A DNA stretch of 64,000 nt from Eledone cirrhosa (lineage: Eukaryota). Below, one piece after another: positions 1 through 64,000 of the stretch (its first letter is position 1; each line of letters opens with the position of its first letter). The stretch is from NCBI GenBank assembly GCA_964016885.1, contig OZ024757.1, positions 12,834,001 to 12,898,000 of the forward strand, read 5' to 3'. Position numbers and translations under genes: made by a program. The notes below the pieces were generated by a model that worked only from the letters and a program-made list of their open reading frames with translations, was not told the DNA's origin and searched no databases.

Positions 1-10
1 ATGTATTGAG

Positions 11-34
11 TATATATATATATATATATATATA
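11..34. repeat. (TA)n microsatellite
   Basis: Uninterrupted TATATA run. Confidence 0.95.
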
Positions 35-304
35 TTAAAATAACAGAAACTAAAAAAAATCAATCTATGAACGCAGAAGGAAATATTTCGAAAAACTTTG
101 CAACCGAAGGAAGACGGGAAGACGATACTTTGGTCCGTGAAGACGTTTCCTGGCAATGAACGGAAAAAAGCGAAGATAATACGTCGTTATGTGGAGCGGT
201 GACAACAATTACACGTAAAGACAAAACCACATTTATGGTATAAATGGAGTTGTAGACTAATATACTATTTAGGAAACTGAATGATTCTCGGCTTCGGAGT
301 TCAG

Positions 305-364
305 AATAATTGTTTCTACTTTTGCCACAAGGCCAGCAAATACCCAGTGCATTACTGGTACTTT
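305..364 (-). mobile_element. 3' fragment of a tRNA-derived SINE, a local duplicate of the 3' end of the SINE at 427-548
   Basis: aataattgtttctacttttgccacaaggccagcaaatacccagtgcattactggtact aligns with 427-485 (taataattgtttctactttttggcacatggccagcaattatccagtacattactgttact). Confidence 0.6.
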
Positions 365-426
365 ACAGAATAATGTAAATAAATTAGTTGAATGAAAATT
401 ACAGAGGTTATTAAAATCATAAAACT

Positions 427-548
427 AATAATTGTTTCTACTTTTTGGCACATGGCCAGCAATTATCCAGTACATTACTGTTACTGTATTTTATCGACCC
501 CGTAAGGATGAAAGGTAAAGTTAACCTCGGCGGGATTTGAACTCAGAC
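427..548 (-). mobile_element. 5'-truncated tRNA-derived SINE
   Basis: The minus strand reads gtctGAGTTCAAATCCcgccgagg (Pol III B-box), then a body resembling an abundant octopus SINE (atcgaccccg-aaggatgaaagg on +) and a (TTA)n-type tail. The family is recognised from memory. Confidence 0.7.
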
Positions 549-571
549 CATCCATTTAAGTAATAAAAATT

Positions 572-924
572 AAATATATACATAAAAACAATTATACAGG
601 TGCATATGCGAAAACACACACCATGCATGCATATACATGCACATACACATAAACACGCTCACACGGAGGTAAACCGGCGCGACACATATACCCGCACACA
701 TACGAACGTATACACCAAATACACATATAAATATATGTTTGTGTGTGTGTATATACATATAATTATAAATATACACACATAAATGTGTATAGAACGCACA
801 CTCGCACATATCTACAGGTTAATACACACGTTCGCCAAACATACATATACCAAAACCCTATGTACACATATACATACCATACAAACGTGCAAACACATAT
901 ACATACATACATACATACATACAT
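572..924. repeat. CA/TA-rich low-complexity tract ending in (CATA)n
   Basis: Degenerate ACAC/ATAT sequence with near-perfect (CATA)n at ~896-924. Confidence 0.85.
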
Positions 925-1075
925 GGTGGCTGCCAACTCGTTTTCGAGTACGGCCACTACTTTATATCCATGTAGGAGAACCCCTACTGATGCGCTGAAC
1001 AAGTGACTTTTTAGTCCAGCCAGCGACTTGAAAACTCTGGTACAAACACTACACTTGTGACAATTATTGACACAT
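896..1075 (-). mobile_element. 3' end of a non-LTR retrotransposon (RTE-like): C-terminal zinc-finger remnant, 3' stem-loop and (GTAT)n tail
   Basis: The minus strand translates to HKCSVCTRVFKSLAGLKSHL (CxxC...H finger of the type found at RTE ORF C-termini). It is followed by the hairpin gtggc..actcg-tttt-cgagt..gccac (926-957) and a microsatellite tail. Confidence 0.55.
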
Positions 1076-1284
1076 AGTGCTGGGCCCATGGTACCATGTG
1101 ATGACAAGTGCAGAGAGATCACCAGATATAAAGCAATGCCTGTGCTGTAAAGCTTTTATAGTGAGTAAAGGCACTGCACAAAGCCAGTCTCACTCTCTTA
1201 ACCAAGATGATATTTACCAAAAAGAAAAACAAGTCAACATCATTGGATACCATCAGGGTTGCAGGTGTTATATCAGAGTTTTCC

Positions 1285-1320
1285 TTCTCCTAGAATTCTG
1301 CCTTGACAAAGGCTAAGGGG
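1285..1320. mobile_element. possible short interspersed-repeat fragment
   Basis: gttttccttctcctagaattctgccttgacaaaggctaag resembles a mollusc SINE segment as I recall it. It is too short to confirm. Confidence 0.3.
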
Positions 1321-1325
1321 TCATC

Positions 1326-1358
1326 ATATATATAGATACATACATACATGTATGAATG

Positions 1359-1389
<31 letters not shown>
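1326..1389. repeat. compound (TA)n/(CATA)n/(GA)n microsatellite
   Basis: Read directly from the sequence. Confidence 0.9.
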
Positions 1390-1548
1390 CAGATGTAACT
1401 GATGTTTCTAGCTGTTAGAGAGACTACATAGGTTTTCTTATTGATATATAATTGATATTTTATTGAGTGATACTTTATGATTTACAATAAATTAAATACG
1501 ATTGGAAGTGTGTGTGAAGGTATTAAATTATATCAGGGACTTTTAACG

Positions 1549-1665
1549 TATGACACCGGTGAGTTAAATCATTTCCAACGACACCGAGTACCTGCTGTCT
1601 TTATTTATGACACCGTACGAGAGTTGAAACATTCTCAACAACACCGGGTACCAGCTGTCTTCATT
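1549..1665. repeat. two-copy ~57-bp tandem duplication
   Basis: tatgacaccg...acaccgagtacctgctgtctttatt at 1549 is repeated at 1606 as tatgacaccg...acaccgggtaccagctgtcttcatt. Confidence 0.8.
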
Positions 1666-2520
1666 ATAACTTTAATTAATCTAATTATATCATGTGTAAC
1701 AATTATATATACACACAATTTTATTTCCCCGACATCAGTCTTCCACTGTCATATCTATTCTTACTTTACAATTGTGTCTACGAAGAGTTCCATTACAATC
1801 AGTAGTAGTAAAACTACTGTTTCACCAGAACATCTGCTATCAGTCATTTATAGACAATATATATATTTTAGACCTCATATCAACCTAATATATATATATT
1901 TCCTATCAAATCTGTAGCTAAAGACATAAAGTCAGCCTCACTACTTCATTCTGACAAGATATCAATTTATGACTAAAGACGAAGAAGATACACCAACGTT
2001 AATGTCGTGAAATAAAGCTGATAACATCTTTGAAACTTCTAATTTGATAACAAAGAGATTATTTCTTTGGTTGTTTAGTAAAACCTAACAACACAACACA
2101 TTGATTATATCTGAAGGAGGTTGACAAAGATTTACTTAATGTCTATATTAATGTGTGTAAATAATATAATTATCTGAACCCTACAACGATCCAGTAATTA
2201 TATATACAAGTGAAAATATATATAACAACATTAGAAAAATATATTTCTTCCTCCACTTTTATATATATAAAAAAAACTTCCAAACTGAAATGTTGATGTG
2301 TTATTTTTCAATCAGCAGATTCCACTGTTACATGTGATATAAAATATATTGTTATCATGACTGTCTTTATTATTTAAAATACCTCCGTCTATATTTCAAC
2401 CACTGGAACAACCTCAAACAAGAAACAGTTGTCACACCCTCAGTCAACATTTTAATGTCATAAATCGAAATATATGTTATGAGTGTATATAGATAGCTGT
2501 ATGTTGTGTGTGTATATATT

Positions 2521-3107
2521 CAGTAATCCCCCGCTATATCGCCGTTCACTTTTCGCGGTCCCATTACATCGCGGATATTTCTTTGGAACGTATCTAATTT
2601 CCTATCGCGGTAATCCTCGCCACATCGCGGATTATTCGTTAGAACATATCTAGTTTCTTATCGCGGTACGTCTGAATAAAAAGTGTTTAAAATTTAAACT
2701 TATTAAATAAGTTTCAATGTTATTAAAGTGTATATCGTAAGGAAGGGACATCTTAAGGCTTTAATTATAAACAAATGTTTATATTTTTCATTCCATTACT
2801 GTTTTACTGATTGTGTTTTTTTCTCTAATCTACTACAAACCCTTCATAGATTGACGGGAGATGTGCAGTGTATTACCAAGTGGCTACCGTGGCTGGCAAT
2901 GGTCCTCATTGGTAACTAGTGGTATGATAGTTGGTGGTAATTTCTCTACGATCGTTACTGGTTGTTTTTGGTGTTTAAATACAAAAGTGTTTTAATGGGT
3001 TTATATGTACTTAAAGCATGTATGAGAGGTATTTTAAGGCTTAAACTATGGAAACAACGGTTGTCTTTATGGTTTCTCTATATCACGGTTGGTTCTGGAA
3101 CGTATCC
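2521..3107. mobile_element. Tc1/mariner-pogo (Tigger-like) non-autonomous DNA transposon with the right TIR lost
   Basis: It starts CAGTAATCCCCCGCTATATCGC, a Tigger/pogo-type terminus. It contains repeated subterminal (A/T)TCGCGG motifs (2540-2670) and ends ...ggttctggaacgtatcc, where a SINE begins. Confidence 0.6.
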
Positions 3108-3664
3108 TGGGTTAGTGGTTAGAGCATTGGGCTTGCAATTAAAAGGTGGTGAGTTCGAGTCTCTGGCCGTGTGATGTGTTGTATCCTTGAGCAAGACACT
3201 TTATTTCACGTTGCTCCAGTTTACTCAGCTGTAGAAATGAGCTGTAATGTCACTGGTGCCAAGCTGTATCGGCCATAGCTTTTCCCTTGGACATATATAT
3301 AGTGTATAGATACTGTATAATATATATATAGTGTATATATACTGTATAATATATATAGTATATATATGTGTTGTGATGTCACTGATGCCAAGCTGTATCG
3401 GCCATAACCTTTCTCTTGGACAACATATATAGTGTATATATAGATACTGTACACAGTGTATAATATGTATACAGTATATATGCAGTATATATGTTGTGAT
3501 GTCACTAGTGCCAAGCTGTATCAGCCATTACCTTTCTCTTGGACATCATGTATAGTGTATAGATACTGTATATATAGATAGTGTATATTTTATATGTATG
3601 GTTTATATATACTGTACATAGTGTATATATAGTATATATATATAGTGTGTATATATTGTACATA

Positions 3665-3702
<38 letters not shown>

Positions 3703-3955
3703 TATATGTTGTGAAAGCACTGGTGCCAAGCTGTATCAGTCATTACCTTTCCCTTGGACAACATTATATGTAGTGTATAATATATAGTGTACACAGTGTA
3801 TATATAATATATATATATATAGTGTATATATATATTGTGATGTCACTAGTACCAAGCTGTATCAGTCATTACCTTTCCCTTGGACAACATCGGTGGCGTG
3901 GAGTGAGAGACTGGTATAAATGGGTGACTGCTGGTCTTCCTCAAACAACCGTACT
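3108..3955 (+). mobile_element. tRNA-derived CORE-type SINE with an internally amplified segment
   Basis: A-box-like tgggttagtggttagagc (3108-3125), B-box gagttcgagtc (3151-3161) and CORE-like tccttgagcaagacacttt (~3184-3202). The body resumes at 3891 after five copies of an internal ~52-bp segment. Confidence 0.7.
3243..3890. repeat. five copies of a ~52-55-bp SINE-internal repeat separated by TA-rich spacers
   Basis: tgtgatgtcactggtgccaagctgtatc(g/a)gccat(a/t)acctttcccttggacaacat at 3243, 3372, 3495, 3710 and 3836. Confidence 0.9.
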
Positions 3956-3956
3956 T

Positions 3957-4950
3957 ATCTTCTTACTCCATATCTTCCATCAATTGTGTGAGGTCAGCTT
4001 CTATCACCTCATCCCAGGTCTTCCTACTCCATATCTTCCTTCAATTGTGTGAGGTCAGCTTTTATCACCTCATCCCAGGTCTTTCTACTCCATATCTTCC
4101 ATCAGTTGTATGAGGTCAGCTTCTATCACCTCATCCCAGGTCTTCCTACTCTATATCTTCCTTCAATTGTGTGAGGTCATCTTCTATCACCTCATCCCAG
4201 GTCTTTCTACTCCATATCTTCCATCAGTTGTATGAGGTCAGCTTCTATCACCTCATCCCAGGTCTTCCTACTCCATAGCTTCCATCAATTGTGTTAGGTC
4301 AGCTTCTATCACCTCATCTCAGGTCTTTCTACTCCATATCTTCCATCAGTTGTATGAGGTCAGCTTCTATCACCTCATCCCAGGTCTTCCTACTCCATAT
4401 CTTCCTTCAATTGTGTGAGGTCAGCTTTTATCACCTCATCCCAGGTCTTTCTACTCCATATCTTCCATCAGTTGTATGAGGTCAGCTTCTATCACCTCAT
4501 CTCAGGTCTTTCTACTCCATATCTTCCATCAATTGTGTTAGGTCAGCTTCTATCACCTCATTCCAGGTCTTTCTACTCCATATCTTCCATCAATTATGTG
4601 AGATCAGCTTCTATCACCTCATCCCAGGTCTTTCTACTCCATAACTTCCATCAATTGTGTGAGGTCAGCTCATCCCAGATCTTTCTACTCCATATCTTCC
4701 ATCAATTGTGTGAGGTCAGCTTCTATCACCTCATCCCAGGTCTTCCTACTCCATATCTTCCATCAATTGTGTGAGATCAGCTTCTATCACCTCATCCCAG
4801 GTCTTCCTACTCCATATCTCCCATCAATTGTGTGAGGTCAGCTTTTATCACCTCATCCCAGGTCTTTCTACTCCATAACTTCCATCAATTGTGTGAGGTC
4901 AGCTTTTATCACCTCATCCCAGCTCTTCCTACTTCACAGCTTCCATCAAT
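3957..4950. repeat. 61-bp minisatellite (~16 copies) derived from an RTE LINE ORF C-terminus
   Basis: Unit ggtcagcttctatcacctcatcccaggtcttcctactccatatcttccatcaattgtgtga, period 61 (3992 to 4053). It shares tcacctcatcccaggtctt with the RTE fragment at ~8958-8976. Confidence 0.92.
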
Positions 4951-5048
4951 TTTATAAAATGCTTGAAAATGACTTAGAAAAATTTTTAATCAAAGTCAAA
5001 ATTTAATCCCAAAGAGAGGAAATTGGAACATTATCCACTGAAAGTTGC

Positions 5049-5269
5049 TTAACCCTCTAACATTTAAACTAGCCATAACTGGCCATAATTTTGTCCCCTT
5101 TTTCATTTTAAACCAGCTGTAATTGGCCACTCAGTCTGATGTTAAGGTATTGTTCTCAATATAAATAATATCAAAATCTCATAGATTCGATATTATGTGA
5201 CATATGTGAGGTAATGTCTTTACAATGGAAATATAATAGTATATATGTAGTAATGTAAATGCTAAAGAA
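5049..5269. mobile_element. piggyBac-type MITE (TTAA-CCCT terminus), decayed
   Basis: The left end is TTAA|CCCTCTAACATTTA. The right end taaatgctaaag (5256-5267) is an imperfect reverse complement, and the right TTAA is not preserved. Confidence 0.55.
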
Positions 5270-5449
5270 AGGACTTTTAGGTGCCAAAATATTGGACAAA
5301 TAAAAGAACAACAAAAAAACATAGCAAAGATTACCAGGTAACTTTTACTATTCCTCATCTTACAGTCCATTTTGCCTTGTTTAGCCTTCTATCTCTTTCA
5401 ATATATATTATATAGAATGCTTCAAGCCAACTACAACATTTTATTATAT

Positions 5450-5678
5450 ATCATCATCATCAATTAACGTCCATCTTCCATGCTAGCATGGGCTAGACCG
5501 GTCCCATTTAGAGGCAATTTGGGTCAGGTGACCGTGTCTCACTCATATAGGGGTGTTTCTGGTTAGCTTTCTATGGCAGGATGCCCTTCCTAATGCCAAC
5601 CACATTGACAGTGTGGAATGGGTGCATTTCCCAAGACACCTACATGTCCACTTTACAGGGTGGGCTAGGTGCTTTTTG
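5450..5678 (-). mobile_element. 3' part of a retroposon (SINE or RTE 3' end) with a (GAT)n tail
   Basis: atcatcatcatcaattaacgtccatcttccatgctagcatgggctagac ... ggatgcccttcctaatgccaaccac. It is homologous to the neighbouring copy at 5726-5915. Confidence 0.65.
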
Positions 5679-5725
5679 CTGTGTCTTTTACACGTCCAGT
5701 GTGGGTGGGATATATATGTCTGTGT

Positions 5726-5915
5726 CATCACCATTTAATGTCCATTTTTCCATTCTGGCATGGGTTAGACAGGTCATCCACACCAGGAGGCAAGTCTGGC
5801 CAGGGTTGGCCATGTGTCACACCTTGCTCAGGCGAGGTCTGTAAATTTGGTCGGGTACTTTACAGCTGGATTCCCTTCCTAACACCAACCATATTTACAG
5901 TGTGGGACTGGATGG
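5726..5915 (-). mobile_element. second diverged copy of the same retroposon 3' part
   Basis: catcaccatttaatgtccatttttccattctggcatgggttagac ... ggattcccttcctaacaccaacc aligns with 5450-5605. Confidence 0.65.
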
Positions 5916-5920
5916 TTCTG

Positions 5921-6205
5921 TTATGAGGAGGGACAGGCCAGTTGGCTGCACTGAACCCATCTCACAGTGCAACTATAATTTTGGGGCCTGGTACTGGGTG
6001 GCACCATTATGAGGAGGGGTGGCCAGCCAGATGGGCCAAACCCTTTTCATGAGGTTACCATAGTTATGGGGACTGGTACTGGATGGTACAGTTATGAGAA
6101 GGGCTGGCCAGTTTGCTGCACCACTATGGGGAGGGTAGCCAGTCGGCCGTGCCAAACCCATCTCACAAGGTTACCACAGTTTTGGGGCCCTGTACTAGAT
6201 GACAT
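5921..6205. repeat. diverged ~85-bp GC-richer tandem repeat (3 copies plus a partial copy)
   Basis: ttatgaggaggg..ggccag..aacccatctcaca..ttttggggcc.ggtactgg units start at 5921, 6007, 6092 (partial) and 6125. Confidence 0.7.
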
Positions 6206-6281
6206 CGCTATAGTCATGGTGCAGCTGTAGTTTGACATATATATAGCCTTGGTTTATATAAATAAACATCACAGGTATATT

Positions 6282-6738
6282 TCTACAGTTTACCAATGTA
6301 CCGTATTTACCGGTGCCGAAGCTGTCAGAATTTTTGAAAAAAAAAATAATAAACAACCTTCGGCCTCCAGGACGTATGGTAGATTTTTTAGACTAATATT
6401 AAGGAAGAAGTAATTTCTTTGACGCTGGTAAAAATGTAAAGTTTCCACTGTTAAATCTATCTCTGTATTTTAAGTATTCTCTATTATACTGTTTCTTTCT
6501 TATAAGTCCTATAAGAATGAATTTTTTGCTAAACTGCCAGAGAGCAGACCTCTGAAGCGATAGAAGGATATAATTCATATAACATGCTGGAATACTACTG
6601 CTTACATTGGAGAGAATTGCTCAGGACAGTAAAGTTGATATCTACAGTTTACCAATATAGAAATATAAAATTTCCATTGTTAAATCTGTCTCTGCTTCTA
6701 AAGTATTCTGTATTATCTCATACTGTTTCTTTCTTATT
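6282..6738. repeat. local duplication of an intron-3'-end-like segment
   Basis: tctacagtttaccaat...tttcca.tgttaaatct.tctctg...aagtattct...atactgtttctttcttat occurs at 6282-6503 (interrupted by the MITE) and at 6641-6738. Confidence 0.7.
6301..6436. mobile_element. small Tc1/mariner-type MITE with a TA target duplication
   Basis: TA|CCGTATTTACCGGTG ... CGCTGGTAAAAATG|TA (degenerate TIRs). It is absent from the paralogous segment at 6641-6738, which defines it as an insertion. Confidence 0.5.
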
Positions 6739-6977
6739 TCAGAATATCAGATGACATTGGGATAAATTATTATTTAAAATCTTGGATACATCACCTCTAT
6801 TTATCATCATTTGAAGACTAAAACCTTCTAAACAGAACTTATGTAACACTGTTTATATAAATCTCTCGTCGTATTACTGTGGAATATTTCCTCAAAATTG
6901 AGTTTATTTTCCTCACTATGAGATGGTTTTGTATTTTAACTAAACTTGGATGAAACATAAGTTTATATTATCTTCAG
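6725..6977 (+). promoter_or_regulatory. candidate splice acceptors upstream of the ZNF coding exon (AG ending at 6742 and 6977)
   Basis: Polypyrimidine tract plus CAG: gtttctttcttatttcAG (6742) and tatattatcttcAG (6977). There is no transcript evidence. Confidence 0.4.
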
Positions 6978-7094
6978 ATATTAACTGAAATTACAGTTGA
7001 GGGAAATATAGAAGAAGAAATATTTTATAAGAAATATAATATAAAAAATACTACAAGGAAAACATTTGTATATTCTGTTGAAGAAGAAATCATT

Positions 7095-7445
7095 ATGGAA
7101 AATAAATTGACAAAGAAGATTAAATGTGAAACACAATCTAAATTGCTTAGTATTCCTGTTGAGATGATGAAGGTTAGAGAAGAGAAGCCATATCACTGTG
7201 ATATCTGTGGTAAATCATTCTCTCAAAGTGGTACCTTAACTACTCACAAACATATACATACAGGAGACAAGCTATACCGCTGTGATATCTGTGGTAAATC
7301 ATTCTCTGACAGTAGTACCTTCACTAGACACAAACGTATACATACAGGAGACAAGCCATACCACTGTGATATCTGTGGTAATTCATTCTCTGGGAAAAGT
7401 AGCCTAACTACTCACACACTTATACATGCAGAAGAGCAATCATAA
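7095..7445 (+). CDS. C2H2 (Kruppel-type) zinc-finger protein with 3 intact fingers, apparently truncated from a longer array
   Basis: 116-aa ORF: [79 protein letters not shown]. These are CxxC-x12-HxxxH fingers with TGEKP-like linkers. The start context is ATTATGG. Confidence 0.85.
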
Positions 7446-7900
7446 CACATTAACATCAGTGATAATTCATTCTCTCAAATTTGTGAATTAATGAGAATAC
7501 AAATACATATCATTGTAACATCTTAGGGAAATCATTCTCTTTGAATGTTACATTAACTACACACACACATTTACATACAGCTGGGAAGCCATATCACTTT
7601 GATATATTTGGTACCACATTCTCTAAATGTTGTGGCTTCACTAGACACTAACATCTACAGGAGAGGAACTATATCACTGTGATGTCTGTGGTAAATCATT
7701 TTCTAAATGTCGTGGCTTCACTAGACAGCAACATATACATACAGGAGAGGAACCATATCACTGTGATGACTGTGATAAATCCTTCTCTAAATGTTGTGGT
7801 TTAATTAGACACTAACATATACAGGAGAGGAACCATATCACTGTGATGTCTGTGGTAAATCATTCTCTCATAAAGATTACTTAATGCAACACAATTAGAT
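7443..7900 (+). pseudogene. about six degenerate C2H2 finger units downstream of the stop codon
   Basis: tatcactgtgat..tgtggtaaatcattctct..acaggagagg units at ~7443, 7508, 7592, 7672, 7756 and 7836 carry stops, lost Cys/His residues and frameshifts. Confidence 0.85.
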
Positions 7901-7952
7901 AAAAACCATGTCACTCACCTAAAATAGTGCCATCAATGTTGTTAATATTTTG

Positions 7953-7958
7953 AATAAA
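7953..7958 (+). terminator. candidate polyadenylation signal AATAAA for the ZNF transcript
   Basis: First AATAAA after the decayed finger array. The assignment rests on position only. Confidence 0.35.
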
Positions 7959-7975
7959 CCTGTTTTACTAAGAAA

Positions 7976-8375
7976 TTCTTCTCCTTTCATTTTATGTCCG
8001 TACAAACAGTCTTCTCTCTTACACACCACTTCAGCTCACTCTTAAACCCAGCTTCTTCTTGAACTTGTCCAAGCTCTCCCTTTCTCTCACATTTACATAA
8101 CATATCCTACAAAGCATGGTTGTTTCATTTCTCTCCAGTCTACATATCCTCTGCAGTCACAGCCCTTGTTTCGTTACCATGCATCATTGCACATCACCCA
8201 CATGTGTCATACAGTTGTCCTTTTGTACAGAGAGAGAGAAACCTTTTGTGGTCAACTGTTGCAGTAGCTCTCTAAATTTTTTCCATCCTATCCGTATTCT
8301 AGCTATACACCTTTCAGAGCAGCCCCCTCCACTGCTAATTAACTCACCTAGATTGCAAAATATATTTGTCAGCAT
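7976..8375 (-). mobile_element. RTE-clade LINE fragment (post-RT/C-terminal ORF region), decayed
   Basis: Minus-strand translation FCNLGELISSGGGCSERCIARIRIGWKKFRELL...TKGFSL...MLCRICYVNVRERESLDKFKKKLGL...ERRL..YGH. It matches the F.YLG / ARI..GW..F / RRLRWYGH motifs of RTE ORFs, with frameshifts. Confidence 0.8.
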
Positions 8376-8449
8376 ACTTAATGAAGGGTCTGTTTGGAAG
8401 TGCCTCCCCTAATAAACAGTGGTGCCATAACTGGACTCAGAAACCAATG

Positions 8450-8812
8450 GTCACACATACAAGGTAAGTTAGCTAAGAACGTAGGTTTTACATTGGTTCA
8501 CTGTGCTGGAGAAGTAAGCAGCAATCACGTTTAGGAGACAGGCTCTATCAAATATTTAAAGGGTTCCATAGAAGCAGTTGACAGTTTCTGTTACCTGGGG
8601 TACCAAATAAGCAGTGGAGGTAGGAGTTCTGAAAGTACAGTAACAAGAGTAAGAGCAAGATGGCAGAGGTTTAGGGTGTTACTACTGCTGCTGGCTACAA
8701 AAGGTTGTTTCATCAAATTGATGTGTGCATATGAACAGCAATGCTGCATTTAAGTGAGGACCTCAGAAGATTGGATAGAAATGAAGCTTGAATTCTCCAA
8801 TGCATGTGTAAC
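8450..8812 (+). mobile_element. RTE-clade LINE fragment, decayed
   Basis: Plus-strand translation ...GSIEAVDSFCYLGYQISSGGRSSESTVTRVRARWQRFRVLLLLLATKG...AMLH..EDLRRLDRNEA*ILQCMCN. Confidence 0.8.
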
Positions 8813-9316
8813 AGGGTGTGGGGTCATATTGTCTATATGCTTCAGCTTCGGCTTGTGCCCGTGGGGGTTTGGATCTTCTGTATTACTGCGTGACACCAGA
8901 GGTCACGGTCGTGTGTTATCGCTTTTGAAAGGTGTAATTGGGTAAGGTTGGCTTTTATCACCTCATCCCAGGTCTTCTTGGGTCTCCCCACTCTGCGGTT
9001 TCCATAGACTTCTAGTGCTCTTCACCTTTTTATGCAGCTGTCATCCTTCATGTGCATCACATGTCCATACCAACGCAACCTCCTCTCCTGCACACAGCAC
9101 TTGATTCCTCTTATGCTCAGTCTCTCTCTCAATGCATTTATGCTTTATTGTTCGTGTATATTACTATTACACATTCATCGGAGCATGCAGGCTTCGTTTC
9201 TTTCTAATCTATGCAAATCTTCCACAGTCAGCACGCAGGTCTCACTACCATGTAACATTGCTGTTCGTATACACACCTCATAGTCAGCCTTTCATTTTGA
9301 GGGAGAAGCCTTTTGC
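8813..9316 (-). mobile_element. RTE-clade LINE fragment including the ORF C-terminus, cut at 9316 by the G-rich satellite
   Basis: Minus strand: KGFSLKMKG..RTAMLHGSET..EDLHRLERNEACMLR*MCN..QERRLRWYGHVMHM..ALEVYGNRRVGRPKKTWDEVIKANLTQLHLSKAITHDRDLWCHAV. The stop is at ~8842-8844. Confidence 0.85.
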
Positions 9317-12072
9317 AAGTCTAAGGCTTGTGGTTGGGGTTTAAATCTAAGGATGGGTGTTGGGGTTTAAGACTAAGTCTAATGCTTGTGATTGGGGTTT
9401 ATGTCTAAGTCTAAGGCATGGGGTTACGGTTTAAGTCTAAGTCTAAGGCTTGAGGTTAGGGTGTGAGTATAAATCTAATACTTGGCGTTAGGGTCTAAGT
9501 CTAAGGCTAAGGTTGGGGTTAGGATTTAATTCTAAGGCTTGGTGTTGGGATTTACGTCTAAGTCTAAAGCTTGGCGTTGGGATTTAAGTCTATGTCTAAG
9601 GCTTGGGGTTGGAGTTTAAGTCTAAGGCTTTGGGTTGCGGTTTAAGTCAACGTCTAAGTCTTGAGGTTGGTGTTTAAGTCTAAGTCTTGGAGTTGTGGTT
9701 TAATTTTACGGCTAAGTGTAGGGTTTGGGGTTTAAGTCTAAGTCTAAGGCTAGGATTTCGGGTCAAGTCTAAGTCTAAGGCTTGGGGTTGGGGTTTAAGT
9801 CTAAGTCTAAGGCTTGTAGTTGGGGTTTAAGTCTAAGTCTAAGGCGTGGGGTTAGGGTTTAAGTCTAAGTCTAAGTTTAGGGGTTTAAGTTTACGTCTAA
9901 GTCTAGTGGTTGTGGTTTAAGTCTAAGTCTAAGGCTTGGCGTTTGGGTTTAAGTCTAAGGCTTGTGTTTATGGTTTAATTCTAAGGCTTGTAGTTGGGGA
10001 TTACGTCTAATTCTAAAGCCTGGTGTTGGGGTTTAAGTCTTAGACTACGGCTTGATGTTGGGGTTTAAATCTATGACTATGTCTTGGGGTTTAAGTCTAA
10101 GTCTGAGGCTTAAGGTTTGGATTTAAGTCTAAGGCTTGCGGTTGTGGTTTGGGGTACGGGTTTAAGTCTAATTCTAAGGCTTGGGTTTGGGGTTTAAGTC
10201 TAAATCTAAGGCTGGGGGTTGGGGTTTAAGTCTAAGCCTCAGCCTTTGGGTTGGCGTTTAAGTCTAAGTCTAAGTCTTGTGGTTGGGGTTTAAATCTAAG
10301 TGTTAGGATTTAAATCTAAGGATGGGTGTTGGGGTTTAAGGCTAAGTCTAATGCTTGTGGTTGGGGTTTATGTCTAAGTCTAAGGCATGGGGTTACGGTT
10401 TAAGTCTAAGTCTTGGGGTTAGGGTATGAGTATAAATCTAATGCTTGGTGTTAGGGGTTAAGTCTAAGTCTAAGGCTTGGGCTTGAGGTATAAGTCTAAG
10501 TCTAAGGTTGGGGTTCGGGTCTAAGTCTAAGGCTTGGCGTTTGGGTTTAAATCTAAGGCTTGTGTTTATGGTTTAATTCTAAGGTTTGTAGTTGGGAATT
10601 ACGTCTAATTCTAAAGCTTGGTGTTGGGGTTTAAGTCTTAGACTAGGGCTTGATGCTGGGGTTTAAATCTATGTCTATATCTTGGGGTTTAAGTCTAAGT
10701 CGTCTGAGGCTTAAGGTTTGGATTTATGTCTAAGTCTAAGGGTTGTGGTTTGGGGTACGGGTTTAAGTCTAATTCTAAGCCTTTGGGTTGGCGTTTAACT
10801 CTAAGTCTAAGTCTTGTGGTTGGGGTTTTAATCTAAGTGTTAGGATTTAAATCTAAGGATGGGTGTTGGGGTTTAAGGCTAAGTTTAATGCTTGTGGTTG
10901 GGCTTTATGTCTAAGTCTAAGGCATGGGGTTACGGTTTAAGTCTAAGTGTAAGGCTTATAGTTGGGGTTTAAGTCTAAGTCTAAGGCTTGGGGTTAGTGT
11001 TTAAGTCTAAGGCTTGTGTTTATGGTTTAATTCTAAGGCTTGGAGTTGGGTATTTTGTCTAAATCTAAAGCTTGGAGTTGGGGTTTAAGTCTTGGACTAG
11101 GGCTTGATGTTGGGGTTTAAATCTATGTCTATGTCTTGGGGTTTAATCTAAGTCTGAGGTTTGAGATTTGGGTTTAAGTCTAAGTCAAAGGCTTGGGATT
11201 GGTGTTTGGGGTACGCGTTTAAGTCTAATTCTAAGGGTTGGGTTTGGGGTTTATGTCTAAGTCTAAAGCTTGGGGTTGGGGTTTAAGTGTAAGTCTTGGA
11301 GTTGGGGTTTAATTTTTCATCTTAGGGGTTGGGTTTTAAATCTAAGTCTAAGGTTTGGGTTTGTGGTCGAAGTCTAAGGGTTGGTGTTAGGATTTAAGTC
11401 TAAGGCTTGAGGTTGGGATTTAATTTTAAGTCTAAGGCTTGGGTGGGGGTTTAAGTCTAAGTCTAAGGCTTGGGGTTGGGGTTCGGGTTTAAGTCTAAGG
11501 GTTGTGGTCAGAATTTAATTCTGAGACTTGAGGTTGGAGTTTAAGTCTAAGTCTTGGAGTTGGGGTTTAATTTTACGTCTAAGGGTAGGGGTTTGAGTTT
11601 AAGTCTAAGGCTAAGCCTTGGGTTTATGGTTTAAGTCTAAGTCTAAGGGTTGGTGTTACGATTTAAGTCTAAGGCTTGGATTTGGGGTTTAAGTCTAAGT
11701 ATAAGGCTTGGGGGGGCGTTTATGTCTAGGTCTAAGGCTTGGGTTTGGCATTTAAGTCTAAGGCTTGGGGTTCAGGTTTAGCTCTAAGTCTAAGGCTTGG
11801 GATTGGGGTATAAATCTGAGTCTAAGACTTCGATTTCAGGTTTAAGTCTAATTTTAAGGCTTTGTGTGCGGCTTTAAGTCTAAGTCTGGGGCGTGTGGTT
11901 GGTGTTTAAATCTAAGTCTAAGGCTTGGGGTTGGAGTTTAAGTCTAAGTGTAAGGCTTGTGGTTGGGGTTTAAGTCTATGGCTAAGGCTTGGTGTTGGGA
12001 TTTAAGCCTATGTCTAAGGCTATGATTTTGGGTTTAAGTCTAAGGCTTGTGGTTTGGGTTTCAGTCTAAGGC
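9317..12072 (+). repeat. G-rich, strand-asymmetric, telomere-like satellite with a ~32-bp unit (26-bp variants), diverged
   Basis: Consensus GGCTT-GGGGTT-GGGGTT-TAA-GTCTAA-GTCTAA, period 32 at 9779/9811/9843. There are scattered TTAGGG hexamers, and larger blocks recur (ggatgggtgttgggg at 9351/10320/10857; tgtgtttatggtttaattc at 9963/10561/11015). Confidence 0.92.
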
Positions 12073-13269
12073 TTTTTTTAGATTTCGAAACATGCAAAAA
12101 ATCAGAAGAACGTAAAAAGATTAATGCAGAAGTATACATTTCGACTATGAACTCACATTCATTCTTTTTGGAAAAACCTAAAAAAAATTGATTATATAAG
12201 GTTTTCGAAAAACCTAAAAAAATCAATACTTGAAATCAGATATAAATTTAATCTGCAAAATTTGAAACCAGAAAGTATATATTTCGAAAGATTTCGAAGC
12301 ATTAATTTTTTTACGTTTTTTTTAGATTTACATGCAAAAAATCAGAAAAACGTAAAAAGATTAATGAACTCACGTTCATTCTTTTTCGAAAAACCTAAAG
12401 AGAATTGATTATATAAGGTTTTCGAAAAACCTTAAAAAATCAATATTTGAAATCAGATATAAATATTTCTAAAAGTATAAAAAAATTGATTATATAAGGT
12501 TTTCGAAAAAAAATTAATATGCGTTTTTCAAATTGCGTTTTTCGAAATATTAACTTCTGATTTCGAAAACTGATTTTTTTAGGTTTTTCGAAAAAAATTT
12601 AATCTGCAAAATTTGAAACCAGAAAGTAGATACTTCGAAAGATTTGTAAAAGCATTAATTTTTCTTTATTTTTTTAGATTTACATGCAAAAATTCAGAAA
12701 AACGTAAAAAGATTATTGCAGAAGTATATATTTCGACTATGAAGTCACATTCATTCTTTTTCGAAAAACCTAAAAAAAATTGATTATATAGGATTTTTTT
12801 CGAAAAACCTAAAATAATCAATATTCAAAATCAGATATGAATATTTCTAAAAGTATAAAAAAATTGATTATATAAGGTTTTCGAAAAAAAATTAATATGC
12901 GTTTTTCAAATTGCGTTTTTCGAAATATTAACTTCTGAATTCGAAAACTGATTTTTTTAGGTTTTTCGAAAAAAATATAATCTGCAAAATTTGAAACCAG
13001 AAAGTAAATATTTCGAAAGATTTGTAAAAGCATTAATTTTTTACGTTTTTTTAGATTTCGAAACATGCCAAAAAACAGAAAAACGTAAAAAGATTAATGC
13101 AGAAGTATATATTTCGACTATGAACTTACATTCATTCTTTTTCGAAATACCTAAAAAAATTGATTTTATAAGGTTTTCGAAAAACCTAAAAAAATCAATA
13201 TTTGAAATCAGATATAAATATTTCTAAAAGTATTAAAAAATTGATTACATAAGGTTTTCGAAAAAAAAT

Positions 13270-16200
13270 TAATATGCGTTTTTCAAATTGCGTTTTTCGA
13301 AATATTAACTTCTGATTTCGAAAACTGATTTTTTTAGGTTTTTCGAAAAAAATTTAATCTACAAAATTTGAAATCAGAAAGTAAATATTTCGAAAGATTT
13401 GTAAAATCATTAATTTTTTACGTTTTTTTTAGATTTCGAAACATGCAAAAAATCAGAAAAACGTAAAAAGATTAATGCAAAAGTATATATTTCGACTATG
13501 AACACACATTCATTCTTTTTCGAAAAATATAAAAGTAATTGATTATATAAGATTTTTTTCGAAAAACCTCAAAAAATCAATGTTTAAAATCAGATATAAA
13601 TATTTCTAAAAGTATAAAAAAATTGATTATATAAGGTTTTCGAAAAAAATTAATATGCGTTTTTCAAATTGCGTTTTTCGAAATATTAACTTCTGATTTC
13701 GAAAACTGATTTTTTTTGGTTTTTCGAAAAAAATTTAATCTGCAAAATTTGAAACCAGAAAGTAGATATTTCGAAAGATTTGTAAAAGCATTAATTTTTT
13801 ACGTTTTTTTTAGATTTCGAAACATGCAAAATGTAAAAAGATTAATACAGAAACATGAAAAATGTAAAAAGATTAATACAGAAGTATATATTTCGACTAT
13901 GAACTCAGATTCATTCTTTTTCGAAAAACCTAAAAAAATTGATTATATAAGGTTTTCGAAAAACCTAAAAAAATCAATATTTGAAATCAGATATAAATAT
14001 TTCTAAAAGTATAAAAAAATTGATTATATAAGGTTTTCGAAAAAAAATTAATATGCGTTTTTCAAATTGCGTTTTTCGAACTTCTGATTTCGAAAACTGA
14101 TTTTTTTAGGTTTTTCGAAAAAAATTTAATCTGCAAAATTTGAAACCAGAAAGTAAATATTTCGAAAGATTTGTAAAAGCATGTTTTTTTTACGTTTTCG
14201 AAACATGCAAAAAATCAGAAAAAGATTAATACAGAAGTATATATTTCGACTATGAACTCACATTCATTCTTTTTCGAAAAACCTAAAAAAATCAATATTT
14301 GAAATCAGATATAAATATTTATAAAAAAATTGATTATATAAGGTTTTCGAAAAAAATTAATATGCGTTTTTCAAATTGCGTTTTTCGAAATATTAACTTC
14401 TGATTTCGAAAACTTATTTTTTTAGGTTTTTCGAAAAAAATTTAATCTGCAAAATTTGAAACCAGAAAGTTTCGAAAGATTTGTAAAAGCATGTTTTTTT
14501 TACGTTTTCGAAACATGCAAAAAATCAGAAAAAGATTAATACAGAAGTATATATTTCGACTATGAACTCACATTCATTCTTTTTCGAAAAACCTAAAAAA
14601 ATTGATTATATAAGGTTTTCGAAAAACCTAAAAAAATCAATATTTGAAATCAGATATAAATATTTCTAAAAGTATAAAAAAATTGATTATATAAAAAAAT
14701 ATTGATTATATAAAAAATATTGATTATATAAAAAAATTATTTTTCGAAAAAAAATTAATATGCGTTTTTCAAATTGCGTTTTTAGAAATATTAACTTCTG
14801 ATTTCGAAAACTGAATTTTTTAGGTTTTTCGAAAAAAATTTAATCTGCAAAATTTGAAACCAGAAAGTAGATATTTCGAAAGATTTGTAAAAGCATTAAT
14901 TTTTTACGTTTTTTTTTAGATTTCGAAACATGCAAAATGTAAAAAGATTAATACAGAAACATGAAAAATGTAAAAAGATTAATACAGAAGTATATATTTC
15001 GACTATGAACTCAGATTCATTCTTTTTCGAAAAACCTAAAAAAATTGATTATATAAGGTTTTCGAAAAACCTAAAAATATCAATATTTGAAATCAGATAT
15101 AAATATTTATAAAAAAATTGATTATATAAGGTTTTCGAAAAAAAATTAATATGCGTTTTTCAAATTGCGTTTTTCGAAATATTAACTTCTGATTTCGAAA
15201 ACTGATTTTTTTAGGTTTTTCGAAAAAAATTTAATCTGCAAAATTTGAAACCAGAAAGTAGATATTTCGAAAGATTTGTAAAAGCATTAATTTTTTACGT
15301 TTTTTTTAGATTTCGAAAATGCTAACAATCAGAAAAACGTAAAAAGATTAATGCAGAAGTATATATTTCGACTATGAACTCACATTCATTCTTTTTCGAA
15401 AAACCTAAAAAAATTGATTATATAAGGTTTTCGAAAAACCTAAAAAAATCAATATTTGAAATCAGATATAAATATTTCTAAAAGTATAAAAAAATTGATT
15501 ATATAAAAAAATATTGATTATATAAAAAATATTGATTATATAAAAAAATTATTTTTCGAAAAAAAATTAATATGCGTTTTTCAAGTTGCGTTTTTCGAAA
15601 TATTAACTTCTGATTTCGAAAACTGAATTTTTTAGGTTTTTCGAAAAAAATTTAATCTGCAAAATTTGAAACCAGAAAGTAGATATTTCGAAAGATTTGT
15701 AAAAGCATTAATTTTTTACGTTTTTTTTTAGATTTCGAAACATGCAAAATGTAAAAAGATTAATACAGAAACATGAAAAATGTAAAAAGATTAATACAGA
15801 AGTATATATTTCGACTATGAACTCAGATTCATTCTTTTTCGAAAAACCTAAAAAAATTGATTATATAAGGTTTTCGAAAAACCTAAAAAAATCAATATTT
15901 GAAATCAGATATAAATATTTATAAAAAAATTGATTATATAAGGTTTTCAAAAAAAATTAATATGCGTTTTTCAAATTGCGTTTTTCGAAATATTAACTTC
16001 TGATTTCGAAAACTTATTTTTTTAGGTTTTTCGAAAAAAATTTAATCTGCAAAATTTGAAACCAGAAAGTAAATATTTCGAAAGATTTGTAAAAGCATGT
16101 TTTTTTTACGTTTTCGAAACATGCAAAAAATCAGAAAAAGATTAATACAGAAGTATATATTTCGACTATGAACTCACATTCATTCTTTTTCGAAAAAACC

Positions 16201-19200
16201 TAAAAAAATCAATATTTGAAATCAGATATAAATATTTATAAAAAAATTGATTATATAAGGTTTTCGAAAAAAATTAATATGCGTTTTTCAAATTGCGTTT
16301 TTCGAAATATTAACTTCTGATTTCGAAAACTTATTTTTTTAGGTTTTTCGAAAAAAATTTAATCTGCAAAATTTGAAACCAGAAAGTTTCGAAAGATTTG
16401 TAAAAGCATGTTTTTTTTACGTTTTCGAAACATGCAAAAAATCAGAAAAAGATTAATACAGAAGTATATATTTCGACTATGAACTCACATTCATTCTTTT
16501 TCGAAAAACCTAAAAAAATTGATTATATAAGGTTTTCGAAAAACCTAAAAAAATCAATATTTGAAATCAGATATAAATATTTATAAAAAAATTGATTATA
16601 TAAGGTTTTCGAAAAAAATTAATATGCGTTTTTCAAATTGCGTTTTTCGAAATATTAACTTCTGATTTCGAAAACTTATTTTTTTAGGTTTTTCGAAAAA
16701 AATTTAATCTGAAAAATTTGAAACCAGAAAGTAGATATTTCGAAAGATTTGTAAAAGCATTAATTTTTTACGTTTTTTTTTAGATTTCGAAACATGCAAA
16801 ATGTAAAAAGATTAATACAGAAACATGAAAAATGTAAAAAGATTAATACAGAAGTATATATTTCGACTATGAACTCACATTCATTCTTTTTCGAAAAACC
16901 TAAAAAAATTGATTATATAAGGTTTTCGAAAAACCTAAAAAAATCAATATTTGAAATCAGATATAAATATTTATAAAAAAATTGATTATATAAGGTTTTC
17001 AAAAAAAATTAATATGCGTTTTTCAAATTGCGTTTTTCGAAATATTAACTTCTGATTTCGAAAACTTATTTTTTTAGGTTTTTCGAAAAAAATTTAATCT
17101 GCAAAATTTGAAACCAGAAAGTAAATATTTCGAAAGATTTGTAAAAGCATGTTTTTTTTACGTTTTCGAAACATGCAAAAAATCAGAAAAAGATTAATAC
17201 AGAAGTATATATTTCGACTATGAACTCACATTCATTCTTTTTCGAAAAACCTAAAAAAATCAATATTTGAAATCAGATATAAATATTTATAAAAAAATTG
17301 ATTATATAAGGTTTTCGAAAAAAATTAATATGCGTTTTTCAAATTGCGTTTTTCGAAATATTAACTTCTGATTTCGAAAACTTATTTTTTTAGGTTTTTC
17401 GAAAAAAATTTAAACTGCAAAATTTGAAACCAGAAAGTTTCGAAAGATTTGTAAAAGCATGTTTTTTTTACGTTTTCGAAACATGCAAAAAATCAGAAAA
17501 AGATTAATACAGAAGTATATATTTCGACTATGAACTCACATTCATTCTTTTTCGAAAAACCTAAAAAAATTGATTATATAAGGTTTTCGAAAAACCTAAA
17601 AAAATCAATATTTGAAATCAGATATAAATATTTATAAAAAAATTGATTATATAAGGTTTTCGAAAAAAATTAATATGCGTTTTTCAAATTGCGTTTTTCG
17701 AAATATTAACTTCTGATTTCGAAAACTTATTTTTTTAGGTTTTTCGAAAAAAATTTAATCTGCAAAATTTGAAACCAGAAAGTAGATATTTCGAAAGATT
17801 TGTAAAAGCATTAATTTTTTACGTTTTTTTTTAGATTTCGAAACATGCAAAATGTAAAAAGATTAATACAGAAACATGAAAAATGTAAAAAGATTAATAC
17901 AGAAGTATATATTTCGACTATGAACTCAGATTCATTCTTTTTCGAAAAACCTAAAAAAATTGATTATATAAGGTTTTCGAAAAACCTAAAAAAATCAATA
18001 TTTGAAATCAGATATAAATATTTATAAAAAAATTGATTATATAAGGTTTTCAAAAAAAATTAATATGCGTTTTTCAAATTGCGTTTTTCGAAATATTAAC
18101 TTCTGATTTCGAAAACTTATTTTTTTAGGTTTTTCGAAAAAAATTTAATCTGCAAAATTTGAAACCAGAAAGTAGATATTTCGAAAGATTTGTAAAAGCA
18201 TTAATTTTTTACGTTTTTTTTTAGATTTCGAAACATGCAAAATGTAAAAAGATTAATACAGAAACATGAAAAATGTAAAAAGATTAATACAGAAGTATAT
18301 ATTTCGACTATGAACTCAGATTCATTCTTTTTCGAAAAACCTAAAAAAATTGATTATATAAGGTTTTCGAAAAACCTAAAAAAATCAATATTTGAAATCA
18401 GATATAAATATTTATAAAAAAATTGATTATATAAGGTTTTCAAAAAAAATTAATATGCGTTTTTCAAATTGCGTTTTTCGAAATATTAACTTCTGATTTC
18501 GAAAACTTATTTTTTTAGGTTTTTCGAAAAAAATTTAATCTGCAAAATTTGAAACCAGAAAGTAAATATTTCGAAAGATTTGTAAAAGCATGTTTTTTTT
18601 ACGTTTTCGAAACATGCAAAAAATCAGAAAAAGATTAATACAGAAGTATATATTTCGACTATGAACTCACATTCATTCTTTTTCGAAAAAACCTAAAAAA
18701 ATCAATATTTGAAATCAGATATAAATATTTATAAAAAAATTGATTATATAAGGTTTTCGAAAAAAATTAATATGCGTTTTTCAAATTGCGTTTTTCGAAA
18801 TATTAACTTCTGATTTCGAAAACTTATTTTTTTAGGTTTTTCGAAAAAAATTTAATCTGCAAAATTTGAAACCAGAAAGTTTCGAAAGATTTGTAAAAGC
18901 ATGTTTTTTTTACGTTTTCGAAACATGCAAAAAATCAGAAAAAGATTAATACAGAAGTATATATTTCGACTATGAACTCACATTCATTCTTTTTCGAAAA
19001 ACCTAAAAAAATTGATTATATAAGGTTTTCGAAAAACCTAAAAAAATCAATATTTGAAATCAGATATAAATATTTATAAAAAAATTGATTATATAAGGTT
19101 TTCGAAAAAAATTAATATGCGTTTTTCAAATTGCGTTTTTCGAAATATTAACTTCTGATTTCGAAAACTTATTTTTTTAGGTTTTTCGAAAAAAATTTAA

Positions 19201-22200
19201 TCTGAAAAATTTGAAACCAGAAAGTAGATATTTCGAAAGATTTGTAAAAGCATTAATTTTTTACGTTTTTTTTTAGATTTCGAAACATGCAAAATGTAAA
19301 AAGATTAATACAGAAACATGAAAAATGTAAAAAGATTAATACAGAAGTATATATTTCGACTATGAACTCACATTCATTCTTTTTCGAAAAACCTAAAAAA
19401 ATTGATTATATAAGGTTTTCGAAAAACCTAAAAAAATCAATATTTGAAATCAGATATAAATATTTATAAAAAAATTGATTATATAAGGTTTTCAAAAAAA
19501 ATTAATATGCGTTTTTCAAATTGCGTTTTTCGAAATATTAACTTCTGATTTCGAAAACTTATTTTTTTAGGTTTTTCGAAAAAAATTTAATCTGCAAAAT
19601 TTGAAACCAGAAAGTAAATATTTCGAAAGATTTGTAAAAGCATGTTTTTTTTACGTTTTCGAAACATGCAAAAAATCAGAAAAAGATTAATACAGAAGTA
19701 TATATTTCGACTATGAACTCACATTCATTCTTTTTCGAAAAACCTAAAAAAATCAATATTTGAAATCAGATATAAATATTTATAAAAAAATTGATTATAT
19801 AAGGTTTTCGAAAAAAATTAATATGCGTTTTTCAAATTGCGTTTTTCGAAATATTAACTTCTGATTTCGAAAACTTATTTTTTTAGGTTTTTCGAAAAAA
19901 ATTTAATCTGCAAAATTTGAAACCAGAAAGTTTCGAAAGATTTGTAAAAGCATGTTTTTTTTACGTTTTCGAAACATGCAAAAAATCAGAAAAAGATTAA
20001 TACAGAAGTATATATTTCGACTATGAACTCACATTCATTCTTTTTCGAAAAACCTAAAAAAATTGATTATATAAGGTTTTCGAAAAACCTAAAAAAATCA
20101 ATATTTGAAATCAGATATAAATATTTATAAAAAAATTGATTATATAAGGTTTTCGAAAAAAATTAATATGCGTTTTTCAAATTGCGTTTTTCGAAATATT
20201 AACTTCTGATTTCGAAAACTTATTTTTTTAGGTTTTTCGAAAAAAATTTAATCTGCAAAATTTGAAACCAGAAAGTAGATATTTCGAAAGATTTGTAAAA
20301 GCATTAATTTTTTACGTTTTTTTTTAGATTTCGAAACATGCAAAATGTAAAAAGATTAATACAGAAACATGAAAAATGTAAAAAGATTAATACAGAAGTA
20401 TATATTTCGACTATGAACTCAGATTCATTCTTTTTCGAAAAACCTAAAAAAATTGATTATATAAGGTTTTCGAAAAACCTAAAAAAATCAATATTTGAAA
20501 TCAGATATAAATATTTATAAAAAAATTGATTATATAAGGTTTTCAAAAAAAATTAATATGCGTTTTTCAAATTGCGTTTTTCGAAATATTAACTTCTGAT
20601 TTCGAAAACTTATTTTTTTAGGTTTTTCGAAAAAAATTTAATCTGCAAAATTTGAAACCAGAAAGTAGATATTTCGAAAGATTTGTAAAAGCATTAATTT
20701 TTTACGTTTTTTTTTAGATTTCGAAACATGCAAAATGTAAAAAGATTAATACAGAAACATGAAAAATGTAAAAAGATTAATACAGAAGTATATATTTCGA
20801 CTATGAACTCAGATTCATTCTTTTTCGAAAAACCTAAAAAAATTGATTATATAAGGTTTTCGAAAAACCTAAAAATATCAATATTTGAAATCAGATATAA
20901 ATATTTATAAAAAAAATTGATTATATAAGGTTTTCGAAAAAAAATTAATATGCGTTTTTCAAATTGCGTTTTTCGAAATATTAACTTCTGATTTCGAAAA
21001 CTGATTTTTTTAGGTTTTTCGAAAAAAATTTAATCTGCAAAATTTGAAACCAGAAAGTAGATATTTCGAAAGATTTGTAAAAGCATTAATTTTTTACTTT
21101 TTTTTAGATTTCGAAAATGCTAACAATCAGAAAAACGTAAAAAGATTAATGCAGAAGTATATATTTCGACTATGAACTCACATTCATTCTTTTTCGAAAA
21201 ACCTAAAAAAATTGATTATATAAGGTTTTCGAAAAACCTAAAAAAATCAATATTTGAAATCAGATATAAATATTTCTAAAAGTATAAAAAAATTGATTAT
21301 ATAAAAAAATATTGATTATATAAAAAATATTGATTATATAAAAAAATTATTTTTCGAAAAAAAATTAATATGCGTTATTCAAGTTGCGTTTTTCGAAATA
21401 TAAACTTCTGATTTCGAAAACTTATTTTTTCAGGTTTTTCGAAAAAAATTTAATCTGCAAAATTTGAAACCAGAAAGTAAATATTTCGAAAGATTTGTAA
21501 AAGCATGTTTTTTTTACGTTTTCGAAACATGCAAAAAATCAGAAAAAGATTAATACAGAAGTATATATTTCGACTATGAACTCACATTCATTCTTTTTCG
21601 AAAAACCTAAAAAAATCAATATTTGAAATCAGATATAAATATTTATAAAAAAATTGATTATATAAGGTTTTCGAAAAAAATTAATATGCGTTTTTCAAAT
21701 TGCGTTTTTCGAAATATTAACTTCTGATTTCGAAAACTTATTTTTTTAGGTTTTTCGAAAAAAATTTAATCTGCAAAATTTGAAACCAGAAAGTAGATAT
21801 TTCGAAAGATTTGTAAAATCATTAATTTTTTACGTTTTTTTTTAGATTTCGAAACATGCAAAATGTAAAAAGATTAATACAGAAACATGAAAAATGTAAA
21901 AAGATTAATACAGAAGTATATATTTCGACTATGAACTCAGATTCATTCTTTTTCGAAAAACCTAAAAAAATTGATTATATAAGGTTTTCGAAAAACCTAA
22001 AAATATCAATATTTGAAATCAGATATAAATATTTATAAAAAAATTGATTATCGAAAAAAAATTAATATGCCTTTTTCAAATTGCGTTTTTCGAAATATTA
22101 ACTTCTGATTTCGAAAACTGATTTTTTTAGGTTTTTCGAAAAAAATTTAATCTGCAAAATTTGAAACCAGAAAGTAGATATTTCGAAAGATTTGTAAAAG

Positions 22201-25200
22201 CATTAATTTTTTACGTTTTTTTTAGATTTCGAAAATGCTAACAATCAGAAAAACGTAAAAAGATTAATGCAGAAGTATATATTTCGACTATGAACTCACA
22301 TTCATTCTTTTTCGAAAAACCTAAAAAAATCAATATTTGAAATCAGATATAAATATTTATAAAAAAATTGATTATATAAGGTTTTCGAAAAAAATTAATA
22401 TGCGTTTTTCAAATTGCGTTTTTCGAAATATTAACTTCTGATTTCGAAAACTTATTTTTTTAGGTTTTTCGAAAAAAATTTAATCTGCAAAATTTGAAAC
22501 CAGAAAGTTTCGAAAGATTTGTAAAAGCATGTTTTTTTTACGTTTTCGAAACATGCAAAAAATCAGAAAAAGATTAATACAGAAGTATATATTTCGACTA
22601 TGAACTCACATTCATTCTTTTTCGAAAAACCTAAAAAAATTGATTATATAAGGTTTTCGAAAAACCTAAAAAAATCAATATTTGAAATCAGATATAAATA
22701 TTTATAAAAAAATTGATTATATAAGGTTTTCGAAAAAAATTAATATGCGTTTTTCAAATTGCGTTTTTCGAAATATTAACTTCTGATTTCGAAAACTTGT
22801 TTTTTTAGGTTTTTCGAAAAAAATTTAATCTGCAAAATTTGAAACCAGAAAGTTTCGAAAGATTTGTAAAAGCATGTTTTTTTTACGTTTTCGAAACATG
22901 CAAAAAATCAGAAAAAGATTAATACAGAAGTATATATTTCGACTATGAACTCACATTCATTCTTTTTCGAAAAACCTAAAAAAATTGATTATATAAGGTT
23001 TTCGAAAAACCTAAAAAAATCAATATTTGAAATCAGATATAAATATTTCTAAAAGTATAAAAAAAATTGATTATATAAGGTTTTCGAAAAAAAATTAATA
23101 TGCGTTTTTCAAATTGCGTTTTTCGAACTTCTGATTTCGAAAACTGATTTTTTTAGGTTTTTCGAAAAAAATTTAATCTGCAAAATTTGAAACCAGAAAG
23201 TAGATATTTCGAAAGATTTGTAAAAGCATTAATTTTTTACGTTTTTTATTAGATTTCGAAACATGCAAAATGTAAAAAGATTAATACAGAAACATGAAAA
23301 ATGTAAAAAGATTAATACAGAAGTATATATTTCGACTATGAACTCACATTCATTCTTTTTCGAAAAACCTAAAAAAATTGATTATATAAGGTTTTCGAAA
23401 AACCTAAAAAAATCAATATTTGAAATCAGATATAAATATTTATAAAAAAATTGATTATATAAGGTTTTCAAAAAAAATTAATATGCGTTTTTCAAATTGC
23501 GTTTTTCGAAATATTAACTTCTGATTTCGAAAACTTATTTTTTTAGGTTTTTCGAAAAAAATTTAATCTGCAAAATTTGAAACCAGAAAGTAAATATTTC
23601 GAAAGATTTGTAAAAGCATGTTTTTTTTACGTTTTCGAAACATGCAAAAAATCAGAAAAAGATTAATACAGAAGTATATATTTCGACTATGAACTCACAT
23701 TCATTCTTTTTCGAAAAACCTAAAAAAATCAATATTTGAAATCAGATATAAATATTTATAAAAAAATTGATTATATAAGGTTTTCGAAAAAAATTAATAT
23801 GCGTTTTTCAAATTGCGTTTTTCGAAATATTAACTTCTGATTTCGAAAACTTATTTTTTTAGGTTTTTCGAAAAAAATTTAATCTGCAAAATTTGAAACC
23901 AGAAAGTTTCGAAAAAAAATCAGAAAAAGATTAATACAGAATTATATATTTCGACTATGAACTCACATTCATTCTTTTTCGAAAAACCTAAAAAAATTGA
24001 TTATATAAGGTTTTCGAAAAACCTAAAAATATCAATATTTGAAATCAGATATAAATATTTATAAAAAAATTGATTATATAAGGTTTTCGAAAAAAAATTG
24101 ATATGCGTTTTTCAAATTGCGTTTTTCGAAATATTAACTTCTGATTTCGAAAACTGATTTTTTTAGGTTTTTCGAAAAAAATTTAATCTGCAAAATTTGA
24201 AACCAGAAAGTAGATATTTCGAAAGATTTGTAAAAGCATTAATTTTTTACGTTTTTTTTTAGATTTCGAAAATGCTAACAATCAGAAAAACGTAAAAAGA
24301 TTAATGCAGAAGTATATATTTCGACTATGAACTCACATTCATTCTTTTTCGAAAAACCTAAAAAAATTGATTATATAAGGTTTTCGAAAAACCTAAAAAA
24401 ATCAATATTTGAAATCAGATATAAATATTTCTAAAAGTATAAAAAAATTGATTATATAAAAAAATATTGATTATATAAAAAATATTGATTATATAAAAAA
24501 ATTATTTTTCGAAAAAAAATTAATATGCGTTTTTCAAGTTGCGTTTTTCGAAATATTAACTTCTGATTTCGAAAACTGAATTTTTTAGGTTTTTCGAAAA
24601 AAATTTAATCTGCAAAATTTGAAACCAGAAAGTAGATATTTCGAAAGATTTGTAAAAGCATTAATTTTTTACGTTTTTTTTTAGATTTCGAAACATGCAA
24701 AATGTAAAAAGATTAATACAGAAACATGAAAAATGTAAAAAGATTAATACAGAAGTATATATTTCGACTATGAACTCAGATTCATTCTTTTTCGAAAAAC
24801 CTAAAAAAATTGATTATATAAGGTTTTCGAAAAACCTAAAAAAATCAATATTTGAAATCAGATATAAATATTTATAAAAAAATTGATTATATAAGATTTT
24901 CAAAAAAAATTAATATGCGTTTTTCAAATTGCGTTTTTCGAAATATTAACTTCTGATTTCGAAAACTGATTTTTTTAGGTTTTTCGAAAAAAATTTAATC
25001 TACAAAATTTGAAATCAGAAAGTAAATATTTCGAAAGATTTGTAAAATCATTAATTTTTTACGTTTTTTTTAGATTTCGAAACATGCAAAAAATCAGAAA
25101 AACGTAAAAAGATTAATGCAAAAGTATATATTTCGACTATGAACACACATTCATTCTTTTTCGAAAAATATAAAAGTAATTGATTATATAAGATTTTTTT

Positions 25201-28200
25201 CGAAAAACCTCAAAAAATCAATGTTTAAAATCAGATATAAATATTTCTAAAAGTATAAAAAAATTGATTATATAAGGTTTTCGAAAAAAATTAATATGCG
25301 TTTTTCAAATTGCGTTTTTCGAAATATTAACTTCTGATTTCGAAAACTGATTTTTTTTGGTTTTTCGAAAAAAATTTAATCTGCAAAATTTGAAACCAGA
25401 AAGTAGATATTTCGAAAGATTTGTAAAAGCATTAATTTTTTACGTTTTTTTTAGATTTCGAAACATGCAAAATGTAAAAAGATTAATACAGAAACATGAA
25501 AAATGTAAAAAGATTAATACAGAAGTATATATTTCGACTATGAACTCAGATTCATTCTTTTTCGAAAAACCTAAAAAAATTGATTATATAAGGTTTTCGA
25601 AAAACCTAAAAAAATCAATATTTGAAATCAGATATAAATATTTCTAAAAGTATAAAAAAATTGATTATATAAGGTTTTCGAAAAAAAATTAATATGCGTT
25701 TTTCAAATTGCGTTTTTCGAACTTCTGATTTCGAAAACTGATTTTTTTAGGTTTTTCGAAAAAAATTTAATCTGCAAAATTTGAAACCAGAAAGTAAATA
25801 TTTCGAAAGATTTGTAAAAGCATGTTTTTTTTACGTTTTCGAAACATGCAAAAAATCAGAAAAAGATTAATACAGAAGTATATATTTCGACTATGAACTC
25901 ACATTCATTCTTTTTCGAAAAACCTAAAAAAATCAATATTTGAAATCAGATATAAATATTTATAAAAAAATTGATTATATAAGGTTTTCGAAAAAAATTA
26001 ATATGCGTTTTTCAAATTGCGTTTTTCGAAATATTAACTTCTGATTTCGAAAACTTATTTTTTTAGGTTTTTCGAAAAAAATTTAATCTGCAAAATTTGA
26101 AACCAGAAAGTTTCGAAAGATTTGTAAAAGCATGTTTTTTTTACGTTTTCGAAACATGCAAAAAATCAGAAAAAGATTAATACAGAAGTATATATTTCGA
26201 CTATGAACTCACATTCATTCTTTTTCGAAAAACCTAAAAAAATTGATTATATAAGGTTTTCGAAAAACCTAAAAAAATCAATATTTGAAATCAGATATAA
26301 ATATTTCTAAAAGTATAAAAAAATTGATTATATAAAAAAATATTGATTATATAAAAAATATTGATTATATAAAAAAATTATTTTTCGAAAAAAAATTAAT
26401 ATGCGTTTTTCAAATTGCGTTTTTAGAAATATTAACTTCTGATTTCGAAAACTGAATTTTTTAGGTTTTTCGAAAAAAATTTAATCTGCAAAATTTGAAA
26501 CCAGAAAGTAGATATTTCGAAAGATTTGTAAAAGCATTAATTTTTTACGTTTTTTTTTAGATTTCGAAACATGCAAAATGTAAAAAGATTAATACAGAAA
26601 CATGAAAAATGTAAAAAGATTAATACAGAAGTATATATTTCGACTATGAACTCAGATTCATTCTTTTTCGAAAAACCTAAAAAAATTGATTATATAAGGT
26701 TTTCGAAAAACCTAAAAATATCAATATTTGAAATCAGATATAAATATTTATAAAAAAATTGATTATATAAGGTTTTCGAAAAAAAATTAATATGCGTTTT
26801 TCAAATTGCGTTTTTCGAAATATTAACTTCTGATTTCGAAAACTGATTTTTTTAGGTTTTTCGAAAAAAATTTAATCTGCAAAATTTGAAACCAGAAAGT
26901 AGATATTTCGAAAGATTTGTAAAAGCATTAATTTTTTACGTTTTTTTTAGATTTCGAAAATGCTAACAATCAGAAAAACGTAAAAAGATTAATGCAGAAG
27001 TATATATTTCGACTATGAACTCACATTCATTCTTTTTCGAAAAACCTAAAAAAATTGATTATATAAGGTTTTCGAAAAACCTAAAAAAATCAATATTTGA
27101 AATCAGATATAAATATTTCTAAAAGTATAAAAAAATTGATTATATAAAAAAATATTGATTATATAAAAAATATTGATTATATAAAAAAATTATTTTTCGA
27201 AAAAAAATTAATATGCGTTTTTCAAGTTGCGTTTTTCGAAATATTAACTTCTGATTTCGAAAACTGAATTTTTTAGGTTTTTCGAAAAAAATTTAATCTG
27301 CAAAATTTGAAACCAGAAAGTAGATATTTCGAAAGATTTGTAAAAGCATTAATTTTTTACGTTTTTTTTTAGATTTCGAAACATGCAAAATGTAAAAAGA
27401 TTAATACAGAAACATGAAAAATGTAAAAAGATTAATACAGAAGTATATATTTCGACTATGAACTCAGATTCATTCTTTTTCGAAAAACCTAAAAAAATTG
27501 ATTATATAAGGTTTTCGAAAAACCTAAAAAAATCAATATTTGAAATCAGATATAAATATTTATAAAAAAATTGATTATATAAGGTTTTCAAAAAAAATTA
27601 ATATGCGTTTTTCAAATTGCGTTTTTCGAAATATTAACTTCTGATTTCGAAAACTTATTTTTTTAGGTTTTTCGAAAAAAATTTAATCTGCAAAATTTGA
27701 AACCAGAAAGTAAATATTTCGAAAGATTTGTAAAAGCATGTTTTTTTTACGTTTTCGAAACATGCAAAAAATCAGAAAAAGATTAATACAGAAGTATATA
27801 TTTCGACTATGAACTCACATTCATTCTTTTTCGAAAAAACCTAAAAAAATCAATATTTGAAATCAGATATAAATATTTATAAAAAAATTGATTATATAAG
27901 GTTTTCGAAAAAAATTAATATGCGTTTTTCAAATTGCGTTTTTCGAAATATTAACTTCTGATTTCGAAAACTTATTTTTTTAGGTTTTTCGAAAAAAATT
28001 TAATCTGCAAAATTTGAAACCAGAAAGTTTCGAAAGATTTGTAAAAGCATGTTTTTTTTACGTTTTCGAAACATGCAAAAAATCAGAAAAAGATTAATAC
28101 AGAAGTATATATTTCGACTATGAACTCACATTCATTCTTTTTCGAAAAACCTAAAAAAATTGATTATATAAGGTTTTCGAAAAACCTAAAAAAATCAATA

Positions 28201-31200
28201 TTTGAAATCAGATATAAATATTTATAAAAAAATTGATTATATAAGGTTTTCGAAAAAAATTAATATGCGTTTTTCAAATTGCGTTTTTCGAAATATTAAC
28301 TTCTGATTTCGAAAACTTATTTTTTTAGGTTTTTCGAAAAAAATTTAATCTGAAAAATTTGAAACCAGAAAGTAGATATTTCGAAAGATTTGTAAAAGCA
28401 TTAATTTTTTACGTTTTTTTTTAGATTTCGAAACATGCAAAATGTAAAAAGATTAATACAGAAACATGAAAAATGTAAAAAGATTAATACAGAAGTATAT
28501 ATTTCGACTATGAACTCACATTCATTCTTTTTCGAAAAACCTAAAAAAATTGATTATATAAGGTTTTCGAAAAACCTAAAAAAATCAATATTTGAAATCA
28601 GATATAAATATTTATAAAAAAATTGATTATATAAGGTTTTCAAAAAAAATTAATATGCGTTTTTCAAATTGCGTTTTTCGAAATATTAACTTCTGATTTC
28701 GAAAACTTATTTTTTTAGGTTTTTCGAAAAAAATTTAATCTGCAAAATTTGAAACCAGAAAGTAAATATTTCGAAAGATTTGTAAAAGCATGTTTTTTTT
28801 ACGTTTTCGAAACATGCAAAAAATCAGAAAAAGATTAATACAGAAGTATATATTTCGACTATGAACTCACATTCATTCTTTTTCGAAAAACCTAAAAAAA
28901 TCAATATTTGAAATCAGATATAAATATTTATAAAAAAATTGATTATATAAGGTTTTCGAAAAAAATTAATATGCGTTTTTCAAATTGCGTTTTTCGAAAT
29001 ATTAACTTCTGATTTCGAAAACTTATTTTTTTAGGTTTTTCGAAAAAAATTTAAACTGCAAAATTTGAAACCAGAAAGTTTCGAAAGATTTGTAAAAGCA
29101 TGTTTTTTTTACGTTTTCGAAACATGCAAAAAATCAGAAAAAGATTAATACAGAAGTATATATTTCGACTATGAACTCACATTCATTCTTTTTCGAAAAA
29201 CCTAAAAAAATTGATTATATAAGGTTTTCGAAAAACCTAAAAAAATCAATATTTGAAATCAGATATAAATATTTATAAAAAAATTGATTATATAAGGTTT
29301 TCGAAAAAAATTAATATGCGTTTTTCAAATTGCGTTTTTCGAAATATTAACTTCTGATTTCGAAAACTTATTTTTTTAGGTTTTTCGAAAAAAATTTAAT
29401 CTGCAAAATTTGAAACCAGAAAGTAGATATTTCGAAAGATTTGTAAAAGCATTAATTTTTTACGTTTTTTTTTAGATTTCGAAACATGCAAAATGTAAAA
29501 AGATTAATACAGAAACATGAAAAATGTAAAAAGATTAATACAGAAGTATATATTTCGACTATGAACTCAGATTCATTCTTTTTCGAAAAACCTAAAAAAA
29601 TTGATTATATAAGGTTTTCGAAAAACCTAAAAAAATCAATATTTGAAATCAGATATAAATATTTATAAAAAAATTGATTATATAAGGTTTTCAAAAAAAA
29701 TTAATATGCGTTTTTCAAATTGCGTTTTTCGAAATATTAACTTCTGATTTCGAAAACTTATTTTTTTAGGTTTTTCGAAAAAAATTTAATCTGCAAAATT
29801 TGAAACCAGAAAGTAGATATTTCGAAAGATTTGTAAAAGCATTAATTTTTTACGTTTTTTTTTAGATTTCGAAACATGCAAAATGTAAAAAGATTAATAC
29901 AGAAACATGAAAAATGTAAAAAGATTAATACAGAAGTATATATTTCGACTATGAACTCAGATTCATTCTTTTTCGAAAAACCTAAAAAAATTGATTATAT
30001 AAGGTTTTCGAAAAACCTAAAAAAATCAATATTTGAAATCAGATATAAATATTTATAAAAAAATTGATTATATAAGGTTTTCAAAAAAAATTAATATGCG
30101 TTTTTCAAATTGCGTTTTTCGAAATATTAACTTCTGATTTCGAAAACTTATTTTTTTAGGTTTTTCGAAAAAAATTTAATCTGCAAAATTTGAAACCAGA
30201 AAGTAAATATTTCGAAAGATTTGTAAAAGCATGTTTTTTTTACGTTTTCGAAACATGCAAAAAATCAGAAAAAGATTAATACAGAAGTATATATTTCGAC
30301 TATGAACTCACATTCATTCTTTTTCGAAAAAACCTAAAAAAATCAATATTTGAAATCAGATATAAATATTTATAAAAAAATTGATTATATAAGGTTTTCG
30401 AAAAAAATTAATATGCGTTTTTCAAATTGCGTTTTTCGAAATATTAACTTCTGATTTCGAAAACTTATTTTTTTAGGTTTTTCGAAAAAAATTTAATCTG
30501 CAAAATTTGAAACCAGAAAGTTTCGAAAGATTTGTAAAAGCATGTTTTTTTTACGTTTTCGAAACATGCAAAAAATCAGAAAAAGATTAATACAGAAGTA
30601 TATATTTCGACTATGAACTCACATTCATTCTTTTTCGAAAAACCTAAAAAAATTGATTATATAAGGTTTTCGAAAAACCTAAAAAAATCAATATTTGAAA
30701 TCAGATATAAATATTTATAAAAAAATTGATTATATAAGGTTTTCGAAAAAAATTAATATGCGTTTTTCAAATTGCGTTTTTCGAAATATTAACTTCTGAT
30801 TTCGAAAACTTATTTTTTTAGGTTTTTCGAAAAAAATTTAATCTGAAAAATTTGAAACCAGAAAGTAGATATTTCGAAAGATTTGTAAAAGCATTAATTT
30901 TTTACGTTTTTTTTTAGATTTCGAAACATGCAAAATGTAAAAAGATTAATACAGAAACATGAAAAATGTAAAAAGATTAATACAGAAGTATATATTTCGA
31001 CTATGAACTCACATTCATTCTTTTTCGAAAAACCTAAAAAAATTGATTATATAAGGTTTTCGAAAAACCTAAAAAAATCAATATTTGAAATCAGATATAA
31101 ATATTTATAAAAAAATTGATTATATAAGGTTTTCAAAAAAAATTAATATGCGTTTTTCAAATTGCGTTTTTCGAAATATTAACTTCTGATTTCGAAAACT

Positions 31201-34200
31201 TATTTTTTTAGGTTTTTCGAAAAAAATTTAATCTGCAAAATTTGAAACCAGAAAGTAAATATTTCGAAAGATTTGTAAAAGCATGTTTTTTTTACGTTTT
31301 CGAAACATGCAAAAAATCAGAAAAAGATTAATACAGAAGTATATATTTCGACTATGAACTCACATTCATTCTTTTTCGAAAAACCTAAAAAAATCAATAT
31401 TTGAAATCAGATATAAATATTTATAAAAAAATTGATTATATAAGGTTTTCGAAAAAAATTAATATGCGTTTTTCAAATTGCGTTTTTCGAAATATTAACT
31501 TCTGATTTCGAAAACTTATTTTTTTAGGTTTTTCGAAAAAAATTTAATCTGCAAAATTTGAAACCAGAAAGTTTCGAAAGATTTGTAAAAGCATGTTTTT
31601 TTTACGTTTTCGAAACATGCAAAAAATCAGAAAAAGATTAATACAGAAGTATATATTTCGACTATGAACTCACATTCATTCTTTTTCGAAAAACCTAAAA
31701 AAATTGATTATATAAGGTTTTCGAAAAACCTAAAAAAATCAATATTTGAAATCAGATATAAATATTTATAAAAAAATTGATTATATAAGGTTTTCGAAAA
31801 AAATTAATATGCGTTTTTCAAATTGCGTTTTTCGAAATATTAACTTCTGATTTCGAAAACTTATTTTTTTAGGTTTTTCGAAAAAAATTTAATCTGCAAA
31901 ATTTGAAACCAGAAAGTAGATATTTCGAAAGATTTGTAAAAGCATTAATTTTTTACGTTTTTTTTTAGATTTCGAAACATGCAAAATGTAAAAAGATTAA
32001 TACAGAAACATGAAAAATGTAAAAAGATTAATACAGAAGTATATATTTCGACTATGAACTCAGATTCATTCTTTTTCGAAAAACCTAAAAAAATTGATTA
32101 TATAAGGTTTTCGAAAAACCTAAAAAAATCAATATTTGAAATCAGATATAAATATTTATAAAAAAATTGATTATATAAGGTTTTCAAAAAAAATTAATAT
32201 GCGTTTTTCAAATTGCGTTTTTCGAAATATTAACTTCTGATTTCGAAAACTTATTTTTTTAGGTTTTTCGAAAAAAATTTAATCTGCAAAATTTGAAACC
32301 AGAAAGTAGATATTTCGAAAGATTTGTAAAAGCATTAATTTTTTACGTTTTTTTTTAGATTTCGAAACATGCAAAATGTAAAAAGATTAATACAGAAACA
32401 TGAAAAATGTAAAAAGATTAATACAGAAGTATATATTTCGACTATGAACTCAGATTCATTCTTTTTCGAAAAACCTAAAAAAATTGATTATATAAGGTTT
32501 TCGAAAAACCTAAAAATATCAATATTTGAAATCAGATATAAATATTTATAAAAAAAATTGATTATATAAGGTTTTCGAAAAAAAATTAATATGCGTTTTT
32601 CAAATTGCGTTTTTCGAAATATTAACTTCTGATTTCGAAAACTGATTTTTTTAGGTTTTTCGAAAAAAATTTAATCTGCAAAATTTGAAACCAGAAAGTA
32701 GATATTTCGAAAGATTTGTAAAAGCATTAATTTTTTACTTTTTTTTAGATTTCGAAAATGCTAACAATCAGAAAAACGTAAAAAGATTAATGCAGAAGTA
32801 TATATTTCGACTATGAACTCACATTCATTCTTTTTCGAAAAACCTAAAAAAATTGATTATATAAGGTTTTCGAAAAACCTAAAAAAATCAATATTTGAAA
32901 TCAGATATAAATATTTCTAAAAGTATAAAAAAATTGATTATATAAAAAAATATTGATTATATAAAAAATATTGATTATATAAAAAAATTATTTTTCGAAA
33001 AAAAATTAATATGCGTTATTCAAGTTGCGTTTTTCGAAATATAAACTTCTGATTTCGAAAACTTATTTTTTCAGGTTTTTCGAAAAAAATTTAATCTGCA
33101 AAATTTGAAACCAGAAAGTAAATATTTCGAAAGATTTGTAAAAGCATGTTTTTTTTACGTTTTCGAAACATGCAAAAAATCAGAAAAAGATTAATACAGA
33201 AGTATATATTTCGACTATGAACTCACATTCATTCTTTTTCGAAAAACCTAAAAAAATCAATATTTGAAATCAGATATAAATATTTATAAAAAAATTGATT
33301 ATATAAGGTTTTCGAAAAAAATTAATATGCGTTTTTCAAATTGCGTTTTTCGAAATATTAACTTCTGATTTCGAAAACTTATTTTTTTAGGTTTTTCGAA
33401 AAAAATTTAATCTGCAAAATTTGAAACCAGAAAGTAGATATTTCGAAAGATTTGTAAAATCATTAATTTTTTACGTTTTTTTTTAGATTTCGAAACATGC
33501 AAAATGTAAAAAGATTAATACAGAAACATGAAAAATGTAAAAAGATTAATACAGAAGTATATATTTCGACTATGAACTCAGATTCATTCTTTTTCGAAAA
33601 ACCTAAAAAAATTGATTATATAAGGTTTTCGAAAAACCTAAAAATATCAATATTTGAAATCAGATATAAATATTTATAAAAAAATTGATTATCGAAAAAA
33701 AATTAATATGCCTTTTTCAAATTGCGTTTTTCGAAATATTAACTTCTGATTTCGAAAACTGATTTTTTTAGGTTTTTCGAAAAAAATTTAATCTGCAAAA
33801 TTTGAAACCAGAAAGTAGATATTTCGAAAGATTTGTAAAAGCATTAATTTTTTACGTTTTTTTTAGATTTCGAAAATGCTAACAATCAGAAAAACGTAAA
33901 AAGATTAATGCAGAAGTATATATTTCGACTATGAACTCACATTCATTCTTTTTCGAAAAACCTAAAAAAATCAATATTTGAAATCAGATATAAATATTTA
34001 TAAAAAAATTGATTATATAAGGTTTTCGAAAAAAATTAATATGCGTTTTTCAAATTGCGTTTTTCGAAATATTAACTTCTGATTTCGAAAACTTATTTTT
34101 TTAGGTTTTTCGAAAAAAATTTAATCTGCAAAATTTGAAACCAGAAAGTTTCGAAAGATTTGTAAAAGCATGTTTTTTTTACGTTTTCGAAACATGCAAA

Positions 34201-36605
34201 AAATCAGAAAAAGATTAATACAGAAGTATATATTTCGACTATGAACTCACATTCATTCTTTTTCGAAAAACCTAAAAAAATTGATTATATAAGGTTTTCG
34301 AAAAACCTAAAAAAATCAATATTTGAAATCAGATATAAATATTTATAAAAAAATTGATTATATAAGGTTTTCGAAAAAAATTAATATGCGTTTTTCAAAT
34401 TGCGTTTTTCGAAATATTAACTTCTGATTTCGAAAACTTGTTTTTTTAGGTTTTTCGAAAAAAATTTAATCTGCAAAATTTGAAACCAGAAAGTTTCGAA
34501 AGATTTGTAAAAGCATGTTTTTTTTACGTTTTCGAAACATGCAAAAAATCAGAAAAAGATTAATACAGAAGTATATATTTCGACTATGAACTCACATTCA
34601 TTCTTTTTCGAAAAACCTAAAAAAATTGATTATATAAGGTTTTCGAAAAACCTAAAAAAATCAATATTTGAAATCAGATATAAATATTTCTAAAAGTATA
34701 AAAAAAATTGATTATATAAGGTTTTCGAAAAAAAATTAATATGCGTTTTTCAAATTGCGTTTTTCGAACTTCTGATTTCGAAAACTGATTTTTTTAGGTT
34801 TTTCGAAAAAAATTTAATCTGCAAAATTTGAAACCAGAAAGTAGATATTTCGAAAGATTTGTAAAAGCATTAATTTTTTACGTTTTTTATTAGATTTCGA
34901 AACATGCAAAATGTAAAAAGATTAATACAGAAACATGAAAAATGTAAAAAGATTAATACAGAAGTATATATTTCGACTATGAACTCACATTCATTCTTTT
35001 TCGAAAAACCTAAAAAAATTGATTATATAAGGTTTTCGAAAAACCTAAAAAAATCAATATTTGAAATCAGATATAAATATTTATAAAAAAATTGATTATA
35101 TAAGGTTTTCAAAAAAAATTAATATGCGTTTTTCAAATTGCGTTTTTCGAAATATTAACTTCTGATTTCGAAAACTTATTTTTTTAGGTTTTTCGAAAAA
35201 AATTTAATCTGCAAAATTTGAAACCAGAAAGTAAATATTTCGAAAGATTTGTAAAAGCATGTTTTTTTTACGTTTTCGAAACATGCAAAAAATCAGAAAA
35301 AGATTAATACAGAAGTATATATTTCGACTATGAACTCACATTCATTCTTTTTCGAAAAACCTAAAAAAATCAATATTTGAAATCAGATATAAATATTTAT
35401 AAAAAAATTGATTATATAAGGTTTTCGAAAAAAATTAATATGCGTTTTTCAAATTGCGTTTTTCGAAATATTAACTTCTGATTTCGAAAACTTATTTTTT
35501 TAGGTTTTTCGAAAAAAATTTAATCTGCAAAATTTGAAACCAGAAAGTTTCGAAAAAAAATCAGAAAAAGATTAATACAGAATTATATATTTCGACTATG
35601 AACTCACATTCATTCTTTTTCGAAAAACCTAAAAAAATTGATTATATAAGGTTTTCGAAAAACCTAAAAATATCAATATTTGAAATCAGATATAAATATT
35701 TATAAAAAAATTGATTATATAAGGTTTTCGAAAAAAAATTGATATGCGTTTTTCAAATTGCGTTTTTCGAAATATTAACTTCTGATTTCGAAAACTGATT
35801 TTTTTAGGTTTTTCGAAAAAAATTTAATCTGCAAAATTTGAAACCAGAAAGTAGATATTTCGAAAGATTTGTAAAAGCATTAATTTTTTACGTTTTTTTT
35901 TAGATTTCGAAAATGCTAACAATCAGAAAAACGTAAAAAGATTAATGCAGAAGTATATATTTCGACTATGAACTCACATTCATTCTTTTTCGAAAAACCT
36001 AAAAAAATTGATTATATAAGGTTTTCGAAAAACCTAAAAAAATCAATATTTGAAATCAGATATAAATATTTCTAAAAGTATAAAAAAATTGATTATATAA
36101 AAAAATATTGATTATATAAAAAATATTGATTATATAAAAAAATTATTTTTCGAAAAAAAATTAATATGCGTTTTTCAAGTTGCGTTTTTCGAAATATTAA
36201 CTTCTGATTTCGAAAACTGAATTTTTTAGGTTTTTCGAAAAAAATTTAATCTGCAAAATTTGAAACCAGAAAGTAGATATTTCGAAAGATTTGTAAAAGC
36301 ATTAATTTTTTACGTTTTTTTTTAGATTTCGAAACATGCAAAATGTAAAAAGATTAATACAGAAACATGAAAAATGTAAAAAGATTAATACAGAAGTATA
36401 TATTTCGACTATGAACTCAGATTCATTCTTTTTCGAAAAACCTAAAAAAATTGATTATATAAGGTTTTCGAAAAACCTAAAAAAATCAATATTTGAAATC
36501 AGATATAAATATTTATAAAAAAATTGATTATATAAGATTTTCAAAAAAAATTAATATGCGTTTTTCAAATTGCGTTTTTCGAAATATTAACTTCTGATTT
36601 CGAAA
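13270..36605 (+). repeat. two tandem copies of an 11,641-bp (32-monomer) super-repeat
   Basis: All 12 ORF landmarks from 13716 to 24695 recur at +11,641, as do private variants (aatctacaaaa 13361/25002; taaactgc 17411/29052; G at 24100/35741). Confidence 0.93.
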
Positions 36606-37762
36606 ACTTATTTTTTTAGGTTTTTCGAAAAAAATTTAATCTGCAAAATTTGAAACCAGAAAGTAAATATTTCGAAAGATTTGTAAAAGCATGTTTTTTT
36701 TACGTTTTCGAAACATGCAAAAAATCAGAAAAAGATTAATACAGAAGTATATATTTCGACTATGAACTCACATTCATTCTTTTTCGAAAAACCTAAAAAA
36801 ATCAATATTTGAAATCAGATATAAATATTTATAAAAAAATTGATTATATAAGGTTTTCGAAAAAAATTAATATGCGTTTTTCAAATTGCGTTTTTCGAAA
36901 TATTAACTTCTGATTTCGAAAACTTATTTTTTTAGGTTTTTCGAAAAAAATTTAATCTGCAAAATTTGAAACCAGAAAGTTTCGAAAGATTTGTAAAAGC
37001 ATGTTTTTTTTACGTTTTCGAAACATGCAAAAAATCAGAAAAAGATTAATACAGAAGTATATATTTCGACTATGAACTCAGATTCATTCTTTTTCGAAAA
37101 ACCTAAAAAAATTGATTATATAAGGTTTTCGAAAAACCTAAAAAAATCAATATTTGAAATCAGATATAAATATTTCTAAAAGTATAAAAAAAATTGATTA
37201 TATAAGGTTTTCGAAAAAAAATTAATATGCGTTTTTCAAATTGCGTTTTTCGAACTTCTGATTTCGAAAACTGATTTTTTTAGGTTTTTCGAAAAAAATT
37301 TAATCTGCAAAATTTGAAACCAGAAAGTAAATATTTCGAAAGATTTGTAAAAGCATGTTTTTTGTACGTTTTCGAAACATGCAAAAAATCAGAAAAAGAT
37401 TAATATATTTCGACTATGAACTCACATTCATTCTTTTTCGAAAAACCTAAAAAAATCAATATTTGAAATCAGATATAAATATTTATAAAAAAATTGATTA
37501 TATAAGGTTTTCGAAAAAAATTAATATGCGTTTTTCAAATTGCGTTTTTCGAAATATTAACTTCTGATTTCGAAAACTTATTTTTTTAGGTTTTTCGAAA
37601 AAAATTTAATCTGCAAAATTTGAAACCAGTAAGTTTCGAAAGATTTGTAAAAGCATGTTTTTTTTACGTTTTCGAAACATGCAAAAAATCAGAAAAAGAT
37701 TAATACAGAAGTATATATTTCGACTATGAACTCACATTCATTCTTTTTTGAAAAACCTAAAA

Positions 37763-37863
37763 AAATTGATTATATAAGGTTTTCGAAAAACCTAAAAAAA
37801 ATCAATATTTGATTTCAAATATTGATTTTTTTAGGTTTTTCGAAAACCTTATATAATCAATTT
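37763..37863. repeat. near-perfect ~100-bp palindrome (50/49-bp arms, TT loop) formed by a local fold-back inversion
   Basis: aaattgattatataaggttttcgaaaaacctaaaaaaaatcaatatttga-tt-tcaaatattgatttttttaggtttttcgaaaaccttatataatcaattt. Confidence 0.95.
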
Positions 37864-40800
37864 ATAAAAAAATTGATTATATAAGGTTTTCGAAAAAAAT
37901 TAATATGCGTTTTTCAAATTGCGTTTTTCGAAATATTAACTTCTGATTTTGAAAACTTATTTTTTTAGGTTTTTCGAAAAAAATTTAATCTGCAAAATTT
38001 GAAACCAGAAAGTAAATATTTCAAAAACCATTAATATTTTACGTTTTTTATTAGATAGAAAAACGTAAAAAGATTAATGCAGAAATATATATTTCGACTA
38101 TGAACTCACATTCATTCTTTTTCGAAAAACCTAAAAAAATTGATTATATAAGGTTTTCGAAAAACCTAAAAAAATCAATATTTGAAATCAGATATAAATA
38201 TTTATAAAAAAATTGATTATATAAGGTTTTCGAAAAAAAATTAATATGCGTTTTTCAAATTGCGTTTTTCGAAATACTAACTTCTGATTTCGAAAACTGA
38301 TTTTTTTAGGTTTTTCGAAAAAAATTTAATCTGCAAAATTTGAAACCAGAAAGTAGATATTTCGAAAGATTTGTAAAAGCATTAATTTTTTACGTTTTTT
38401 TTAAATTTCGAAAATGCTAACAATCAGAAAAACGTAAAAAGATTAATGCAGAAGTATATATTTCGACTATGAACTCACATTCATTCTTTTTCGAAAAACC
38501 TAAAAAAATCAATATTTGAAATCAGATATAAATATTTCTAAAAGTATAAAAAAATTGATTATATAAAAAAATATTGATTATATAAAAAATATTGATTATA
38601 TAAAATAATTATTTTTCGAAAAAAAATTAATATGCGTTTTTCAAATTGCGTTTTTTGAAATATTAACTTCTGATTTCGAAAACTGATTTTTTTAGGTTTT
38701 TCGAAAAAAATTTAATCTGCAAAATTTGAAACCAGACAGTAGATATTTCGAAAGATTTGTAAAAGCATTAATTTTTTACGTTTTTTTTAGATTTCGAAAC
38801 ATGCAAAATGTAAAAAGATTAATACAGAAACATGAAAAATGTAAAAAGATTAATACAGAAGTATATATTTCGACTATGAACTCAGATTCATTCTTTTTCG
38901 AAAAACCTAAAAAAATCAATATTTGAAATCAGATATAAATATTTCTAAAAGTATAAAAAAATTGATTATATAAAAAAATATTGATTATATAAAAAATATT
39001 GATTATATAAAAAAATTATTTTTCGAAAAAAAATTAATATGCGTTTTTCAAATTGCGTTTTTCGAAATATTAACTTCTGATTTCGAAAACTGATTTTTTT
39101 AGGTTTTTCGAAAAAAATTTAATCTGCAAAATTTGAAACCAGAAAGTAGATATTTCGAAAGATTTGTAAAAGCATTAATTTTTTACGTTTTTTTTAGATT
39201 TCGAAACATGCAAAATGTAAAAAGATTAATACAGAAACATGAAAAATGTAAAAAGATTAATACAGAAGTATATATTTCGACTATGAACTCAGATTCATTC
39301 TTTTTCGAAAAACCTAAAAAAATTGATTATATAAGGTTTTCGAAAAACCTAAAAAAATCAATATTTGAAATCAGATATAAATATTTCTAAAAGTATAAAA
39401 AAATTGATTATATAAGGTTTTCGAAAAAAAATTAATATGCGTTTTTCAAATTGCGTTTTTCGAACTTCTGATTTCGAAAACTGATTTTTTTAGGTTTTTT
39501 GAAAAAAATTTAATCTGCAAAATTTGAAACCAGAAAGTAAATATTTCGAAAGATTTGTAAAAGCATGTTTTTTTTACGTTTTCGAAACATGCAAAAAATC
39601 AGAAAAAGATTAATACAGAAGTATATATTTCGACTATGAACTCACATTCATTCTTTTTCGAAAAACCTAAAAAAATTGATTATATAAGGTTTTCGAAAAA
39701 CCTAAAAAAATCAATATTTGAAATCAGATATAAATATTTCTAAAAGTATAAAAAAATTGATTATATAAAAAAATATTGATTATATAAAAAATATTGATTA
39801 TATAAAAAAATTATTTTTCGAAACAAAATTAATATGCGTTTTTGAAATTGCGTTTTTCGAAATATTAACTGCTGATTTCGAAAACTGATTTTTTTAGGTT
39901 TTTCGAAAAAAATTTAATCTGCAAAACTTGAAACCAGAAAGTAGATATTTCGAAAGATTTGTAAAAGCATTAATTTTTTACGTTTTTTTTAGATTTCGAA
40001 ACACGCAAAATGTAAAAAGATTAATACAGAAACATGAAAAATGTAAAAAGATTAATACAGAAGTATATATTTCGACTATGAACTCAGATTCATTCTTTTT
40101 CGAAAAACCTAAAAAAATTGATTATATAAGGTTTTCGAAAAACCTAAAAAAATCAATATTTGAAATCAGATATAAATATTTATAAAAAAATTGATTATAT
40201 AAGGTTTTCAAAAAAAATTAATATGCGTTTTTCAAATTGCGTTTTTCGAAATATTAACTTCTAATTTCGAAAACTTATTTTTTTAGGTTTTTCGAAAAAA
40301 ATTTAATCTGCAAATTTTGAAACCAGAAAGTAGATATTTCGAAAGATTTGTAAAAGCATTAATTTTTTACGTTTTTTTTAGATTTCGAAACATGCAAAAT
40401 GTAAAAAGATTAATACAGAAACATGAAAAATGTAAAAAGATTAATACAGAAGTATATATTTCGACTATGAACTCAGATTCATTCTTTTTCGAAAAACCTA
40501 AAAAAATCAATATTTGAAATCAGATATAAATATTTCTAAAAGTATAAAAAAAATTGATTATATAAGGTTTTCGAAAAAAAATTAATATGCGTTTTTCAAA
40601 TTGCGTTTTTCGAACTTCTGATTTCGAAAACTTATTTTTTTAGGTTTTTCGAAAAAAATTTAATCTGCAAAATTTGAAACCAGAAAGTAAATATTTCGAA
40701 AGATTTGTAAAAGCATGTTTTTTTTACGTTTTCGAAACATGCAAAAAATCAGAAAAAGATTAATACAGAAGTATATATTTCGACTATGAACTCAAATTCA

Positions 40801-43800
40801 TTTTTGTTCGAAAAACCTAAAAAAAAATTGATTATATAAGGTTTTCGAAAAGAATTAATATACGTTTTTCAAATTGCGTTTTTCGAAATATTAACTTCTG
40901 ATTTCGAAAACTTATTTTTTTAGGTTTTTCGAAAAAAATTTAATCTGCAAAATTTGAAAGCAGAAAGTAGATATTTCGAAAGATTTGTAAAATCATTAAT
41001 TTTTTACGTTTTTTTTTAGATTTCGAAACATGCAAAATGTAAAAAGATTAATACAGAAACATGAAAAATGTAAAAAGATTAATACAGAAGTATATATTTC
41101 GACTATGAACTCAGATTCATTCTTTTTCGAAAAACCTAAAAAAATTGATTATATAAGGTTTTCGAAAAACCTAAAAATATCAATATTTGAAATCAGATAT
41201 AAATATTTATAAAAAAATTGATTATATAAGGTTTTCGAAAAAAAATTAATATGCCTTTTTCAAATTGCGTTTTTCGAAATATTAACTTCTGATTTCGAAA
41301 ACTGATTTTTTTAGGTTTTTCGAAAAAAATTTAATCTGCAAAATTTGAAACCAGAAAGTAGATATTTCGAAAGATTTGTAAAAGCATTAATTTTTTACGT
41401 TTTTTTTAGATTTCGAAAATGCTAACAATCAGAAAAACATAAAAAGATTAATGCAGAAGTATATATTTCGACTATGAACTCACATTCATTCTTTTTCGAA
41501 AAACCTAAAAAAATTGATTATATAAGGTTTTCGAAAAACCTAAAAAAATCAATATTTGAAATCAGATATAAATATTTATAAAAAAATTGATTATATAAGG
41601 TTTTCAAAAAAAATTAATATGCGTTTTTCAAATTGCGTTTTTCGAAATATTAACTTCTGATTTCGAAAACTTATTTTTTTAGGTTTTTCGAAAAAAATTT
41701 AATCTGCAAAATTTGAAACCAGAGAGTTTCGAAAGATTTGTAGAAGCATATTTTTTTTACGTTTTCGAAAAATGCAAAAAATCAGAAAAAGATTAATACA
41801 GAAGTATATATTTCGACTATGAACTCACATTCATTCTTTTTCGAAAAACCTAAAAAAATTGATTATATAAGGTTTTCGAAAAACCTAAAAAAATCAATAT
41901 TTGAAATCAGATATAAATATTTATAAAAAAATTGATTATATAAGGTTTTCAAAAAAAATTAATATGCGTTTTTCAAATTGCGTTTTTCGAAATATTAACT
42001 TCTGATTTCGAAAACTTATTTTTTTAGGTTTTTCGAAAAAAATTTAATCTGCAAAATTTGAAACCAGAAAGTAAATATTTCGAAAGATTTGTAAAAGCAT
42101 GTTTTTTTTACGTTTTCGAAACATGCAAAAAATCAGAAAAAGATTAATACAGAAGTATATATTTCGACTATGAACTCACATTCATTCTTTTTCGAAAAAC
42201 CTAAAAAAATTGATTATATAAGGTTTTCGAAAAACCTAAAAAAATCAATATTTGAAATCAGATATAAATATTTATAAAAAAATTGATTATATAAGGTTTT
42301 CAAAAAAAATTAATATGCGTTTTTCAAATTGCGTTTTTCGAAATATTAACTTCTGATTTCGAAAACTTATTTTTTTAGGTTTTTCGAAAAAAATTTAATC
42401 TGCAAAATTTGAAACCAGAAAGTAAATATTTCGAAAGATTTGTAAAAGCATGTTTTTTTTACGTTTTCGAAACATGCAAAAAATCAGAAAAAGATTAATA
42501 CAGAAGTATATATTTCGACTATGAACTCACATTCATTCTTTTTCGAAAAACCTAAAAAAATCAATATTTGAAATCAGATATAAATATTTATAAAAAAATT
42601 GATTATATAAGGTTTTCGAAAAAAATTAATATGCGTTTTTCAAATTGCGTTTTTCGAAATATTAACATCTGATTTCGAAAACTTATTTTTTTAGGTTTTT
42701 CGAAAAAAATTTAATCTGCAAAATTTGAAACCAGAAAGTTTCGAAAGATTTGTAAAAGCATGTTTTTTTTACGTTTTCGAAACATGCAAAAAATCAGAAA
42801 AAGATTAATACAGAAATATATATTTCGACTATGAACTCACATTCATTCTTTTTCGAAAAACCTAAAAAAATTGATTATATAAGGTTTTCGAAAAACCTAA
42901 AAATATCAATATTTGAAATCAGATATAAATATTTATACAAAAATTGATTATATAAGGTTTTCGAAAAAAAATTAATATGCGTTTTTCAAATTGCGTTTTT
43001 CGAAATATTAACTTCTGATTTCGAAAACTGATTTTTTTAGGTTTTTCGAAAAAAATTTAATCTGCAAAATTTGAAACCAGAAAGTAGATATTTCGAAAGA
43101 TTTGTAAAAGCATTAATTTTTTACGTTTTTTTTTAGATTTCGAAACATGCAAAATGTAAAAAGATTAATACAGAAACATGAAAAATGTAAAAAGATTAAT
43201 ACAGAAGTATATATTTCGACTATGAACTCAGATTCATTCTTTTTCGAAAAACCTAAAAAAATTGATTATATAAGGTTTTCGAAAAACCTAAAAAAATCAA
43301 TATTTGAAATCAGATATAAATATTTATAAAAAAATTGATTATATAAGGTTTTCAAAAAAAATTAATATGCGTTTTTCAAATTGCGTTTTTCGAAATATTA
43401 ACTTCTGATTTCGAAAACTTATTTTTTTAGGTTTTTCGAAAAAAATTTAATCTGCAAAATTTGAAACCAGAAAGTAAATATTTCGAAAGATTTGTAAAAG
43501 CATGTTTTTTTTACGTTTTCGAAACATGCAAAAAATCAGAAAAAGATTAATACAGAAGTATATATTTCGACTATGAACTCACATTCATTCTTTTTCGAAA
43601 AACCTAAAAAAATCAATATTTGAAATCAGATATAAATATTTATAAAAAAATTGATTATATAAGGTTTTCGAAAAAAATTAATATGCGTTTTTCAAATTGC
43701 GTTTTTCGAAATATTAACTTCTGATTTCGAAAACTTATTTTTTTAGGTTTTTCGAAAAAAATTTAATCTGCAAAATTTGAAACCAGAAAGTTTCGAAAGA

Positions 43801-46800
43801 TTTGTAAAAGCATGTTTTTTTTACGTTTTCGAAACATGCAAAAAATCAGAAAAAGATTAATACAGAAGTATATATTTCGACTATGAACTCACATTCATTC
43901 TTTTTCGAAAAACCTAAAAAAATTGATTATATAAGGTTTTCGAAAAACCTAAAAAAATCAATATTTGAAATCAGATATAAATATTTATAAAAAAATTGAT
44001 TATATAAGGTTTTCGAAAAAAATTAATATGCGTTTTTCAAATTGCGTTTTTCGAAATATTAACTTCTGATTTCGAAAACTTATTTTTTTAGGTTTTTCGA
44101 AAAAAATTTAATCTGCAAAATTTGAAACCAGAAAGTAGATATTTCGAAAGATTTGTAAAAGCATTAATTTTTTACGTTTTTTTTTAGATTTCGAAACATG
44201 CAAAATGTAAAAAGATTAATACAGAAACATGAAAAATGTAAAAAGATTAATACAGAAGTATATATTTCGACTATGAACTCAGATTCATTCTTTTTCGAAA
44301 AACCTAAAAAAATTGATTATATAAGGTTTTCGAAAAACCTAAAAAAATCAATATTTGAAATCAGATATAAATATTTATAAAAAAATTGATTATATAAGGT
44401 TTTCAAAAAAAATTAATATGCGTTTTTCAAATTGCGTTTTTCGAAATATTAACTTCTGATTTCGAAAACTTATTTTTTTAGGTTTTTCGAAAAAAATTTA
44501 ATCTGCAAAATTTGAAACCAGAAAGTAGATATTTCGAAAGATTTGTAAAAGCATTAATTTTTTACGTTTTTTTTTAGATTTCGAAACATGCAAAATGTAA
44601 AAAGATTAATACAGAAACATGAAAAATGTAAAAAGATTAATACAGAAGTATATATTTCGACTATGAACTCAGATTCATTCTTTTTCGAAAAACCTAAAAA
44701 AATTGATTATATAAGGTTTTCGAAAAACCTAAAAAAATCAATATTTGAAATCAGATATAAATATTTATAAAAAAATTGATTATATAAGGTTTTCAAAAAA
44801 AATTAATATGCGTTTTTCAAATTGCGTTTTTCGAAATATTAACTTCTGATTTCGAAAACTTATTTTTTTAGGTTTTTCGAAAAAAATTTAATCTGCAAAA
44901 TTTGAAACCAGAAAGTAAATATTTCGAAAGATTTGTAAAAGCATGTTTTTTTTACGTTTTCGAAACATGCAAAAAATCAGAAAAAGATTAATACAGAAGT
45001 ATATATTTCGACTATGAACTCACATTCATTCTTTTTCGAAAAAACCTAAAAAAATCAATATTTGAAATCAGATATAAATATTTATAAAAAAATTGATTAT
45101 ATAAGGTTTTCGAAAAAAATTAATATGCGTTTTTCAAATTGCGTTTTTCGAAATATTAACTTCTGATTTCGAAAACTTATTTTTTTAGGTTTTTCGAAAA
45201 AAATTTAATCTTCAAAATTTGAAACCAGAGAGTTTCGAAAGATTTGTAAAAGCATGTTTTTTTTACGTTTTCGAAACATGCAAAAAATCAGAAAAAGATT
45301 AATACAGAAGTATATATTTCGACTATGAACTCACATTCATTCTTTTTCGAAAAACCTAAAAAAATTGATTATATAAGGTTTTCGAAAAACCTAAAAAAAT
45401 CAATATTTGAAATCAGATATAAATATTTATAAAAAAATTGATTATATAAGGTTTTCGAAAAAAATTAATATGCGTTTTTCAAATTGCGTTTTTCGAAATA
45501 TTAACTTCTGATTTCGAAAACTTATTTTTTTAGGTTTTTCGAAAAAAATTTAATCTGCAAAATTTGAAACCAGAAAGTAGATATTTCGAAAGATTTGTAA
45601 AAGCATTAATTTTTTACGTTTTTTTTTAGATTTCGAAACATGCAAAATGTAAAAAGATTAATACAGAAACATGAAAAATGTAAAAAGATTAATACAGAAG
45701 TATATATTTCGACTATGAACTCAGATTCATTCTTTTTCGAAAAACCTAAAAAAATTGATTATATAAGGTTTTCGAAAAACCTAAAAATATCAATATTTGA
45801 AATCAGATATAAATATTTATAAAAAAAATTGATTATATAAGGTTTTCGAAAAAAAATTAATATGCGTTTTTCAAATTGCGTTTTTCGAAATATTAACTTC
45901 TGATTTCGAAAACTGATTTTTTTAGGTTTTTCGAAAAAAATTTAATCTGCAAAATTTGAAACCAGAAAGTAGATATTTCGAAAGATTTGTAAAAGCATTA
46001 ATTTTTTACTTTTTTTTAGATTTCGAAAATGCTAACAATCAGAAAAACGTAAAAAGATTAATGCAGAAGTATATATTTCGACTATGAACTCACATTCATT
46101 CTTTTTCGAAAAACCTAAAAAAATTGATTATATAAGGTTTTCGAAAAACCTAAAAAAATCAATATTTGAAATCAGATATAAATATTTCTAAAAGTATAAA
46201 AAAATTGATTATATAAAAAAATATTGATTATATAAAAAATATTGATTATATAAAAAAATTATTTTTCGAAAAAAAATTAATATGCGTTATTCAAGTTGCG
46301 TTTTTCGAAATATAAACTTCTGATTTCGAAAACTTATTTTTTCAGGTTTTTCGAAAAAAATTTAATCTGCAAAATTTGAAACCAGAAAGTAAATATTTCG
46401 AAAGATTTGTAAAAGCATGTTTTTTTTACGTTTTCGAAACATGCAAAAAATCAGAAAAAGATTAATACAGAAGTATATATTTCGACTATGAACTCACATT
46501 CATTCTTTTTCGAAAAACCTAAAAAAATCAATATTTGAAATCAGATATAAATATTTATAAAAAAATTGATTATATAAGGTTTTCGAAAAAAATTAATATG
46601 CGTTTTTCAAATTGCGTTTTTCGAAATATTAACTTCTGATTTCGAAAACTTATTTTTTTAGGTTTTTCGAAAAAAATTTAATCTGCAAAATTTGAAACCA
46701 GAAAGTAGATATTTCGAAAGATTTGTAAAATCATTAATTTTTTACGTTTTTTTTTAGATTTCGAAACATGCAAAATGTAAAAAGATTAATACAGAAACAT

Positions 46801-49800
46801 GAAAAATGTAAAAAGATTAATACAGAAGTATATATTTCGACTATGAACTCAGATTCATTCTTTTTCGAAAAACCTAAAAAAATTGATTATATAAGGTTTT
46901 CGAAAAACCTAAAAATATCAATATTTGAAATCAGATATAAATATTTATAAAAAAATTGATTATCGAAAAAAAATTAATATGCCTTTTTCAAATTGCGTTT
47001 TTCGAAATATTAACTTCTGATTTCGAAAACTGATTTTTTTAGGTTTTTCGAAAAAAATTTAATCTGCAAAATTTGAAACCAGAAAGTAGATATTTCGAAA
47101 GATTTGTAAAAGCATTAATTTTTTACGTTTTTTTTAGATTTCGAAAATGCTAACAATCAGAAAAACGTAAAAAGATTAATGCAGAAGTATATATTTCGAC
47201 TATGAACTCACATTCATTCTTTTTCGAAAAACCTAAAAAAATCAATATTTGAAATCAGATATAAATATTTATAAAAAAATTGATTATATAAGGTTTTCGA
47301 AAAAAATTAATATGCGTTTTTCAAATTGCGTTTTTCGAAATATTAACTTCTGATTTCGAAAACTTATTTTTTTAGGTTTTTCGAAAAAAATTTAATCTGC
47401 AAAATTTGAAACCAGAAAGTTTCGAAAGATTTGTAAAAGCATGTTTTTTTTACGTTTTCGAAACATGCAAAAAATCAGAAAAAGATTAATACAGAAGTAT
47501 ATATTTCGACTATGAACTCACATTCATTCTTTTTCGAAAAACCTAAAAAAATTGATTATATAAGGTTTTCGAAAAACCTAAAAAAATCAATATTTGAAAT
47601 CAGATATAAATATTTATAAAAAAATAGATTATATAAGGTTTTCGAAAAAAATTAATATGCGTTTTTCAAATTGCGTTTTTCGAAATATTAACTTCTGATT
47701 TCGAAAACTTGTTTTTTTAGGTTTTTCGAAAAAAATTTAATCTGCAAAATTTGAAACCAGAAAGTTTCGAAAGATTTGTAAAAGCATGTTTTTTTTACGT
47801 TTTCGAAACATGCAAAAAATCAGAAAAAGATTAATACAGAAGTATATATTTCGACTATGAACTCACATTCATTCTTTTTCGAAAAACCTAAAAAAATTGA
47901 TTATATAAGGTTTTCGAAAAACCTAAAAAAATCAATATTTGAAATCAGATATAAATATTTCTAAAAGTATAAAAAAAATTGATTATATAAGGTTTTCGAA
48001 AAAAAATTAATATGCGTTTTTCAAATTGCGTTTTTCGAACTTCTGATTTCGAAAACTGATTTTTTTAGGTTTTTCGAAAAAAATTTAATCTGCAAAATTT
48101 GAAACCAGAAAGTAGATATTTCGAAAGATTTGTAAAAGCATTAATTTTTTACGTTTTTTATTAGATTTCGAAACATGCAAAATGTAAAAAGATTAATACA
48201 GAAACATGAAAAATGTAAAAAGATTAATACAGAAGTATATATTTCGACTATGAACTCACATTCATTCTTTTTCGAAAAACCTAAAAAAATTGATTATATA
48301 AGGTTTTCGAAAAACCTAAAAAAATCAATATTTGAAATCAGATATAAATATTTATAAAAAAATTGATTATATAAGGTTTTCAAAAAAAATTAATATGCGT
48401 TTTTCAAATTGCGTTTTTCGAAATATTAACTTCTGATTTCGAAAACTTATTTTTTTAGGTTTTTCGAAAAAAATTTAATCTGCAAAATTTGAAACCAGAA
48501 AGTAAATATTTCGAAAGATTTGTAAAAGCATGTTTTTTTTACGTTTTCGAAACATGCAAAAAATCAGAAAAAGATTAATACAGAAGTATATATTTCGACT
48601 ATGAACTCACATTCATTCTTTTTCGAAAAACCTAAAAAAATCAATATTTGAAATCAGATATAAATATTTATAAAAAAATTGATTATATAAGGTTTTCGAA
48701 AAAAATTAATATGCGTTTTTCAAATTGCGTTTTTCGAAATATTAACTTCTGATTTCGAAAACTTATTTTTTTAGGTTTTTCGAAAAAAATTTAATCTGCA
48801 AAATTTGAAACCAGAAAGTTTCGAAAAAAAATCAGAAAAAGATTAATACAGAATTATATATTTCGACTATGAACTCACATTCATTCTTTTTCGAAAAACC
48901 TAAAAAAATTGATTATATAAGGTTTTCGAAAAACCTAAAAATATCAATATTTGAAATCAGATATAAATATTTATAAAAAAATTGATTATATAAGGTTTTC
49001 GAAAAAAAATTAATATGCGTTTTTCAAATTGCGTTTTTCGAAATATTAACTTCTGATTTCGAAAACTGATTTTTTTAGGTTTTTCGAAAAAAATTTAATC
49101 TGCAAAATTTGAAACCAGAAAGTAGATATTTCGAAAGATTTGTAAAAGCATTAATTTTTTACGTTTTTTTTTAGATTTCGAAAATGCTAACAATCAGAAA
49201 AACGTAAAAAGATTAATGCAGAAGTATATATTTCGACTATGAACTCACATTCATTCTTTTTCGAAAAACCTAAAAAAATTGATTATATAAGGTTTTCGAA
49301 AAACCTAAAAAAATCAATATTTGAAATCAGATATAAATATTTCTAAAAGTATAAAAAAATTGATTATATAAAAAAATATTGATTATATAAAAAATATTGA
49401 TTATATAAAAAAATTATTTTTCGAAAAAAAATTAATATGCGTTTTTCAAGTTGCGTTTTTCGAAATATTAACTTCTGATTTCGAAAACTGAATTTTTTAG
49501 GTTTTTCGAAAAAAATTTAATCTGCAAAATTTGAAACCAGAAAGTAGATATTTCGAAAGATTTGTAAAAGCATTAATTTTTTACGTTTTTTTTTAGATTT
49601 CGAAACATGCAAAATGTAAAAAGATTAATACAGAAACATGAAAAATGTAAAAAGATTAATACAGAAGTATATATTTCGACTATGAACTCAGATTCATTCT
49701 TTTTCGAAAAACCTAAAAAAATTGATTATATAAGGTTTTCGAAAAACCTAAAAAAATCAATATTTGAAATCAGATATAAATATTTATAAAAAAATTGATT

Positions 49801-51033
49801 ATATAAGATTTTCAAAAAAAATTAATATGCGTTTTTCAAATTGCGTTTTTCGAAATATTAACTTCTGATTTCGAAAACTTATTTTTTTAGGTTTTTCGAA
49901 AAAAATTTAATCTGCAAAATTTGAAACCAGAAAGTAAATATTTCGAAAGATTTGTAAAAGCATGTTTTTTTTACGTTTTCGAAACATGCAAAAAATCAGA
50001 AAAAGATTAATACAGAAGTATATATTTCGACTATGAACTCACATTCATTCTTTTTCGAAAAACCTAAAAAAATCAATATTTGAAATCAGATATAAATATT
50101 TATAAAAAAATTGATTATATAAGGTTTTCGAAAAAAATTAATATGCGTTTTTCAAATTGCGTTTTTCGAAATATTAACTTCTGATTTCGAAAACTTATTT
50201 TTTTAGGTTTTTCGAAAAAAATTTAATCTGCAAAATTTGAAACCAGAAAGTTTCGAAAGATTTGTAAAAGCATGTTTTTTTTACGTTTTCGAAACATGCA
50301 AAAAATCAGAAAAAGATTAATACAGAAGTATATATTTCGACTATGAACTCAGATTCATTCTTTTTCGAAAAACCTAAAAAAATTGATTATATAAGGTTTT
50401 CGAAAAACCTAAAAAAATCAATATTTGAAATCAGATATAAATATTTCTAAAAGTATAAAAAAAATTGATTATATAAGGTTTTCGAAAAAAAATTAATATG
50501 CGTTTTTCAAATTGCGTTTTTCGAACTTCTGATTTCGAAAACTGATTTTTTTAGGTTTTTCGAAAAAAATTTAATCTGCAAAATTTGAAACCAGAAAGTA
50601 AATATTTCGAAAGATTTGTAAAAGCATGTTTTTTTTACGTTTTCGAAACATGCAAAAAATCAGAAAAAGATTAATATATTTCGACTATGAACTCACATTC
50701 ATTCTTTTTCGAAAAACCTAAAAAAATCAATATTTGAAATCAGATATAAATATTTATAAAAAAATTGATTATATAAGGTTTTCGAAAAAAATTAATATGC
50801 GTTTTTCAAATTGCGTTTTTCGAAATATTAACTTCTGATTTCGAAAACTTATTTTTTTAGGTTTTTCGAAAAAAATTTAATCTGCAAAATTTGAAACCAG
50901 TAAGTTTCGAAAGATTTGTAAAAGCATGTTTTTTTTACGTTTTCGAAACATGCAAAAAATCAGAAAAAGATTAATACAGAAGTATATATTTCGACTATGA
51001 ACTCACATTCATTCTTTTTTGAAAAACCTAAAA

Positions 51034-51134
51034 AAATTGATTATATAAGGTTTTCGAAAAACCTAAAAAAAATCAATATTTGATTTCAAATATTGATTTT
51101 TTTAGGTTTTTCGAAAACCTTATATAATCAATTT
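51034..51134. repeat. second copy of the fold-back palindrome (+13,271)
   Basis: Same sequence as 37763-37863. Confidence 0.95.
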
Positions 51135-54100
51135 ATAAAAAAATTGATTATATAAGGTTTTCGAAAAAAATTAATATGCGTTTTTCAAATTGCGTTTTTC
51201 GAAATATTAACTTCTGATTTTGAAAACTTATTTTTTTAGGTTTTTCGAAAAAAATTTAATCTGCAAAATTTGAAACCAGAAAGTAAATATTTCAAAAACC
51301 ATTAATATTTTACGTTTTTTATTAGATAGAAAAACGTAAAAAGATTAATGCAGAAATATATATTTCGACTATGAACTCACATTCATTCTTTTTCGAAAAA
51401 CCTAAAAAAATTGATTATATAAGGTTTTCGAAAAACCTAAAAAAATCAATATTTGAAATCAGATATAAATATTTATAAAAAAATTGATTATATAAGGTTT
51501 TCGAAAAAAAATTAATATGCGTTTTTCAAATTGCGTTTTTCGAAATATTAACTTCTGATTTCGAAAACTGATTTTTTTAGGTTTTTCGAAAAAAATTTAA
51601 TCTGCAAAATTTGAAACCAGAAAGTAGATATTTCGAAAGATTTGTAAAAGCATTAATTTTTTACGTTTTTTTTAAATTTCGAAAATGCTAACAATCAGAA
51701 AAACGTAAAAAGATTAATGCAGAAGTATATATTTCGACTATGAACTCACATTCATTCTTTTTCGAAAAACCTAAAAAAATCAATATTTGAAATCAGATAT
51801 AAATATTTCTAAAAGTATAAAAAAATTGATTATATAAAAAAATATTGATTATATAAAAAATATTGATTATATAAAATAATTATTTTTCGAAAAAAAATTA
51901 ATATGCGTTTTTCAAATTGCGTTTTTTGAAATATTAACTTCTGATTTCGAAAACTGATTTTTTTAGGTTTTTCGAAAAAAATTTAATCTGCAAAATTTGA
52001 AACCAGACAGTAGATATTTCGAAAGATTTGTAAAAGCATTAATTTTTTACGTTTTTTTTAGATTTCGAAACATGCAAAATGTAAAAAGATTAATACAGAA
52101 ACATGAAAAATGTAAAAAGATTAATACAGAAGTATATATTTCGACTATGAACTCAGATTCATTCTTTTTCGAAAAACCTAAAAAAATCAATATTTGAAAT
52201 CAGATATAAATATTTCTAAAAGTATAAAAAAATTGATTATATAAAAAAATATTGATTATATAAAAAATATTGATTATATAAAAAAATTATTTTTCGAAAA
52301 AAAATTAATATGCGTTTTTCAAATTGCGTTTTTCGAAATATTAACTTCTGATTTCGAAAACTGATTTTTTTAGGTTTTTCGAAAAAAATTTAATCTGCAA
52401 AATTTGAAACCAGAAAGTAGATATTTCGAAAGATTTGTAAAAGCATTAATTTTTTACGTTTTTTTTAGATTTCGAAACATGCAAAATGTAAAAAGATTAA
52501 TACAGAAACATGAAAAATGTAAAAAGATTAATACAGAAGTATATATTTCGACTATGAACTCAGATTCATTCTTTTTCGAAAAACCTAAAAAAATTGATTA
52601 TATAAGGTTTTCGAAAAACCTAAAAAAATCAATATTTGAAATCAGATATAAATATTTCTAAAAGTATAAAAAAATTGATTATATAAGGTTTTCGAAAAAA
52701 AATTAATATGCGTTTTTCAAATTGCGTTTTTCGAACTTCTGATTTCGAAAACTGATTTTTTTAGGTTTTTTGAAAAAAATTTAATCTGCAAAATTTGAAA
52801 CCAGAAAGTAAATATTTCGAAAGATTTGTAAAAGCATGTTTTTTTTACGTTTTCGAAACATGCAAAAAATCAGAAAAAGATTAATACAGAAGTATATATT
52901 TCGACTATGAACTCACATTCATTCTTTTTCGAAAAACCTAAAAAAATTGATTATATAAGGTTTTCGAAAAACCTAAAAAAATCAATATTTGAAATCAGAT
53001 ATAAATATTTCTAAAAGTATAAAAAAATTGATTATATAAAAAAATATTGATTATATAAAAAATATTGATTATATAAAAAAATTATTTTTCGAAACAAAAT
53101 TAATATGCGTTTTTGAAATTGCGTTTTTCGAAATATTAACTGCTGATTTCGAAAACTGATTTTTTTAGGTTTTTCGAAAAAAATTTAATCTGCAAAACTT
53201 GAAACCAGAAAGTAGATATTTCGAAAGATTTGTAAAAGCATTAATTTTTTACGTTTTTTTTAGATTTCGAAACACGCAAAATGTAAAAAGATTAATACAG
53301 AAACATGAAAAATGTAAAAAGATTAATACAGAAGTATATATTTCGACTATGAACTCAGATTCATTCTTTTTCGAAAAACCTAAAAAAATTGATTATATAA
53401 GGTTTTCGAAAAACCTAAAAAAATCAATATTTGAAATCAGATATAAATATTTATAAAAAAATTGATTATATAAGGTTTTCAAAAAAAATTAATATGCGTT
53501 TTTCAAATTGCGTTTTTCGAAATATTAACTTCTAATTTCGAAAACTTATTTTTTTAGGTTTTTCGAAAAAAATTTAATCTGCAAATTTTGAAACCAGAAA
53601 GTAGATATTTCGAAAGATTTGTAAAAGCATTAATTTTTTACGTTTTTTTTAGATTTCGAAACATGCAAAATGTAAAAAGATTAATACAGAAACATGAAAA
53701 ATGTAAAAAGATTAATACAGAAGTATATATTTCGACTATGAACTCAGATTCATTCTTTTTCGAAAAACCTAAAAAAATCAATATTTGAAATCAGATATAA
53801 ATATTTCTAAAAGTATAAAAAAAATTGATTATATAAGGTTTTCGAAAAAAAATTAATATGCGTTTTTCAAATTGCGTTTTTCGAACTTCTGATTTCGAAA
53901 ACTTATTTTTTTAGGTTTTTCGAAAAAAATTTAATCTGCAAAATTTGAAACCAGAAAGTAAATATTTCGAAAGATTTGTAAAAGCATGTTTTTTTTACGT
54001 TTTCGAAACATGCAAAAAATCAGAAAAAGATTAATACAGAAGTATATATTTCGACTATGAACTCAAATTCATTTTTGTTCGAAAAACCTAAAAAAAAATT

Positions 54101-57100
54101 GATTATATAAGGTTTTCGAAAAGAATTAATATACGTTTTTCAAATTGCGTTTTTCGAAATATTAACTTCTGATTTCGAAAACTTATTTTTTTAGGTTTTT
54201 CGAAAAAAATTTAATCTGCAAAATTTGAAACCAGAAAGTAGATATTTCGAAAGATTTGTAAAATCATTAATTTTTTACGTTTTTTTTTAGATTTCGAAAC
54301 ATGCAAAATGTAAAAAGATTAATACAGAAACATGAAAAATGTAAAAAGATTAATACAGAAGTATATATTTCGACTATGAACTCAGATTCATTCTTTTTCG
54401 AAAAACCTAAAAAAATTGATTATATAAGGTTTTCGAAAAACCTAAAAATATCAATATTTGAAATCAGATATAAATATTTATAAAAAAATTGATTATATAA
54501 GGTTTTCGAAAAAAAATTAATATGCCTTTTTCAAATTGCGTTTTTCGAAATATTAACTTCTGATTTCGAAAACTGATTTTTTTAGGTTTTTCGAAAAAAA
54601 TTTAATCTGCAAAATTTGAAACCAGAAAGTAGATATTTCGAAAGATTTGTAAAAGCATTAATTTTTTACGTTTTTTTTAGATTTCGAAAATGCTAACAAT
54701 CAGAAAAACATAAAAAGATTAATGCAGAAGTATATATTTCGACTATGAACTCACATTCATTCTTTTTCGAAAAACCTAAAAAAATTGATTATATAAGGTT
54801 TTCGAAAAACCTAAAAAAATCAATATTTGAAATCAGATATAAATATTTATAAAAAAATTGATTATATAAGGTTTTCAAAAAAAATTAATATGCGTTTTTC
54901 AAATTGCGTTTTTCGAAATATTAACTTCTGATTTCGAAAACTTATTTTTTTAGGTTTTTCGAAAAAAATTTAATCTGCAAAATTTGAAACCAGAGAGTTT
55001 CGAAAGATTTGTAGAAGCATATTTTTTTTACGTTTTCGAAAAATGCAAAAAATCAGAAAAAGATTAATACAGAAGTATATATTTCGACTATGAACTCACA
55101 TTCATTCTTTTTCGAAAAACCTAAAAAAATTGATTATATAAGGTTTTCGAAAAACCTAAAAAAATCAATATTTGAAATCAGATATAAATATTTATAAAAA
55201 AATTGATTATATAAGGTTTTCAAAAAAAATTAATATGCGTTTTTCAAATTGCGTTTTTCGAAATATTAACTTCTGATTTCGAAAACTTATTTTTTTAGGT
55301 TTTTCGAAAAAAATTTAATCTGCAAAATTTGAAACCAGAAAGTAAATATTTCGAAAGATTTGTAAAAGCATGTTTTTTTTACGTTTTCGAAACATGCAAA
55401 AAATCAGAAAAAGATTAATACAGAAGTATATATTTCGACTATGAACTCACATTCATTCTTTTTCGAAAAACCTAAAAAAATTGATTATATAAGGTTTTCG
55501 AAAAACCTAAAAAAATCAATATTTGAAATCAGATATAAATATTTATAAAAAAATTGATTATATAAGGTTTTCAAAAAAAATTAATATGCGTTTTTCAAAT
55601 TGCGTTTTTCGAAATATTAACTTCTGATTTCGAAAACTTATTTTTTTAGGTTTTTCGAAAAAAATTTAATCTGCAAAATTTGAAACCAGAAAGTAAATAT
55701 TTCGAAAGATTTGTAAAAGCATGTTTTTTTTACGTTTTCGAAACATGCAAAAAATCAGAAAAAGATTAATACAGAAGTATATATTTCGACTATGAACTCA
55801 CATTCATTCTTTTTCGAAAAACCTAAAAAAATCAATATTTGAAATCAGATATAAATATTTATAAAAAAATTGATTATATAAGGTTTTCGAAAAAAATTAA
55901 TATGCGTTTTTCAAATTGCGTTTTTCGAAATATTAACATCTGATTTCGAAAACTTATTTTTTTAGGTTTTTCGAAAAAAATTTAATCTGCAAAATTTGAA
56001 ACCAGAAAGTTTCGAAAGATTTGTAAAAGCATGTTTTTTTTACGTTTTCGAAACATGCAAAAAATCAGAAAAAGATTAATACAGAAATATATATTTCGAC
56101 TATGAACTCACATTCATTCTTTTTCGAAAAACCTAAAAAAATTGATTATATAAGGTTTTCGAAAAACCTAAAAATATCAATATTTGAAATCAGATATAAA
56201 TATTTATACAAAAATTGATTATATAAGGTTTTCGAAAAAAAATTAATATGCGTTTTTCAAATTGCGTTTTTCGAAATATTAACTTCTGATTTCGAAAACT
56301 GATTTTTTTAGGTTTTTCGAAAAAAATTTAATCTGCAAAATTTGAAACCAGAAAGTAGATATTTCGAAAGATTTGTAAAAGCATTAATTTTTTACGTTTT
56401 TTTTTAGATTTCGAAACATGCAAAATGTAAAAAGATTAATACAGAAACATGAAAAATGTAAAAAGATTAATACAGAAGTATATATTTCGACTATGAACTC
56501 AGATTCATTCTTTTTCGAAAAACCTAAAAAAATTGATTATATAAGGTTTTCGAAAAACCTAAAAAAATCAATATTTGAAATCAGATATAAATATTTATAA
56601 AAAAATTGATTATATAAGGTTTTCAAAAAAAATTAATATGCGTTTTTCAAATTGCGTTTTTCGAAATATTAACTTCTGATTTCGAAAACTTATTTTTTTA
56701 GGTTTTTCGAAAAAAATTTAATCTGCAAAATTTGAAACCAGAGAGTTTCGAAAGATTTGTAGAAGCATATTTTTTTTACGTTTTCGAAAAATGCAAAAAA
56801 TCAGAAAAAGATTAATACAGAAGTATATATTTCGACTATGAACTCACATTCATTCTTTTTCGAAAAACCTAAAAAAATTGATTATATAAGGTTTTCGAAA
56901 AACCTAAAAAAATCAATATTTGAAATCAGATATAAATATTTATAAAAAAATTGATTATATAAGGTTTTCGAAAAAAATTAATATGCGTTTTTCAAATTGC
57001 GTTTTTCGAAATATTAACTTCTGATTTCGAAAACTTATTTTTTTAGGTTTTTCGAAAAAAATTTAATCTGCAAAATTTGAAACCAGAAAGTAGATATTTC

Positions 57101-60100
57101 GAAAGATTTGTAAAAGCATTAATTTTTTACGTTTTTTTTTAGATTTCGAAACATGCAAAATGTAAAAAGATTAATACAGAAACATGAAAAATGTAAAAAG
57201 ATTAATACAGAAGTATATATTTCGACTATGAACTCAGATTCATTCTTTTTCGAAAAACCTAAAAAAATTGATTATATAAGGTTTTCGAAAAACCTAAAAA
57301 TATCAATATTTGAAATCAGATATAAATATTTATAAAAAAAATTGATTATATAAGGTTTTCGAAAAAAAATTAATATGCGTTTTTCAAATTGCGTTTTTCG
57401 AAATATTAACTTCTGATTTCGAAAACTGATTTTTTTAGGTTTTTCGAAAAAAATTTAATCTGCAAAATTTGAAACCAGAAAGTAGATATTTCGAAAGATT
57501 TGTAAAAGCATTAATTTTTTACGTTTTTTTTAGATTTCGAAAATGCTAACAATCAGAAAAACGTAAAAAGATTAATGCAGAAGTATATATTTCGACTATG
57601 AACTCACATTCATTCTTTTTCGAAAAACCTAAAAAAATTGATTATATAAGGTTTTCGAAAAACCTAAAAAAATCAATATTTGAAATCAGATATAAATATT
57701 TCTAAAAGTATAAAAAAATTGATTATATAAAAAAATATTGATTATATAAAAAATATTGATTATATAAAAAAATTATTTTTCGAAAAAAAATTAATATGCG
57801 TTTTTCAAGTTGCGTTTTTCGAAATATTAACTTCTGATTTCGAAAACTGAATTTTTTAGGTTTTTCGAAAAAAATTTAATCTGCAAAATTTGAAACCAGA
57901 AAGTAGATATTTCGAAAGATTTGTAAAAGCATTAATTTTTTACGTTTTTTTTTAGATTTCGAAACATGCAAAATGTAAAAAGATTAATACAGAAACATGA
58001 AAAATGTAAAAAGATTAATACAGAAGTATATATTTCGACTATGAACTCAGATTCATTCTTTTTCGAAAAACCTAAAAAAATTGATTATATAAGGTTTTCG
58101 AAAAACCTAAAAAAATCAATATTTGAAATCAGATATAAATATTTATAAAAAAATTGATTATATAAGGTTTTCAAAAAAAATTAATATGCGTTTTTCAAAT
58201 TGCGTTTTTCGAAATATTAACTTCTGATTTCGAAAACTTATTTTTTTAGGTTTTTCGAAAAAAATTTAATCTGCAAAATTTGAAACCAGAAAGTAAATAT
58301 TTCGAAAGATTTGTAAAAGCATGTTTTTTTTACGTTTTCGAAACATGCAAAAAATCAGAAAAAGATTAATACAGAAGTATATATTTCGACTATGAACTCA
58401 CATTCATTCTTTTTCGAAAAAACCTAAAAAAATCAATATTTGAAATCAGATATAAATATTTATAAAAAAATTGATTATATAAGGTTTTCGAAAAAAATTA
58501 ATATGCGTTTTTCAAATTGCGTTTTTCGAAATATTAACTTCTGATTTCGAAAACTTATTTTTTTAGGTTTTTCGAAAAAAATTTAATCTGCAAAATTTGA
58601 AACCAGAAAGTTTCGAAAGATTTGTAAAAGCATGTTTTTTTTACGTTTTCGAAACATGCAAAAAATCAGAAAAAGATTAATACAGAAGTATATATTTCGA
58701 CTATGAACTCACATTCATTCTTTTTCGAAAAACCTAAAAAAATTGATTATATAAGGTTTTCGAAAAACCTAAAAAAATCAATATTTGAAATCAGATATAA
58801 ATATTTATAAAAAAATTGATTATATAAGGTTTTCGAAAAAAATTAATATGCGTTTTTCAAATTGCGTTTTTCGAAATATTAACTTCTGATTTCGAAAACT
58901 TATTTTTTTAGGTTTTTCGAAAAAAATTTAATCTGAAAAATTTGAAACCAGAAAGTAGATATTTCGAAAGATTTGTAAAAGCATTAATTTTTTACGTTTT
59001 TTTTTAGATTTCGAAACATGCAAAATGTAAAAAGATTAATACAGAAACATGAAAAATGTAAAAAGATTAATACAGAAGTATATATTTCGACTATGAACTC
59101 ACATTCATTCTTTTTCGAAAAACCTAAAAAAATTGATTATATAAGGTTTTCGAAAAACCTAAAAAAATCAATATTTGAAATCAGATATAAATATTTATAA
59201 AAAAATTGATTATATAAGGTTTTCAAAAAAAATTAATATGCGTTTTTCAAATTGCGTTTTTCGAAATATTAACTTCTGATTTCGAAAACTTATTTTTTTA
59301 GGTTTTTCGAAAAAAATTTAATCTGCAAAATTTGAAACCAGAAAGTAAATATTTCGAAAGATTTGTAAAAGCATGTTTTTTTTACGTTTTCGAAACATGC
59401 AAAAAATCAGAAAAAGATTAATACAGAAGTATATATTTCGACTATGAACTCACATTCATTCTTTTTCGAAAAACCTAAAAAAATCAATATTTGAAATCAG
59501 ATATAAATATTTATAAAAAAATTGATTATATAAGGTTTTCGAAAAAAATTAATATGCGTTTTTCAAATTGCGTTTTTCGAAATATTAACTTCTGATTTCG
59601 AAAACTTATTTTTTTAGGTTTTTCGAAAAAAATTTAAACTGCAAAATTTGAAACCAGAAAGTTTCGAAAGATTTGTAAAAGCATGTTTTTTTTACGTTTT
59701 CGAAACATGCAAAAAATCAGAAAAAGATTAATACAGAAGTATATATTTCGACTATGAACTCACATTCATTCTTTTTCGAAAAACCTAAAAAAATTGATTA
59801 TATAAGGTTTTCGAAAAACCTAAAAAAATCAATATTTGAAATCAGATATAAATATTTATAAAAAAATTGATTATATAAGGTTTTCGAAAAAAATTAATAT
59901 GCGTTTTTCAAATTGCGTTTTTCGAAATATTAACTTCTGATTTCGAAAACTTATTTTTTTAGGTTTTTCGAAAAAAATTTAATCTGCAAAATTTGAAACC
60001 AGAAAGTAGATATTTCGAAAGATTTGTAAAAGCATTAATTTTTTACGTTTTTTTTTAGATTTCGAAACATGCAAAATGTAAAAAGATTAATACAGAAACA

Positions 60101-63100
60101 TGAAAAATGTAAAAAGATTAATACAGAAGTATATATTTCGACTATGAACTCAGATTCATTCTTTTTCGAAAAACCTAAAAAAATTGATTATATAAGGTTT
60201 TCGAAAAACCTAAAAAAATCAATATTTGAAATCAGATATAAATATTTATAAAAAAATTGATTATATAAGGTTTTCAAAAAAAATTAATATGCGTTTTTCA
60301 AATTGCGTTTTTCGAAATATTAACTTCTGATTTCGAAAACTTATTTTTTTAGGTTTTTCGAAAAAAATTTAATCTGCAAAATTTGAAACCAGAAAGTAGA
60401 TATTTCGAAAGATTTGTAAAAGCATTAATTTTTTACGTTTTTTTTTAGATTTCGAAACATGCAAAATGTAAAAAGATTAATACAGAAACATGAAAAATGT
60501 AAAAAGATTAATACAGAAGTATATATTTCGACTATGAACTCAGATTCATTCTTTTTCGAAAAACCTAAAAAAATTGATTATATAAGGTTTTCGAAAAACC
60601 TAAAAAAATCAATATTTGAAATCAGATATAAATATTTATAAAAAAATTGATTATATAAGGTTTTCAAAAAAAATTAATATGCGTTTTTCAAATTGCGTTT
60701 TTCGAAATATTAACTTCTGATTTCGAAAACTTATTTTTTTAGGTTTTTCGAAAAAAATTTAATCTGCAAAATTTGAAACCAGAAAGTAAATATTTCGAAA
60801 GATTTGTAAAAGCATGTTTTTTTTACGTTTTCGAAACATGCAAAAAATCAGAAAAAGATTAATACAGAAGTATATATTTCGACTATGAACTCACATTCAT
60901 TCTTTTTCGAAAAAACCTAAAAAAATCAATATTTGAAATCAGATATAAATATTTATAAAAAAATTGATTATATAAGGTTTTCGAAAAAAATTAATATGCG
61001 TTTTTCAAATTGCGTTTTTCGAAATATTAACTTCTGATTTCGAAAACTTATTTTTTTAGGTTTTTCGAAAAAAATTTAATCTGCAAAATTTGAAACCAGA
61101 AAGTTTCGAAAGATTTGTAAAAGCATGTTTTTTTTACGTTTTCGAAACATGCAAAAAATCAGAAAAAGATTAATACAGAAGTATATATTTCGACTATGAA
61201 CTCACATTCATTCTTTTTCGAAAAACCTAAAAAAATTGATTATATAAGGTTTTCGAAAAACCTAAAAAAATCAATATTTGAAATCAGATATAAATATTTA
61301 TAAAAAAATTGATTATATAAGGTTTTCGAAAAAAATTAATATGCGTTTTTCAAATTGCGTTTTTCGAAATATTAACTTCTGATTTCGAAAACTTATTTTT
61401 TTAGGTTTTTCGAAAAAAATTTAATCTGAAAAATTTGAAACCAGAAAGTAGATATTTCGAAAGATTTGTAAAAGCATTAATTTTTTACGTTTTTTTTTAG
61501 ATTTCGAAACATGCAAAATGTAAAAAGATTAATACAGAAACATGAAAAATGTAAAAAGATTAATACAGAAGTATATATTTCGACTATGAACTCACATTCA
61601 TTCTTTTTCGAAAAACCTAAAAAAATTGATTATATAAGGTTTTCGAAAAACCTAAAAAAATCAATATTTGAAATCAGATATAAATATTTATAAAAAAAAT
61701 TGATTATATAAGGTTTTCAAAAAAAATTAATATGCGTTTTTCAAATTGCGTTTTTCGAAATATTAACTTCTGATTTCGAAAACTTATTTTTTTAGGTTTT
61801 TCGAAAAAAATTTAATCTGCAAAATTTGAAACCAGAAAGTAAATATTTCGAAAGATTTGTAAAAGCATGTTTTTTTTACGTTTTCGAAACATGCAAAAAA
61901 TCAGAAAAAGATTAATACAGAAGTATATATTTCGACTATGAACTCACATTCATTCTTTTTCGAAAAACCTAAAAAAATCAATATTTGAAATCAGATATAA
62001 ATATTTATAAAAAAATTGATTATATAAGGTTTTCGAAAAAAATTAATATGCGTTTTTCAAATTGCGTTTTTCGAAATATTAACTTCTGATTTCGAAAACT
62101 TATTTTTTTAGGTTTTTCGAAAAAAATTTAATCTGCAAAATTTGAAACCAGAAAGTTTCGAAAGATTTGTAAAAGCATGTTTTTTTTACGTTTTCGAAAC
62201 ATGCAAAAAATCAGAAAAAGATTAATACAGAAGTATATATTTCGACTATGAACTCACATTCATTCTTTTTCGAAAAACCTAAAAAAATTGATTATATAAG
62301 GTTTTCGAAAAACCTAAAAAAATCAATATTTGAAATCAGATATAAATATTTATAAAAAAATTGATTATATAAGGTTTTCGAAAAAAATTAATATGCGTTT
62401 TTCAAATTGCGTTTTTCGAAATATTAACTTCTGATTTCGAAAACTTATTTTTTTAGGTTTTTCGAAAAAAATTTAATCTGCAAAATTTGAAACCAGAAAG
62501 TAGATATTTCGAAAGATTTGTAAAAGCATTAATTTTTTACGTTTTTTTTTAGATTTCGAAACATGCAAAATGTAAAAAGATTAATACAGAAACATGAAAA
62601 ATGTAAAAAGATTAATACAGAAGTATATATTTCGACTATGAACTCAGATTCATTCTTTTTCGAAAAACCTAAAAAAATTGATTATATAAGGTTTTCGAAA
62701 AACCTAAAAAAATCAATATTTGAAATCAGATATAAATATTTATAAAAAAATTGATTATATAAGGTTTTCAAAAAAAATTAATATGCGTTTTTCAAATTGC
62801 GTTTTTCGAAATATTAACTTCTGATTTCGAAAACTTATTTTTTTAGGTTTTTCGAAAAAAATTTAATCTGCAAAATTTGAAACCAGAAAGTAGATATTTC
62901 GAAAGATTTGTAAAAGCATTAATTTTTTACGTTTTTTTTTAGATTTCGAAACATGCAAAATGTAAAAAGATTAATACAGAAACATGAAAAATGTAAAAAG
63001 ATTAATACAGAAGTATATATTTCGACTATGAACTCAGATTCATTCTTTTTCGAAAAACCTAAAAAAATTGATTATATAAGGTTTTCGAAAAACCTAAAAA

Positions 63101-64000
63101 AATCAATATTTGAAATCAGATATAAATATTTATAAAAAAATTGATTATATAAGGTTTTCAAAAAAAATTAATATGCGTTTTTCAAATTGCGTTTTTCGAA
63201 ATATTAACTTCTGATTTCGAAAACTTATTTTTTTAGGTTTTTCGAAAAAAATTTAATCTGCAAAATTTGAAACCAGAAAGTAAATATTTCGAAAGATTTG
63301 TAAAAGCATGTTTTTTTTACGTTTTCGAAACATGCAAAAAATCAGAAAAAGATTAATACAGAAGTATATATTTCGACTATGAACTCACATTCATTCTTTT
63401 TCGAAAAAACCTAAAAAAATCAATATTTGAAATCAGATATAAATATTTATAAAAAAATTGATTATATAAGGTTTTCGAAAAAAATTAATATGCGTTTTTC
63501 AAATTGCGTTTTTCGAAATATTAACTTCTGATTTCGAAAACTTATTTTTTTAGGTTTTTCGAAAAAAATTTAATCTTCAAAATTTGAAACCAGAGAGTTT
63601 CGAAAGATTTGTAAAAGCATGTTTTTTTTACGTTTTCGAAACATGCAAAAAATCAGAAAAAGATTAATACAGAAGTATATATTTCGACTATGAACTCACA
63701 TTCATTCTTTTTCGAAAAACCTAAAAAAATTGATTATATAAGGTTTTCGAAAAACCTAAAAAAATCAATATTTGAAATCAGATATAAATATTTATAAAAA
63801 AATTGATTATATAAGGTTTTCGAAAAAAATTAATATGCGTTTTTCAAATTGCGTTTTTCGAAATATTAACTTCTGATTTCGAAAACTTATTTTTTTAGGT
63901 TTTTCGAAAAAAATTTAATCTGCAAAATTTGAAACCAGAAAGTAGATATTTCGAAAGATTTGTAAAAGCATTAATTTTTTACGTTTTTTTTTAGATTTCG

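What the first reader, a model, noticed from the sequence alone, without database searches (positions are those of the whole stretch)
12073..64000. Candidate centromere-type satellite with multi-level higher-order repeats
Seen: ~364-bp mean monomer (32 monomers per 11,641 bp), ~21% GC by hand count of one 390-bp monomer, and a single orientation. I saw no transposon insertion over 52 kb, although the flank is full of them. Periodicities are nested: 3-mer 1051/1052 bp, 7-mer 2493 bp (1052+1051+390; 15742 to 18235 to 20728), 32-mer 11,641 bp, plus larger duplications. Established: AT-rich monomers of one to two nucleosome lengths, higher-order repeats, homogeneous cores and diverged edges typify centromeric satellites such as primate alpha satellite. 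Inference: this may be an uncharacterised cephalopod centromeric or subtelomeric satellite. I do not recognise the family.
Basis: partly seen in the sequence, partly recalled or inferred. Interest (0 to 1): 0.78.

Follow-up and report, generated by a model that had tools for sequence, protein, structure and literature searches.

The report
Octopus mid-chromosome AT-rich satellite array
This is a real 220,000-base block of tandemly repeated AT-rich DNA in the interior of an octopus-type chromosome, sandwiched between telomere-like repeats; it possibly marks that chromosome's centromere (about even odds, untested), but a different, far more abundant 196-base repeat in the same genome is the stronger general centromere candidate.

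Summary
Observation confirmed and extended. The array (window 12,073 onward) runs 220.5 kb on G000:C18: 608 anchored monomers, mean about 363 bp, 21% GC, one orientation, no insertion or gap. The 1051/1052, 2493 and 11,641 bp periods are real, but each long one is a two- or three-copy block duplication. No tested lag covers more than 16% of the array, so these are heterogeneous, not alpha-like regimented, higher-order repeats. It is not subtelomeric: it lies 30% along a 43.9 Mb scaffold that ends in a telomere. It is framed by a telomere-like 32-bp satellite in opposite orientations. Relatives sit in single satellite clusters on 7 of 28 chromosome-scale scaffolds, and such clusters lie nearer mid-chromosome than chance. 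Against a general centromere role: the family has about 1,400 motif copies, whereas a 196-bp satellite has 23,165 and forms 0.35 to over 0.8 Mb arrays on C1, C2 and C4.

The parts
12073..64000 (+). Satellite A: AT-rich (21% GC), CpG-rich (o/e 2.8), about 7 TTCGAA palindromes per ~360-bp monomer; continues 168.6 kb beyond the window to G000:C18:13,066,604
12073..13898 (+). Diverged left edge: first five monomers carry 19-34% rare 12-mers against about 0-1% in the core
15559..20918 (+). 7-mer (2,493 bp) block duplicated in tandem, itself built from 1052+1051+390 bp
13254..36688 (+). 32-monomer (11,641 bp) tandem block duplication, 6 mismatches in 11,794 bp
32019..56748 (+). 11.5 kb block duplicated at a lag of 13,271 bp, 12 mismatches
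9317..12072 (+). Satellite B: degenerate telomere-like 32-bp repeat, G-rich on +, 2.75 kb; the same family abuts the far end of the array in the opposite orientation for about 183 kb
6954..7445 (+). C2H2 zinc-finger ORF in the flank; used only as a host marker (best hits Octopus spp.)

Best explanation
A 220-kb homogenised AT-rich satellite, framed by telomere-like repeats in a roughly 407-kb satellite block 30% along an octopod chromosome, that likely marks this chromosome's centromere region and likely grew by repeated block duplication. Shown: size, single orientation, no insertions, homogeneous core with diverged edges, nested duplications of 1 to 30 kb at 99.7-99.97% identity, hairpin-prone monomer, inverted telomere-like flanks, relatives confined to single satellite clusters on other chromosomes. 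Inferred: amplification by unequal exchange or break-induced copying between out-of-register monomers, with occasional fold-back at the internal inverted repeats (22 inverted module copies inside the array). Inferred and untested: that the block is centromeric (0.5 in all: about 0.3 that CENP-A sits on A itself, about 0.2 that A is pericentromeric and CENP-A sits on adjacent DNA). On this reading the genome is polytypic: A would be a chromosome-restricted centromere satellite, not the genome-wide one.
For: Long, contiguous, insertion-free and homogeneous: 99.999% family coverage over 220,532 bp, median 98.3% identity, 540 of 607 monomers have an exact copy, while the diverged C10 island of the family carries a ~190-bp dispersed-repeat insertion. 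Diverged edges on both sides. Hairpin propensity: fold z -5.3, 0 of 100 shuffles as stable; dyad coverage 0.245 against 0.148 in shuffles, z 4.7; dyad enrichment at centromeres is reported in PMC5889037 (search listing only). Family members occur at one interstitial cluster each on C2, C8, C10, C13, C18, C25 and in one 10.8 Mb block on C28; telomere-like satellites lie beside them at 6 of these 7 (none seen in the C10 stretches held). Nine clusters defined by A or the telomere-like satellites: 5 of 9 lie within 6% of the chromosome midpoint; P(mean) 0.0035, KS p 0.019 against uniform placement. Octopod karyotypes are mostly meta/submetacentric (PMC5646656, abstract) with centromeric C-bands (PMC6160780, passages). 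No 196-bp satellite motif in 559 kb held from C18 or 399 kb from the C8, C10, C13, C14 and C25 clusters.
Against: No CENP-A, FISH, Hi-C or methylation data. The family is small: 1,437 motif copies genome-wide, 605 of them in this array, and no pattern found it on 21 of 28 chromosome-scale scaffolds. A 196-bp, 49% GC satellite has 23,165 motif copies and arrays on C1, C2, C4 and C28, two of them at assembly gaps; only about 9-10 thousand copies are accounted for by the arrays I sized, so one may lie elsewhere on C18 (559 kb of 43.9 Mb examined). On C2 the A-bearing cluster (209.9 Mb) and a >=0.8 Mb array of the 196-bp family (243.6-244.4+ Mb) are 34 Mb apart, so both cannot be the one centromere. 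The midpoint test is post hoc, on nine points. Monomer length is variable (217-664 bp between anchors) and there is no 10.5-bp AA/TT phasing. In Arabidopsis, telomere-like pericentromeric arrays exclude CENH3 (10.64898/2026.05.10.723265, abstract).
Confidence: 0.5

Rival explanations
1. A non-centromeric heterochromatic block: a relic centromere or an end-to-end fusion scar whose satellite kept amplifying, with C18's kinetochore on a 196-bp array elsewhere or in unassembled sequence.
For: G-rich strands of both flanking B arrays point into the A array, the orientation of a telomere-telomere join. Interstitial TTAGGG-type tracts lie in the C3, C8, C13 and C14 clusters. C2 has the A cluster and a large 196-bp array 34 Mb apart. 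The 196-bp family is 16-fold more abundant and of nucleosome length.
Against: The left B tract is only 2.75 kb and runs against the usual A/telomere-like polarity (22 of 26 scored junction sides have A+ with the C-rich strand, copies not independent), so a local inversion explains the symmetry as well. Interstitial telomeric tracts also flank the 196-bp arrays, so they do not single out dead sites. The array is young and insertion-free.
Confidence: 0.35
2. The family is real but the array's size and its largest duplications (11,641, 13,271, 17,790, 30,380 bp) are inflated by mis-assembly, for instance two haplotypes joined in tandem.
For: The duplications differ by only 6-13 bases over 11-30 kb.
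Against: No N gap in the array; duplications are nested at many lags and dispersed up to 77 kb apart; tandem joints occur in independent reads.
Confidence: 0.1
3. A subtelomeric satellite, placed internally by a scaffolding error.
For: Telomere-like flanks; the first 10 kb of C18 has no telomere.
Against: No gap in 12.794-13.198 Mb; unique, zinc-finger and transposon sequence to the left and non-satellite sequence from 13.25 Mb; a perfect telomere of at least 10 kb lies 30.9 Mb away.
Confidence: 0.03
4. Foreign DNA from another organism.
For: 21% GC and CpG o/e 2.8 against 0.41 in the flank.
Against: Gap-free junctions with host satellite B, relatives on 7 chromosome-scale scaffolds, high depth in runs of one species label.
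Confidence: 0.01

Closest known systems
Satellite-type centromeres with heterogeneous HORs and ditypic/polytypic genomes (Darwin Tree of Life centromere atlas, 10.64898/2026.09.17.752431; sections 4, 6, 19 read)
   Same: Long homogenised array, block duplications without long-range periodicity, chromosome-specific variants (17-mer sharing between loci 2-11%, except C25/C916 41%), several satellite families in one genome.
   Different: A is not the most abundant family and is large on one chromosome only; its monomer length is unusually variable. The main text names no mollusc or cephalopod; its supplementary tables could not be seen.
Primate alpha satellite (recalled; regimented HORs as described in the atlas, section 6)
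   Same: AT-rich, single orientation, homogeneous core with diverged edges.
   Different: No multi-copy regimented HOR; about 360-bp indel-variable monomer instead of a fixed unit; CpG-rich; 0.22 Mb.
Arabidopsis pericentromeric interstitial telomeric repeat domains (10.64898/2026.05.10.723265, abstract)
   Same: Large telomere-like arrays with higher-order structure next to a centromere-type satellite.
   Different: There the telomeric motifs arise inside the centromeric monomer; here A shows no similarity to satellites B or D and abuts them at sharp junctions.
Drosophila centromere islands in simple satellite (PMC6516634, abstract)
   Same: On C28, 1-3 kb A islands lie inside about 8 Mb of a 16-bp simple satellite.
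   Different: The Drosophila islands are retroelement-rich; these islands are a complex satellite, and CENP-A status is unknown.

Membership tests
Centromeric satellite | CENP-A/kinetochore occupancy | not testable with these tools
   No chromatin data available.
Centromeric satellite | Location at the primary constriction | not testable with these tools
   Only a positional proxy: clusters near mid-chromosome.
Centromeric satellite | Long contiguous array | tested here: met
   220,532 bp without insertion or gap.
Centromeric satellite | High sequence homogenisation | tested here: met
   Median 98.3% identity; 540 of 607 monomers have an exact copy.
Centromeric satellite | Shared by many chromosomes, one locus each | tested here: inconclusive
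   Found on 7 of 28 chromosome-scale scaffolds, mostly as small or diverged islands; listings were cut at 100 rows.
Centromeric satellite | Dominant complex satellite of the genome | tested here: not met
   1,437 motif copies against 23,165 for the 196-bp family.
Centromeric satellite | Gene-poor, transposon-rich surroundings | tested here: inconclusive
   Flanks hold transposon pieces and minisatellites but also zinc-finger ORFs 5 and 37 kb away; no chromosome-wide profile.
Centromeric satellite | Dyad symmetry / non-B propensity (supporting, not defining) | tested here: met
   Fold z -5.3, dyad z 4.7; a 392-bp piece of the 196-bp rival gives z -1.05.
Alpha-satellite-like regimented HOR array | One multimeric unit repeated many times in register | tested here: not met
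   None of 8 tested lags covers more than 16% of the array.
Alpha-satellite-like regimented HOR array | Near-constant monomer length | tested here: not met
   217-664 bp between anchors; main classes 310, 351, 369, 390, 443.
Subtelomeric satellite | Adjacent to a chromosome end | tested here: not met
   12.8 Mb and 30.9 Mb from the scaffold ends.
Telomere-fusion scar | Head-to-head telomeric repeats | tested here: inconclusive
   Degenerate telomere-like B arrays are head-to-head, but the left one is 2.75 kb and may be a local inversion.
Telomere-fusion scar | Break in synteny across the site | not testable with these tools
   No related genome is held.

The most novel reading that the evidence does not exclude
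This octopod has polytypic centromeres built inside telomere-like satellite: the giant chromosomes use a 196-bp GC-balanced repeat, while C18 and other small chromosomes use unrelated chromosome-specific cores (the palindromic AT-rich A array here, a 321-bp repeat on C14) nested in 16- and 32-bp telomere-like arrays. These would be the first sequence-level centromere candidates for a cephalopod.
Probability: 0.25. Interest if true: 0.7.

Novelty: new member of a known kind. Interest (0 to 1): 0.47.

Why it matters
My paper searches found no description of centromeric DNA in any cephalopod; the cuttlefish genome paper still proposes centromere labelling as future work (PMC13218726, passages). 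This locus and the families found while following it give four concrete probe sets (A about 360 bp, B 32 bp, D 16 bp, E 196 bp) with coordinates, which turns 'what is an octopus centromere' into one FISH or CUT&Tag experiment. The array by itself is an ordinary kind of object: complex satellites with nested duplications are common.

Tried and rejected
Regimented HOR model: rejected. CpG deamination as a sign of germline methylation: 15 of 22 CpG positions against 33 of 59 other C/G positions show transitions, Fisher p 0.45, no signal (a blunt test). Indels ending at TTCGAA palindromes: 2 of 55 distinct deletions have CG in their microhomology, not supported (depends on one alignment setting). 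Nucleosome-type 10.5-bp AA/TT phasing: not seen. Canonical G-quadruplex motifs in the left B tract: 0. Rfam on window 1-20,000: 0 matches. Origin from a dispersed element: the 40 rows shown were swamped by one element inserted in the C10 island, unresolved. Presence in other species: runs labelled organisms B-F hold 5-54% of the words, but the two I laid (X4, X5) have summed depth of 12-73 and about 2, which trace DNA could give; no conclusion. No RNA holder listed. Copy number from reads: X1 summed word depth is mostly 9,000-37,000 with a peak of 134,000, but no single-copy baseline was obtained, so no copy number is given. Mapping the 196-bp family onto C18: the last genome search listed only C1 places, so this stays open. 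ESM Atlas gave only 'C2H2 zinc finger'. Earlier scan notes: none for this genome, one unrelated hit.
Full report
OBSERVATION. The window is G000:C18:12,834,001-12,898,000, on a 43,930,943 bp scaffold of a 2.996 Gb assembly. From 12,073 to the end it is a tandem array at 21.2% GC with 144 monomer anchors, none on the minus strand. Fetching onward shows the array ends at C18:13,066,604: 220,532 bp, 608 anchors, no N. Family hits cover 99.999% of it and no 200-bp window exceeds 27% GC, so there is no insertion. A raw-read run of another sample has 76 reads across the head-to-tail joint.

INTERNAL ANATOMY. There are 172 distinct monomers among 607, and 67 are singletons. They differ mainly by block indels, such as a 35-bp module, a triplicated 18-19-bp unit and a 31-bp duplication; median substitution identity to one 390-bp monomer is 98.3%. 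Each monomer has about 7 TTCGAA palindromes and 11 CpG, o/e 2.8 against 0.41 in the flank. It carries internal inverted repeats: DNA fold z -5.3 and dyad coverage z 4.7. Twenty-two copies of one module are inverted inside the array, which I read as fold-back events (inference). The higher-order structure is a nest of near-identical block duplications: 30,490 bp at lag 30,380, 14,394 at 17,790, 11,800 at 11,641, 11,460 at 13,271, and dozens of 3-5 kb. None of 8 tested lags covers more than 16% of the array. This is the heterogeneous HOR type, not the regimented human type, in the terms of the centromere atlas (10.64898/2026.09.17.752431, section 6). The first five and last eleven or so monomers are diverged.

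SURROUNDINGS. Left of the array is 2.75 kb of a degenerate telomere-like 32-bp satellite (B), G-rich on +. Right of it B runs C-rich on +, continuously from 13,066,668 to at least 13,198,000 and again in samples at 13.225 and 13.240-13.250 Mb, and is absent at 13.250-13.253 Mb. That is about 183 kb, with continuity between samples inferred. C18 ends in at least 10 kb of perfect TTAGGG, 30.9 Mb away; its first 10 kb has no telomere. The array is therefore interstitial, at 30% of the scaffold. The flank's zinc-finger ORF has Octopus proteins as its four best hits, up to 77% identity. C28 is 136.5 Mb, C27 22.4 Mb and C29 49 kb, so I count 28 chromosome-scale scaffolds (lengths seen for 15 of them).

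THE FAMILY ELSEWHERE. A conserved 24-mer with up to 2 mismatches occurs 1,437 times genome-wide (control 0), 605 of them in this array. Other loci: C2 209.88 Mb (about 2 kb), C8 31.03 and 31.31-31.32, C10 37.50 and 37.575-37.586, C13 26.35 and 26.38, C25 19.865-19.965, islands on C28 between 124.63 and at least 132.6, and unplaced C916. Among C1-C17 an exact 18-mer core occurs on 3 of 17, and another module adds C8 (all 57 rows). Among C19-C27 only C25 appears (first 100 of 164 rows). Each locus has its own variant: 17-mer sharing with C18 is 4-11%, units range from 37 to about 830 bp, and the C10 and C13 copies are shuffled and inverted. At 6 of the 7 placed loci the family abuts B, a related 16-bp satellite (D) or interstitial TTAGGG tracts; none was seen in the 58 kb held from C10. 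D occupied every non-A sample from 127.1 to 135.35 Mb of C28, spans 209.20-209.75 Mb of C2 and starts at 184.77 Mb of C3. At 22 of 26 scored junction sides A+ runs with the C-rich strand; many are copies of each other, one mixed-orientation island was left out, and the left B tract of C18 is one of the four exceptions.

POSITION TEST. The nine clusters defined by A, B or D lie at 0.497, 0.488, 0.488, 0.492, 0.441, 0.321, 0.322, 0.297 and 0.048 of their scaffold from the nearer end. Against uniform placement P(mean) is 0.0035 and KS p 0.019. The test is post hoc and small, but it fits octopod karyotypes that are mostly metacentric (PMC5646656, abstract) with centromeric C-bands (PMC6160780, passages). 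CENP-A is reported in molluscs including an octopod (PMC12210499, passages).

THE RIVAL FAMILY. A 1,584-bp repeat in the C28 block proved to be a form of a 196-bp satellite (E): 49% GC, 93% adjacent identity on C1, no similarity to A beyond 12-13 bp. Its core 22-mer has 23,165 matches. Arrays lie on C1 279.70-280.05+ Mb, C4 211.63-212.2+, C2 243.6-244.4+ and C28 about 126.1-126.4, with fragments on C3 184.75 and C2 209.875; the C1 and C4 arrays touch assembly gaps. By abundance, monomer length and spread, E is the better genome-wide centromere candidate. The sized arrays explain roughly 9-10 thousand copies (my estimate from sample densities; the right end of the C2 array was not found), so the rest may lie on other chromosomes. 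No E motif occurs in 559 kb held from C18, or in 399 kb from five other small-chromosome clusters. I could not list E by chromosome beyond C4, so whether C18 has an E array is open. On C2 the A/D cluster and the large E array are 34 Mb apart, which shows that an A-bearing cluster need not be the main satellite site.

MECHANISM. Shown: a young, insertion-free array made of nested duplications, with diverged edges. Inferred from established satellite biology: out-of-register recombination or break-induced copying produced the duplications, and the repeat-rich block is heterochromatic. Inferred and untested: the block is C18's centromere region (0.5), with CENP-A on A at about 0.3. The main rival is a non-centromeric relic or fusion scar (0.35). 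Inflation by mis-assembly (0.1) is not exclusive of these. Subtelomeric placement (0.03) and contamination (0.01) are unlikely.

COMPARISON AND NOVELTY. It works like a satellite-type centromere or pericentromere with heterogeneous HORs. It meets the array-length and homogeneity criteria used by the atlas pipeline (sections 4 and 19), is inconclusive on sharing, and fails on dominance. It is not alpha-like and not subtelomeric. The telomere-like frame resembles Arabidopsis pericentromeric ITR domains (abstract), and the C28 islands resemble Drosophila centromere islands (abstract). Six paper searches listed no cephalopod centromere or satellite sequence. The atlas main text names no mollusc, but its supplementary tables, which I could not see, cover 28 further invertebrates and might include one. 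No repeat library such as Dfam or Repbase was available, so the family may already have a library name.

VERDICT. Real, larger than reported, interstitial, a new member of a known kind. Interest 0.47: ordinary as an object, but with families B, D and E it gives testable centromere candidates in a group where my searches found none described.

Noticed in passing
G000:C1:279.70-280.05 Mb, C4:211.63-212.2 Mb, C2:243.6-244.4 Mb, C28:126.1-126.4 Mb (L154, L156, L158-L162, L174, L181, L186-L189, L099): A 196-bp, 49% GC satellite with 23,165 motif copies, HORs of 392, 785 and about 1,950 bp, a 227-bp variant, arrays at assembly gaps; the best genome-wide centromere candidate seen. It deserves its own follow-up.
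   Followed up: partly
G000:C28:124.55-135.37 Mb (L074-L085, L094-L111): A 10.8 Mb block near the end of the last-numbered large scaffold, bracketed by inward-pointing B arrays, with about 8 Mb of a 16-bp telomere-like satellite that holds A islands, and an E array inside.
   Followed up: partly
G000:C14:23.50 Mb (L128): A 321-bp satellite, 98% adjacent identity, with a 962-bp 3-mer, lying between two B arrays of opposite orientation at the middle of C14; a possible chromosome-specific core.
   Followed up: no
G000:C13:26.34-26.70 Mb (L027-L029, L044-L049, L069-L073): Mosaic of a 23-bp satellite, A, B and interstitial telomeric tracts, with a 25.3 kb tandem duplication.
   Followed up: partly
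G000:C1-C4: Four giant scaffolds of 379-443 Mb against 22-137 Mb for the others seen; C2 and C3 carry telomere-like arrays at 50% and 49% of their length, and C2 has two satellite clusters 34 Mb apart, as a fusion product might.
   Followed up: no
G000:C18:13.07-13.20 Mb (L017-L020, L034-L043): The right B array has its own long-range duplications at about 1.9, 2.1, 23.6 and 28.3 kb.
   Followed up: partly
window 6954-7868 and L032:3912-5111: C2H2 zinc-finger ORFs with 84-bp finger repeats 5 kb and 37 kb from the array; the second has a 399-residue open frame, the fingers at window 7584-7868 are degenerate.
   Followed up: partly
window 3964-4951: 61-bp minisatellite, 16 copies, 90% matches; a 60-bp one of 56 copies lies in L030.
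   Followed up: no
L031:2200-6420 (C18:12.816-12.820 Mb): An LTR retrotransposon-like element with two similar terminal repeats, inside a LINE-like element, about 26 kb left of the array (read by eye).
   Followed up: no
L023:4600-4800 and many flank loci: A ~190-bp dispersed repeat, abundant in the flanks at 88-97% identity, has one insertion in the C10 island of the family and none in the C18 array.
   Followed up: partly
window 55-95: A short stretch that resembles modules of the diverged C8/C25 family members by eye; run X12 also shows a 38-bp A module in unrelated contexts, so modules may occur dispersed.
   Followed up: partly
G000:C916 (128 kb, unplaced; L090, L091): A and B arrays sharing 41% of 17-mers with the C25 locus, which has an assembly gap at its left end; probably its missing part or other haplotype.
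   Followed up: no
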